Source: Ophelia neglecta | Lineage: Eukaryota | DNA length: 64,000 bases | Reading direction: 5' to 3' | Assembly: GCA_965285935.1 (NCBI GenBank) | Contig: OZ260666.1 | Span: 21,762,001-21,826,000, forward strand | In this document: piece after piece, positions 1 through 64,000 of the stretch | How positions within the stretch are numbered: position 1 is the first letter of the stretch | Layout of the letters: every line of letters begins with the position of its first letter | Notes under the pieces: model-generated | What the model saw: only the letters and a program-made list of their open reading frames with translations | Told to the model about the DNA's origin: nothing | The model's database searches: none | Made by a program: the position numbers and the translations under genes

Positions 1-436
1 GACATTATAGTTTTCCTGCCCGACGGGGCAAGTGAACACATCCCTATATTTTTTTATTCGTTGCTTTAAAAAAAATAGTACAGCAGCGTTGCTGAATATT
101 CTCAAGCAAGTGAAAATAAATTGTCGTATTTATGATATTAAAAAATACATAGTAAACACATTGGCCTATATAGGTGATTAGGCCCTGAAGGGTCATGGTC
201 TTACAGTGGTCATATACTGTACAAATTCCCTAGCCAAATCCACTGTTTATTATGGTCATTATGGTTACTGTATTTTCAATGACTTTGCTAGAAAAGAAAA
301 GAGTTTTTACCAATATAATACTGTCTTTTGAAATGACAGAAAAAAGACGGGCAAGTAGATTTTTCTTGGGGCAGGTAGAAAATTCGGTCAACTGCACTAC
401 TGGGGCAGGCAAAAAATAAAAATTATGTCAGGCCCT
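1..436. mobile_element. Non-autonomous hAT-like MITE, left end cut by window edge
   Basis: Right end ...AATTATGTCAGGCCCTG (reverse complement CAGGGCCTGACATAATT) matches the window start GACATTAT. Subterminal CTGCCC/GGGCAG motifs occur at both ends. TSD cannot be checked. Confidence 0.5.
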
Positions 437-652
437 GGGGTGAAGATTAGCAATACAGCCATATTTTGACTATTGATTTATGTCATGGGCTTTTGCTTTA
501 AAACTAATATTAAACAAGTCTGATATATATATATAAAACTACTAGTGCATCCTGTCTTTTAAAGGGTGATTTTTTTACTATTCATTAGTGTGTATATTGT
601 AAAACCACTCGGATGATTTTAGTGTGCAGGCGCAGTGGTGCGTGGTCTAAGG

Positions 653-886
653 TTGTTGTTGTTTGGGTTTTTTTACGTGGCTTTCAACACTTATCGGTCA
701 TATCGCCACAGTGCCTACTTGTGACAGTGGGCTCAATGCCCTCTTTTGAGTGCTGCCTCACTGGAGTACCTGCCGTAGACACCAGACAGGGAACCCCACC
801 CAGTCACATTATACTGACACTGGGTTGACCAGTCCTGATACTACCCCGGAAATACCGGCGCCTGGCAGGGGAGCTATCAGTACCTA
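653..886 (-). mobile_element. 5'-truncated SINE (Meta-domain-like) with 14-bp TSD
   Basis: Perfect direct repeat TGCGTGGTCTAAGG at 639-652 and 887-900. The minus strand reads GGTACTGATAGCTCCCCTGCCAGGCGCC...TGTCAGTATAATGTGACTGGGTGGGG and ends in an A/(AAC)n tail. Similarity to MetaSINEs is from memory. No tRNA head is present. Confidence 0.75.
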
Positions 887-1449
887 TGCGTGGTCTAAGG
901 ACAGTGATTGCTATATGGAAATATGCCCAGTGGACACCCGTGCACTCTATGTGCAAATATTGAGGTATTATTGGCATATTATTGTTATTTCATTTTAACT
1001 CGGCAAGCAATGAACAACATGGGAGGTTTGTGCCGGTTAATCATTCAGTCATCTCAGCTATGACCCAATTCGAAATGTGATTCAACACCTCAGAACAAAG
1101 CCTAGATCTACTGGTGATCAAAGGGCTGTCAATTTTTGATTAATGAACAAGTTCTTCTTTGGGGAAATTTATCAATACTACGCCAGTTCTAGACACATTT
1201 GTAAGGCTAAATATACATGGCCATGGGATCAAAGGGCTGTCAATTTTTTTAATGAGTCAGTCCTTCTTGAGGATAAACGACAATAAAACGAAGTCTTAGA
1301 CACGCGTGTATGAGATCTACTAAGATCATGTTATTCCTTAAATAAACCGACAATATTCCTCACGATTTAAACTACGTAGCAAGGATCTACTAAAAATCGA
1401 CATACACATGTCCGAGGACATACGTTTATGAACATTGGCTTACATGAGG

Positions 1450-1758
1450 CAGGGACCGGCACGATTTCGATTTTGAAATCAAAAACGTAATCGAAATGAG
1501 ATCGTTTTGCCGCAATCGAAATCACCCCTTGAAATAATCTATGAAATCGAAGTCGCAATAGAAATTGCTCTTCTGAAATCGCCACAACAAATGATTTCAG
1601 GCGATTTCAAACGAAATCGAAATCGTTGTGTGGAAATCGTAACTGAAATCGAAATCACTGATTCATGAAATCTAAAAGAATCGAAATTGTCTGATTCCAC
1701 AATTTCCGCCATCGAAGTCGTAATCGAAATCGTCATCTCGTAGTCGTGCCGGTCCCTG
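1450..1758. mobile_element. hAT-type MITE with 8-bp TSD
   Basis: TIR CAGGGACCGGCACGA / TCGTGCCGGTCCCTG; TSD ACATGAGG at 1442-1449 and 1759-1766; internal GAAATC repeats. Confidence 0.85.
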
Positions 1759-2184
1759 ACATGAGGCCAGTACATGCACATAGAAAAGTGCTGGTTCCTC
1801 AATTAACCGGAAGCCCCATTATAAGTTAATGGGACCTCCACAAGTTAGTAGTAAATCTTTGCTCTAAAATCATGTATTTTCTCTCAAATATTTGTTTTCT
1901 GGATATTGATAGTTGATAGTTGACGCTAGCCGCCCTGTCATGTGTTGGTTTGCCGCCTGACATTTGTCCACACATTGTACTGCACAGCAAAGTATGACGT
2001 CATTCAATACATGTTCCGTACGCTACAGTGACATGTGATCGACCCATGAAATGACATCACGCTTTCATGTGTAGGGAATTCCCATGTGATGTGTTTGCTT
2101 CACCTGGATGATAAAATGGCAGGATTGCAATCGCCAAGTCTCGCTAATTGTAATGAATTTGCTGCAACTATATTATATTGCAAT

Positions 2185-2495
2185 CGAAATCGAAATCGAA
2201 ATCGTTGTGTGGAAATCGTAACTGAAATGTAAATCACTGATTCATGAAATCTAAAAGAATCGAAATTGTCTGATTCCACAATTTCCCCCATCGAAGTCGT
2301 AATCGAAATCGTCATCTCGTAGTCGTGCCGGTCCCTGACATGAGGCCAGTACATGCACATAGAAAAGTGCTGGTTCCTCAATTAACCGGAAGCCCCATTA
2401 TAAGTTAATTGGACCTCCACAAGTTAGTAGTAAATCTTTGCTCTAAAATCATGTATTTTCTCTCAAATATTTGTTTTCTGGATATTGATAGTTGA
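2185..2495. repeat. ~310-bp near-identical direct duplication of ~1612-1922 (right half of the hAT MITE plus flank)
   Basis: The two copies match almost base for base. The ORF track shows the same spurious peptide twice (1539-1802, 2100-2381). Confidence 0.85.
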
Positions 2496-4499
2496 TTTTT
2501 CGGGCAGTTTATTCATCTGGCCATCGAATGATGCCCTGCGTTACCCCAGCAAAATAGTAAGCTTGCCAGCCATTCAATTTGTGACTAAGGACCTAGGGGT
2601 ATATGGCAGAGTTTTCAATGTGACATGCCTGATGGTGGCACATAATTGAGCCGGGTGTGTTGTTTACTTTTGTAACATATTGCAACATATTGTTAGGACT
2701 ATCCTTATTTAACATTACACGAGCCATGTTTGACCCACAACTTGTAAAAGACATCGAGAAATGTCAGTTTCTCTGTAAAAAAGTAAATAAACACAGCAGA
2801 AAGCATTATTATTTTTACTAAACGTACCATTCCTGTTGGGTCCGGAAGTATTATTGCTGCAGAGGCTGACGAAAGATTGCATGTCAAGTAAAACGTCCGG
2901 TGCAAAAAGTAGTATATCAATGGATCCCGCATTCCTTCATCCTGTGGTGTTCCGTCTGGTGACCGTGCACACATAGGGGTAGAATGGGACCGCGTGGCCG
3001 AGTAGTATGTGACCCCCATTGCTACCCACAACCTGTCCCATTGCTACTCACTACTCTGCTGAGGAGTGAGGAGGGAGGGTGCAACAAGATGATAGAGAGG
3101 ACTGAGAGGGAGAGAGGGAATAAAGGAACCAAGGGGTGGGAGGGACGGAGTTAGAGGGAGGGAGGGACTGTTGGAGGGAGGTGTGAAAGGGAGAGAGGGA
3201 AAGAGAGTAGACGGTACAACGGGGATAGGAGAGGAATAGGAGAGGGTGGTAGGGATCGATGGAGGGACCAGAGAGGAGAGGGGTCAAAGGGGCCAAGGGA
3301 GGGAGGGTAGGGGTAGAGACCGGATAGCGGGAAGGAACGCATAGAAAGAGGGAGGGACAAGGGGGCGGGGCCAGAGTGGGTAACAGGGAGGAACCAAGGG
3401 AGGAAGGGGTGTGATCGGACAATAGGGGAGACAATAGGGGAGAAGGGGGAGGAACTGAGGATGGTACTTCCAATATTTTAGGGTAAATCCACCACCTCCC
3501 CCTTTCAGGTAGTCCCTTATTCCTTTTGGTGCCCGTGCGGCCAAGATGGGCGCTGTTGCAGGTTAAAAGACATAGGCCTACACAAAGCTCATCGCTGCTG
3601 CAGTTCACAAGCCATGCTTTCCACACAAAGTTACCACCCTGTTCGAAATATTAACCTGTATCATATTAACCCGTAGTCACTATTAATGGTGTAAAGTAAC
3701 AAAACATTTAGAGATTGAAACTTGCAATTACTGAACTCTTACTAAATTTCATTATTTAGGCCTATTGATTGATTGATTTATTTTCGTACCATAAAACGAA
3801 ATGTACATGAATCTATAAAATAGACCAACATATAAAGCTCAGTATAAATAAATGTTAGCCTCAGCGCCCATAAAAGAATGACAATATAATTATGGCATAA
3901 GTAACGTCAAAAAGTTGCAAAACTTATTTCCGTGTAATTGAGTTGCAGTGGTTCCCAGTTAAAGTGGTGTTGAAATTAAATATTGCATACACTTTGCATT
4001 TTAAATTCCGCTTTCTAAAACTTATGATTGACAACCTTCATAGTTGTTAATAATCTTTTCATTCTGTATGACCCAATTACTGGACCAGGTATATGTTCCT
4101 GTCTTCCAGGAAGTCCATGAAAGACATAATGTTACTATATACAGGTGAAAAAATTGAAAAGTAAAGTTTATTGATCAGATGCAGATCAGATATATCAGTA
4201 TATCACAATTTAAAAACCTATAGTTGATTATCCATTCTCAATGAATAAACTAACCTATTATAATTGAGAAGATGTCACCCTATTCTAAATGTACGTTACT
4301 TCATTATGACAAGACTAGTGTCACAGTCGTTTGGTTTTCTGGTTTCCACTGTGCTTAGAGAATGTAGAAAGGATTCTAACATGTCCCCTTCCCAAGGGCC
4401 AGGAGTGTGTTGATTTCCAGAGAACAATTTTAGAAAAATTAAATGGTATTTTAAATCTGCAGATCTACGGTGGCTTACGGTGGTAGCTGGAAAACGCCA

Positions 4500-4850
4500 C
4501 TGAGATTATTGTTTATATGTCTTTCCCTCAAGATATCTTTCTCTTCCCCTCAAGATAATATATCGTTCCCTCAAGATTTCCTCAAGATAACTATCGCGTT
4601 CCATCAAGATAGTATCTCTTTCCCTCGAGATAAATATATATCTCGTTTTCTCGAAATAACTATCTAGTTCCCTCAAGATAGCAAATATATATCAACAGTT
4701 TGCTCTTTTGAGAGAACGCAATAAGTATCAAGAGGAAACGCGATGTCATCTTGAAGCAGCAAGAAAGTTTCTGGAGGGAACGATATAGTAATTTTAATTT
4801 TAAGTTAGTTTTCTTAAGGGAACGAGATATTATCTCGAGAGAACGCGATA
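4500..4850. mobile_element. Degenerate foldback/MITE built from TTCCCTCAAGATA motifs and their inverse
   Basis: Left half repeats (CG)TTCCCTC(A/G)AGATA; right half repeats TATCT(C/T)GAGGGAACG-like motifs. Confidence 0.45.
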
Positions 4851-5644
4851 AAAAAAACTGGCCTTATCCCGCCAGGGTAATATTGTGTTCCCAAAAGTAA
4901 ATTTTTTCAAATAATTTGCAAATGAAATAAATCAAAACTTGGTGAACTCAAAATGACCGATTTACTGCCCAAAATGGCAAAACTAACAGATATGTGAACG
5001 TAAACCATAATCAAGGTCCAATAAGAGCCGTGAACCTAATTGTTTACATTTCAGGGAATAGATATTGACGTATGAAACTTCAAACATGTTGATGTTTGGC
5101 ATGAATTAAACCACCTAAATATTCAATTATAATTTTAAATATTTATTCGAGGTTAATAATGTAATACAAGAATCATATGAAACAAAAAATGGACCTGAAT
5201 AGGACCTAAAATCAAATGAAGTAAATATGACTTGACAAAAATTTACCCATTTTAAATTAATTACTTTAGTACTCCTTTGAGTCAGATGATTCTTTTTATC
5301 TTTTATAACAATTTTTTTAGTTCTAACCGTGAATTTTCAGACTGCTATTAAATTAGCCTTTTAGGTTTTAATCACATACAGTACAAAGCAATGAGACAAA
5401 CGTTACATTCCTTATGTCGGCTTGTATTAAATTTTGACGAAAACACAATGTACTATACCGCACAAAATCTTGTGTCCAAATTAATTTTGAGTTTGCGCTT
5501 GACCATATATATAATTATACATATAATTGAATTTAATGCATTACTATGTTGCCACATTTTCATCTTTAATAAAAACAATATACCACCATGTGACAATCTG
5601 TGAAATATATGCATTATTTACCATTATTATACCATCGGTAAAAA

Positions 5645-5666
5645 TGTGTGTGTGTGTGTGTGTGTG

Positions 5667-5699
<33 letters not shown>

Positions 5700-5730
5700 G
5701 TTTGTGTATGTGTGTGTGTGTATGTATATA
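5645..5730. repeat. Compound (TG)n/(TA)n microsatellite
   Basis: Directly visible. Confidence 0.9.
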
Positions 5731-5885
5731 TGGTTTATATAGCCAATAAAATTTTCAATCATTGATATTGGTAACAGAACAGTATCGAATTCAGATACGC
5801 ATTCAACTAGTGGTCTGATAATGAGAATAGGAAATGTAATATATGCCAGATTTTTTAGTATACCATTAACAATTTTTTATTAATT

Positions 5886-8800
5886 TTAAACAACCGTTCT
5901 ATGTTCTAAATAATCGACAATGACCTCTGCAAAACGCTGTACTGCAGGCCTTTCTGCGTTAAAATTGAAAAAAGGAATCGTTTCAAACTCATTAAGAATG
6001 ATATGATTGCCTTCGAACATATCTACCCGCGCAAACAGCAGGTCTTTTTGAAGTAAATGTTCAGTTACTTCTAACACTCGCAATGCGGCTGAAATAACTT
6101 CTTTCTTCGGCATTATTTGGTGAATGTGTAAACCCTTAGATATATCTTGGGCCTCTTTAGGAATTTTAATGAATGCATGACTAAACTTATGTCTGATAAA
6201 TATGCAACATATTTCTCCAGTTATTTCCACGGCTTCAATATACTCCTGGACAAATGTATCTCCCCTTCTTAAGAGGTCTTCAAAATGCTTCTGAGCCCCT
6301 GCTCGATCTTCTCCTCGGGCTATTCGCTTTACGCCGAAACTGTCGCATCCTTTCACTGGTTTTATAATGGCTTTCTTCCATTGTTTCTCTTCTAATATAT
6401 CAGCAAAATGAGGAAAATCCTTATTTCTTTTTGTGTACAGCATGGTACTAGGAATCCTGATTCCGTGGCACTGTAACTGAATGAGATAGTGCTTATCCAA
6501 ATTCCACTTGAGCATAAAGGGGGTGGGCAATAAATTGACCTTCGAATTTTCCAGTTTCAACAACCATTTGAAAAACTCGCTAAAATGCTTAACGTAATCC
6601 CAAACTCCTAGAACCAGAACTAGGTCGTAATCATTCCATTGCACCGTTAAATCCTGCCAATCAGCGCTATCAAGAATATGGTCGAGTTGATTAAACTTTT
6701 CTGCAAGCTGCTGAAAGTCGGAGTTGGCTCTCTTGTCTGCGAACGTTAATTTGTCGTAAACGTAGCAGCATTTCCAGATCTGAAAAGATTTAATACAGCT
6801 AAATTTTTCATAATTGTGTTCGATTTAGGCAAGTTAACCGCAAAAGGTATACAAATAATCATCTTCCCATAACCAAATATTTAATCAGCTAATGATACAA
6901 AATTCTGCTAACGATTCTCAAAAGAACTTGTTCTAAAGCTCCTTTTACTCTAAAATATTTTTTTTTTAATGTTGCTTATATTTTATTCTAGTAATTCTGT
7001 ACATTGTGCTTATTGTTAAAGTCACGTGCAGGCGCATATTTCATCTATACTGTTGTAGGATGACATTAATAATTATTAATTACCTAAAAGATATCCTACT
7101 GAGCTGTTTCTTTAAACAGTAGCATTAAATAAGATTGTGTAGCCTTTCAGTTAATAGAGATAATAAAAATACTGTGGCTGGATGCACGCTGTTGAGGGAT
7201 TTTAAAACTCGTATAATTCGGGCTGCGTTTAAAGCTGGATAATGACTGGAAACAACCTGGTAGGTCACATTATGCAATCTTCCAGCCACATTTGCTTATC
7301 AACCTGAAATCAGCTCAAAACTAACTTTGCCTATAAAAAACATGTAGTGCTATTCTGTTTTGCATAGGGCCATGAATTATATTGTATTTGGCTTTAAAGA
7401 GGCCAAGTCTAGTTTATCTTGTATAGTAAATCCTGTTTTATAGGTCAGATAAATATTTATTCTGTTTTTTTATGGAATAAATTATCTTGTTTTCGGACTT
7501 GAATGTCGGTGTACCCATTTATCAAACTCCTTCCTCCAAGGTATACACAGGGCACAATGTACTTAGTAAAGTTAGATCATTATAGTATGAATGCATTGCA
7601 AATCTTACTGTTTATATGTTAGAGTGACAGTTATATGTTAGTATGATTGAAGGTGTTATTTAGTATGTTACCTATGAATGAAACTGGCCAGTTATGAATA
7701 TATGAATATTAGGTTATAAATGTGGATTAGAATAAATGTTGAAAAATGCAGTGTAAATGTGAACTTAGTAAATCTGTTTATGTGATTGTGTATAATGGAC
7801 GATTATGAATGCAAGTTATATGTATGTGACAAGTCATAATATTAATATATTTTCCTATAGTGTGTTTCAAATTGTTTCAGGTGTTTATGAAATCCGGTGT
7901 TTAGAATTAGGCCAAATAAAGAATCACAATTTTCTCACCTAACTCACCCCATTAATACGGAAAACCTCTGGTTAAAAGAACACCATCAAAACTATTAAAA
8001 AGTCAACATAACCATGAAGAATAGGTCAATCTGAAATTCAAGATACCAATATCATCCTTACTTATATGATTTCACTCTAATACTGGCCAATACACTTGAT
8101 GTATTAATCACAAAAAGGCCGCTATGAATAATTCTGTACCATCTGAAATTTTCACTATCGACATTTAGTCAATTTTCGTCCAATCATCTAGAATTATACG
8201 AACTTGCTGAAGAAATGTGGCATAGGTATCAAAATATTACAATATATAAGTCAAGATAGTGTATAGGGAAACGATGTTTTTTATTGATTTTTGTGTGTGT
8301 CAAGTAGGTGCTGTAAAATAAAGGTTAAAGTGACCTGATTCATACAAAGCTGAGAATCGCATAGGAATAATGCAAGCATTTTTGCATAGGCTGTCATTAG
8401 GAACACATGGAGCGAAGATTGGGGTAGTGGGACAATGTGGTGTCCTGGGTAAAGAGACGAGAGAATTCTTCCCTGATACACAGAACACCACATACTCACA
8501 ACTACCCTATTAATATGCTTTGATCTTGAAATCGCAACCTTTGATTTATATTTTAGTTGTTTATGAAAGTATTAACAAGTTAAGAGTTATACCAAGACAT
8601 TATGGTACTGATATGAATTATTATAAATAAAATGATATTCGTGTACTTTTGTGTACATGTATTTGTATTTCTTTCAATGTACGATTCATTGTATTGGCCC
8701 CCACAGGGGAAAACTACAATATTTATATGTCTTGAACCTATGTTAATAGACAACATTTATAATAACACAAAGCCAGTGTTGAGGATTCGTTCATAACCAT

Positions 8801-9344
8801 AAATCTAAAGAGTTATGGTAACTAATTGCTAGATTATGTCGAGGAGGGCCATGATAAAATTGCCCTTTGGTACGGTAGGGGGTCAAACTTAAAGGCTTTA
8901 AAAGAGGGGGAGGGTACTGTTGTCAGTAGAGTAGCAGGCTGTATATCTTTTCTCTAAAATTCCAATTACGGGAATAATATGGACCCAGATATAGAGATAT
9001 TTTCCCTAAACCAAGATACATTCCGTCTCAGCTTCTTTAATATGTAGGCCTGCCAAAACACTCAATTTTCATAGATGTGGGCTAGACGAAATAATCATGC
9101 GTCTGATTAAATTGCAACCATTATCTTGTTCACAAAAGCGATCAGAATGTGATTTCCAAGCCTGAGCCAAGATGACATGTTTTAACTTGTGTAACAACCG
9201 ACTAAAGCGCCCTATTCAAGCTTAGGAAATCACATTTTTATCAACCGGTATACCCGCGGCTCCGTTTTGCTATATAAGACTTCCTCCAATTTGAAAAATA
9301 ACCCACTTTAACTGTAAACTAAATTAAATACTCACCTTTGCCAT
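5886..9344 (-). CDS. ATP-grasp fold ligase, bacterial RimK/glutathione-synthetase-like (DcsG-like) family, ~300 aa
   Basis: Exon1 9344-9336 (ATG GCA AAG|gtgagt); exon2 6779-5886 (tcttttcag|ATC TGG...TAA), phase 0, open throughout. Motifs: DWQDLTVQWNDYDLVLVLGVWDY, N..(P)..KWNLDKHYL.QL...GIRIPST, AIIKPVKG, FVQEYI..V..GE, FSHA..K.P, LFARVD, LNEFE. Confidence 0.85.
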
Positions 9345-10044
9345 GATTGAATGAACTTGCGTGAAGACTCCGAGACGTATATACTAACTTGACTGAACGC
9401 CGTGTATCCTTTTATGCGTCTAATATTAGGGAAAGCTGACCCGAAGCTGCTAATCGAGCAAACGTTCTGGTAAAGTACTATACTGCAATACTTTTTGAAC
9501 TGAAAACTACAAGCTGATAAAATGGTTGGTACATTGAACTATCGCCAAGGTACAGTTTGGAAAGTTTTGGATAAATTTGAGGCCAAAGCATTATAGTCGG
9601 AAAGAAAATTCAAACCATTCCCTCGTTTACAATTTGGCATACAGTGGCAACATAATATGCCTTGTTCCTCTAACACCTTATTTATACTTTTGCGGAGATT
9701 TTCTTGAGGTAGTTTTATTAAAAGATCTTAAAAAACTGGCGGTTTCCCAAAGACTTACCGCCCACGTTATGGCCATCTAAAATAAAGCAAAACCCAATTG
9801 GTTGTTTAATTATAGTCTTATAATTTTAAAGCTTTCCAAATATGACACAAAATGTTGCATTAATTTATGTTATGAATAATTGACACATCGTTTTGCCAGG
9901 GTAGTCTTAATTGATAATCGGACAGCAGTTCACTTGTTTTCGGGATTTTCATGCAGCTCGTCGAAATAAAAATTAACTACAATTCCCCTCAAAATCTTAT
10001 ACCGTACGTCACAAAATTCATTTAGGCATTGTAGCAATTTAAAT

Positions 10045-10089
10045 AAAGTCTAGATGAAGGCAGGCTGGCCTGCCGAAAATTCGACATTT
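10045..10089 (+). ncRNA. Degenerate minimal type-I hammerhead ribozyme-like motif (Penelope-type)
   Basis: Sequence AAAGTC-TAGATGAA-GGCAGG-CTGG-CCTGCC-GAAA-ATTC-GAC-ATTT. Stem I GTC/GAC; core (TA)GATGA; perfect 6-bp stem II; GAAA; palindromic AATT stem III followed by C. The core deviates from CUGAUGA. Confidence 0.45.
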
Positions 10090-13000
10090 GTACCAGGTGT
10101 TTTTATTCTATTCATTCAGTCATTCAAAATAAGATAATTTTATTAAGCTATATATCATAAAAGAGAAGCAATGTATTTCAAAAATGAGATTAATTATTAA
10201 TTATTTCTGTTAACAATGAACATTGTTAAGCAATTAAAGCAGGGTCTCATGTGGCCCTTTTTTACCCAAATAAAGAATTTACCTTAAGTTTACTTTTATT
10301 TTAGTTTTATTTTACCTTTTATCCAAATAATAAATTAGAGTAAAATTTACTTGTTGTTTACAATTTGTTCACCTTAAGTTTACCTTTAAGTTTCCGCATA
10401 TCCCAATGTTTTAGAACGCTAAACCATATTTAGGTGAAATGTACCCTATCTTATATGCATATGAAATTGTCAAAGTTTATTTGATCTAAAATTTACCGTA
10501 ATTATAGAGGAACATTTTAGGTAACAATTAATTTTGTGTTTTATTTGGACACTTTTATAACAAGGTGCTATGCATAAAAAATCCAGATCTTGATTACTGG
10601 AAAAATGATTTTCCGTTGGATTGAAATGAACAGAATATCCAAATAAGCATACTACTCTGAAAACGTACCTTAATTAAGCAACTTTTCTGTGAACGACGGA
10701 CACCTTTGTAGGGAAAATATCCATCAAAACTACCTTTTGTGGCGGCATATCTAGTATGGTCGTAAATGGAAGTGCCTCCTACCCCCCCCCCCCCCCCTTC
10801 CTCTTATTATGACATCTCTGGAATAGTCCCAGACAGCCTTACCTAGCACCCTGTGAATTACAAACGTATAAAAAGGTTAAAACATAGATTTGTAGAACGG
10901 AGTTTTAGTAAGCCGGTTTGAGCTGGATATACCCAGTATCCAGATGCATCCTGGGTTTTATTTATCAAAGCGGAGGCAAGGATTGTTTTGTCGACTGAAA
11001 CACTAGACACGTGTTACATAATATAATATATATAGCCAACAATACGATTAAAAAATCTTGGAAAAACATCGACGCCAGTAGTGCTAGCGCTGTAGGCAGT
11101 GGATGGCGTGCTGTACCATATGACCGCATTTTTTATTGCCGCCGTACAATTTAGCTCATGCCAGACATAGCGCGGCACGTTAAGTCTATGCTAAAACACC
11201 CGCCTAGCAAAGGCCGGGAGCAAAGGTTATCTCGTGGTAGTTTTGACATAGTATATTTTTACTAGCGGCCACTAGGGTCGCATGAGGGCTGTGTTAAAGT
11301 TCGTTCTAGATCTATCCACTAATGAAGCAATATATTTGTAAAAAACAATTATTCTCTTTAATAGCACAACAGACAATTCATCAAATTCAAAAGACCGATT
11401 CACAAATTATTCTTGTTTACACAGCTAGAAGAAAATAACCATTATAGCACCAACAATATTGATTACGTTGAAATATCTGTTTATTCTCATTAAAGCGCCG
11501 GTCGCTTTAATCAGTTAATACTACTTAGTCTGTTAATACTACTAACAAAACTTGTCAATGCAATACTGACAAACTTGTCAATGCAAAACTAACTGCCTTT
11601 AACAGTATACAATTTTTACGCCCCTGGATGTTTAAAGCCATGCTGGCTGTAGCAAACATGAAGTTAGGTAGCACCCTTCGCTGTCTAGCCGTAAAAGCTG
11701 CATGGGCCAGGAGATAATTTTCTAACTCTCCAGGGGTCCTCAGACTTAAGAATAAATTTTATTGATGTCATCGATATAACATCACTGCACTTGGCGGTCA
11801 AATGGTGCCAGTTCAGCGTGTGCTAGAACTACGCTCAAATCCGTAACTTAATTCGCCGCGTGAACATGATAGTGCCGGGAGGCGATTATTTTACACCAAG
11901 CTTGAACATTTCCTACGCCAGCCATTTTCTATGCTTAAATGCGTAAAACGCGGCAATGTTGTATGCCACAACGGCAAGAACCTTGCCGGATGTAAAGTTA
12001 TCCGAATGACCAGTTAGTAGTATTCCTTTGAATGCCAGATACTCAGTGCTGTAATTGAACAAAAACAGCGATTTGTTGCACATAGACTGAATTGATGGTC
12101 CAAAAGGTGCTCATAGGTTTAATTGCACACATGTTAACAAATCTTTATTTGATAAATGCCCTAGACATTGCAGTATCTGTTTGCCCCAGTTGAAAGATTT
12201 CCTTTTTTTCGTGCCGTTATTTCATGATTATTGTCTAGTAGGTATAGATTTATATCCAGCAAACATATATGAAAATATTTCAGAAGGCGCAGGTATTTCG
12301 AGAGTACAAGAAAGCGTAATAAGCCCCTTGCGCATTGTTTACAGCCACAACATCTCGCACGTACTATCGCTCTATCTCGCGCGAGATTGACCCACTTACG
12401 CTGCATTCTCCAAACCTAGGAATAATATAAGATACATGCTATAATGGAAAGATTAAAGTGGAAATTCAAAACATCCAAATCCTGTTTTTGGTTTATTTTT
12501 ACTATCTACAACAACAACAATAGTTAATACAGTTGATTCAATCCAATTCACGATTCATATATTAAGCAGGTAAATAGTTAGTCAGTTAAAACCTAAAAAC
12601 ATTAATCTACCTGTTCGGTCTGTGATACTGTTTCTGTATCCTGTATCCTATTACCCAACTCACAGTGGTATAGCGAGGTTCACTTTTAAGGTTATTGAAG
12701 CCAGGGTTGTGTCCATGGCATCCCATAATAGTCAGGTAAAAAACTGTGGTCGGTAAAAAGAACACGATGCTTCCATATTGGAGAGATGCTTTTAAGTGGG
12801 AAAGCAGTATTAATTATCAACAGACACAGAAAAAAGTACGTTGATAATGATTTCTGGTAATGTAAGGTGTTGTTCTAAGATCCTGGATACACTTCAATTT
12901 CTTACTGCCTTTTGAAGATCTAGGACTATTTTTAGTTTACTTTAGTAAGTAAGTGGAAATATGTTAACGTGGTACACAAACAATTCCTGTAAAAAAAATC

Positions 13001-13402
13001 AAGCGGAAAGTAAAGTGCAATTTTCACCCAGTCAGTAGCATGCTATCTGGATTTGAAAATGTATTTAAAGCCACACTAGAAGAAAACAAATGTTTTTTTC
13101 CCACCTTTTAAACAAGTTGCTGGTTTATACAAAATTCAGTTCTTAAAAATACATCATTTGGAAAGAAAAATTGTCGCGACAAACTTTGAAAATACATAAT
13201 ATGCGCGTTTATGGGAAAATTTGGAATGTAAAGAGTTTGTTAGAAAGTTACCCTCTAACTGCCCAGCTACCTAATAGAGCGTCCCCCACATTTCTAATAC
13301 TGTGTCCCTAATGTTACGTAACAATTATTTAAGCAAGACATGCTAAAGAGTCTAAGTGTTAATGCTCTGAAGTTCCTGTTCTATGGATTCGTGTTTCCTA
13401 TT

Positions 13403-15599
13403 CTACGGATTCGTGTTTTCTTCTGAGTTCAGCGGGACGCAGACCATGTCGGCGACGTCAGCTCTCTGAAACCATTCGGTCCACGCCCCGTCATAGAGTG
13501 GAATGTCACGGTGACCAAGGAGGTACGCGCCAACCAGCAGGAAGCACGCGGTCAGACCTGGGTGTAAGAGAATGTATGGATACATGTATAAGAGAAACAT
13601 TTTAGGAATATAACTACTTTGTAGTAGTACTCATGATGTGAGACTCATTGTTTGAAATTTTCTTTAAAATTATTATTGAACATGATATGTATATTAATGT
13701 TTCTTATTCTTATAATATGTCAACAGCAAAGAATGTGGTACATAAATACATCATTTTGAATGTTTTTTGCTGCATTTCATTCGTCGGTCACATTGAATTA
13801 TGCAAATTAAGCTATTGTTCAAATTTTGGGAAGTTTTTTCCTTTAAAATCCTTGACTGTTTTAAGGCCTACCCCCTTAATAGGGGGCGAGTACCACTGAT
13901 TGTAGATATAATTAACAGCGGGGACCCTACTTGGTCCTTCTTTGCTAAAAAAAAGTCCCATGTGCATTAAAAACATCTATTGTCACGATTTACATGAAAT
14001 TCTGGACCAGAAATGCAAGTCAAACATTTAGGTCATGTTTGCGAAACAAGTGCCCTGGATCTTGGACTGGTTGTTACGATAATGTCATGGTTTATTAAAT
14101 CTTGAAAACCGGCAAGTGGCATGGTTTATGAAAATCTGAATGATTGATAAGCAATATAGATATGACATTTCTTGCTAAACCATGGCAAAGAGTCAACTAA
14201 TTCCGTGCTTCTAGGACAGATCCTGACATTTTGCGGCAGAGTTACGAGTGACTGTAGCCTCACCTGTACCACAGCTGAAAACTAGGTCTTGTTTCAAGTC
14301 AATGGCTGCTGTTTGAAAGATGTCTTGAATCTCCTTTGGCGATCTGAAGGTCTTGGTCTGAGTGTTCATGAACTGGGTAAAGGGCAGGCTGACGGCGTCG
14401 GGAATGTGTCCTGGTTTAATATCTTAGGACAGGAAACAAATAAGAAACAGGTGAATATTATCCTTCCGCCATACAACTATACAGGTGTGTGGAGATGCTT
14501 GGAGGTGTACACGTGATAAGAGAACAAAGATGACAGTGTATCTTCTTCCCTTCGTAGCAGAGGACACAGCTTCGTTCTCTTCGCCTGTAGCATGCGGAGA
14601 AACTATGCGATAAGCATTAGCCTCTGCTGCGAAGGGTATGTATCTACCAGTGCTCAATAAACATGTTTCAAATCATTAGGATCAATATATCGTAATTATA
14701 TTGAATAGCCTTATTTACGTTCACATGTCTATTCAATTCCAAATTTCTGGTTTTATTTGTAATCAAACTATTAAGGAATTATAATGAAGTTGTTATCATA
14801 ATCAAATTGCCCATATTTCAAAATGTTTTGTATCTTCGATAAAGAAGGTAAACTATTTCAAATAAAACTATTGATATTTAAAGTCTGACAAACGTGTTAA
14901 CTTAATACATTACATGTTACCTGGTAGTGGTTCCGGTCCCGTGCCGTTAAATCTAGGAGCCGGCCTTCCATCAACGTACACAAAGGTATTGTCTGTCAAA
15001 TTAGACACCACGTCGTAGAAATATCTGACCAGACTCTTCCGAAATTCACCCTGATAATCCACCTTTGAGACTTCTGGAACCTCCGATGACACCTCCCCGT
15101 CTGTCTCTAGCCATTTTGGCAGTCCTCCGTCGAGGATGGACAATTTGGTGTGTCCGAAAACCCGAAAGATGTACCAAGCGCGTGGAGCGGAAAACATCCC
15201 TATCTTGTCGTGGTTGTCGTAAAGGATCACGTGAGTGTCACGTGAGATGCCCAATGCCCCGACGTATTTACAGAATTGCTCGACAGGTGGCAGGATTTGA
15301 TCTCCATATTTGGCTGTTTTGTCTTTGACCTCATTAAGGTCAAAGAAAACCGCCCCGGGAATGTGCTTGTCTTTGTATTCCTCCGCTGCGTCTCTTTTGG
15401 TCATAGGCATGTGCCAGGAAGCGTCCACGACCCGGATGTCCTCTCCTGGTGACCCCACGTGTTGTTTCAGCCAATCAGGGTCTACTAAAGTCGGCACGCC
15501 AGGATCGCCTTCCCGTGGGATGGCGTCTTCCGGTTCCAGGGGTTGGCGTTTCCCTCCTTGGACATCGGCCTGTCTCTGTCGCCTGTACTCACTATACAT
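13403..15599 (-). CDS. Two-domain rhodanese: 3-mercaptopyruvate/thiosulfate sulfurtransferase (MPST/TST-like), ~330 aa
   Basis: Exons 15599-14921, 14422-14264, 13557-13403 (GT-AG, total 993 nt, in frame). Motifs: VDASW.MP, HIPGAVFFDL, SAPRAW, LDGGLPKW, DGRP..RF.GT.PEP, GHIP.A, active loop SCGTGLTAC, YDGAWTEW. A likely acceptor just upstream of the ATG implies further 5' exon(s). Confidence 0.93.
14548..14637. mobile_element. ~90-bp palindromic mini-element (second copy at 57721-57807)
   Basis: TIR CCCTTCGTAGCAGAG / CTCTGCT(G/A)CGAAGGG; the same core is present at both loci. Confidence 0.65.
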
Positions 15600-17900
15600 A
15601 TTGTCGTCTGCTCCTATGTCCCTTAAAAAAGGCAGATGGTTTTCAGTTTGATGTAAACATAATGAAGGCTGTATACAGTATTCATATAAAATAATGGTAT
15701 TCTAAACGACTTTTATAGGATGTTATATTTCACTATTTTGATTACGACTCTCCACAGAAGTTGACAGATGGTTGGATTTGCTTTGTACATGTAATTTAAA
15801 AAAAAGGTGGCAATATTAGAATCAAATATTTACGTTTTTAAGTCCACGGTCACGAGTTTATCCGCACTGGCAGTCCGCTATAACAATATATTATATTTGC
15901 TCAAGTGTTTTCGGTGGCCTAGGACCAACTGTTATTCACACAAGTAATCCATTCCTATCTACATGTATATAAGGTATCAATCTCAAAGTCCGTCTATCGT
16001 ACAGTGTATAGATCCGGCACAAGGCCAATAGCAATAATAATATCTAGGTCGACTTAGTGAATGTGTGTGTGAGTGTGTGTGTGAGGGGGGGGGGTGCATG
16101 TCTGTGGTAGGTAGTTACAGTTCACGAGAATGAAAAGTGATTTTTTTAGTCAGCAGATGCATTAATGATCATGTCAAGGTTCACGGGAAACAAGTATTTT
16201 ATATCTCAAAATTTACATGACATCAGGTTGTATCTTTCAACGCGTCACGATTTTTTTCCCTTCTGCACAAATCACGTCTTATCATTATTTCACGCTTCAC
16301 AGTGAATAAAATCTCAAAATTTACCGGTTCCCACTTGAGGATAAATTTGGGTCAATAACAGGTCGCGAAAAAACACCCCCATGAAAATAACAGGGGGGGG
16401 GGGGGGGGGAGATAGTAGGTTATTATGGTAAGAGTGTGCGACAAGGTGACCGGACAGCAATGTGGGTCTAGGTCCAAGACCCGAGCCCCTGGAGAATTGC
16501 TAGTGCCAAAAAAGGGACAATGACTGCATTTCATAGTACCGAAGTCCTCCTTGGCAGATATGTACTTTGAACAAAAGGGAAAACAATTATCCAAAGAGAA
16601 ACTTTGTCTGTGCATAAAACCCAGTAATTATAGCACACATAATGATAATTAGCACAAAAATATGGCTAATTGTATCTTTTGAGCGGATTCATCTAAATAA
16701 ATGTCCAATCTGGCTAGTTCCAGGATCAGGAATTTATTCAGAGGGCAACAGGAAAATATTATCTAAATAGAAATTTTGTCTCCTACATAAAACTGAGTAA
16801 TTAGCTGAAATGATGCTAATTGGCATCAAAAGATGACCAATCTAAGGGTCATAATTAATACAGAGGGTAATTTTGATGATTGGCGGCCATATTGGCGCTA
16901 AATCTCAAGATGTATATTTATGTATATTAGCACCATGTAGCTGCCTCTATTCTAAAAACACAATACCCAATGTAGGTAACTGAAAATTGTCTGATGCTTT
17001 GAGAAGTGATAAATCTAGGTATACGGCAACTAAACAGTCTAACATCATAAGTACAGGAATGGCAAGCATAATTGTGTTTACATCTTCATCTAGGCCTATG
17101 TCCATACTTGAAAGCCTGTACATGACAGACCCACAGGAAGCGAGACACTCCATGTGTACGTGACAGTACGTAGTTTGTACATAACGGCACACTGCCTTTT
17201 TCATATCTGCCCGAGATATGCCATATCCAGGTATGGCTAGCCGTTAATAATTTTCACACGCCTTAATAATTATGGGGAAGCAATAACTTTACTATAGGAC
17301 GGGGGCGCATTTTATGTCGTCTTTGGTATCTGAGAGTCATTAAGAGTCACCTTCCTTTCCAACAGCCTTGGTTTTTAACATAGATACCTGGCCATTTTAT
17401 TATCTACTTCTGTCGAATTAACAGTCTCTGTTCTTCTTTCACGAGAAATATTTATTCTCTATGTGGCCCGTAAATTTGCAATGTCATATTTCGTTTTGCA
17501 CGTTATGTTTTCCAACTTAATTTCGCCAATGAAAGTTTGCTGATTCTCCGGCGGACAACTAACGTGAAAAGAATATCTGAACGTTTTGCCTGAACGATAA
17601 TCTTCAAAGCCTACTGCCGAGCACCACACCACGAGGCAGTAGTGATGCCATACGGTGCGTCATGAAAGTAAGCGCTTACAATTATATCAACGTGAAATTG
17701 GCAAAAAATGATCAGTCCTAGCAGATGCATATACAGATATCTATGACTTCAAATCCATATTTGCCTTTGGGCAGATACGGATTTGAAGTCACAGAGATTG
17801 TTGACAAGGCACGCAGTGTGTTCCACGAATATTACTCAGCTGCCCTTAAATCACCTACACATATCTTGGCGGGGGATGTGATTAGCTGTGTATACATATA

Positions 17901-18239
17901 CAGTGAAACCTGCCTTAAAGACCACCTCTATAATCAGACCACCTGTCAATTCAGACCACTAATTTGAGGCCTGTCATATATAATTTCAACGTTGAATAAC
18001 CTGTCTAAACAGACTATTCCTGAATCAGACCAGTATTTACCAGTCCCTTGGGTGGTCTTAATTCACAGGTTTCACTGTACAGTGAAACCTGCCTTAAAGA
18101 CCACTTCTATTTTCAGACCACCTGCCAATTTAAACCACTAATATGAAGACCATAGTGCACACTTTTAATGTAAAATAACCTGTATAATCAGACCAGTATT
18201 TCCAGTCCCTTGGGTGGACTTAATTCATAGGTTTCACTG
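17901..18239. mobile_element. Two head-to-tail Tigger/pogo-like (Tc1/mariner) MITEs
   Basis: TIR CAGTGAAACCTG...CAGGTTTCACTG flanked by TA; copies 17901-18077 and 18080-18239 share one TA. Confidence 0.85.
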
Positions 18240-18249
18240 TATGCATATA

Positions 18250-19560
18250 TCCCAGAGGTCGATTGTCCTCTGAGTATACTGAATGTGGTGGGTCTTTGAC
18301 ATACAGAGGGGCAGTCCTGACCTGACTTGTCTCCTGCTGAACTGTTCCCTTGGAGGCCTGATGGTAAATTGGCCAGCAGAGATTCCCTGCCATAGTGCAT
18401 CATCAAACATATCAGCTGTCTCTCTGGCGGCAAGAGATTCAGAAGAGGTTCCTGCTTATGATCGTACGAGGAAAGAAGCCAAACTTATATCTGCTTGTTC
18501 CTTCTCTGATGTTATCTTATTATCTTGAATGGTGGGTTTGTTCGGTATCAGGTAGGGTTGTGCCTGTATGGTCTTCTTGTCGCTTATCTGTCTCCAGAAG
18601 TTGGTGAGGCTGACCACAAAGCGATGATTGTGGTCCATTCTAACTTTGCCTTCATCCAGAAGACACTTTCCTCCCACAGTATCTTCCTTTTACGAATCTG
18701 GCCGCTCTTCGCTGTCCCTTTTTCTATGTTGTTAATCTCTTTCTGTATATAAGGATCTCACACTGAACATAGGCATATGCCACATTTGGTCTAACAAGAG
18801 ACATGTAAGGAACCCTCTTTTTTTTTTCGTTTGTGCGGCTTCACCAATAAATCTGTCCATCTGAGCAGCCCATGTGAGGTTGTGGGTCATTTCGAGGCCC
18901 AGATTGGTTTGCTGTTCCTCTTCAGCGGGTTGTGTTCCCATCATAAAGAAAATGTGGATAAATAGTTCTCTTTTATAAGCTACTCTGGAGAACTCTTCAT
19001 TCTGAAGGATTGAATCTTATCTGCCACGTTTCTGTCCACTAAACAAGTTGGTCGAGATGTGTCTGCAGAGACTGGCCGAGGCCATCGGTTTGTTATCCAG
19101 GCAGTCGTCCGCAAACAGGCTCTGGTAGGAATTGATGTTTTCACCTATGTCGTCTGATTATTTGAGGAATATCAGGGCGCCAAGACAGTTTCCTGGGGTT
19201 ACCTGAATCGGCAGAACCTTGCGGAGTTTTCACCATCTACTAACCTTTCTCGGGGCCTTTTGGTGAGCCAGTTCTCTACTTGGTTGAGCCCCGGATTCCA
19301 TTATATTGGAGCTTGTGCACATGGCACCTAAGGGACACAGCGTCTAATGCCCTGACAATGTCTGACAACAACACATCTGTTGTTTCCCGTCGGTCAAGGC
19401 TCCTCTCCGGTTCCGTCAGTGTGCTCAGGTGTGTCTCACAACCGCTATTGACCGAATCAGCTAACAGTCAAATCACTCTTCTACACAGTATCAAGACCAT
19501 CAAAGACTTATCAATGTGTTCTTTTAGAAGATGTGCCGGCAGGAGGTTTGTCTTGCAAGA
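18250..19560 (-). pseudogene. Decayed non-LTR (LINE, CR1/L2-group-like) reverse transcriptase fragment
   Basis: Minus-strand remnants with stops and frameshifts: DIVRALDAVSLRCHVHKLQYNGIRGS (~DFSKAFD..H..L..KL..YGIRG), PQETVLGALIFLK*, LFADDC, NLGLEMTHNLTWAAQMD...GFL. Boundaries approximate. Confidence 0.8.
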
Positions 19561-21795
19561 GCATAGAATCAGTCAATATTTATTTAGTTTTAAATCATAA
19601 GTCATCAGGACTTCTTTTATCTTACAAAGAGCAGGATACTAATTAATTAAGGGCAGGCAAGCAGGGTTTGCCCCTTAATATCGCTCGCCGAAAGTACAAT
19701 TTGTACTATGAAATGTAGTAATCACCCTTTTTAGCAAGTTTACTGTAAGGCTTCTACGGGGCTCCTTTCACGGCACACGCTCGAAACAACACCTGGAACA
19801 AAAATCTCAAAAGGAGGCGGATCTGTGAACCCCCCATCCCCCACTCCTCCCTCCGTTCTGCGAGGTGTGCATCTGTGTGACCCCCTTGGGTGAGAGGGTG
19901 ACCCCCGTTTACACTCTATAGGTCTGGGGTGACTCCCCCCCCCCCCCCTCCTCGGGTGACCCCCGTGTACACACTATAGATCTACCTGTACTGTTCTAAC
20001 CACAAACAAGTCAATGAAACATAGTCTCCGGTAAAACACACATGGCTAAAAAATATATAATTATGTTTACTGGCAAATGGCCATGGTCGTGCCAGGCAAT
20101 ATGCAATAACAGCTACAAATAAGGTAGAGTGTATAGTGTAGCTCCAATATGGATCGCAATATAAATGGTAATATGTGGGTATGTGCCCTTGGAGGAACGT
20201 AGTTTGGTGTACCTCTAATCACGATTAACTCTTAGTTAAAGGCTTTGTAGACCTAGATTTAGGTTGCTATGTGGTTTTAGTGACATAATGTTGTGGATCA
20301 CGACAGGAACCCAATAGTTGAGATCGATTGCATATAAAATATCACTGGGGACCTAGAAGGGGGAGGGGGTTACCTTGCCAGAATGTCTCCTTGGATGTCA
20401 GGACCCACTCAAGTGCCAGGTTATACATGTACTCCAAGGTAATGATAGCCAAGTGGCTCTAGATATTGTTCGTCAGGGGGACCCGCTCGGCGGCTGACAC
20501 CAGCCTTGCACATAGTTATATTACATTCTTAATGTTAGCTTAAGGTCTACCAACTAAGACTATAGCCCGGCCTGGCTTCGCTTAATATCATTTTACAAAA
20601 TTGATGAGATTGGCTGATATGTGTAAAGTTTACGCTCCGTAGCGTAGTCTGATCGGTGCCGATAGGAAAGCATAGCATGCCAACCAGGAAGTCAACCATG
20701 TGCGAAAAATTAAAAACCCTTAAAATCCCGAATAACATCTGCGAAATGGGCAATGAAGTGTTCCCAATCAGTGCTTAGCGTTTGTTAAATACGATCAGCG
20801 ATACTGTGAAATTAATGTTTCAAACTTAGACAGTGAAAAAATTGACTAATATTTACTTTGAAGTCGTCCCCTTCGAAATTGCAGCGGCCATATTGAGAAA
20901 TGAATTAACGTATTTTAACACGAGAATTGCTGCATGAGTATGATATTCATTACCGTAATTTTGCGTGTTTGAGAAAAAAGTGCTTAAACAATCTTCTAGT
21001 ATAACAATCTTATATAAACTGACGTGTGTTTATTCAAGCAGTTGTGGTTTAGTTTTCAGACAATTTCTAATTACATTTTTGAGGCTTGATGGACTGAAGA
21101 AATTTTCACTACCATAGTTTATAATACATGTGCATACTATGATTTGTGTGATTTGCATGTCTTTGGAGATGAATTCCATTTTGTATTTGAATGTACCAAC
21201 AACACAATTGTAGAATTAATGCAAAAGCTGATCCCTAGGTATTATAGGACTAATTTTTATATGTTGAAACTTGAGCAGCTATTTTAAGACGAACGACACA
21301 GTAAAAAACTGGCAATATTTATTAAGCGATGTAAGGTAGTAAACTTTTCAAGTGGAACATAATGATAATGTAAATTGATGTGCAGTATCAAATGTAAAAA
21401 TTAATATTGAATTGTATGTATATTAAATTATATGGTTGTACTCCATGCTCCAGGTGGAGCTTTGAGGCTAATAAACTGTAAACTGTAAACTATTATATTC
21501 ATCATAGTAACCTACCCCAGCAAATTAGTCCATGATATCATTCCTGAGATTTTACCAGTCTGAACCTTGAAACCAACAAATATTGTTCATGGCATGTCTT
21601 TACATCATTTTTCTATAGCAACTTTGTGTCATGCTATCTACTCGACGTGACTGACTGCTGTTCAGTGTGAAGCGTGTATTAAAATCTGAGTTAAACTCGG
21701 ATTGTGAATGCTATTCAGCATCACTGTGCATCTTCCTTGTCCAAATCAAAGCAAATAATATGTATCGACTGTCTCACCGTATAGGGGATCGCAAT

Positions 21796-22080
21796 TTGTA
21801 CTGTTAAGTGGACTTTTCCTGACTGTTGATTTGGTACTGTTAAATGGACTCTTCCTGACTTTTGATTTGGTACTGTTAAATGGACTCTTCCTGACTTTTG
21901 ATTTGGTACTGTTAAATGGACTCTTCCTGACTGTGGATTTGGTACTGTTAAATGGACTCTTCCTGACTGTTGATTTGGTACTGTTAAATGGACTCTTCCT
22001 GACTTTTGATTTGGTACTGTTAAATGGACTCTTCCTGACTGTGGATTTGGTACTGTTAAATGGACTCTTCCTGACTGTTG
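21796..22080. repeat. 39-bp minisatellite (~7.3 units)
   Basis: Unit GATTTGGTACTGTTAAATGGACTCTTCCTGACT(G/T)(T/G)N. Confidence 0.92.
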
Positions 22081-25000
22081 CTTTGGCCTTGTGTGTCGAG
22101 AATCGTCTCCCGTTTTGTAGAAGCATTATACTTAACAGATAGGGAAAATTGCAGCAATGGTCAAAGTACCAAATGAATGGTAAACGATGTAATATTCAGA
22201 AGGAACGCTTCGTTTTCTAATGTAAAAATTGTCAACTAAACAAGCATAGGAAATTTTGGGGCCATTTATCTAATAAGGAAAAACATCGGTCACTCAGACT
22301 TGAAACACATGACATGCATACAATTTTTAAACACAGATACACATTCCTAATCATTTCAAAATAGTTTACGACATACTAGCATGGTTTATTATTCAGTTAA
22401 ATATGTCGCTCTTTATATGCAGAAAAGCAACAATCTAGAAAAATCTTGTAATTTCGTAAACTACATATATGCAAAGCTACAAATCATAACACTTGAAGAC
22501 TTATGCTAACTAGCAAATGATTTGAAGGCATCGGCAATTAGCTAGATCTACACGGTGGAACTTTTCTGTTCTGTTTGCAACGTAAGTTGGATTTATCCAC
22601 TTTATTGTCATGTAAATATTGATGTAGGAATGAATATTACGAAACCGCCTAAGGGAACGGTAAGGAATGGGCGGGCTGATGTACATGTGGAAGGGAGTGG
22701 GCGAAATAACAAAACCATCAGATGGGGGGATTGAGGAGCTTCCGAGGGGGGATTGACCTCTTGTTTTCAAATATCCATGAAAGGGGAGAGGAGGGATGGG
22801 GTGGAGTGGGGACATTATGTATACCCTCCGGAGGGTATACATTTAAAAGGTTTCAGTGACTATCAGCGAACCGCATGATACATCAATTATTTGACCAATG
22901 GCATGCCTATAGACCTAAATCTCAAAGATTAACAAGCAGAAATATATACTTTTAACAGTTGTACAGGCCATAAATCTAGGCCTATATAGGCCTACACTAT
23001 CTCCAAGTGCATGAACAACAACGCAGTTTCGATTCCTCCTTGACAACAAGGGTGTCTGGTGACACTTGAGAACGATGTACAAACCAATCGACCGTGGGGG
23101 ATATCGCAAACACGATTCTACCAACAAAGATAAATAACAGAACCGGACAATAGACTGCTACCAGGCTAACATCAGAATAACATGGCGGCCCAGAAACAAC
23201 AGTTAGTTTACCTACGGGCTTTCGCCTGGGCGTTCAATGTGTGCGTTTGAAAAAAGGCCACCAGCTCGTGATAAGGGCTCGGGGTTGAGGGTCAGTTGTA
23301 TCGAATTATATCATCAAATTTAGCCTATCACCGCACCTCTACTGGTATGAAGGATGTACAAAAGTGCCATGTGTACGTATGAAAATCAACATGCAAGTCC
23401 GATTCACTGGTCTCCACTTTGCACCAAGTTCAGCAGTATTAATTGAAAATGAACCTGTGACCAAGGAAACAGAAGCACTTGGTAAAGCTTATAACTGGTC
23501 AATGCGACCAGGGTACAAGGCATCTGTCTTTCAACACTCTCCTACCCTAATTCCTAGACATAAGACAATTGATTGGTTTGTTTAATATCATACTCTCAAC
23601 CATTGTCTCACCTGATCACTTGATTAGTCTGTTAAATATCATATTTGGATGGGCCATATTTAAACAGAGCTACCGCAAGTTAAAAGAAAAACAGACACAT
23701 TTAACCACAATTTTTCCTGTTTGAAAAGGCAAATTTGACTTCTCTATGCATGGCGAGGAAAATATTCCAAGGAAAATATTTCAAAAGCAAAGAAGTCAAA
23801 TTGCCACCAATTCAGATATCCCCAGGGAACAAATACCAATTTACTAGTCTAAGATCCAAATTTTCACTAGATAAAAGTCACATTTTCTCTAGATAAAAAC
23901 ACAAATCTTCCCAAGATAAAAAAAAAATAGAACTGTACTTTTTCCCTTTCATAAAGCAAAATAATTTCTTTGTGAACGAATCACATGCGGAAGAAACAGT
24001 TTCAAATTTATTCGTAGGTATTTCGTATTGAAAGACTATCTACATATTTTATGATGCATATATACATTTACCTACAAAAATGGAAATAATAATGACATGA
24101 CATTTAGGGTCTCTTGTGCTCATCATTTTTCTGATATTAAAATAAATTCATTTGACTGTAGAAAAAAAAGAATCAGGCTTTTTTGGCAGGAAATATCATT
24201 CATTGTATAACTTACAAATGAGAGGCCATATGCAAACATATGTATAGATGGATTTAGAATCCCCATTCATGGACATTCTACATGAATCTAGGAATAATTT
24301 ACATGCAAGTTGATTAGTTCTTATAAACTCCTATCTTCTTCTAAGTTTTGCTTACATTAATTCTTTTTGCTGCCTTAACAAGAATGGTGATAGTTTACAT
24401 AATAATAAAAGGGAATATCTCGTTAAGACTTACCTGTTAAAAGCAGTATCACAGAGCTGCCATAATATGTCGTCTGCTGTCTTTGTCAGACGAACATCTA
24501 CGAGATGACAATCAATACACGTATCTATAGGTACAAAGAGGCTCAGAGGCTAGAGATGGACCTATGAGTTGTCTCCTGGTTAACTCCAGCTGCAGCGAGT
24601 CTCGGCGACACACCCAGCCGCACCTGTGTGTGGGGCGGATACAGAACTGCGCGGGGTCGAGGGAGGGCACTTGAAACGGATACCGAGCGAAGTTTGTCCC
24701 ATTACCAAGGGGATCGGCTATACGAGACCACGTTAAAAAGCCGAAGAGGGATCTGACCCTCAAAGACCACCCCTGTTTTTCATCACCATGCCCGCTGCTC
24801 TCTATGCTCCCGACGTCCTCGGTGAGCGATGTTCAAGGGACTTAGAACGTGAGCGGCTTGCTACTTGAACCAGCGTCGACCGCACTCAGTCACAACGACA
24901 GGCAGAGCACCGAGTCGGCACTGATTCCCTTATAGCTGGAGCATGTTTGTCTGCTAGCACAGGCCAATAATGCCTTATTATGGTGATTAAATCGATACTC

Positions 25001-25587
25001 GAGCATGGGAACTAATAGGCGCATATACGGGGACCTTTATTTCATTACTGGACTGCTAATAAATTGTTTATAGGATGAGGATGCGGCAAGGTGTTTGGTC
25101 GTGATTCAGGATAAACAACGAAATGCGAGTTCTGGTATCACTCTGGGCGACCAAAACACGTTACAGGGTTGTTGGTAATTACATTGTCGGTCAATAGATT
25201 CAGACTAGGGGTGCGAATTGGTAACGTGTGTGTGTGTAGGGGTGGGGGTGGGGGAGGAGGGGCTCAGTACCACACCTTTTCTAGGTCTAGTGGTCTAATC
25301 TAAGTTAAAGATTTTCAAAGAAATAATTTCATACCTAGACCACTGGACCTAGACCTAAACCACTAGAAAACTGTACAAAAATATCCCCAAAAAATATATA
25401 TTAAAGGGCGAGGGCGAGCTCTATGCTCTCAATTAACATCTCGATTAATAATTAAATATTTGATCAACAGTCATCAAAAACCAGCAGATGGATTTGAAAA
25501 ATGCCGGCGTCGACACAGTCGGTACTCTGATATTGCTACTAATATCCCGACAAATTCTTATTACTTGATTCACCGTTTCACGGACAT

Positions 25588-25722
25588 NNNNNNNNNNNNN
25601 NNNNNNNNNNNNNNNNNNNNNNNNNNNNNNNNNNNNNNNNNNNNNNNNNNNNNNNNNNNNNNNNNNNNNNNNNNNNNNNNNNNNNNNNNNNNNNNNNNNN
25701 NNNNNNNNNNNNNNNNNNNNNN
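25588..25722. other. Assembly gap (135 N)
   Basis: Run of N. Confidence 1.
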
Positions 25723-26678
25723 GAGTGGAGTATTCTCTATTATTATTAGGAACTATTAGTTATAAGAATAAGAGTTGTTAATTAATACTTCTAAGACAAG
25801 ATCTTATAATATATGTAAGTATACATTCGCACTGTTTTATATATGTATACCTGGATGTACATAACCATACCGGATAACAATATTAAAACATTGAATAGGA
25901 AGGCGCGCGAAATAACCCTCTAAGCTTATTAAACCGGGCGGCACCTGGACTGGCTAAAGCGGACTGGACAGTTGCAACAATATATTTAAGGCTGCAATAA
26001 TTCTACGTTTAAATCAAAATGAAATATTTCTTTTAAATCCTGCAATTAGCTGTCAATTAAGGAGCAAATAGCCTTTCCTGGTCTAAGAATTCTCACACTG
26101 TTGTATGGCCGGGCCAAGCTACTTGAAGAAAAAAGTAGTAACCTGGTACAGAAGTTCTATCTAACATATCTATCAGATACTTCTAATTTTACTGCATTAC
26201 TACTACTTCGTATCCGAGAGAGGCTCTGAAGGGCTTTTCATCTCCCCGAGGATTCCGAGGCCCGTTGTGCTCGAGCACGCCGAGCGGCGAGCGGTAGGGC
26301 TCCGCTAGTATTGTGAGGTCCCGGGGGTGAGGCAGCCTATGAAAGGGATTCAGCCCACATCCTCAAAACAATATATACAGATACTGTAAGTCATTATATG
26401 CAAGTAGCGTTGTCGTGGACCACAATAGGTAAAAACCAATACATATTTTCTTTAATTTTGTTAGTTATTACAATTTAAATTCATGTGTTGTTATTTGTCT
26501 TGTATGTTTAAGGCAAGGCGTGTCACGTGACAAACTTTTAATCACTCATACTGAACATCGTTTATCAGTCTTCGTTAACCACATGTTAAACGCGATGCAT
26601 CGCGCGGGAAATAAGTTGTCAATAAGAGTTCTGGGCAGACGATCTATAATACAATGTGTCGATCGCACCATTATTATA

Positions 26679-27106
26679 CAGTGGCGTAGGAAACGGAGAG
26701 GCCGGGGGTCCATGCCCCCCCCACACTTAGAAAAGTGGGGGGCCATCATATGTTTTGGCCCCCCACTTTTTAATGATGACCCTCTCACTTTTTGCCCTCT
26801 CTAAATGATGTAATGCAGCAGTGGTCAGGAGCGTCTGTCCTCAGTTGGCTAGACCATAATCATACAGTTACCTGTAGGCAGGTTGTTTACAAACCCATTA
26901 CACACCCAGTAATTGAAATTATTCAATGTTTTTTGGCATGTAAAATTCACTGTACAGTGGCGTAGGGAGCGGGAGGGGGGCATGCCTCCCACCCCCTCCA
27001 CTTAAAAAGTGGGGGGATCATGTTTTGCCCCCCCCCATTTTTTTTATGCCGCTGATGTAACGATGTCCCCCCCCCACCCACTTTGATTTTCCTTCCTACG
27101 CCTCTG
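26679..27106. mobile_element. hAT5-like MITE (CAG(T/A)GGCGTAGG ends, 5-bp TSD), with a second internal left end at ~26954
   Basis: Ends CAGTGGCGTAGGAA...TTCCTACGCCTCTG; TSD TTATA on both sides. Confidence 0.7.
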
Positions 27107-29269
27107 TTATAGGACCTTAATTGCGGGGCGATCGTGTTGGCTGGGCCATGCCGTTCGGACCTCTAATTTCGGAATTAACTTTAGCACAAATATATTTGGT
27201 TTCTTTAATAAACTGTTATTCATTCTTAAAGAATTTATAATAGTCGTTACCCGCTTGGTTGATTTAAGCATGAATATTTCACAGCGCGGCACAAAACCTG
27301 CCATTGATAGAGCTATACGATAGGCCTTTGATTAAAAATGGTTTAATTAAAAACAAGAATATATAATAATGCATAATTATGATTTGTCATCGCTGACTCT
27401 GCGGCGCATTCTATAAACCATGTTTTTATGTAGCCTACATAAATTTTAATAGCTATAAATTTAAGAAGAATATAGATCTAAATATATTTCTCTGAATGGG
27501 ATTTAAGTCCTGCAAATGCCTTGTCGCATTGATAAATTGTAGTATATCAGTTTACACATTCAAATTGTCCGCCGTGCAATGGGACATGTCAGGTCTGGTA
27601 TAAGCCATCAGCAGACGATCGACCGGCGAGGGGGGGGGGGGGGGCAAGGGGGAGGGTACATGTAGCACTACGCTCTGTTTTGAACAATAAAAACATGCAT
27701 CAAAATGGTGTTTTTATTGGTCAATGTCAAGACTTACATTTATTTTAGCGATAGTGAGCGTCCAGCTGATCAAGACTATATATAAATACCAGTATATAGG
27801 CCTACGCAAGCATATAGATATACCCCTTATAAATACCAGTATATAGGCCTACGCAAGCATATAGATATACCCCTTATAGCGACGACGGCGGCACTTCGTG
27901 TTTTTGGTTTTCCCTCACATAATAAAATACATGTTATGCGTGTCCGCTCCCATGCAGAGGCAGGCTATACCCCCAAAATGCCATTGGAGAAAAGTACCAC
28001 ACCCCACCCCCTGCGAAAGACAACCCTAATTACGAAAATATTATCAATCGCCATCCATGCATGCAGTGGCCATCGTGATTCATGTCATAATCTTCTTGGT
28101 CCATTTCTTTGTCCATTTCAAGGCCACTGCGGATCTAGGGCAGTCTTAGGGTGTGTTATGGGGCGGCGGTGGGGGTTGGGGAAGGGTGTCGGGGGTGGGA
28201 ATTGGGCCGGGGGGGGGAGCTTTTATGAGGGGTTCCAACGCAATCACCCGGGCGAGATAACTCCTCCGTTCACCAGGGCAGAGTTCACAGGCCGGATTTC
28301 TTCACACATATCTTCCCGAGAGCTGACCCCGTGTCTTCATCCTTGCTCCGCCCCTCGATAGAATCTCGACAAAGCCTTTTGTCAGTGTCTCAATAAAGGA
28401 GGCTGCACCTTGTTAAGATCGGTCAAATATCGGGAGGAACGTGTTAATTGTCAATCGTACCCTGTAAGATATCTAGGTCAGATTGTCCTCCTGTGGCTTG
28501 TCATCAGATGTGAAGTCTCGTCGCTGCTTCACTAGAAGATTTACTTGTTTCAGCAGGTAAGATTTAAACAAATGATCATCTAAATTTCTTTAACAGGCAA
28601 GATACAGTTCTCATATAAAACTACTATAATATACAACCACGTGAAATGTTGTCTCCGGTTTTATAGCAGAAGACGCTTTCTCTTGGTATATTTAAGAACT
28701 TGTCTTACATCTAGCACAATGCCCGTCCTATTTTGTCCAAAAACAATGTCGTGCCATACTGGAATAACTTGTTATATATATATATATGTTTGAATTCTGA
28801 GCATGCATTTTGATATGCACAATTTTTTATTATTTATCATTCATCTTGTACTTTTCCTAAGCAGACGTAATCAAATATGTTCTTGCTCTGAGAGGGCGTC
28901 TATCACTGTTAAGGTTGAAACACCCACGTCACTGTTGCATATAGTTAGACGGGCCGTGCTATAAACATAAAACTACAGGATATACAGATGCAATATATGT
29001 AAACATCACACCAATGTTATTTTTTTTTTATAAATCTGAGATGAAATTAATTACATTTTCGGGAAAAAATGTCCAGTTTCCAATCTAAATAGTCCTTATG
29101 GGGAAGATAATGAAATTGACATAAACATTGGTACGGTGCACGGACTTAATTCTTCAATGTCTAGCAATTTCCAATAGGCCTACTTTGCCCGAAGTGCCAC
29201 AATAACACTGGGGTCCCAATGCACTTTACATGAAGGGGCTGTATAGTCCTGTGTTATCGCTCATACTAA

Positions 29270-29562
29270 GGGACGGACCATTAGATATCTAGGGGGGGGG
29301 GGGGGGGCAGAGAACTTGGCACTAGTTAGGAATTTTTTTTTCATGAATAAAGTTGACAGAAAATTTTTTTTCACCACAGAATCTGCCAGATTATTTTTTT
29401 CCTCTATATAATATATTTTTTTACTTAAAAATAATAGGCAGATTATTTTTTTTTATGTATTTTTCTGGCAGATTATTTATTTTTGAGAAAATCAAAGCCA
29501 GAAAATTTATTTTCATTTTTTTCTGGCCCCCCCCCCCCCCTAGATATCTAATGGTCCGTCCC
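29270..29562. mobile_element. PIF/Harbinger-type MITE
   Basis: Long TIR GGGACGGACCATTAGATATCTAGGGGG / CCCCCTAGATATCTAATGGTCCGTCCC; 3-bp TSD TAA (29267-69, 29563-65). Confidence 0.88.
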
Positions 29563-31103
29563 TAATGCTGCAGTAATGCAGTCCTGCGTAATAAATCTCA
29601 ACGTAGCGAGTTCCACACTATTTTCGATCAAGACATATAGGCAATGCATGTATACATGTATATTAACATGCTAGTATTTTTCGTACAAATCACGGCTCCG
29701 ATACTATCGCGTGTGATTATCAGTCTATTGAAGGACAATGATGCACGCACCCACCGCCCAAGTGAAAAAGAATTAATATTGCGGTAAATTAACGAAATTG
29801 GTTCCCTGCAGTCCAATATGCCTCTAGTCTTTTGGACTTAGGGCTATCATTGTTTATTCTTCGCTGTTGTCCTTTAGAAGCTGTTACCGGTCAATCCGTT
29901 TATGTTTAAACCTCTAGGCCTCGTGAGGGGGAATCCCTGCAGTTCCTACATTGATGTGCGATCAAGTCGTTCGTTTTAAGATTGCGTACAGAACTGATCA
30001 AATGGCCAAATTTCTCTTACCAAGGATCTAACATTTAATCAGCTTTCCCAGCCACGATCTGATTTTCTGACAAGTCGCTCTCAAAGTGCGATTTTCTTAG
30101 TTTCCCTGTTTTACATATACTTTTATTTTATTGTGGTTTGATTTTTCAAAGACCTTTTCTACCCCAACGGTATGCTTTTTGTCAGATTTCTCTAACGAAT
30201 GGTATGTTATTTTTGCCAGATATCCCTGATTAAGGATACGATTTTCTCATAATTTCTCAAATGATATGTAGAGACACCTCCCCCCTCCCCTCCCTCCGGT
30301 AATGGACCAACTCTATACCTCATACAAAATGTTATATTATCGCTAAAAGTATTATTGTAGAGCAAATAGACATACGAAAAATAATATTTGCATTTAGATA
30401 AAGACTAGTGCCGTGCTGATGGCGACATGTTTAGTATTTGTTAAATTAATGCCAACAAGCTCCAAAGAGTTTGTACCAATTCGAAGCAGTTTGTCCCTTT
30501 AGTGGACCAATTCGCAATCAAAACAACTAAACCAATTTGAGAACGGTTTGAACTGAAATTGAACACAAAGACTCCTTTCAATGGCGCAAATAATTTATTT
30601 TGTTGGAATACTGGTCTATTTAAATGTTGATAGCTTGGACTAGTTTATCCAGTTTATTTCCATGTATCGAAATTTGAATATTCCTGGTGTCAGATGTTTC
30701 AGTCTACGCATTTTAAATTTACATGTACATAGTACATATACATAGCAGTCATACTCTGATAATGGAGGAGATATTGATGGTCTGGGAAACTGGCTTTCAT
30801 TTAAGATTTTCGGAATAGGCCTATAGGAATTTTCGCCATTTCCGATTTGCTCTAATTCGGCTCGCCAAGTAACTGCCATTTACTATTAATAATCACACGG
30901 TATATATCATATAAATATATATATGTTAGTGATATCACAGGGACTAGCTTAGACGGTATCTGTGCGTGATGAACTTAACGGCTGTATTATTATATGAGAA
31001 TCTAGTGTGTCAGTGTATACTGATGCACATAGTCTACTGAAACGTTATTTCCAATGAAGTTTGTAGTGCGATACTTCTTTTTTTCCAGCAGACGACATTA
31101 AGT

Positions 31104-34100
31104 ATGCATTGGAAGGTGTTGCTAACGGTTACGCTGGTCTTGTCCTTGTACGTCGTCATTTCCGGGGTGATTTTCCACTTCATCGAGTTCAGTAACGAGG
31201 GTGTCAACAAGGATCGTATAGCAAATGCGACTGCAACATTTCTCGGTAGGACATCTGGTGGCTTACTCTGTCATTGCAAGCATTGTTGAACTGCCGCCGT
31301 TTGGTGTTTTTTTTTTTACATTAGGTTAACTATAGTAAATATTATTTCCTAAAACATCCTTTTGTTTTTTCTTTTAACTAATATCATATATGTAATTCAT
31401 ACTTTTGTTACTACTAACTATTTATAGTAGGCAGTAGCGGTAGTAGTACCTTGTGCTGAAACTGATGCCGAACTGTTATAGCAGATATGACTTATGAGTT
31501 CCGCAAAATATAAAACAATCATAGCTCAGAATTTTAACACATTCATTATGTTTTATTCCAGCTCAGCACCCAAGTGTTGACAAAGATGCCCTCAGGGCGT
31601 ACGCGATTGAGGTGATGGAGGCTTATGACTCCGGGGTGCTGGTCCCGGCTAACCAAACCGAGGCGTCCCACTGGGACATACCTGGCGCCATCTTCTTCGC
31701 CACCACGGTGGTGACCACTATAGGTATAAACCAAACTATTACACAAACATACATACATATACAGTGAAACCTGTCAATTAAGACCACCTAAGGGACTGTA
31801 AAATGTTGGTCTGTTTATGGTGGTGGTCGGCCTAGACAGGTTATTTTTATATTTAAAGTGTAAAGTAGGGTCTCCATATTAGTGGTCTGAATTGACAGGT
31901 GGTCTGAATATAGAAGTGGTCTTAAAGGCAGGTTTCATCGTACATTGACACCTTTGAATTAAGACCACCAAGGATGGTCGGATTTGGAGATGGTCTGTTT
32001 AGACAGGTTATTTAACATAGAAAGTATACCCCACGGTCTTCATATTAGTGGTCTGAATTGACAGGTGGCCTGATTATAGAGGTGGTCTTTAAGGCAGGTT
32101 TCACTGTACAGTGAAACCTGTGAATTAAGACCACCAAAGGGAATGGAAAATGCTGGTCGGATATTGGAGGTGGTCTGTTTAGACAGGTTATTTAACACAA
32201 GAAAGTATACCCCACGATCTTCACATTAGTGGTCTGAATTGACTCTGATTATGGTCTGATTATAGAGGTGGTCTTTAAGACAGGTTTCACTTTAAATATA
32301 CATGTATATGGCAGACAGTTCAGTTTGATGAGCGTACAGTTAGTTTTAATGGTATCTAACACTAATAATTCCTATTCTATTTAAGGGTACGGTCACATTT
32401 CTCCAAAGACGGTCGCCGGTCAAATCTACTGTGTTTTCTTCGCATTGACTGGGATTCCAGTGTGTCTTGCCATGCTCAGCGGGATAGGAGAATGTATCAA
32501 TTCATTGAAATCTAAGGTAGATATATCTTCACAGCTAATCCAAATAGTTTATTCATCAGTTTATTCATTCAGGGAGGGGTGGGGGGGGGGGGCAAAAAGT
32601 GGGCCTGGACCCGGGTCTATTTCTGGACCCACGCAAGGTGCTTTCAGAGGGTTGGTTACGGGTACAATCCAGACATATGCCTTGCCAGCCTTGGAAAATT
32701 TTGCCCCCCCCCCCCTTCCTGAAATCCTGGGTCCGCCACTGTTCATGAAACTGCGCTGTTCAAAAGGCACCTATATACTTGAAAGAAGTTTCTGGTGGAA
32801 ATGTTCATACATTTTTCAAAATGTGCTCGGATAGACGGAATTAAGAAAATGCTAACTGCAAAATGGTACATTATGGGGCTTTCCGCGCTGTCCAACTAAA
32901 CTACGGGCCATCAAATGTCGTCTAAAGCACGGTCCCACGATCTCGTTCAGCACGACCTAACAGGTTTTTCTCGCTGACCGATCCGCTATAGCGAAAAGAC
33001 TAATCCATGAAACACCGCGCTCCCAGTGTCCGCCGGACGGCTGCGTCCCATAAAAAATGGCCGCGCTCCCAGCGCCGGTCACAGCTTCAGCATGGCTACC
33101 TGATCCCATAGTTATTAACCCGTTAACCACTTGTTGGATATCGCCCAGAGATTGCAATGGTCACTATAGCAGACGACAATAGAGCTCCACGCGGAGGAAT
33201 CTCCTGTCTGCTCAGAACTATTTAGGCATTCACTACGACTCGCAATTAAATATCGTTATGATATCGTTATAAATGTAGGCTAGGATATATTCTTATGCAT
33301 TTATCTACGGTTACATTTTCAGATCGACAAGTCTGTGAGCAGGGCGTGTAAAGGGAGTAAGAAGAAGGTTAGCTGTTGCCGGAATCTGATAACCACGCTG
33401 CTGGCCATCTCTGTGTTTGTCATGGTGCCCGCGGTCGTTTTCATGGTGTTAGAGGATTGGTCATTCGGCGTCTCATTCTATTACGTCATCATCACACTCA
33501 GCACTGTCGGATTCGGTGACTACGTAGCTGGTAGGTTGTACCCTAGTAATATCTAAAACAGTATTTACATATGTAAATTAGTGTTTAATTTCACCATTTT
33601 TTTTATTCCGGGCAGTAAGAAGTTTTATTTTGTTAAAAGACAGATAGTAATCGGTTAGGTGTGAATCGTATTAAAGGTGAATCAATATAGTTAGGTGTGA
33701 ATCGTGTTAGGTAAAAATTAACACGGTTAATTGTGAATCAGCCCGGTTAGGTGTGATTCGTATAGAGTGTGAATGAATTTAGTTAGCTGAGAATCAACAC
33801 GGTTAGGTGTGAATCAATTTAGTCAGGCGTGAAGCAACACGGTCAGGTGTGAATCTATTTAGTGAGGTGTGAATCAACACGGTTAGGTGTGAATCAATTT
33901 AGTCAGGTGTGAATCATCACGGTTAGGTGTGAATCAATTTAGTCAGGGGTGAATCAACACAGTTGGTGTGAATTGTGTTATGTGGTACTCAACACGGTTC
34001 GTTGTGAATCGTGCTAGGTGTAAATCAACAAGTTTAGGTGTGAATCGTGCTAGATACATGTTAACCAACATGTCGAGGCGTGAATAGGTTAGGTGTGGGT

Positions 34101-35620
34101 TGGGGGATTGTCCTGGAGTTTCCTGCAATCTTTCAGGTTTAAACTAACCAGTGGGTGTCGGCAGAGCCATCTACCGTATATACTGGTAGTCTAAAGGGAA
34201 TAAAAAAATGAAAGGTAAACTTTTTCTTCGCGGTTTACGGTAAACATTTGTCCTGGAGTTTCCCGCATTCTTTCAGGTTTAAACCAACCAGTGGGTGTGG
34301 GCAGAGCCATCTACCGGATACTACTATGTGTTTACATTATCTTAGGCCTCGCGTGGCTCGCCAGCTGTATCTCGTCGATACAGGAGAGCTTTACCCAGAC
34401 GACAAGCCACGTGCAGGATATCAAAATAAAGGTAAGAATCTATCAAATCTAGTTAGTTTCAACAAAACGGGTTATCATATACATATATCGATCAAAATCA
34501 CAAAAATACATTGGCTTAGAGCTGGTAAGTCGCGAGCAATTAGTAAACCTTACTAGACACAATGGATGAGTATACATATATTTAAAAAAAGGAAAGAAGG
34601 TATCAATGTTGTTTATATACTGAGTTTATCAAATAATGTATATATAACATATGGAGGCTCCGTTCGCCACATTCATGCCCCCTGCCCCCCCCCCCCCCCT
34701 CCTTGACCCCCTTTCCCTTGTCGGCAGCGGTCCCCGCCTACATCCGCTATCCCATGCCCGCACCACCAACATCTAACTCCCAGTGCCCACATTTATCATT
34801 TACTGATTAACCTTGAAGAGCGTTTATGACCTTGCTGGGTAATCCATGACAAGTCATAATGAGCGTGTTTGTCCTTGCTGGGTAATCCGTGACAACTCCT
34901 AATGAGCGGGTTTGTCCTTGCTGGGTAATCCGTGACAACTCCTAATGAGCGGGTTTGTCCTTGCTGGGTAATCCGTGACAACTCTTGATGAGCGTGTATG
35001 TTATTGCTGGTAATACGTGACAAGTCATGATGAGTGTGTTTGTCCTTGCTCGGTAATCCATTACCATGACAAGTCGCGATGCGCGTGTATGTCCTTGCTG
35101 GGTAATCCGTGACAAGTCGTGATGAGCGTGTATTTCCTTGCTGGGTAGTCCGTGACAAGTCTTGATGAGCGTGTTTGTCCTTGCTGGGTAATCCGTGACA
35201 AGTTTAATGAGCGTGTTTGTCCTTGCTGGGTAATCCGTGACAAGTCATGATTAGCGTGCTTGTCCTTGCTCGGTAATCCGTGACAAGTCGTGATGAGCGT
35301 GTTTGTCCTTGCTGGGTAATCCGTGACAAGTTTAATGAGCGTGTATTTCCTTGCTGGGTAATCCGTGACAAGTCATGATGAGCGTGTTTGTCCTTGCTGG
35401 GTAATCCGTGACAAGTCACGATAAGCGTGTATATCCTTCCTGTGTAATCCGTGACGAGTCGTTCTTGTTCTTATTTTCTTTGTTCTAATTGCAGAGAAAA
35501 TCTTCCCCTGGTGATGCAAAAGACAAAAAAGGGTCCAAGGTATCTCCCGAGGTGATTGAAGTATACGAGGTGGAACATGACGTGGAATCCGATCAAAATA
35601 GATGGAACAGTCACATGTAA
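31104..35620 (+). CDS. Two-pore-domain K+ channel (K2P, KCNK16/KCNK5 TALK/TASK-2-like), paralog A, ~307 aa
   Basis: Exons 31104-31245, 31562-31723, 32386-32516, 33323-33530, 34277-34431, 35495-35620 (924 nt, in frame, GT-AG). P1 TTIG|YGHISP, P2 STVGFGDYVAG, four TM helices, M4 IYRILLCVYIILGLAWLA. Confidence 0.92.
31762..32292. mobile_element. Three tandem Tigger/pogo-like MITEs in intron 2 of K2P-A
   Basis: Same CAGTGAAACCTG family as 17901; units ~31762-31940, 31943-32106, 32109-32292, separated by TA. Confidence 0.8.
32557..32741. mobile_element. hAT5-like MITE (CAGTGGCGGATC family), 5-bp TSD TTCAT
   Basis: Right TIR GGTCCGCCACTG; degenerate left end; core shared with 49055, 54437 and 56494. 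Confidence 0.7.
33650..34095. repeat. Degenerate ~19-20-bp minisatellite (GTTAGGTGTGAATCAA...)
   Basis: Alternating CACGGTTAGGTGTGAATCAA / TTTAGTCAGGTGTGAATCAA units. Confidence 0.8.
34815..35458. repeat. 39-bp minisatellite (~16 units) in the last intron of K2P-A
   Basis: Unit GATGAGCGTGTTTGTCCTTGCTGGGTAATCCGTGACAAGTC(A/G)T. Confidence 0.92.
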
Positions 35621-36537
35621 AAAGTTTATTACCTTGATAACTTCTCCTCGGCAGTGGCGAGTACTCAGGAGATTAAATTCAGACGACACTATTGTGACCG
35701 TTCTTCTGAGTAGCAGTATCATCAATATAAAAGCTGGGGCAAGTAAGTTTACATACAATGTAGTGCTGGTATACTACTCAGGGTAGTGAATATAGGTTCA
35801 ATCGCAAATTGGTACTAAATCATCGCCCACATGCATTAAATGGTTCCCTTTCCTTGGCGAATCATATCGAATAGTACCCGCTGGTGAATCTACAGTAATG
35901 TTCCCTTGGCGAATTGGCACGAGTTGTACTGTCGCCAGACGTTGTGGCTTTCGCTAGAAAGTGTTCAAATTATTAACTTAAAATTCTATTTTTATAGTAT
36001 ACATATATGTATTTGTGGTACTTATATTGTGTAGTATATATATGTTATGAAAATCCAAAGTTTATTTTTATTATCTTTGTATATTTGCATTTATATATCA
36101 TAGACAAATATTATAAATGCCTAAGCCATTAAACTCAGAAACAAGCTTATCATCTTGTACAGTGATGTTTTTATATGATGCCGTTGATGCACTCAAATTC
36201 CTGTCACGTGTCCAAGTATAGCCACGTTTTTTGTATATTAAATCTATTGTATCAGCCAATCACCTTTCTTTATTTGTTCACACATTGGGAAATATTTCTT
36301 CAATGTTGGTTTTTTTCCTGCTTAAATCACCTACTCTATGCCAGGTTTAATAAGTCCTGTTATAAACATAAAATATAACATAAACTATAAAAAAGTATAC
36401 TTCATAATAATTATAACACATCTTTTTAAGTTATATTATATATGCTAGTCAACGGCCTCAGTGCACCACCCTCATTTTCCCCTTTTTAACGATTCACTGT
36501 CTCTAGAACGTGTTGGCTATCCTGGGGTTGGCTCTCT

Positions 36538-38769
36538 TTATTTCTTAGAAGTATTTCCATCTTCTTGGCTACCCGTGACAACCTCGGCAGGTTCCGTTTC
36601 ATGCTCGACTTTTTCCGTAACTGGCTCAGCAGATTCTTTTTCTGCCTGTGAAATAAACAAATAAACATTATTTACCCTTTATTAGCCTATCGTTGTCCAA
36701 TGCTTGGCAGTTTCTCCGTGTCGGTACGGGTTTAATTCTATATTAGATCGTGAACCGAACTACTTTATCAGTATATTACTACTTACCCGTAAACTGGCAT
36801 CTCCTTTTTCATTAGGATAGATCTTGGAATTATTCTGTGTTTTTCCGGTCGCTCTGTCGTCCTCCTTTTCCACTAGGCTGCTAAAAGCTTCCTGCACAAA
36901 AGCAATGAGGGTGGCCATCCAGGTGAGACCGAGAAGAATCCACACGGCCACAAACAGACGATACACTACCCTCCCCGCCGCCACACTGTCCTGGCCTGTG
37001 TAGTAGTATCAGAACCAAACATGTTAAAGGCGCACATCAGAACCTTATTCCCGGAGAATAGTATGCATTTTTGCCTAAAAAGATCTTTATTTAGTGTGCT
37101 TATTGAATTTCTTGACCCTGGGTAGCCCGAATAGTTTACAAATGTTATTCTTTGGAGCCCACCTCACAATGAACACGATAAACGGAATATTAAATGAAAA
37201 ATATTTATGTTAAGTCTTTAAAATAGTGTGCATTTGGTTTATCGAAATACGCTTCTAGTCTCAAATGTGTAATATACAATATATTTTTAATGAAATGTGT
37301 ATCCACTCGGATACGTTAATCTTTGCTCATGCAGCCTCTTTACCTTACTCAATGAATGAAGTGAATGACTATAATCTGGGATCTTTCTTTTTTTTATATC
37401 GGACCATAAACAACTGATATGTGACATGTATTCTTTTCAACAAAAAAAGTAACGCCGTCTGGATTTGAACCCCGGACCTCTAGCATGACAGTGGGGTATT
37501 TCACCACTAGGCCGCGAGTAACACGTTGATAGGCGACGTGTCTTACATATTAAAAGCAGGTAAACAAAAATTAAACCGGTTGGAGATCTGGCCTTATGCC
37601 ACATTCTCACCACTTGGATCAACACTTCCGGGGACAAGGACAGAGACCCAGCAAACAAACAGCTTCCATGCTCCAGCCGCGGGCTAGTTATCGAAAGACT
37701 TTGTAAAGATGCCCATTGAAACTTGTGAATTTGCACTCCTAGTTGAGACTAGGTACATCTGTATCTGCCATCTCAATTTTTGGCTATTGATTAAACGCGG
37801 ACGCGCGGAAACTATGCGGACGCGGAGGTCATGGGTATTTCTGAGTGTCATGAAGGAAAAAAAGCGTCAGCAGGCTAGGGTTAGGACGGAGGGTTAATTT
37901 CAGGGTTAGGGGAAGGGTTAGGGACAAGTTTAATAGTGCTCTGTTATAATTTCAGGATTTACTTCCGCAAGGCTCCGCGTTTCCGCTTTTAATCAAAAGC
38001 CCAATATTTGATAGGTCTAGGAACATCTGCCATCTCACTTTCTGTGAGGCCTCTTGTGTACATACATGTAGTTTCGTGATGTTCGCCACTTGTATATTAA
38101 ACTACTCTTTTATAACCCTCTGGTATATGTAAAAGTGTATTACTTCCGGCAGAGTTATGTAACCCTTGTTCGAAAAAACGACAACAGGTACATTTTATTC
38201 GTTTAGGAAAATACGATAATAATTCCATAATGCAGTAGTTATGTGGATTTTATCGTTGTCATATTAATAACTGCTTAAAAATGCTATTTGTTCTATTGTG
38301 GTTTATGTCCATACTGTTTAGTATTTATTTGTTTAGATTAACCAGATGCAGTTGTACAAGTTGGCTCCTGTGCAGCCTCCGTATGCGTTTGGCGTACACT
38401 TAACGGACTTCTGAAATATTCTCACCTGCAACGTAATCCCCGAATCCTATTGTGGTCAGCGTAACGAAACTATAGTAGAGACTGTCACCGTAACTCCAAT
38501 CTGTCTCCACAAGGTGAAATAGGAGCGGTAACAGGGCGAGGCATTTCAGTGTGTTCTCACATAACTTGCCAGGTTTACATTTTGTTCCTTTGGCGACACA
38601 TTTGAATATGACACCTTTCAGTTTTTCCGCCAAATTGGCAGTCGCCACGAGGAACAGAGGGATGCCAATACATGCAAAGAAAACACAGAAAACTCTTCCG
38701 CCCGTGGTCGAAGGCGATATGTTCCCGTAACCTGAAAAACAGAAATGCTTGAGGTTAACACGGGAACAT

Positions 38770-38837
<68 letters not shown>

Positions 38838-41800
38838 CAGTGGTAATTAACTGTGTTCCATCCGTTTTATGATTCTATAGGTGGATGGTACAAACTAATT
38901 ATTGAAAATTGACGCTACCAACCAGCACTCTATACGCTATAGTTAGGTGGCGCTGAAGGTTAGAAAAGCGCGAGGCATGCCGGGTAGGAGTCGAGCACTG
39001 AAGACACAATGCATTTAGGCACCTTGTAGTAGCATCAGTCCCATATGAATATATTTTTGTGAAATTCAATATGGATTTTGGCCCGCTCCTCAAATTAAAG
39101 TTTGCTTGTAAAATGTGTCTAAAAGCTAGAAATAATGAACCTACCTATGGTGGTGGCCACAGTGGTGGCGAAGAAAATAGAGCTGGCCACATCCCAGTTA
39201 CTCTCGCTGGTCTGGTTCCCTGACAGAGATACGCCGGCCGACTGGGCTGTTTGAAGGACTTTGATAAATGCATCTAACTCCTCCACTGTCAGACACGTGT
39301 TGTTGGCTAAAAACAAGAGACATTGATGGAAAAATGGACTAGAAAATAGTAAGAGAATTAAGGGTGGATACCAAAAGAGTACAAAACAATAATGCATCAT
39401 TGCTCTGGAGTATAAAGTCGATGACTAATCGCCTTCGTTCTCTGGACGTTTTGGGAGTGTTAGCACCCGTTCATTGGATAAAAACAGGGCTTAATTATTA
39501 TTGGTAAGAAGTGAATGACTCTCGGGAAAAACAGTGATTATCAGTGAAATTATAGTCTCCGGGGGTAAAAATGAATCCGGTCAGATTCCAGAGACAAGAG
39601 TAGGGGACTGACCTGAGCAGGAAGATTATTTGGAATTAAAATCACCCTGCATTTTATAATTTAATAGCGGAGTTCTATGTTTATAGCACCACTTCTCGTA
39701 CTGTATATGAAGAGTGTGGTAAATATTCACTTTATATTGACATACACGCCGACAGGTGTACAGGTATACTCTGCTTCTTAATAGCTTATTTGATATTGAA
39801 AATATCGCTATAAAAATTTGGATCCATAAGGACAAATCTATTGTAAATTCCTACAATATACATGATCTGCCTTTGTATGTCACACGTACGAACATATCTT
39901 CTTCTGTGAAAAATTTTAAGATTGAATCTAAAAAATATGTACAAACAATTCTGGATTGATGTCATTCATGACACCACAGCGAATCCTATGAACATGTTGT
40001 ATATTTAGATCGATTTTTTGTGTGAAAAATAATTGCAGTGTAATATTTTTAATGGTTTCAGTGTTTGTGATGACCCTCATTTCCTGTTCATGTGTCTGTG
40101 TTTTAGTAACATTGCTTTCTTGTTCGAATACAACCTAGTTCACAAAATATGAATGTGTTCAATGTGACACCAAAGTACATATATTTGTCAATATCCTTGC
40201 CTCGCAAGATCTCCGAATTATCAAGCGTCTAGGTAAATATAGAGTTCACTTATTTTTTTAATCTTTTATGAATGTAACTTTGTTTTAAACATGTGTACTA
40301 TAAAGTATCATGTAATAAATCTTCTGACTCACGATACTAGAGATAGCATTTTTCACCCGTTATCAAGTGTGTTGTTAGCGTAAACATACGGTTCTAGCTC
40401 AATAATCAATATTATTCTAGTGGTTTCCGTTGGAAGGTAACTCCGCCCCACAAAGCTGATCAATTGTGCCTTTCGTCATTCAGGTTCACATGTCCTGCGA
40501 CAGTCGGCATGATTTTGACAGCCGTCACTAACGGCCCACGACACACTATATGTACATAGAAACCCGGCTTAGATACATTGATAATCTTGGACTAGCGCTG
40601 TCTTCTAAAGGGTTTAATATCAATGCACCCCTCCCGCACTCTATCCCTAACCTACCAGACACTATATATTACTATGTTAATAACCTCAACTCTGACACTT
40701 TTCACTCCTCTAATCAGCGAGTCAAGACCGTTGTCAGCGGAATTTACATTGTACGAATTGCGATGCCGGATACACAATCACACAGTCCCTTGACGACTGA
40801 GAAATAATGCCTTATCCATTGATTGCATCGACCAGGTAAAATATCGCAGACAAAGGAAACCGGGGGCAAAACTCTTTCCACCGCCCAGTGGTACACCCAG
40901 CAGACATAGCAATTATATATTTTCATAAGGCGGAAATGTGTGTACCCATGCTCAGTTAAATGCCCCCATTTCAAGGAATATGGCTTGAATTTTTGTTCAT
41001 ATTTGTTGAAGTAACCTTTAGCAGTACATATATTCTTTTATACAACGGAGGTCAGTTCAGTGTAGACATAGGACTTACACAATCTACCGACTCGACACTT
41101 TATCATAATAAATGCACAATACCCACATCTATTATCTACAGACGTTGAGAATGTTTGCTTTGTTATTTGCCGTTATAAGTAACATGCGATATTCTCTTGT
41201 TCAGAAATGTCCTTTTTTTTCAAATTCGCGGGGATTATATTGAAAAAACTTCTTTTTCTCCGTAGATCGCGGACCACGGCGTCGTGGGTAAAAATCAGCC
41301 TTCTCCGCGAAATTCAGAACGAGCGTATGGACCCATTTCCTTGCAGAGTGGAAGGGACCGGGAGAGGCGCCCGTATTGCTGAGGACAAACTACAGCTACT
41401 GAGAATAATAATCAATATATATGGTAGGCCAAGACACTGATTTGACGTCCTACAGGTGACAAACAGCATGTGCATATGCATGGCCTTACGTCAAAACAAA
41501 CTTTACTGGTCAAAGAATGCCCATAGAAGCACTGTTGTTCAGGAGGAATCTGTTCAACGGTCTGTCGGTAACCAACTATACACTCCGAAAACGTTTCTTG
41601 GTAAATATTAAGGGATAGATTAGTATTTATGCCGGGGGGGGGGGGCGAAGGGGGGGGGGAGGGTGCCGGGCAGTATTTGTTGGCATCTCTTTAATGGGGA
41701 TTGGTGGTGGTCAACAACTTTTACCTTACTTGTATTTGTTACTACAGTTTGTTTCTATAGTTTTCCGCCCAAAAAAATGCTGCTTCGCGCCATGCTAACC

Positions 41801-42729
41801 TAATTTTTAAAAATGTTATCCCCCTTCATTCTCGAAAAAGTCTGGCAAATTTCAGGAATCGTACCAAGAGAAGAAAAAAAATGAAACGTGTCCTTATAGC
41901 CAAATTGGTTTCAAAGGGGGCGGGGGAGGTTAAGGGAAAAATAGTCGACTCATGCAAGGGGCCCGTGTGGGAATATCTCTGTTCAGATTTAGGCTTAGTT
42001 AGTCAAAGTCTATCAACCGATTCGTGTCGCGAACTTATTCTGGGTTTTTGTCGGCATAGGGGACATCATCCCCTGCCTTAAACCCCAATCAGAAAGGGCG
42101 ACGGCGGCGCATGGACATTCCCCAGTCTTCTCGGGGGTCATGAGTCCTGCTACCCGTCTTCTATCACTGTGGTATCCCTCCTCCACCTCCTCCTGCTCGT
42201 TCTCCGTGGACAGAACTCAACATGCTCTCTTCCTGTCTTCTGAACCCTGGACCCATACCCGTTGGCTTGACCCTGCCACTCACTCCGCATATACCCCTCC
42301 CCCATCAAAAAAAAATCCCGACTTTCTCAACATATGCTTAACCCTTTCCCTACCCCTCCTAAGTCCCTTAACACAGACAGATTTTCACAAAATCACTCTT
42401 CCTATGGACTATTACAACCCTTCTCTCCCCGTCCCTTTATTCTGAAACCCTCTCACAGAACTGATTAATGGGCGACTAAAGGGAAGCCTTAAGCTACCGG
42501 ACCCGACCCTGATTGACTAACATCATATTTGGATGTTTTTATATTTTACACGTAGGCCTGTGCATCTTACTACATGTACGTACATACCTAGTACACGTTC
42601 TCTGGCTCCCACTGCTGTTACCCGAGACTCCTCCTCGCTTCTGGATTCAACGAAATGAAAAATCACTCCTCCAATAATCACATAAACCAGAAGCGTAATG
42701 ATGACCAGAAATAAAGTTAATCCCCTCAT
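36538..42729 (-). CDS. K2P channel paralog B (TALK/TASK-2-like), ~308 aa, with a 10-aa in-frame deletion in M3
   Basis: Exons 42729-42588, 39306-39145, 38731-38426, 36995-36787, 36645-36538 (927 nt, in frame). P1 TTIG|YGNISP, P2 TTIGFGDYVAG, M4 VYRLFVAVWILLGLTWMA. Confidence 0.9.
37450..37521 (-). pseudogene. tRNA-Asp(GTC)-derived pseudogene or solo SINE head
   Basis: Minus strand GCGGCCTAGTGGTGAAATACCCCACTGTCATGCTAGAGGTCCGGGGTTCAAATCCAGACGGCG: A box, CTGTCA anticodon loop, B box GGTTCAAATCC, then T7. Stems are mismatched. Confidence 0.6.
37782..38001. mobile_element. Merlin-like MITE (GGC ends, 8-bp TSD, internal GGTTAG motifs)
   Basis: TIR GGCT(A/T)TTGATTAAA(C/A)GCGGA; TSD CAATTTTT/CAATATTT (7/8). 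Confidence 0.7.
38770..38834. repeat. (TA)n microsatellite
   Basis: Directly visible. Confidence 0.95.
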
Positions 42730-44329
42730 TGTGTATGTAAATATTCAAATCTCGTACTTAGTTAAATTCTTTCACCAACTTGTCCTGATTTCACGATGGA
42801 TGTTCAACAAGTGATCCAAATAAAATGTTGTCTAGTGCTTGTAAACCATAACGCGCCTGACAAACCCACACATTTTAGACATGCGAGCGGTTTGTTTTGG
42901 AAGGTAAACATTGACATCGCTTGCGGATCAAGGGAGTGCTAGGGGTGGGGACGGAGAGGCATTTATGTGTAGATGTGCTGCCTGGCAGATAAAAAAGAGT
43001 TTAATATAACCCTCACTAACAAACTTTCTGAATCCTTCCGCCTCTTACTCTTGATAACATTCAATATTGTTAAGGCTTTTACCACTTCAGTCTAAAAGTC
43101 ACACCCGAGTAATTTCGCTGTTAACTAGAATGCTCTGACTTCTAATAAATAACTTAAGCACTCTCGTGCACTGAGACATCATGTAGCCCACCTGTTTCTA
43201 TGTACCAGCACGGGTCTTGGCTCTATTTTCCAGTCTGATTCATCACCGATTTTTTAAACTAATACGCGATGCTTGGTCTATACACTGGTTGAGTTTGTGA
43301 ACACACTGCACACTGGGGACTGTATTGATCATGATCATTCATGCTTTCCATGGATTCCGTGGAGAATGTCGGACCTTAGGATAGTAATCGCTTGCTAGGA
43401 GGAGTGGATCCGGTGTCAGTCATAGTTAAGTCAACAGGAAACACTTTTTGTAAAGGCGGCTTGAGGTTAAAAACTGGGACTCCCTCTAAATAAGCCACTG
43501 GCGATTTATAGACTATATTGAAAAATCATGAGACGAATCAATATGGAAATGGTTGTAAGGAAGGGGGGGGGGGGGGTCGGGCAAAGGCCGGTAAATGGCG
43601 GGGTGCGGGGTAACTGTTACTGGAAATTGTTCTATTGAAATTAGACTGGAACAACACACTTCATTTTATAAGTCCGTGACGTCTAATAGAAGATCTGTTG
43701 TTTTACACAACCACAGCATACAAGGTTGTTTTAATGTACAAAAGTAATCTACTAAAAACTAAAAAAAAACTAAGCCTTCTTTTCATATGAAACATTAAAT
43801 CCTAAATAGTGGCAAATAGTTTGTCAATTGCCCTACGCAACAGGTCGCATTATTGATTTAAGACCTTTTTTTTTAAACTGGCCACTATCAATGATGTGAT
43901 CAATCATTTGAACGAAACTCATACATTAGGTACACATCATTAGATACCTGAAAAATGGCTTGTCGGCCTTATACAGCAAACAAATGTTACCCAACTTCTG
44001 AATAAATAAAGTTCGTTTTGGCCAAATTCAGTAAAAATAGCTAAGTTTAAGCAAACAAGGAAAGTTCTATAGAAGAAATCTTCTAGCAGTAAGGGTATTT
44101 CTCGGAGACGCTCCCCACAACTTTGTGCCATACATAGACAATACACCATTGTGTTTGCGAAAAGACTCCCCAAAACATATGGTGTTGAACCGTTAAACGA
44201 GACCACTGTGTTTTGCATCAGCTACAGCTATATATAGAAAAAAAAGTATATCTGAGGGATTGGCAACAACTGGGGACTATACGCAGAAAATAATTACGTC
44301 CGGAGACAGATTCATCCTGCTTCGACACT

Positions 44330-45420
44330 GAACAACATTTGAATTTTATCTAGAAATACTTTATTAAAAACAAGTTTGTACAATCGGATATAATTATATT
44401 ACAGATATTGCTAAAATTCTGATTGCTAGACTAACCGTTCGCGCATCCCTTGTGTTGTGCCTTCTAATGTGATATTGATAATTAAAATAAAGCCTTTGAA
44501 ACTTTCTTGTAATAAAATAATGGGTTATTGATAACTAGATCATCTCTTGTTTAATTTTATATGGCCAGAGAAAATACTAATCAGTCGAATCGTACAAAGG
44601 AAAGGGTGAGCAGGAGTATTAAAAGAAATTACGAAGATGGTGGGTTAAGAATGTTTGGAGCTAATTTGATAATTAAAAACGTTGATTGGAATGAGTATCG
44701 TATTTATCGTCAATTCGGAACTTTCTCAGAGACGTAGGAAGGAAAATCAAAGTGGGGGGCCAACTTTACATTAGCGGCATAAAGGACGAAATTGAGATTG
44801 GGGGGTGGGGGTCGGGAAAGCTAATTTAGATTTACGATATACTCCAAATTAAAACGATAATACACGGAATATTGAGGAAATCGTGTGAAATAATTTACCC
44901 ATATTATACTAAAGAACAATTTCTATTGGAATTACTTATACATAGGGTATTACAGACTTAGAAATTAATTATGCTTTGTAGTGAAGAAAATTATATTTGA
45001 GGGAAAAAACATGAGCAAACATGGGTATAGGTACCCCAGCCAGGACTAGATCTATACACAGAATATGAGTGATGTGTAATTAACAATGCTACACCAAAGA
45101 ACATTTACAAAAAGTAATACTGTATGAAGGATTATACTGGAAAGCATATACATTAAGCTTAATAAAGAAAGTTGAGTGAATCACTCAACAATTTCCTGAA
45201 AAGTACATAAAGATTTTGTGAACATGAGAACACTATTGAAAATCAAACAGTAAACATGAAAAAATGACTTGCATATATTGCAATGAAGAACCTTGTACTG
45301 AAAGTCACATTTATTAAAGTGAAGAAAAATGTCAATTACTCATACTATGGGACATGAATACAGCTCTGGCCATGAGAAAGTTGTGTGAAATAGGCCTACT
45401 TGTACTCTATCACATAATTA
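44330..45420 (+). pseudogene. Decayed L1/Tx1-like LINE ORF2 C-terminal fragment
   Basis: Remnants KRNYEDGGLRMF (~44620-44655), LLIHRVLQT (~44930-44960) and zinc knuckle CIYCNEEPCTESH (~45270-45310). A paralogous piece lies at ~51960-52160. Confidence 0.6.
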
Positions 45421-45586
45421 CTGCTGCATTACACCATTTTAAGAGGGCAAAACGTGAGAGGGTCATCATTAAAAAGTGTGGGGGGGGGGGGGGGGGCAAA
45501 ACATATGATGCCCCACCCCCCACTTTTTTTAGGTGGGGGATCCATGTCCCCCCCTCCCCCCCCCCCCCCCGCTTCCTACGCCACTG
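44727..45586. mobile_element. hAT5-like element ends enclosing LINE-derived sequence, 5-bp TSD TTTCT
   Basis: Left CAGAGACGTAGGAAGG, right CTTCCTACGCCACTG; TTTCT at 44722-26 and 45587-91. Same family as 26679-27106, inverted. Confidence 0.6.
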
Positions 45587-45997
45587 TTTCTGTGGGTAAT
45601 TTGTCACAAAAATGTTTTGGCCATTAAACTCATGAACAAGCTTATCATCTTACCGTTTTATTTTGACATGATGCCGTTGTACGCGCTCAGCTTCTTGTCA
45701 CGTGTATTAAATCTGATTTATAAACCAACCTACTTATTTTGTTAACGCATTGGAAAATATATCTTCAATGTTTCATCTTTTCATCATTAAATCGCCTACA
45801 CTACGGCAGTTTAATAAGCCTGTTTACTACGATCCTTAAAATGTGAACATAAATCGTATGATGAACTACAAATACTAGTATGATATAGTTCATTATTTTG
45901 CTTATCTTGTAGAGGGATTTTTCATTTGCCAGGCAACGGACTAAAGCCCCACACTCATTTTCCCCGTTTAACGATTCTTTGTATTTTGACTGTTTTT

Positions 45998-48900
45998 CTA
46001 CGTACAAATTTTTCCATTTACATGGCAACCCACGGCGCCCTCGGCAGATTCCGTATGATGCTCGTCCATTTCCGTTACTTGCTCATCAGACTCTTTTTCT
46101 GCCTGTAAAATCAACAATTTTAACTTTTTATTTACCATTTATAGACATTTCCATTGTTTATTACTTGACATGTTCTCCGTTTCTGTACAGATTTAATTTC
46201 ATATTATTTATGAATATATCTTGAACGGAACTACTTTATCAATATAATACTACTCGCCGGTAAACTAGCATCTCTGTTATCGACACAAGGATTTATTTTA
46301 GAATTCTTCTGTGCTTTGCAGCTCGCTTTCTCGTCAACTCTTTCGAACTGTTTGTTAAAAGTTTCCTGGATATAAGCAATGAGAATGGCTATCCAAGCGT
46401 GACCAAAGAGAATCCACACGGCCACAAACAGACGATACACCGCTCCTGCTGGCATGGCAGTGTCCTGACCTATATAGTAAAATCCCAACACGTTAAAAGC
46501 GCATAGCAATACCTTGTTCTCGGAGAAAAGAACCCATTTTGTGCCTCATGTACGATCTCTAAAAGACTCCCCTCCCCATCCACCTAACTCCAACACACGA
46601 CATCCATGGACATAGACTGAACCCCACTTAGCAGAGCTTCCTTGCTCCAGCCACGGGTTAGTTTTCGAAAGGCTTCGTAAAGATACCCATCAACAATTGC
46701 GATTGTTCCTTTTTAGTTCGGCTTTTGATTAAAAGCGGAAGCGCGGAAACTTGCGGAGGTAAATCTCGATATAAGAACAGAGCACTAGACCTATTAAACT
46801 TGTCCCTAACCCTTCCCCTAACACTAAAATTAACCCTCAGCCCTAATCCTAGCTTTGCTGACGTTTATTTGCTTCCTGTCACTCTGAAATACGTATGACG
46901 TCCGCATAGCTCCCGCGCGTCCGCGTTTAATCAATAGCCTTTAGTTCAGGATTTGGGCATTGTTATATATTATATGTAATAGTGGAAGACTTAAACCGGG
47001 TGTTTTGAATCCCGCCACTGTGTGTAAATGTACCCCATTTGAGAGGTTTGTAATTATTTTTCTTCTTTGCTATGCACTCACTATTAATTTGATAAACTCA
47101 TAATTGTAAATAATATTTTTCTTTAGCTCCTATTCTGTTCAATTTCTTTAGCTCCTATTCTGTTCAATTCGAATACCAGTAATAAGATAAATTCTTGAAA
47201 TATTTTTTAAAATGTTTCAAATATAATCCCCTGTTATGTACAAAATGTATAAACCCCCGTAGTCTCCAATCTGCGTGCGCCAATCTGACTTGTAAAAACA
47301 GGCTAAGATACCCGTCAGTTAAGACCAAAGCATTCATAAGGTAAATATTATTATATCGTTCTAAAATAACAATGAATTGTCAGTTACATATCTTGATACA
47401 TATGTACCAATGGCTTTTGGCTTAACACAGCTGATATTAGTAAATAATACATAAAGTTCATTTTCACAATATGAGCTTTAATTATCACCTGCAACGTAAT
47501 CTCCAAATCCTATTGTGGTCAGCGTAACAAAACTATAGTAGAGACCTTCACTGTAACTCCAATCTGTCTCCACGAGGTGAAATAGCAGCGATGGTAGAAA
47601 TATAAACAGCAGGAGAGACACTAACAAGGCGAGAGATTTCAGTACGTACTCACATGACTTCGCAGGTTCACATTTCGTTCCTTTGTCGACAAATTTAAAT
47701 ATAATTGTTTTCATTTTTTCTGCCAAATTAGCAGTCGCCACAAGGAATAGAGGAATTCCGATACATGCGAAGAAAACACAGAATACCCTGCCACCTGTGG
47801 TAGAAGGGGATATATTCCCGTAACCTGAAACACAAATGATGGTATTTAACACATCTGAATGTGAGCAAAGTTAGCGCTATTAGATTTCACGCCTAATGCA
47901 GGCACGCCCTATAGCGCTAGTGGATGGTAGCCTAAAAGCGCTTTAATATGGCACCCCTAGGTGGGTCACCCAGGGCAATTCCGTGACCGTGAAGAGCAAA
48001 GGTTCGTTTTTTTTCATGGATTCATCTTCTTGGAGGTCTAAATAATAATTTAGCCCCCGATGCCTATTAAAAAAATGTGGGCGAAATTTTTGAGAGGCCA
48101 AAATTCAAAATGGCTGCCGAAAAATATGAATTTTTATTTTTTTTACATAGATTGTGGCATACTATTTGGGGGTCAATGAATCCAAATCTGGCATTATATT
48201 ATTGTTTTGAATCACTTTTGACCTTCAAAGAGGCAAAAATCCATTATGGCCGCCAAAAGTTATAATTTTAATACTTCATTTTCATGGCGGGATAATAAAT
48301 GGTTTTCACTGTTTTAGGGATCAAAGGAGTAAATTCACAAGTTAGTTAAATGTTTTGAGGTAGGTCTGACCCTCCACTAAAAATTTAAAGGGCTGAAATC
48401 CAAAATAGCCGCCTAAATGATGAGATGGTTTTTGAGGTGTTGGGGGTCAAATGATTCAAATCGTGGATTTATTCGATGTTTTGAACATTTCTGAACCCTA
48501 ATGTAAAGCTCTAAGAATACTCGTCCGATAAATATCATACATATGAAACACAAAATGTTCACAAATCTAATCAAACATATGCTGAATGAACAAAACTAAC
48601 ATTTTATTACCACAGTGTATAGTATGCAAGCCCAACATTTTAGCCAGATCTGTTCATTATGACTTTAGCTGTCGCCATCAGAGTCTGTCGATTCTCCACA
48701 CGCCCTGCTGTCATTGTCATCATCACTAGGTTCTTCTTCAATATGGATTTTGGTCAGTTCCTCAAATAAAAGTTAATGTTCGTATTGTGTGTAACATCCG
48801 GACTTATTTAACCTACCTATGGTGGTGGTCACAGTGGTGGCGAAGAAAATAGAGCTGAATAGATCCCAGGTACTCTGGCTGGTCTGGTTCCCTGATAAAG

Positions 48901-49619
48901 GTACCCCCGCTGTCTGAAGGGCTTTGATCAACGCGTCAAACTCCCCAGCTGTTATATTGTGGTTTGCTGAAAACAAAAGACACTGTGGTAAAGGCCGATA
49001 AGAGTAAGACATCTCCCCCCCCAAAAAAACCCCCACTTTTTTGAATAGGATTATCAGTGCCGGATTTAGGGGGGGGGGGGGGGCGAAAAATTTTGCCAGA
49101 AAGTGGGCCCGGACCAGGGCCTATTTCTGGACCCATGCAAGATGCTTTCAAACAGTTGGTAATGGGGACAACCCAGACATTGCCCTGGTCATCCTTGAAA
49201 ACTTTTGGGCCCCTCTTCCTGAAATCCTGGATCCGCCACTGATTATATACCCTCCCCCTTTCACACCCCACCAACTACGAACACATCCCTGTTCTTGTTT
49301 GCTAAAGCCTTCTTTTCTGAACTAAGGGGGTGGCAAGGGGGGGGGGGAAGGGGCTCTCGTCTGCCGGAAAGAGCAGCCTTAGGTTATTAATCCGTACCTG
49401 ATAGATAATAATCATGTCGCATATTAAACATTTTTTCATATCCTTCATGTAGCCTGGATATCTGACTGGGTACATACCTAGTATCTGTTCCTTGGCTCCG
49501 AACACTGTATTATTAGTCCCCTTCTCGCTACTCGATTCGATAAAGTGGAAAATCGCTCCTCCAATGAACAAATAAACCAAAAATATAATGATGACTAGAA
49601 ATAGAGTTAATCCCTGCAT
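45998..49619 (-). CDS. K2P channel paralog C (TALK/TASK-2-like), ~314 aa
   Basis: Exons 49619-49478, 48966-48817, 47824-47489, 46469-46258 (GC donor), 46102-45998 (945 nt, in frame). P1 TTIG|YGNISP, P2 TTIGFGDYVAG. Confidence 0.88.
46720..46939. mobile_element. Merlin-like MITE, same family as 37782-38001, opposite orientation
   Basis: TIR GGCTTTTGATTAAAAGCGGA / TCCGCGTTTAATCAATAGCC; perfect 8-bp TSD TTTAGTTC. Confidence 0.78.
49055..49241. mobile_element. hAT5-like MITE, 5-bp TSD ATTAT
   Basis: CAGTGCCGGATT...GGATCCGCCACTG flanked by ATTAT. Confidence 0.8.
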
Positions 49620-52174
49620 TTTGTATATAAAACCGTATTCAAATCTCCTACATAGTTAATTTATTTCACCGACTAATTTCACGATGGATGTTCAATGGAT
49701 ATCCACAAAAATAAGTTTATACATTCGTCCAGAGCGTTTTAAGTCACACAACTCAAGTCAAACCCTTATTAACTATATATTAACTATATATTAACTATAG
49801 AACTGAGACCCCATTTGTCCCACTAGTCATAATTAATTATCAATTCATATCATTTGTTGTTTTATTAGTTTACCCTTTTTTCACCATGCTATTAGCATCA
49901 CTGTACACGCGTTGAAGTGTCAGTCAACCATTATTATTAATGCTAACCATTTTAAGAAGTTTCCAGGCATTTTTTTTATGTAAGGTAAACATTGACATCG
50001 CTTGCGGATCAAGGGGAGAGGGGAGGGGGGTGGGCGGGGTGGTAACTTGGGGACAGGAATGCTTCCTGACAGGTAAAAAGGAGGTCTCCAAGAGAACTAA
50101 GGGACACGCACCATAGGCTAAACGGGGGCGGGAGCGGAGAGGTGGGGGGGGGGGGGGGGGATTTTCGACAAACCACTTTTTTTGGAGCGAGAGAAACATG
50201 CAATTTGTTTTTGCGCTTCCAGAAAAAAAACTTATATAATTTAATAAAAACCGCCTTATCATATCCCCCGTAGCGCCTACGTAGTAGGCGGACATATCGT
50301 TTTTTACTGAACGGCGTCGCCGAATATCTGTTGTGTGAAGTCTGGCATTCGTTTATTTTGGGCAGCTAGAATATACCATTGTCTGGTCGGGGATTGTTTT
50401 TGAGTAACCTTCGGAAAAGACAATATGGCCGCCCATTTCATCTAAAAATGAGTGCCGCCCCTAACACGGAACAATATTCTTGTACCTGGAGGCAAACTAT
50501 TTTGGCTAAGTATGCAGAAGGACACTTTCTTTTTCTGCATTCATGGCCAACCAATTTTTTCCCCGGAATCTTCACGCCCACAACCACTCCCGCCTGTTAG
50601 CTAAAAGTAGTGCATCCCTAACAGCCTTTCTAAATCCGTCCGCCTCTTGATCACAATAACATTAGATATTCTTAAAGCGTTAATCAGTTCCTAAGCCACT
50701 ATTTGACAATCGAATAATTTTGTAGTGCTAGAATATTCTAATTTCCAATTAATGAATTAAGCACACGCGTGCACTGAGAGGTTTGTATAACAACTATTAC
50801 CATATTTCAACACAAATGTTGGCCTAATTTTCTGATCTCTGGTCTATACACTGTTTGATATTGTGAACACACAGGAAACTGGATCATAATCATTCATATA
50901 TTCTGCTGATTCAGGGGGGTGTCGGAACTAAGGGAAGTAAGGGCCTGCGAGGAGAAGTGGATCGGGTGGCATTTATAGTAAACTAGTAAGACTTTCTAGG
51001 ACTGGGTGATGTTATTATCTTAAAGAATATCATTAGAGAGTCATCATTAGAAGCGGTCATTCTTAAGGATGGGGGTGGGGGAGGGGTCAGACGGCAGGGC
51101 ATACTGGGGGAGCCCAAGCGGGGGGGGGGGGGTAGGGTAGGGGGGAGTAAGTTAGAGAGTGGTTACTGAAATCTGTTCTAACTATTGAAATTAGTCTGGC
51201 ACAAACAAGTCCATTTTATGAAGTCCGCCCCCCCCCCCTCCCCCCAGTTATCTAGTGATTCTCCCCGTATCTGACTCGGTTCCGCTTGACGTGGACACCC
51301 CTAACCCCCCCCCCCATCCACCCATCCCCTTTTCCTTGTGTTACCTTATTTGGCCAGTAGCCAAGTTGTTTTTTAACAGACATAATTTGCATATATCAGT
51401 TCCTGTCCTAGTAGATTAATCTGGCCAAGAGGGTTTTTGATTAATACCAAAAGACGATTGGTAACATTAGGATTATAGTGTTGTCTCCTTTAAAATAAAT
51501 ACTATTAGCTTGTACACAGACATAGCCCACTGTGTTTGGGCGATGGACTGTCCCTTACTTAGGCTTCTATGTACACAGAAAATTGACAAAGGTGATTATC
51601 CTGCAGGCGGTCCACATATAGGAATAGGCCTATACTCAGAAAAAAAGTAAGGTTATTTCTCTATGCTGCACCTCACAACTTATATTAGAGTTATACATAG
51701 GAAAGACACCATTGTGTTTCTGGAAGGAACTACCCACAATCTATAGTGTTAAACCTTGAAAAAGACCATTCTGTTTTGCCTAAGATAAACCTATATACAT
51801 AGAAATAATACATCTCTCTGTGGGGTTGGCAACAACGGCGACACTACAAAGAAAGTACGGGTACGTCATGGCGTTTCTCCGAAAGCGACTGCCCAGAAAC
51901 TTAATAGTTAGGTCCGTAGACATTCTGCTAGGTTGCTGAATAAAATTCAAGTATTCCTACCATTTATTATTTCACAGTTTATCTATTGGATGCGAGCCAT
52001 AGTGATACCAAAATGGATTATCGATCACCTAAATAATAAAATGTAAAAGTTTATATGGTCAAGTAGTATTGATCAGTTGAATCTTTCAATGGATATAGTC
52101 AGCTGGAGTCAGGTATTATAAAGGGAAATTACGAAGATGGTAGGTTGGTGGTGTAATATTCAATAAAAAGATGC

Positions 52175-53169
52175 CAGACCACAGAGTTAGACCATAGAGG
52201 TCAGACCATAGAGGTCAGACCATAGAGGTCAGACTATAGAGGTCAGACTATAGAGGTCGGACCATAGAGGTCAGAGCATAGAGGTCAGACCGTAGAGGTC
52301 AGAACATAGTGGTCAGAAAATAGAGGTCAGAAAATAGACGTCAGACCATAGAGGTCAAAACATAGAGGTCAGAACATAGAGGTGAGAACATAGAGGTCAG
52401 ACCGTAGAGGTCAGAACATAGAGGTCAGACCATAGAGGTCAGACCATAGAGGTCAGAACATAGAGGTCAGAGCATAGAGGTCAGACCGTAGAGGTCAGAA
52501 CATAGAGGTCAGAACATAGAGGTCAGACCATAGGGGTCAGACCATAGAGGCCAGAACATAGAGGTCAGAACATAGAGGTCAGACCGTAGAGGTCAGAATA
52601 TAGAGGTCAGACCATAGAGGTCAGACCGTAGAGGTCAGAACATAGAGGTCAGACCATAGAGTTCAGACCATAGAGGTCAGACCCTAGAGGACAGACCATA
52701 GAGGTCAGACCATAGAGGTCATAGAGGTCAGACCATAGAGGTCAGACCATAGAGGTCAGACCAATGAGGTCAGACTATAGAGGTCAGACCAATGAGGTCA
52801 GACCAATGAGGTCAGACCATACAGGTCAGACCATACAGGTCAGACCATACAGGTCAGACCATACAGGTCAGACCATACAGGTCAGACCATACAGGTCAGA
52901 CCATACAGGTCAGAACATACAGGTCAGACCATACAGGTCAGACCATACAGGTCAGACCATACAGGTCAGACCATACAGGTCAGACCATACAGGTCAGACC
53001 ATACAGGTCAGACCATACAGGTCAGACCATACAGGTCAGACCATACAGGTCAGACCATACAGGTCAGACCATACAGGTCAGACCATACAGGTCAGACCAT
53101 ACAGGTCAGACCATACAGGTCAGACCATACAGGTCAGACCATACAGGTCAGACCATACAGGTCAGACCA
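52175..53169. repeat. 14-bp satellite, ~70 units (AGGTCAGACCATA[G/C])
   Basis: Variable TAGAGG-type units up to ~52815, then near-perfect TACAGG-type units. Confidence 0.96.
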
Positions 53170-54061
53170 CTAGAGTATTCGATATAGAGAACGGAAAACT
53201 AGACACAGAAAAATGTTCGCCGGTAAAAGTTATTTTTTCACGGTATACTTTCGACTATGCCGTCGCCCAAACTGTGTAGAAGAAAAACTGGATCCATTTT
53301 CGAGATGCTTTCTTAAGTTTTGGGATATGATTATCCTATTTTCGCTTAGCTGTGACTGCGTTAACAGGTGTTTCCATTGACTATGGTTAAACTTAAAACC
53401 AACACGCGATACCAAATTAAGACCGATTATTCACTTTATTCGGATTTTAACCCGTGTTTATACCGCTTCTAGAAACCGTGCCCAGAAGTAGTATTCATTG
53501 CGACACGCTGACACATCTAATTTTGCTTGGTCGAACTCCATTTCTCGTCCCGAGGACCATGCTCGAGTTGACTCGGAGCCTGTTGGCCCAGTGGCGCTAC
53601 ATGACACGTGATGGCATATGAGATGTTGTAGCTGCAAATTTCCCAAACCGTAGTCAGTGAATTACTGTCAGAAAGTATTTGCGTACCAATTTTCCAACGA
53701 ATGGGCCTGTCGCAGAAGTATAAACAGAAATACAGTCAGGTCATCTCCCAGACGGCTCTCTGTTTCCCGGGCATATGAGTATCGACGATGAAATGTCGGA
53801 CTGGTTTCATGTCTCCCGGACACTGAGTACACAAGCATCCGAAATGAAATGTCGGGCAATCTGGCTGAAGCGGCTTGTACGTTCATTTGATATATACCTC
53901 CAGTGTCTCTAGAGCAGGAAAACAAATAAATATCTAGGCTGTAAGATTATTACTATGTCATTCGCCACTGACGCTTAGGTTTGCACAATAAACACTGACT
54001 CCTGTCGGCGTTTAAATGCTGTTGTTTTCTACTAGCTCTTCATTTGACAATATTCATGATG

Positions 54062-57000
54062 TCAACTTATACCGACAGTTTCGTATTTTTCCATTTTAGG
54101 CTGTCCATGCTCTCGGTATAGCTGTGAAATAAATGTTTTGAAATTGGTTACAGTTTGATGTACAATCATTCTATGATTTTAGTTTAGTTATACGCATTTT
54201 TTTCTTTTGTACAAGGATACACGTTACATATAGCCTACATTAATAATATACATATAGCCTACATTACTAATATACATATAACCTACATTACTAATATACA
54301 TATAACCTACATTACTAATATACATATAGCATACATTACAAATATACATATAGCCTACATTACTAATATACATATAGCCTGTATTACTAATATACATATA
54401 GCCTACATTACACCGTTACCTTCTCACAACCCATGGCAGTGGCGAATCCAGGATTTCAGGAAGAGGGGCCCAAAATTTTCCAAGACTGTCAAGGCAAATG
54501 TCTTGATCGTCCCCGTTACCAACCCTCTGAAAGGGGGGGTGCCAGCCCTGCCCCCCCCCCCCCTGAATCCGGAACTGCATGGATAGTTTGACTACGTGAT
54601 TGATATATCAATAATCACCTGGGCACTTTCATACTCAAATTCCACAATGTGATTTCTGTTGGAGTTTTTCAGTTTTTCGTCTTTTGAATTGACCACATTC
54701 TCGTTTCTTTGGAAGTGTTTTGTGATAGCTTCCTGCGAGATGGCGATGAGGGTTCCCATCCAGGCGAGACCACAGAGAATCCAGGTGATTATAAACAACC
54801 GATATCCTGTTCTTGGAATCAAGTCGTCTGCTCTACCTAGAGGGGAAGTGAGTTCTTAAAATTACGTAAGGAATGTTCTGACGAAACCCTTAGCAGTTAT
54901 ATTAGGGACAATCGAAAATGATAATGTTCATACGTTCAAAACTTTAGTTGCAATTTTAAGTTTAAGATAATGTTCAAACGTTCAAAACCTTAGTTGAAAT
55001 TTGAAGTTTATGTATAAAATAACCAGTGGTCGTCAGGCCACGCTTAAATAAAGCTATTGTATTGGCCGTCAACTTAAATATGCTGGCCGACAGTGAATAT
55101 TCGCGTGATTAGAAAGACGATGAAACAGTTAACGATCATTGATGATGGTTGTAGAGCCCACCAGATGCTGACGCCGAATCGTGCAAAACCGATCACCATA
55201 GGGCTTACAAACGAGGAGCCAATCATCGCAGTGTTTACAAATGAGGAACCAATCATTGCAGTGCTTACAACATAGCTAGATCAGGTCGGGTTAGGGTCAG
55301 GGTTAGGATTAGCTACGCACGATTTAGAACGCCAGGAAACCTTTAGTAATGGTCATATCTTACCCGGCACATAATCTCCGAATCCTATGGTTGTCAGGGT
55401 AATGACACAGTAGTATATACTCGTACTGTAATCCCATCTCTCTGTATGTTGAAACAACAAAGCCGGAAGGAACAGAAACACACCGGCGCTCAACAGGAAA
55501 AAGATCACTTTCAAGGTCAAATTCCAGAGTTTTCCTGAGTGGCAATTCCTCCCCTTGGAGTACACTGCATTGGTGAAATGTTTCATCTTGTCTGCCACTG
55601 CTTTGGTCGCCACAAGGAAAAGAGGGATTCCGATACAGGCATACACTACACAGAACTGACGGCCTGCAGTCGTTGTTGGTGCTCTCATGCCATAACCTGT
55701 AGAACAAAACGGGTCGAAGTGAAAGAAATTCTCCCCTGCTAACCAATTTGCCAAAAAGCCAAGCAGGTGCACGGTTAAATTGTCGATTACCACATGGGGT
55801 ACTACACCAGTGTTATATGTTTTAGGAAATCGGAAGTGGGGACATGACGTCATACATTTCATGTTTTAGATTTATCGTAGGCCATGTTTAATTATACGCA
55901 AGTTTGAGATTTGCAAAGGATCCCGAGTGGATCTATTTCGTCTGATGTTTAAATCAGGAATACTAAATTACCATACAACATTTTTGTCTGATACTGAAGT
56001 CAGTCCGAATGCATTGACGTATGTCTATGAACTAACAACCAATCTGAGAGTAAAAAGACCAAATAAATAAATAGTGTTGATTATTTCTGAAATCCTCTAC
56101 ACTACTTACCTATGGTAGTTACCACGGTGCCTGCAAATATCATGGCGCTGAACACATCCCAGTTACTGGCGGAAGTGTGATTGCCTGAGACTGAGATGCC
56201 ATAGTAGTGTCCAGTCTGCAGTGCTAATACCAACCTTCCCAAGTCTGCTTCGGTGACACATGTGTTATTACCTAGCGAAAGAATAATGACCTGCTTATGT
56301 TTTTCGCAAATAAAAGCCACAGTTGGCACAGGCAGTACTAATGTTTAAAGAAGTTATATTTATTTTGCTAAAAATTATAGCACTCATATAGGGTTGAGTG
56401 TCCATTGTGTTATTGTTGAACACGTGTCTCTGTAACTAATGCTGAGTTTGTTTCGTCCACACTTATACGTAGCTCGTATTGTTTGTTTCCTTGCAGTGGC
56501 GGATTCAGGGGGGGGGGGCAGGGGGCCCCCAAAAAGGGGGCCTGGACCAGGGCCTATTTCTGGACCCACGCAAGGTGCTTTCAGAGGGTTGGTAACGGGG
56601 ACAATCCAGACATTTGCCTTGTCAGGCTTGGAAAAATTTGCCCCCCCCTTCCTAAAATCCCGGATCCGCCACTGCCTTGTTACATTTTCTTACAGATCGG
56701 AAAGCCCATGTATATTGGTGTTCGTCTGTTATTATGCTTTAATTTGTTTGCGACATTGTTACGTCATTGTATGTTCTTTACTCATGTTCATGTTTCATGA
56801 TGCCTGCATTTCGCTATCAGTGGCATAAAATATTAACAACAACATTTGTTACCGATAGTAATGGCTTAAATAACTTTCTATGGTATACTTCCATTCGAGC
56901 ATTGTCCTTCAAAATACCTACCTAGAAATGTTTGTCTCGCCTTGAGCACCGCGACCCGAGCATTCTGCTCGCTCTCTTCTTCCGTGATATAAAATACCAC

Positions 57001-57063
57001 TCCTCCCATTATGATGTAAGCCAAGAGGGAGCCTAGAACGGCAAATACGGTCAATCCCTTCAT
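54062..57063 (-). CDS. K2P channel paralog D (TALK/TASK-2-like), ~304 aa
   Basis: Exons 57063-56922, 56271-56110, 55696-55364, 54836-54619, 54121-54062 (915 nt). The last exon is uncertain: a further short exon after an acceptor near 53910 is possible. P1 TTIG|YGMRAP, P2 TTIGFGDYVPG, M4 GYRLFIITWILCGLAWMG. Confidence 0.88.
54225..54410. repeat. 24-bp minisatellite (~7.5 units)
   Basis: Unit TACATATAGCCTACATTACTAATA. Confidence 0.9.
54437..54577. mobile_element. hAT5-like MITE (internally deleted, inverted), 5-bp TSD CATGG
   Basis: CAGTGGCGAATCC...AATCCGGAACTG flanked by CATGG. Confidence 0.75.
56494..56674. mobile_element. hAT5-like MITE, 5-bp TSD CCTTG
   Basis: CAGTGGCGGATTC...GGATCCGCCACTG flanked by CCTTG. 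Confidence 0.85.
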
Positions 57064-57720
57064 ATTTCAGCCACTATAAACTACAAAAGAATTGTGAATG
57101 GCCATCGAACTATATCATCACATTCATTCCACTACTGCCGTTAAGAGATCATTGCCTAGACGTTGGTTATAACATGGTGCAATTTATTTTTCGTGTGCTG
57201 CCGAATTGCCTCACGATCAATATGCACATATAAATAATAAAGGGTGGAAAGTTCCAGCGCCTCTATGCTACAAAACACCATCAATGTATCTATGGCTGAC
57301 AGTTTCTTGTTGATTAATCGCTTTTTTATAATTCGCTTTTCACAACAGAGTCAACTGGCGACCCCTGCATATTATATTGCTGAGTGCGGTGAGTGCAAAT
57401 ACTTTTTATTAAAAATCAGCTCTCTCAGTCAGAGCTGGTTAAAACTCTCAAGGTACAATAAATCGTAATCATTAGGGTTCTTGCATATGATTTGTCATAA
57501 ATAGATAGTGATTAACCAAGTAATTGCCAGAACACCCCATACGGGATATTTTTGGAAAGAAAACAAAAGGGCCCCCTTTAGCGGTTTTGAACAGACTGAC
57601 GAAAATCGCGAAATGAAAAATACAATACAAATTCAAACAATTAAAATAGCGCTCCTTCTGTCATGGCTGACACGTGCCTTAACAAATTTGTCACCAAGCA
57701 CACAGGTAAATCTCGGGCTT

Positions 57721-57807
57721 CCCTTCGTAGCAGAGTACACAGCTCCGTACTCTTCGCCTGGTGATGCGGGGAAGCTATGCGATAAGCATTAGCCTCTGCT
57801 ACGAAGG
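57721..57807. mobile_element. ~90-bp palindromic mini-element (copy of 14548-14637)
   Basis: CCCTTCGTAGCAGAG...CTCTGCTACGAAGGG. Confidence 0.65.
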
Positions 57808-60011
57808 GTAATCTCGGGCGAGCTTACGTTAATAACTCGAGTTGCTAGAGTTGCGCCGGAAGTCACGGGGTTCGCATGCGCAACTGTCACTTCCGCATGA
57901 CGCTTGTATTCTAGTAGACGTGCCCGCAGTCGACCATATTTGCAGACCATGGGACCCGAGGTACGTGCTGTCATGATATTGCCACATATCGGGATCTAAC
58001 GTTTAGCTCTGACATAACTTGGCGGAAAACCAACGTCGGCGTAAAAACTGTAATACCTAAAAAGTGTATTCCTGGAACACAATTTATATGTTATTAAATG
58101 AAAATTGACTACCACAAAAAAGTGCAGACACAATACATAAAGTTCTAGGATGATTAGGGTAAAACATGTGTTACGCTAAAACAAAATGTTGAAGCCTGTG
58201 TTGATTGGGAAAATACAACTTTGCAACGGAAAAATAACGTGATGAGAGAATTTAAATCAAACCAAACACGCGAGTATTCCAACGCATTTAGAACGGTCTC
58301 GCCTGTTCAAAGCGAATTGCATGTATAGACCCAATCGATGTGGACAGTTTATTCAATGGAACCTTAAAAATATCTCGTAGATTTAAATTTATAGGTTATA
58401 ATCTATAAACCAATAAGCTTGTCCCCAGATGAGCATGTGAGCAAGACGTGAAATATCCTATGCTTAGTTGTTACGATTCCCTCCACATAACCAGTGCCCG
58501 ATTGGCTACATTTTATTATACGAGGCCATTGTGGGAAATAATCATTCCCATAAGGAAATGAGAATGTTGATGATTGGACTGCAAGGCGTTTACCAAAAAA
58601 ACGTCACGAGAATTGAACCCAACGTGTCAGATATTTTGTCTATGTGGCCGGATTTCGTGTAAGTCAAATAATAAATGATCCCCTCTAACGCATATCTCAC
58701 TCCATTTACAATGAAGAAAGTATTTGCAAAGCGGTAACGATCCACGAGATTTAAAATAATCTCTGTTATAATTCCCCTAACATCCTTTGCATATGTTATA
58801 TGCTACAACTCGCCCCACCTCCTAAAACAGAACGCACCCTCCCCCCTCCTTCCACCCCTGTCACCTAATGTCGCCTTCTAAAAGGCAGAGCAAGTACGCA
58901 CCATTCATTCCAGATTGTCTGTGGCTTGTGAATAAAATAAAGTAGGCATCAATTCACATCGCACTACGCAAGCAGATCAGACGGAAAGTTTACTCAGTCT
59001 AATAATACATTAAGATATGGATTGTCCCATGACTAAAATTAGAAGTCATATTTAGGCTTGTCATAAGTTAAGGCTCATCATTTATGTCATTCTACCATAT
59101 ACTTGCATGATTCATTGCAAAAAGTTCAATTAGCAGCCGGTATGCTTATACTGAAAGGTTTGTCGCGGTGTCATGTTTTCCAGGTGCCTATGAGACCATT
59201 AGAGAAGGGATAATTTAACATGTAAAAAGACGAATGGTAGGGGTCGGTGGTAATCTGAGGTGGTACTCTGACGAGATGTGGGTGGCGAGCTTGGCCGTTG
59301 GGGGGGGGGGGGAGTCAGACACATGGTGGTGGGGTCTGAAGAGCTATAGCTTTTTGGTGTTGGGGTCTGAAAATAGAAGCAAAAACGCTTGTAGCAGCTA
59401 CGTAATGTTTGAATAGAGCAATGACATGTTCAGGCACGATTGGTTAAATATCGAAACTTTTGGGTATTGATAAAATTGATAGATTTGTGTGTCATCAAAA
59501 TATATTAATCGTGTTCAAGTCAAATAACACCTGCCATCCCTTTCCTTGTCACGATTCAGCCTAAAGTAGAAGTCCGTTATGTCTGACTGAATGGGGAATT
59601 TTACGCGTTAACGTCGATTGCAAAACCAAATGCATCTAACGTTAGATTGTTTTAGACCTAGCGAATATTTCTATATAGTTTTCAGTATTGTGAATAGTTA
59701 ATAGTAACAGAAAGAACCAGGAAACGTGAAACTTACATTTTTTGACTATTTGTTAGCAAGGAGTGCCCAACCACAAACATCCTGCTTAAAACCATTACGT
59801 GAACACTTATGTTTTCTTCAAACACCGCACTTCTATGGACATTCAAAGCGGATTTCATCAGAACTAAATTATCCTACTATAATGTCATCTTTTACGAAGA
59901 CAATGGGCAGCACTAACGCTTAAATGTGTTATGTCACCATTTAGATATACCACAACGATCGTGTCAGCTTGGGGAAAAATAGTTTTAAGTGTCGGAACTT
60001 CCACGCTAACG

Positions 60012-60019
60012 TATAAAAA
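60012..60019 (+). promoter_or_regulatory. Putative TATA box of the MMP gene
   Basis: TATAAAAA about 120 nt upstream of the ATG at 60133. Confidence 0.5.
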
Positions 60020-60132
60020 GGGTGAAAGACAAGTTCATAGTCATTTATAGTCTAAAGCGTATTCCGGTCGTCAGTTGTATGCAGCTCGGATCCAAATTAA
60101 ACGAACATTGTTTAAAAAGCAACCAGGTAAAG

Positions 60133-63100
60133 ATGACCAGTACTCAAAGAGTGTTCGGGTTGTTTTTACCTGTCGCGTTGTGCCTGTCAGCCACCTTTGC
60201 CGCCCCCGTGGGACATGAAGGTGAACAGACGACCTTACCAACAGACGGACCTGAAGGCAAGACTATGGAATCTAGAGAACAACAGCAGGTAAAAAACACC
60301 TTTCGGAAACTCGCACTATATATCTGCTCTAAACAGTACAATTAAATGGCTTTTGGTACTTAATATTTCTATCAATTGATGTTTATTTCATATTTGTAAT
60401 TTACATCATATTTTTAATCATGCGTCAGTGTATCTAGAATGAACACATACATCCATTCCTTTTTCGAATTAACAAATACATCCTTTGCTTTTTCGAATTA
60501 ACAAATACAGTTAAACCTGCCTTAAAGACCACCTCTATATTCCGACCACCTGGAAATTAAGACCACTTAATTTAAGACCATACTGTATACTTCCAATGTA
60601 AAATAACCTTTCTAAACAGACCACCTCCATAATCAGACCATTATTTTTTAGTCCCTTGGGTGGTCTGAATTCACAGGTTTCACTGTAGATCCTTTCCTAT
60701 TTCGAATTAGCAGTTTTTACTTTTTGAATCGATAATTCTTGCAAGAAATAATTGGTCTGTTATAACAAATAATAATGTAATTGCTTACCATGTTTTCCTC
60801 GCCAGGAATACCTGCGTCGGTTTTACGGCCTAGAGCCCAAAGACCTTGACGGGTTTGCTTCCGTCCTGACCGATCAAGATAAGGCTTTCAAAGACGCCAC
60901 CAAACGTCTTCAGCATATGGCAGGTCTCCCAGAAACAGGAGAGGTTGACGAGGAGACGCGCAAGGTCATGGAGCTGCCTCGTTGTGGGGTCAGTGATGTA
61001 CAAACGAAAGACGTTAGCTCTCGAAAAAAGCGGTTTGCACTCCTCAATAGCAGATGGAGCAGGAATGACCTGACGTACAAAATAGTAAACTTCTCCCCCG
61101 ACATGCCGCAAGAAACACAGGAATCGGAGATAGCAAGAGCATTTAATGTTCGTATAAGTCTGCTGTTTACTCCTTAATCTTGTGTATAGTTAGTATTAAC
61201 ATTATGCATTATACAATGTCAACATTAAAGAATATTGGGAGAGGTTACCCGGGAGACAAGCCTTAAGCGGAAATCAACAATAGTCCGTTGCATCGGTTCA
61301 ACTACATCGTGTTCTCTTTTTCTAAGAGAAATAACATATAGGAATGAATGATAATAAACCATTAATCTGATTTTCCTTCCAGGTTTGGTCTGAGCATACT
61401 CCTTTGACTTTCAGAAGGGTGACTACCGGCAGGGCAGATATAGATGTGTTGTTTGCCACGTATGAACACGGTGATGGGATACCCTTTGACGGGCCAAGAG
61501 GTGTCTTGGCGCATGCGTTCTCCCCCCAATTTGGCGGAGACACGCATTTGGACGATTCGGAAAGCTTTACTGCATTCAAATATTCAGGTAAATATTACTT
61601 TCTCGCTGGCAGCCATCCCATGCCCAGTCATGTGTATATCTAATGTTTACAAATGTTCTTTCTTCCGTAATATTGTCCGCCTTATGTGGTAAGGTAGATT
61701 GTTAATAAAACAACTCTTCTGAAGAAGACATGCAATGCGACTGTTATTGTCTAAATCTATAGTATCACATGAAAATGACATAATAAAGTACTTAACATGC
61801 ATGTGGCGTTTTTAGGCATCAACATGTTCCAGGTAACTGCTCATGAGTTCGGTCATGCATTGGGTCTGGCGCATTCCGACGTGCGGTCCGCCCTAATGGC
61901 TCCTTTCTACCGTGGCTTTGTACCTGGCTTCAGCCTGAACCAGGATGATATAGACGGCATACAATATATCTATGGTAAAACTTGTGTATTTCTATAAAAG
62001 TATTAACAACGTTTTATTTGAATACGAAGAATATCTGGTAATTTTCTCATGATTATTAAGGAGGCCAACTACCACTAGGACAGCATATCTACTTTACTTC
62101 AACATTAAACATTTGTGGGTTTTTTGTATTAGAAATTACTTTTGCACTTGGAAATTTGTTTATTTGTTAGTAGTAGCAATACGGGGGTTACGCTCAGTAT
62201 GCTACGCATTACAGTGGTGCTTATGTTGAATTATCAACCAAAAACCCAACTTTCATCCAACAAAATAGTCCTGATTAAGTATTCAAATGTGATGTACAAT
62301 TTAAGATTATTCATAGCAAACTGGGGCACTGTCCTAATGAACCCCACACCGAGTATCACAATGTCACGAATCATTCTCACTTATCTTATGACGAGTATGT
62401 CAAAATTATTCATTGTGATCTTGTTATCTTGGAATGTCTGGAAATATTAAGGAAATGGGTAAAGTCGACACGAATAGACATAATCCTACTCGTAGGGACA
62501 AAATAGCACTTCCGCCTGTCTGATGACATTCCTTGTCTTTGTAAACTGTTGGGTATCCTGTTGCTTTCAAATTTCGTCACAACTAGGGAGGTAACAGAAA
62601 TTCAATCGTTTTGCACTGAGCTACATTTCTAGAGAATGGAATTGATGGGAAACCCAATACGTGTGGTGTCTTTCGGATGCGGTTTTCTAATAGACCCCAT
62701 GGTCTAGTGGACCCCTTATCCTGATTGGCTCCAGGCATTATTAGAGTGCATATTCTATAGAACCCTGTGTCTCGATAAAACCTGTGTCCCAAATGGGTCA
62801 GTGTCCTTGTGAATCCCGTGTCCTAATGGGACCTGTGCTTAAGAGGTCCCTGTGCTGGTCGCCTCCCAAAATGTTTTCCATTTTGCCAAACAATGTTCAT
62901 GTTTATAAACATTACTGAATGGTTTCTTGGGGTTTTGTCGTCTATTCAGTAAATAAGAGAAAACTACATTCGCATTTCTTCATGTCTCGTATTAAAAAAC
63001 ATGAAAATTTATGCTTTCCAGGAAGAAGGGTCTCTGCCACGCCTAGACCCACCGCCTCTCCAACGCCTCTTACGAGGTCAACTGCGAGACCAACAAGGTC

Positions 63101-64000
63101 CACGAGACCAACCCCGACGACAGGTCGCAGTACTACTACAACGACAAGGTCGAACAGCTCTGACCCTTGTATGGATGCTCAGTTTGACGCCATTACCCTA
63201 TACAATGGTCGTACATATGCCTTCCGCGGATCACAGTATTTCCGCTTGAACGACTACGGGATCGACGCCGGTTATCCCAGGAACATCGCATCTGATTGGT
63301 CAGGGATACCCAACAACATTGACGCTGCCTTGTACGTGCATACACAATACAACTACTACTATCGTAATGGACGCTGGTACAGAAACGTTACTCCCGAGAG
63401 CACTTACTTCTTCAAGGTTCGCGTTGAGAGTTGAAATACTTATTAATTTTCCCTTAAACCCCGAAGTGGTGATGACTTTATCAAAGTTTTGGACTGTCCC
63501 TTAAAATAATCTGTTTATTTCATTGTTGTTCCATGTCAATCTACTTTAAGGGTTCCCAAGTTTGGTGTTTCGGGACATACGGTCCTAGGGCGGGATATCC
63601 AAAGTCTATTGGTTCTGAGTTTCCTGGCTTGCCGAATGATATAGATTCTGCCTTCGTCTGGAGAGGAAGGCAGAAAATATACTTCACCAAAGGTATTTAA
63701 CATTCAGTTTCGCAATTTGCCTAAACGTCAAGGTTAGTGCATTTCCAATAACACAAAAAGAGTACAGTATTTGTGCTTATCATACGTGACCTGTGTTTTC
63801 TGCGGGATGCCACTGCCTTGTGGGAATTAGCGTTTCCATGTACCAGCCGTGTAGTGATCAAATGAGTATGAATTTGTATGGAAACGTGTGCTATATTTCT
63901 TTCCGTTCAAATAATGTACAATTTCAAAATATGACGTTCTCTGTGATACAGGCAATCTTTACTACCGTGTGACCATGGGTTCAGGAGTAGACGCCACCTT
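60133..64000 (+). CDS. Matrix metalloproteinase (M10A matrixin) with hemopexin repeats; 3' end beyond window
   Basis: Exons 60133-60288, 60806-61147, 61383-61587, 61816-61974, 63022-63416, 63551-63692, 63952->64000. Signal peptide, cysteine switch PRCGVSD, furin site RKKR|[30 protein letters not shown], Met-turn ALMAPFY, Thr/Pro/Arg hinge, hemopexin blades (FDAI, IDAAL, IDSAF). Confidence 0.96.
60508..60685. mobile_element. Tigger/pogo-like MITE in MMP intron 1
   Basis: TA-CAGTTAAACCTG...CAGGTTTCACTG-TA. Confidence 0.82.

What the first reader, a model, noticed from the sequence alone, without database searches (positions are those of the whole stretch)
5886..9344. Bacterial-type ATP-grasp ligase in an animal genome: candidate domesticated horizontal transfer
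Seen: an intact ~300-aa protein with 297 codons in a single exon and one intron after codon 3, while every neighbouring gene is split into many exons. Known: the motif set W.D..V.W..YD...(W)DY / N......WN.DK.YL / IIKP / QE(Y/F)I..V...GE / YARVD / E.E is typical of the bacterial RimK-like/DcsG group (DcsG cyclises O-ureido-D-serine in D-cycloserine biosynthesis). It does not resemble standard animal ATP-grasp enzymes (GSS, RIMKL, CARNS1, TTLL, ITPK1). Inference: a horizontally acquired gene that gained a spliceosomal intron and may make an uncharacterised small peptide or cyclic metabolite. From memory, the bacterial 'DFRVQ..FGG' and 'IEP.L' loops are altered here (KEAQDISKG; ETIPFF), hinting at a changed substrate.
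Basis: partly seen in the sequence, partly recalled or inferred. Interest (0 to 1): 0.8.

Follow-up and report, generated by a model that had tools for sequence, protein, structure and literature searches.

The report
Bacterial-type ATP-grasp enzyme family in animal
This is a real two-exon animal gene for an enzyme of a family otherwise almost entirely bacterial (the D-cycloserine-synthetase-like ATP-grasp ligases); it belongs to a nine-copy family kept under selection, so it is most likely an old, domesticated gene transfer whose product is still unknown.

Summary
On the minus strand, a 3-codon exon (9344-9336, Met-Ala-Lys, GT donor) and an 891-nt exon (6779-5889, stop 5888-5886) give a 300-aa protein. 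The same Met-Ala/Ser-Lys micro-exon lies upstream of six of the seven intact paralogues. The protein is a confident ATP-grasp fold (pLDDT 95.9). Its nearest solved structure is DcsG (TM 0.86), but it scores far below the DcsG cut-off (119 vs 360 bits), so it is not a DcsG orthologue.

Among billions of proteins the nearest relatives are at most 36% identical, and every named one is bacterial or archaeal. The exceptions are three genes of the annelid Capitella teleta, one green alga, one slime mould, and a few contigs that look eukaryotic.

The genome holds nine loci on four chromosomes. All six intact paralogues examined besides the window gene share the intron site, GC content matches the host, and dN/dS is about 0.2. 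The transfer is therefore old, not recent.

The ATP, Mg and catalytic residues are kept. Two family-wide arginines and a Gly-Gly loop are lost, which suggests a changed substrate. No RNA data exist, so expression and splicing are not shown. One versus several transfers into animals cannot be resolved (AU p = 0.36).

The parts
9408..9417 (-). TATA-like box GCATAAAAGG, about 65-70 nt upstream of the start codon (candidate core promoter)
   Evidence: Read directly. The same decamer lies about 90 nt upstream of the micro-exon of paralogue L007. Function is inferred, not shown.
9336..9344 (-). Exon 1 coding part: ATG GCA AAG (Met-Ala-Lys), followed by a consensus donor GTGAGT
   Evidence: A homologous Met-Ala/Ser-Lys micro-exon with a GT donor lies upstream of paralogues L003, L006, L007, L008 and L009.
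6780..9335 (-). Phase-0 spliceosomal intron (2556 nt, GT...AG, polypyrimidine tract ..aatcttttcag)
   Evidence: The acceptor sits at the same codon in all intact paralogues, and intron length varies from 305 to 2616 nt. DNA contigs of public runs cross the acceptor unspliced, as expected for genomic DNA.
5889..6779 (-). Exon 2: 297 codons encoding the whole ATP-grasp enzyme (N-terminal, central and C-terminal domains)
   Evidence: Conserved residues: K96, Y98, K140, P141, Q178, E189, H201, K205, R251, D253, E264, E266 and P269.
5886..5888 (-). Stop codon TAA
5876..5881 (-). AATAAA polyadenylation signal 4 nt after the stop
   Evidence: Present in the window copy and its 99% duplicate. Function is inferred.

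Best explanation
The locus is a functional two-exon animal gene for a roughly 300-aa cytosolic ATP-grasp enzyme of the DcsG_N/RimK-like family (Pfam PF27100 in its relatives). The family is overwhelmingly bacterial. An ancestor of this animal most likely acquired a bacterial copy by horizontal transfer. A host 5' exon (promoter, 5'UTR, Met-Ala/Ser-Lys) was then spliced onto the bacterial reading frame exactly at its old start codon. The gene later multiplied to nine loci on four chromosomes, with composition matching the host. Inferred mechanism: Mg-ATP binds between the central and C-terminal domains (K96, K140, the Q178-E-Y-I hinge, E189, D253, E264, E266). A substrate carboxylate is phosphorylated to an acyl-phosphate, stabilised by R251. 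An amine then attacks to form an amide bond, either between two molecules (ligase) or within one (cyclase, as in DcsG). The animal clade has lost two arginines that are near-universal in the relatives (R57 of 'R-S-x-W-D-Y' and the R of 'D-F-R-V-Q') together with the following Gly-Gly loop. The substrate is therefore probably different from that of the bacterial enzymes, and is unknown. Shown: gene structure by comparison, family membership, fold, conservation of the core, purifying selection, patchy distribution. Inferred: transfer, timing, catalysis, substrate change, expression.
For: Family and fold:
- NCBIfam DcsG E 1.6e-34; PDB 6jil E 1.4e-20.
- AF2 pLDDT 95.9, pTM 0.92; Foldseek best hit 6jil at TM 0.86, then Ddl, LysX/ArgX, GshB and RimK.

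Distribution:
- An exhaustive HMMER search found 4274 representatives, the best at 32-36% identity.
- Profile and word searches name only bacteria and archaea, plus Capitella teleta CAPTEDRAFT_216496, _200641 and _205047, Cymbomonas and Heterostelium.
- The 80 best loci kept (of 577 confirmed) in one-genome-per-species bacterial genomes span at least 8 phyla.
- Nothing above 33% identity was found in JGI metagenomes.

Integration and age:
- The gene lies on a 78-Mb chromosome between rhodanese, K2P-channel and hemopexin genes.
- Nine loci sit on C5, C7, C9 and C12.
- The phase-0 intron and Met-Ala/Ser-Lys micro-exon are conserved.
- Exon 2 starts at the column of the bacterial Met.
- ORF GC is 0.39-0.45 against a window GC of 0.40.

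Selection:
- dN/dS is 0.16-0.23 between old paralogues with dS above 1, and all frames are intact.

Core kept, pocket changed: the column-by-column comparison is.

Tree:
- The own paralogues are monophyletic (100/99).
- Their sister is P0002, from an animal-like contig (98/90), which shares the 5-residue loop deletion.
Against: - No RNA run holds the locus, so transcription and the 9336/6779 junction are not shown.
- No bacterial donor lineage can be named, because deep branches are unresolved.
- The AU test does not reject a single clade of this family with the Capitella genes (p = 0.355). One old transfer and several transfers are therefore equally open, and a very old eukaryotic origin is not formally excluded.
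- The searched collections may withhold this genome and its near relatives, so the true range within its own phylum is unknown.
- This particular copy has Pro in place of the invariant Asn85 and lacks the Glu of the 'I-E-P' loop. It may be a weaker or altered enzyme compared with its paralogues.
Confidence: 0.7

Rival explanations
1. Several independent transfers. The family of this genome (with P0002) and the Capitella genes entered animals separately from different bacteria. They do not come from one ancient transfer into a common ancestor.
For: In the careful tree Capitella P0039, P0280 and P0007 group with Chloroflexota-type sequences (96/87), apart from the window clade. Capitella P0082 is closest to Gemmatimonadota-type sequences at about 40% identity. 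The Capitella genes keep their own bacterial-style start Met and R57, whereas the window clade has the captured 5' exon.
Against: The AU test does not reject holding them together (p = 0.355). The least derived paralogues score slightly higher against P0002 and Capitella P0039 than against any bacterium. A eukaryote-like contig, L113, has an acceptor at the same column and no ATG, which hints at a shared exon structure beyond this species.
Confidence: 0.4
2. Vertical descent. The family is an ancient eukaryotic gene lost in nearly all lineages and retained in a few (this animal, Capitella, a prasinophyte alga, a dictyostelid).
For: Members exist in three distant eukaryotic groups. Deep nodes are unresolved, so eukaryote monophyly is not strictly rejected.
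Against: Cymbomonas and Heterostelium fall in different parts of the tree from the animal sequences and from each other. Each eukaryotic sequence is about as close to bacteria (36-40%) as to other eukaryotes. No named animal other than Capitella appears in three searches of billions of proteins. This reading needs dozens of independent losses.
Confidence: 0.08
3. The window copy is a decaying or non-catalytic duplicate (pseudo-enzyme), even if the family as a whole is functional.
For: This copy has Pro for the invariant Asn85, has lost the Glu of 'I-E-P', and carries Y249F, L267T and L271F at near-invariant columns, plus a 3-codon deletion relative to its neighbour copy. Its closest paralogues include one with a frameshift (L004) and one lacking 24 residues including W-D-Y (L007). 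dN/dS against its 99% duplicate is 0.49, based on only 6 changes.
Against: The 297-codon frame is intact in both near-identical copies. All ATP, Mg and catalytic residues are kept. The model is confidently folded. dN/dS against L007 is 0.22. TATA-like and AATAAA signals are in place.
Confidence: 0.2
4. Bacterial contamination or an assembly artefact.
For: Nearly all relatives are bacterial.
Against: The gene has a spliceosomal intron and lacks a start codon of its own. There are nine loci on four chromosomes of 76-116 Mb among animal genes. GC content matches the host. Short-read contigs of public runs bridge the ORF and its flanks. No bacterium is closer than 36% identity.
Confidence: 0.01

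Closest known systems
DcsG, D-cycloserine synthetase of Streptomyces (PDB 6JIL; NCBIfam NF058666)
   Same: It has the same three-domain ATP-grasp architecture and length (about 300 aa). It is the best sequence match in the PDB (E 1.4e-20) and the best structural match (TM 0.86, rmsd 2.6 A). The K/K/Q/E/R/D/E-x-E core is shared.
   Different: Identity is only 24%. The score of 119 bits is far below the 360-bit equivalog cut-off. The gene is not in a dcs cluster. It sits in an animal chromosome with an intron. The arginines of the substrate-side loops are replaced. It is therefore a family relative, not a D-cycloserine synthetase.
Uncharacterised bacterial DcsG_N/'RimK-type' ATP-grasp proteins (PF27100), e.g. 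in Flavobacteriaceae, Gemmatimonadota, Chloroflexota and Acidimicrobiia
   Same: They are the closest sequence relatives (28-36% identity over the full length) with the same length and motif set.
   Different: The bacterial proteins keep R57, 'D-F-R-V-Q...G-G' and 'I-E-P-x-L', which the window clade has lost or changed. The bacterial genes start with their own Met and have no conserved neighbours. Their function is also unknown.
Capitella teleta CAPTEDRAFT_216496, _200641 and _205047 (uncharacterised)
   Same: They are the only named animal relatives. They belong to the same family, lie in animal scaffolds next to ADAR and SNF-transporter genes, and form a multi-copy family.
   Different: Identity to the window protein is 30-38%. 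They keep a bacterial-style start Met and R57. They do not group with the window clade in the best tree, although a common clade is not rejected.
RimK, GshB, LysX/ArgX and D-Ala-D-Ala ligases (classical small ATP-grasp ligases)
   Same: They share the fold and the acyl-phosphate chemistry (TM 0.67-0.73).
   Different: Sequence matches are weak, for example TIGR00768 at 27.5 bits against a cut-off of 143. They form a different subfamily.
Other ATP-grasp genes of bacterial origin in animals (recalled from memory, not tested here: mycosporine-pathway ATP-grasp of cnidarians, D-Ala-D-Ala ligase of bdelloid rotifers)
   Same: They follow the same evolutionary pattern: a bacterial ATP-grasp enzyme is fixed in an animal genome and acquires introns.
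   Different: They belong to different ATP-grasp subfamilies and different host phyla. I found no paper describing a DcsG-like family in animals.

Membership tests
ATP-grasp superfamily | Three-domain ATP-grasp fold | tested here: met
   AF2 model with pLDDT 95.9. All 500 counted Foldseek matches have E <= 0.001, and every listed top hit is an ATP-grasp enzyme, the best at TM 0.86.
ATP-grasp superfamily | ATP-binding lysines, hinge and Mg-binding acidic triad | tested here: met
   K96, K140 (I-I-K-P), Q178-E-Y-I, E189, R251, D253, E264 and E266 are all kept at columns that are 99-100% conserved in the 106 relatives compared.
DcsG_N / RimK-like ATP-grasp family (Pfam PF27100) | Significant full-length sequence similarity to family members | tested here: met
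   NCBIfam DcsG profile E 1.6e-34 over residues 19-290. There are 2389 representatives at E <= 1e-10, and every listed hit carries PF27100. The local Pfam copy gave no PF27100 hit even for P0001, so the model itself could not be run.
DcsG_N / RimK-like ATP-grasp family (Pfam PF27100) | Near-invariant substrate-side residues: R of 'R-S-x-W-D-Y', R of 'D-F-R-V-Q', the G-G loop, and E of 'I-E-P' | tested here: not met
   R57 is Leu, R213 is Ile, there is a 5-residue loop deletion, and the Glu is deleted in this copy. The first three changes are shared by all own paralogues and P0002.
DcsG proper (D-cycloserine synthetase, NF058666 equivalog) | Score at or above the curated cut-off of 360 bits | tested here: not met
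   119.4 bits.
DcsG proper (D-cycloserine synthetase, NF058666 equivalog) | Location in a dcsA-J type biosynthetic cluster; activity on O-ureido-D-serine | not tested
   The neighbours in the window are rhodanese, K2P-channel and hemopexin genes. The other dcs genes were not searched for, and activity needs an assay.
RimK family (TIGR00768) | Score at or above the cut-off of 143.4 bits | tested here: not met
   27.5 bits.
Domesticated horizontally transferred gene in an animal | Physically part of the host chromosome, with host-type gene structure | tested here: met
   The gene has an intron and a captured 5' micro-exon. Nine loci lie on four chromosomes with animal neighbours, and GC matches the host.
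Domesticated horizontally transferred gene in an animal | Nested in prokaryotic diversity and absent from most animals | tested here: inconclusive
   All named relatives are prokaryotic except Capitella, one alga and one dictyostelid.
Domesticated horizontally transferred gene in an animal | Purifying selection | tested here: met
   Nei-Gojobori dN/dS is 0.16-0.23 between paralogues with dS of 1.2 or more, and 0.54 for the youngest informative pair.
Domesticated horizontally transferred gene in an animal | Transcribed and spliced | not testable with these tools
   No RNA run holds the stretch. The three runs found are DNA-like contigs of one sample with no joints.

The most novel reading that the evidence does not exclude
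A clade of animal-encoded DcsG-like ATP-grasp enzymes has a remodelled, arginine-poor substrate pocket. It occurs in this animal, in an unnamed animal-like contig, and perhaps in annelids. It would make a small amide-linked or cyclised metabolite, such as an unusual dipeptide or heterocycle, that is produced by the animal itself and not by its microbes. That would be a new case of animal natural-product biosynthesis born from gene transfer and expanded by duplication.
Probability: 0.25. Interest if true: 0.8.

Novelty: new member of a known kind. Interest (0 to 1): 0.55.

Why it matters
Well-supported bacterial enzyme genes that are fixed, intron-bearing, multiplied and under selection in animals are still few. 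Each one can mark a new piece of animal metabolism. This case is clean in three ways. The transferred frame is intact, the host 5' exon joins exactly at the old start codon, and the ATP-handling core is preserved while the substrate-side residues changed in the whole clade.

Only one member of this very large family (DcsG) has a known reaction. An animal branch that can be expressed and assayed would therefore add to knowledge of the family as well as of the host. I found no paper describing the family in animals. The Capitella homologues are deposited only as uncharacterised proteins.

Tried and rejected
- **RNA evidence.** The look-up of sequencing runs returned only three DNA-like runs of one sample. 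Laying them showed continuous genomic contigs and no joints. They say nothing for or against splicing.
- **Word search with the single protein.** It gave one hit only. The profile and exhaustive searches were needed.
- **Bacterial gene neighbourhood as a clue to function.** Among 139 neighbours of the 80 loci no family is conserved. The commonest are oligopeptide ABC ATPases (8), LysE exporters (5) and penicillin amidase (4). I rejected this as a guide to the substrate.
- **Rhodanese adjacency.** A rhodanese gene sits beside the bacterial homologue in L001 and about 8 kb from the gene in the window. This is a coincidence, since it is not among the 25 most frequent families.
- **Naming a donor phylum.** I rejected this because four trees disagree at depth.
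- **DNA search of the first 20 kb against the own genome.** It was meant to size the duplicated segment but was swamped by interspersed repeats.
- **Literature.** Seven of the ten allowed full-text searches (and the failed DOI look-up) found nothing on this family in animals. The DcsG structure paper is not held.
- **Alternative first exon.** ATG..GTAAGT lies 2997 nt upstream and would encode M-A-I-T-W-A. I rejected it because no diverged paralogue has a counterpart; only the 99% duplicate L003 does.
- **Species identification.** I could not name the host species with these tools.
- **The joined 300-aa model.** Exon 1 plus exon 2 was never sent to any tool. N stretches were left alone.
Full report
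**1. What is in the sequence**

The gene lies on the minus strand. Its parts are:
- ATG GCA AAG at 9344-9336, followed by GTGAGT.
- A 2556-nt intron (9335-6780) that ends in ..aatcttttcag.
- An open frame from 6779 to 5889, with stop TAA at 5888-5886.

Exon 2 holds 297 codons. The frame stays open for 15 more codons upstream but contains no ATG there; the first in-frame Met is residue 89 of exon 2. A start exon is therefore needed. A TATA-like GCATAAAAGG lies at 9417-9408, and an AATAAA lies 4 nt after the stop.

I searched exon 2 only, by reference. The joined 300-aa model was never handed to a tool.

**2. Support for the gene model**

No RNA run holds this stretch. The three runs that do hold it are DNA-like contigs of a single sample. 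They cover exon and intron alike and show no joints. The support is therefore comparative.

The genome (762 Mb; the window is C9:21762001-21826000) has nine matching loci:
- the window gene;
- a 99% copy 2 Mb away on C9 (L003);
- a 92-93% DNA-identical (90% at the protein level) neighbour of that copy with a 1-nt insertion at about codon 50 (L004);
- four copies within 27 kb on C5: L005, L007, L008 and a broken fragment with a TGA;
- one copy on C7 (L006);
- one copy on C12 (L009).

Every intact copy starts its long exon at the same codon, directly after a pyrimidine tract and AG, with the residues [I/V]-[W/L]-K-C-C and no ATG of its own.

Upstream of six of the seven intact copies, at 305 to 2616 nt, there is a micro-exon ATG-(GCA/TCN)-AAG followed by GT. 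It encodes Met-Ala/Ser-Lys. These paralogues are only 43-59% identical in protein and are saturated at synonymous sites, so the shared micro-exon is not a copying artefact.

**3. What the protein is**

- NCBIfam's best model is DcsG (E 1.6e-34 over residues 19-290). The score is 119 bits against a cut-off of 360.
- RimK and MptN match weakly.
- The local Pfam copy gives only sub-threshold hits to prokaryotic GSH-S_ATP, Dala_Dala_lig_C and ATP-grasp_3. It gives no hit to the families of animal GSS, RIMKL, CARNS1, TTL or ITPK1.
- The only strong PDB sequence match is DcsG 6JIL (E 1.4e-20).
- An AlphaFold model built on 115 sequences is very confident (pLDDT 95.9, pTM 0.92).
- Its best structural matches are 6JIL (TM 0.86), followed by D-Ala-D-Ala ligases, LysX/ArgX, GshB and RimK.

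The protein is thus an ATP-grasp enzyme of the DcsG_N/RimK-like family, but it is not a DcsG orthologue.

**4. Conserved and changed residues** (106 relatives, most of them bacterial, against the six own copies)

Kept in all copies: K96, Y98, L99, K140, P141, Q178, G188, E189, H201, R251, D253, E264, E266 and P269; K205 is Gln in L008. By established knowledge of ATP-grasp enzymes these are the ATP-phosphate lysines, the adenine hinge, the arginine that stabilises the acyl-phosphate, and the Mg ligands.

Changed in the whole own clade, and in its sister P0002:
- R57 of 'R-S-x-W-D-Y' (98% conserved) is Leu (Thr at that alignment column in L007, which lacks this segment).
- T8 is aromatic (Ser in L009 and in P0002).
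- S191 is Cys, Gly or Lys.
- R213 of 'D-F-R-V-Q' is Ile or Met, and five residues including the Gly-Gly are missing.

Changed in the window copy alone: Pro in place of the invariant Asn85; Phe in place of Tyr249; Thr267; Phe271. One further change is shared with L007: both lack the Glu of 'I-E-P'.

My inference is that chemistry at the ATP side is retained and the substrate side is remodelled.

**5. Who else has it**

- The exhaustive HMMER search of 1.84 billion representatives found 4274 hits. None exceeded 36% identity.
- Word and profile searches of 5.8 billion clusters name only bacteria (many Flavobacteriaceae, Legionella and various MAGs) and a few archaea.
The 80 kept come from Gemmatimonadota, Chloroflexota, Actinomycetota, Bacteroidota, Pseudomonadota, Myxococcota, Planctomycetota and Acidobacteriota.
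- JGI metagenomes hold nothing closer than 33%.

The eukaryotic exceptions are:
- Capitella teleta CAPTEDRAFT_216496 (next to an ADAR gene), _200641 and _205047 (next to an SNF transporter);
- Cymbomonas tetramitiformis;
- Heterostelium album;
- unnamed long-read 'metagenome' contigs that look eukaryotic or animal. They have sparse ORFs, sulfotransferase and P4Ha_N exon fragments, and microsatellites. They carry P0002, P0005 and P0156/P0004.

I found no paper on this family in animals.

**6. Phylogeny**

- The own paralogues are monophyletic (100/99), with P0002 as sister (98/90). This fits the shared loop deletion.
- Capitella P0039, P0280 and P0007 form a separate clade with Chloroflexota-type sequences (96/87).
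- The alga and the dictyostelid fall elsewhere.
- Deep nodes are weak. An AU test does not reject one clade of the own family, P0002 and the Capitella group (delta lnL 10.9, p = 0.355).
- Capitella P0082 is closest to Gemmatimonadota-type proteins at about 40% identity.

A bacterial origin is well supported. The number of transfers into animals and the donor are not resolved.

**7. Signs of age and domestication**

- Exon 2 of the own paralogues begins exactly at the alignment column where the bacterial proteins have their start Met. The eukaryote-like contig L113 shows the same pattern: an acceptor, no ATG, same column. A host 5' exon has replaced the bacterial start.
- ORF GC is 0.39-0.45 and GC3 is 0.39-0.47. 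These equal the window's GC of 0.40 and lie within the range of host exons.
- dN/dS is 0.16-0.23 between old paralogues (for example window against L007: dN 0.27, dS 1.2). It is 0.54 for the young pair L006/L009 and 0.49, on six changes, for the window against L003.
- Decay also occurs: the L004 frameshift, the 24-residue deletion in L007 that removes W-D-Y, and the C5 fragment.

**8. Likely mechanism**

The most likely mechanism is an ATP-dependent carboxylate-amine ligase or cyclase acting through an acyl-phosphate, on a small substrate that differs from that of the bacterial relatives.

The bacterial neighbourhoods give no usable clue to the substrate. Whether this derived copy is fully active is uncertain; I put the chance of a weakened or non-catalytic copy at about 0.2.

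**9. Verdict**

- Novelty: a new, undescribed animal member of a known enzyme family and of a known evolutionary pattern.
- Interest is moderate to good. It would rise sharply if a product were found.

Noticed in passing
G000:C9:23753521-23757411 (L003) and C9:23747021-23755020 (L100): This is a 98.5-99% identical copy of the whole window gene (exon 1, intron, exon 2 and at least 1 kb upstream). It lies 2 Mb away on the same chromosome in the opposite orientation. It is either a recent segmental duplication or, less likely, a duplicated haplotype in the assembly.
   Followed up: partly
G000:C9:23737701-23741447 (L004): This copy is 92-93% identical and lies 16 kb upstream of L003. It has a 1-nt insertion in a T run at about codon 50, which causes a frameshift. 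It also has a 3-nt deletion and 9 extra nt that the window copy lacks. It is probably a pseudogene, unless the homopolymer is an assembly error.
   Followed up: partly
G000:C5:28234168-28261850 (L005, L007, L008 and a fragment): Four family members sit in a 27-kb tandem cluster. One (L007) lacks 24 residues including the W-D-Y motif. Another (28234168-28234763) is fragmentary with an in-frame TGA.
   Followed up: partly
window 6765-6779 (-) and all paralogues: The mature N-terminus would read Met-Ala/Ser-Lys-[I/V]-[W/L]-Lys-Cys-Cys. The paired cysteines next to basic residues are specific to this animal clade; bacteria have small hydrophobic residues there. They resemble N-terminal dual-cysteine acylation sites, but they lie in the first beta strand of the model. 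This is speculative.
   Followed up: no
L094:6001-7245 and L114:5001-7646 (Capitella teleta scaffolds KB310317.1, KB310993.1): The deposited Capitella models carry 37- and 61-residue N-terminal extensions from upstream exons. Both ATP-grasp frames have a bacterial-style Met exactly where the bacterial proteins start (M-N-I-A-F-A-T-Y; M-S-H-L-V-A-L-V), so the extensions may be annotation artefacts.
   Followed up: partly
L001:4615-5941 and window 14910-15599: A rhodanese gene lies directly upstream of the bacterial homologue P0001, and a rhodanese (MPST/TST-like) exon lies about 8 kb from the gene in the window. Rhodanese is not a recurrent neighbour across the 80 bacterial loci, so this looks like coincidence.
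   Followed up: yes
window 1-437, 981-1452, 1923-2338, 14545-14648: Interspersed repeats have dozens of copies at 86-94% identity on many chromosomes. Depth peaks inside the intron at about 7478-7604 and 7859-7985 suggest further repeats there.
   Followed up: no
window 32445-32834, 48936-49325, 56439-56828: A recurring element has ORFs on both strands that share a stretch like G-P-G-P-G-(P/S)-I-S-G-P-T-Q-G-A-F-R-G-L-V-T-G-T-I-Q-T. It is probably a family of mobile or repeated DNA.
   Followed up: no
window 21746-22142 and 52764-53279: Two coding-looking tandem repeat arrays: a 12-residue unit (S-T-V-R-K-S-P-F-N-S-T-K) and a 14-residue unit (R-P-Y-R-S-D-H-T-G-Q-T-I-Q-V).
   Followed up: no
window 46231-49619 and 55353-55862: Two tandem two-pore-domain potassium channel genes lie on the minus strand (Ion_trans_2, T-I-G-F-G-D filters). 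A hemopexin-repeat gene with a Thr/Pro/Arg-rich linker lies at 62919-63434.
   Followed up: partly
window about 25590-25720: A run of N (read as X in an ORF at 25460-25759).
   Followed up: no

Follow-up and report, generated by a model that had tools for sequence, protein, structure and literature searches.

A tandem K2P channel gene array in Ophelia neglecta and its inherited arginine at the entry to helix M4

The 64,000-nucleotide stretch of Ophelia neglecta DNA analysed here (the window) carries four open K2P (KCNK) reading frames, arranged in tandem between 31.1 and 57.1 kb according to exon models drawn from the DNA. The array is likely a birth-and-death set of alkali-opened leak channels. 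We consider it fairly probable that it was formed by ordinary duplication and loss, and that its intact products are leak channels likely opened by alkali through an inherited arginine at the start of helix M4, a reading of their gating that is drawn from vertebrate work.

The prediction of four K2P paralogues within 26 kb was confirmed by the four open frames, which are modelled as gene A on the plus strand (307 aa) and genes B, C and D on the minus strand (308, 314 and 304 aa). The models have a DNA-only basis, and their C-terminal exons are the least secure. Splice sites are AG/GT throughout, except for one GC. Each model contains both pore domains within one subunit, with TxGYG and TxGFGD filters, and exon pieces of all four genes match Pfam PF07885 above its cut-off. 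The best structure matches of the array genes are TREK, TASK and TRAAK; TREK chains are among the top matches of exons 2 and 3, and in A and D the second exon lines up with TREK, TWIK-1 and TASK-2 chains over their extracellular M1-P1 cap and pore helix. The M4-entry motifs (A, IYRI; B and C, VYRL; D, GYRL), the residue after the P1 GYG (H, N, N and M from A to D) and the cap cysteine (present in B and D, Ser with codon AGT in A, codon deleted in C) were all found as predicted.

Gene A (31104..35620, plus strand) is an older paralogue outside the clade of genes B to H. Its exons lie at 31104-31245, 31562-31723, 32386-32516, 33323-33530, 34277-34431 and 35495-35620, the last placed by splice signals only. 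By alignment, His84 in an SHWD motif (31669..31671) occupies the TREK-1 H126 position, His105 after the P1 GYG (32394..32396) occupies the TASK-1/3 H98 position, as aligned with TASK-1 chain 6rv2, and Arg228 at the M4 start (34315..34317) occupies the position of TASK-2 R224 and TALK-1 R233. This triple of sensor-position residues was found in none of 256 scorable homologues. Among the four genes the H126-position His is confined to A, B to D having Asn or Thr; neither it nor the triple had been noted in the original prediction. Gly stands at the TALK-1 S97 position in A, as it does in the neighbouring gene E. A wrong acceptor masking a Cys in A or C was rejected, as the modelled acceptors are in frame and give the standard 142/162-nt exon pattern, and a hidden Cys in A was rejected as well, since the Cys column reads AGT. 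Part of exon 5, namely its acceptor and first codons, is duplicated 140 bases upstream of the real acceptor (34121..34195, plus strand); this partial copy soon runs into an in-frame stop and is possibly a decoy splice site, with its acceptor near 34137.

Gene B (36538..42729, minus strand) bears the cap Cys and has Asn after GYG. Its exons are 42729-42588, 39306-39145, 38731-38426, 36995-36787 and 36645-36538, and its Arg216 (36960-36958) is aligned with R224 of TASK-2 chain 6wlv. The possibility that B is a headless pseudogene was rejected once exon 1 had been located (42729-42588); 3.3 kb separate it from exon 2 downstream. Compared with C, exon 3 of B has a 30-nt in-frame deletion (site 38527..38532), by which 10 residues of helix M3 are missing, a gap that had gone unnoticed before. 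The uncharged run of M3 is 12 residues long in the assembled B allele, against 22-23 in A, C and D and 22-26 in eight paralogues. One contig of run X1 spans the deletion site; the interval 38540-38571 is covered by no contig of runs X2 or X3, a gap that is not informative. The B allele in the assembly probably lacks function; another, B-like haplotype is possibly of full length.

Gene C (45998..49619, minus strand) has exons at 49619-49478, 48966-48817, 47824-47489, 46469-46258 (with the GC donor) and 46102-45998. Four codons are absent from its cap exon, the Cys codon among them, which leaves the cap four residues shorter. Its M4 arginine is Arg222 (46434-46432), and further inside M4 a His (46401-46399) replaces the Leu or Met of relatives. 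Gene D (54062..57063, minus strand), which has the cap Cys, comprises exons 57063-56922, 56271-56110, 55696-55364, 54836-54619 and 54121-54062. Met-Arg follows its GYG (55688-55683) and Arg225 marks the M4 entry (54801-54799). D also has Ile at the TALK-1 F100 position and Arg at the TALK-1 L114 position, which contacts the sensor. The Gly of A and the Ile of D at TALK-1 pH-gating positions had been overlooked.

Further members of the array lie past the window edge: an incomplete, broken copy of D that has no exon 1, and a frameshifted fifth gene, E. Together with the M3 deletion of B and a frame break in exon 1 of another gene, K, these are signs of birth-and-death. A duplicate past that edge shows 95% identity. 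Among the public runs listed, no RNA run matched the array, which says nothing for or against expression. Two of the six members of the clade of B, C, D, E, G and H are damaged as assembled. The cap Cys was lost three times (A, C and E), and two of these losses are Ser codons, one base from Cys. Pairwise dN/dS was 0.31 (0.21-0.43) for B-C, 0.28 (0.17-0.43) for D-E and 0.16 (0-0.26) for G-H, with intervals that overlap between young and old pairs and synonymous sites near saturation for pairs other than B-C and D-E. Selection on the array genes is purifying but moderate, and the pairwise ratios gave no sign of positive selection. With dN/dS well below 1 and the frames of A, C and D intact, retained and possibly specialised functions fit as well as drift.

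The phylogeny was taken from a careful search (40 rows, LG+G4, bootstrap short of full convergence), computed without the THIK rows, the TRESK-like rows or 31 reference rows. Genes B, C, D, E, G and H form one clade (100/100), in which B and C are recent sisters and D is sister to E, while G and H lie on another contig. A single clade of A, B, C and D was rejected by the AU test (p-AU 9.7e-8). The tree places no external protein within the B-H clade, and of 367 fetched proteins none outscores the genome's own paralogues as a match to B, C, D, E, G or H. The lineage-specific expansion that had been proposed exists, but it consists of B, C and D together with three genes from beyond the window; A is not part of it. 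The array genes fall within a spiralian branch (87/98); the vertebrate TALK clade (99/87) and the TREK KCNK2/4/10 clade (100/100) both exclude A-D. Orthologues of TASK, TWIK and THIK exist at other loci of the same genome, which indicates that the His and Met likenesses of array genes to these families are single-residue matches rather than orthology. In particular, TASK is represented by a separate orthologous locus (L009), and A is not a KCNK3/9 orthologue despite its His and its lack of the cap Cys.

With the TALK channels (TASK-2/KCNK5, TALK-1/KCNK16 and TALK-2/KCNK17) the array genes share the 4TM/2P layout, an M4-entry Arg in register with R224/R233 (so that the basic residue of TALK channels, R224/R233/K242, is kept), the cap Cys in B and D, a short C-terminus and gene clustering. 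Unlike them, they are placed outside the vertebrate TALK clade. Unlike TASK-2, they have neither Glu at R+4, which TALK-1 also lacks, nor Lys at the K245 position. A resembles the TREK channels (TREK-1/KCNK2, TREK-2 and TRAAK) in its H126-position His; the array genes differ from these in having Arg rather than Lys/Gln at the M4 entry and in short C-termini that could not be aligned to those of TREK. A shares His after GYG with TASK-1/3 (KCNK3/9) and TWIK-1, and D and E share Met after the filter with THIK-1, a weakly pH-sensitive channel. The spiralian 'KCNK16-like/KCNK10-like' genes (Paralvinella P0015, Lingula P0238, Gigantopelta P0240, Haliotis, Pecten and Macrostomum P0009) belong to the same branch at 36-45% identity, and the majority share the M4 Arg and cap Cys; no functional study of this branch was found in the literature search.

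At the M4 entry, Arg and never Lys is present in all 11 modelled TREK/TALK-like loci of the genome, which span about 30-65% identity; their number is a lower bound, obtained from 16 genome stretches taken from 19 and 95 matches. This Arg thus does not vary in a combinatorial way. The genome's THIK orthologue and relatives from Paralvinella, scallop and abalone have it too; the residue is therefore an inherited one and no mark of the cluster. In a column-based census of 275 scorable homologues, the position was Arg in 69 and Lys in 134 (basic in 203), and basic residues there extend to TREK, TWIK and THIK. His after the filter and M4 Arg occurred together in 11 of the 275. At the S97 and F100 positions, genes B, C, F, G and H have the residues of TALK-1, and their residue at L114 is aliphatic.

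Work on vertebrate channels gives these positions their likely meaning. TASK-2 has a pK of 8.0, and in TASK-3-H98N a titratable residue at the M4-entry position (V221H) suffices to restore pH gating (PMC3026807); TALK-1 gating by pH is abolished by R233A and altered by S97G and F100I (PMC9168622). By this analogy, a protonated M4 Arg behind the selectivity filter would impede K+ passage, and its neutralisation would open the filter gate. A may close further in acid through His84 and His105, H126 being the extracellular proton sensor of TREK channels (PMC8514629, PMC6790391), and the Gly of A and the Ile of D would shift or weaken the pH response. The most plausible source of the differences among the paralogues is drift after duplication, with some tuning as a by-product, rather than a designed combinatorial code. 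Against the alkali-gated reading, THIK-1 carries the same M4 Arg, yet its excerpted entry in the Concise Guide lists no pH gating; TREK-1 has Lys271 there, yet its named sensor is H126; and the array genes lie outside the vertebrate TALK clade, without the TASK-2 Glu at R+4.

The original prediction saw in the array a panel of differently tuned and possibly heterodimerising pH-sensing channels, with potential relevance to chemosensation or acid-base control; as an explanation by selection, each paralogue would be kept because it covers a different pH range. Its residue identities and their vertebrate roles stand (PMC3026807, PMC3725403, PMC9168622), and so does the M4 Arg in all four genes, but A falls outside the expansion and the Arg is invariant; as a whole we regard this explanation as unlikely. 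It would account for the triple of A, for Gly in A and E and Ile in D at sites where the same residues change TALK-1 gating, for the sensor-contacting Arg of D and for dN/dS below 1. K2P heterodimers are known within a subfamily, and the human TALK genes are clustered and form heterodimers with new pH curves (PMC9520024). However, A-D are not one clade, two members of the six-gene clade carry damage as assembled, the pairwise ratios show no sign of positive selection, and the His and Arg pair recurs among homologues. N, H or M after the filter is the usual K2P range (PMC8436263), and the passages of PMC6790391 on Drosophila TASK7 describe its H98-position His as not sufficient for proton sensitivity; a TASK-2 N103H experiment was not found among the papers listed in the literature search. 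The threefold loss of the cap Cys also speaks against such a panel; the residue is reported to be dispensable for function in TWIK-1, TRAAK, TASK-4 and TREK-1 (PMC4726246).

If the Arg were instead structural, as is thought for the TREK-1 Lys, the genes would encode pH-indifferent or silent leak subunits answering to other cues (stretch, lipids, phosphorylation), several of them decaying. Basic residues as the family default, the position outside the vertebrate TALK clade, and the defects of C (cap deletions, His inside M4), B (short M3) and E (frameshift) are consistent with this. We hold it to be quite unlikely, given Arg to the exclusion of Lys across such divergent loci, the TALK-1-like residues kept by B, C, F, G and H, and the TASK-3 transplant, in which the M4-entry position could gate alone. 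More improbable still is a spiralian alkali-gated K2P branch of its own that radiated here into a pH palette, in which A would read the whole acid-to-alkaline range through its H126, H98 and R224 sensors, D would be retuned by its second Arg and F100I-type change, and mixed dimers would fall between.

As it stands, this is the annotation of an ordinary ion-channel array, one that can be used as a natural mutant series. Few measurements of proton sensing by K2P channels exist for animals other than mammals and Drosophila, as a review notes (PMC6790391). Gene A offers a direct test of whether three sensors, each described separately so far, are additive within a single subunit. Alkali gating of A, C and D would place the origin of the arginine sensor before the protostome-deuterostome split. 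Seawater has a pH of about 8.1, to which the pK of TASK-2 is close, and alkali-gated A, C and D would be candidate invertebrate sensors of water or body-fluid pH.

A six-frame motif scan recovered every motif of the original prediction, and exon models with canonical splice sites gave four open frames, namely gene A (31104-35620, + strand, six exons) and genes B (42729-36538), C (49619-45998) and D (57063-54062), each with five exons on the - strand. A, C and D are intact K2P frames, and family placement, residue register and turnover of the array are direct observations. Against solved chains, exon 3 of C matched K2P channels best (TREK-1 at E 1e-19; TASK-1, TREK-2, TASK-3, TRAAK and TASK-2). 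The predicted sensor and cap residues of A to D were borne out by alignment: the M4 arginine of B is in register with TASK-2 R224 (structure-chain alignment), the histidine of A with TASK-1 H98, and the cap cysteine of D with that of TREK and TWIK-1.

Minisatellite arrays occur at 34800-35470, 52725-53279, 21721-22195 and 54190-54400 of the window, and one of them occupies most of the last intron of A. The window also bears an uninterrupted 312-codon frame (5886-6824, - strand) that drew no Pfam hit at E 0.001 and by eye may resemble ATP-grasp ligases, and an exon with a Rhodanese domain (PF00581; 14910-15701, - strand), likely from a mercaptopyruvate or thiosulfate sulfurtransferase.

The genome was searched with exon 3 of D (19 matches) and with PF07885 (95 matches), and 16 stretches were fetched. 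Seven further TREK/TALK-like loci (E to K) were modelled, giving at least 11 in the genome, together with pieces of TASK, TWIK, THIK and TRESK-like genes. For the TASK orthologue the top named matches came from Paralvinella palmiformis (82%) and from Capitella teleta (76%), which marks the genome as most likely that of an annelid. The fifth K2P gene, E, lies 13 kb past the window (L002 5910-3232, - strand; G000:C9:21838232-21840910) and has Met after GYG and no cap cysteine. Genes F, G and H, all open through M4, form a second K2P cluster on contig C1 (G000:C1:98.267-98.296 Mb; L003, L005, L006), F combining His after GYG, the M4 arginine and the cap cysteine. I, J and K lie elsewhere. The residues after the first filter are unusual in I (Ala-Asn; L007 4838-4497, - strand) and J (Gln-His; L008 4911-4579, - strand); the second filter of I is GLG, and exon 3 of J has an unnamed relative, P0343, at 84% identity. 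Gene K (L011 6214-6080, - strand), in which the frame of exon 1 is broken and the second filter has diverged to GLGE, is a pseudogene or an assembly error.

Relationships were taken from a careful tree of 40 rows, in which bootstrap values were not fully settled. B joined C and D joined E (both 100/99), and both pairs fell with G and H in one clade (100/100), with F and I as weakly supported sisters. A lay outside this clade, without a settled place within a spiralian branch (87/98) of Paralvinella, Lingula, molluscs and Macrostomum; the vertebrate TALK (99/87) and TREK (100/100) clades were both separate from A-D. Identity was 65% between B and C, and 34-39% between A and B-D. Of the proposed lineage-specific four-gene expansion, B, C and D thus stand, in a clade with E, G and H, but A does not, since forcing A-D together cost 94 log-likelihood units (p-AU 9.7e-8). 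For each of B, C, D, E, G and H, the 367 fetched proteins included none that scored nearer than its own paralogues, and "lineage-specific" would here mean only not seen elsewhere among these proteins, annelids being sparse among the named matches.

The original prediction rested on three positions. The M4 arginine is constant: it occurs in all 11 modelled loci, the THIK orthologue, human THIK-1, and relatives from Paralvinella, scallop, abalone, crinoid and amphioxus, and is inherited without variation inside the cluster. In a census of 275 scorable proteins (312 selected, a set rich in vertebrate TREKs), the M4-entry position was Lys in 134 and Arg in 69, and the residue after GYG was Asn in 202 and His in 51, His and the M4 arginine occurring together in 11. 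In the available text of a review, Asn, His, Tyr and Met form the normal set after GYG (PMC8436263), and Drosophila TASK7 is proton-insensitive despite keeping the histidine (PMC6790391, available text). The cap cysteine is present in 8 of 11 loci, with losses on three separate branches, those of A, C and E; the codon in A and E is AGT, one base off TGT. Its removal left functional expression unchanged in TWIK-1, TRAAK, TASK-4 and TREK-1 (PMC4726246, available text), which makes the proposed assembly position a poor predictor of assembly rules.

Other positions had been missed. The SHWD histidine of A lies at position 126, as numbered backwards from I292 of mammalian TREK-1 (four fetched proteins), and H126 is the proton sensor of TREK-1/2 (PMC8514629, PMC6790391, available text). 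A histidine occurs here in 25 of 256 scorable homologues, none of which also has the H98 histidine or the M4 arginine; the triple of A is unusual within this sample. In TALK-1, the arginine is coupled to the filter via S97, F100 and L114, the pK moves toward acid in S97G, and proton block is weaker in F100I (PMC9168622, available text). Position 97 is Gly in A and E; in D, position 100 is Ile and position 114 is Arg. At the three positions B, C, F, G and H retain Ser, Phe and an aliphatic residue. These three are better tuning candidates than the positions first proposed; S97 varies among vertebrate TALKs too.

The array shows turnover. Exon 3 of E (343 nt) has a frameshifted M3, and the cap exon of C is short by four codons; C also has a His within M4 where other aligned rows mostly have Leu or Met. 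The region at 56.2-64 kb is directly followed by its own copy (91-97% identity), which lacks exon 1 of D and has exon 2 cut, and which could reflect either true tandem duplication or a haplotype that the assembly left uncollapsed. A matrix metalloproteinase gene (PG_binding_1, Peptidase_M10, Hemopexin) adjoins D (window 60010-64000, + strand; L001 3133-9291) and stands twice in tandem at ~95% identity together with the broken D piece, through either genuine duplication or an uncollapsed haplotype.

Exon 3 of B is 30 nt shorter than that of C, its M3 uncharged run being 12 residues versus 22-26 in eight other genes measured. In read run X1, one mismatch-free contig of 122 nt at depth 4.7 spans the deletion, which is therefore present in reads and not just in the assembly; X1, X2 and X3 are one sample, which may be the source of the assembly itself. 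A second B-like sequence is also present in these runs; it differs at 8 positions over 155 nt (five synonymous; 6/8 matching C letters), compared with 25 for C over about the same stretch. A loose contig end at the deletion point resembles the intact M3 of C, and window-type contigs in X1 and X2 have about half the depth of the B flanks. Taken together, these features indicate that the deletion is probably heterozygous, although contig depth is weak evidence and C may be where the loose end comes from. Across 36400-50000, contigs of the one sampled individual diverge from the window by several percent in places (16/426 and 13/551 bases). Exon 3 haplotypes carry intermixed B-type and C-type letters, suggesting that B and C have exchanged sequence by gene conversion.

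The paralogues are under purifying selection, with pairwise dN/dS of 0.31 (0.21-0.43) for B-C, 0.28 (0.17-0.43) for D versus the 5' part of E and 0.16 (0-0.26) for G-H, and 0.21 under a single-ratio codon model; constraint is perhaps looser in young pairs, although intervals overlap. The dimers would carry background K+, and it is rather probable that a protonated M4 arginine disfavours conduction at the filter, which alkali would open. Loss of external pH gating in R224A and R233A (PMC3725403, PMC9168622) and its restoration in TASK-3-H98N by a His at the equivalent site (PMC3026807; available text of all three) favour this arginine as sensor; TREK-1, which has Lys271 there while its named sensor is H126, and THIK-1, with no pH gating listed in the available text of PMC11339754, speak against the position being sufficient. 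Somewhat different pH curves between paralogues have about an even chance, further inhibition of A by acid a little less, and selection of the differences as a panel, as originally proposed, seems unlikely. By analogy with human TALKs, the paralogues could plausibly form heterodimers (PMC9520024; list in PMC11554511; available text). Literature listings, with subscription titles mostly beyond reach, showed no functional work on TREK/TALK-like channels from annelids or other spiralians. The array is an ordinary one, turning over, of a K2P kind already known, and its gene A holds one testable oddity.
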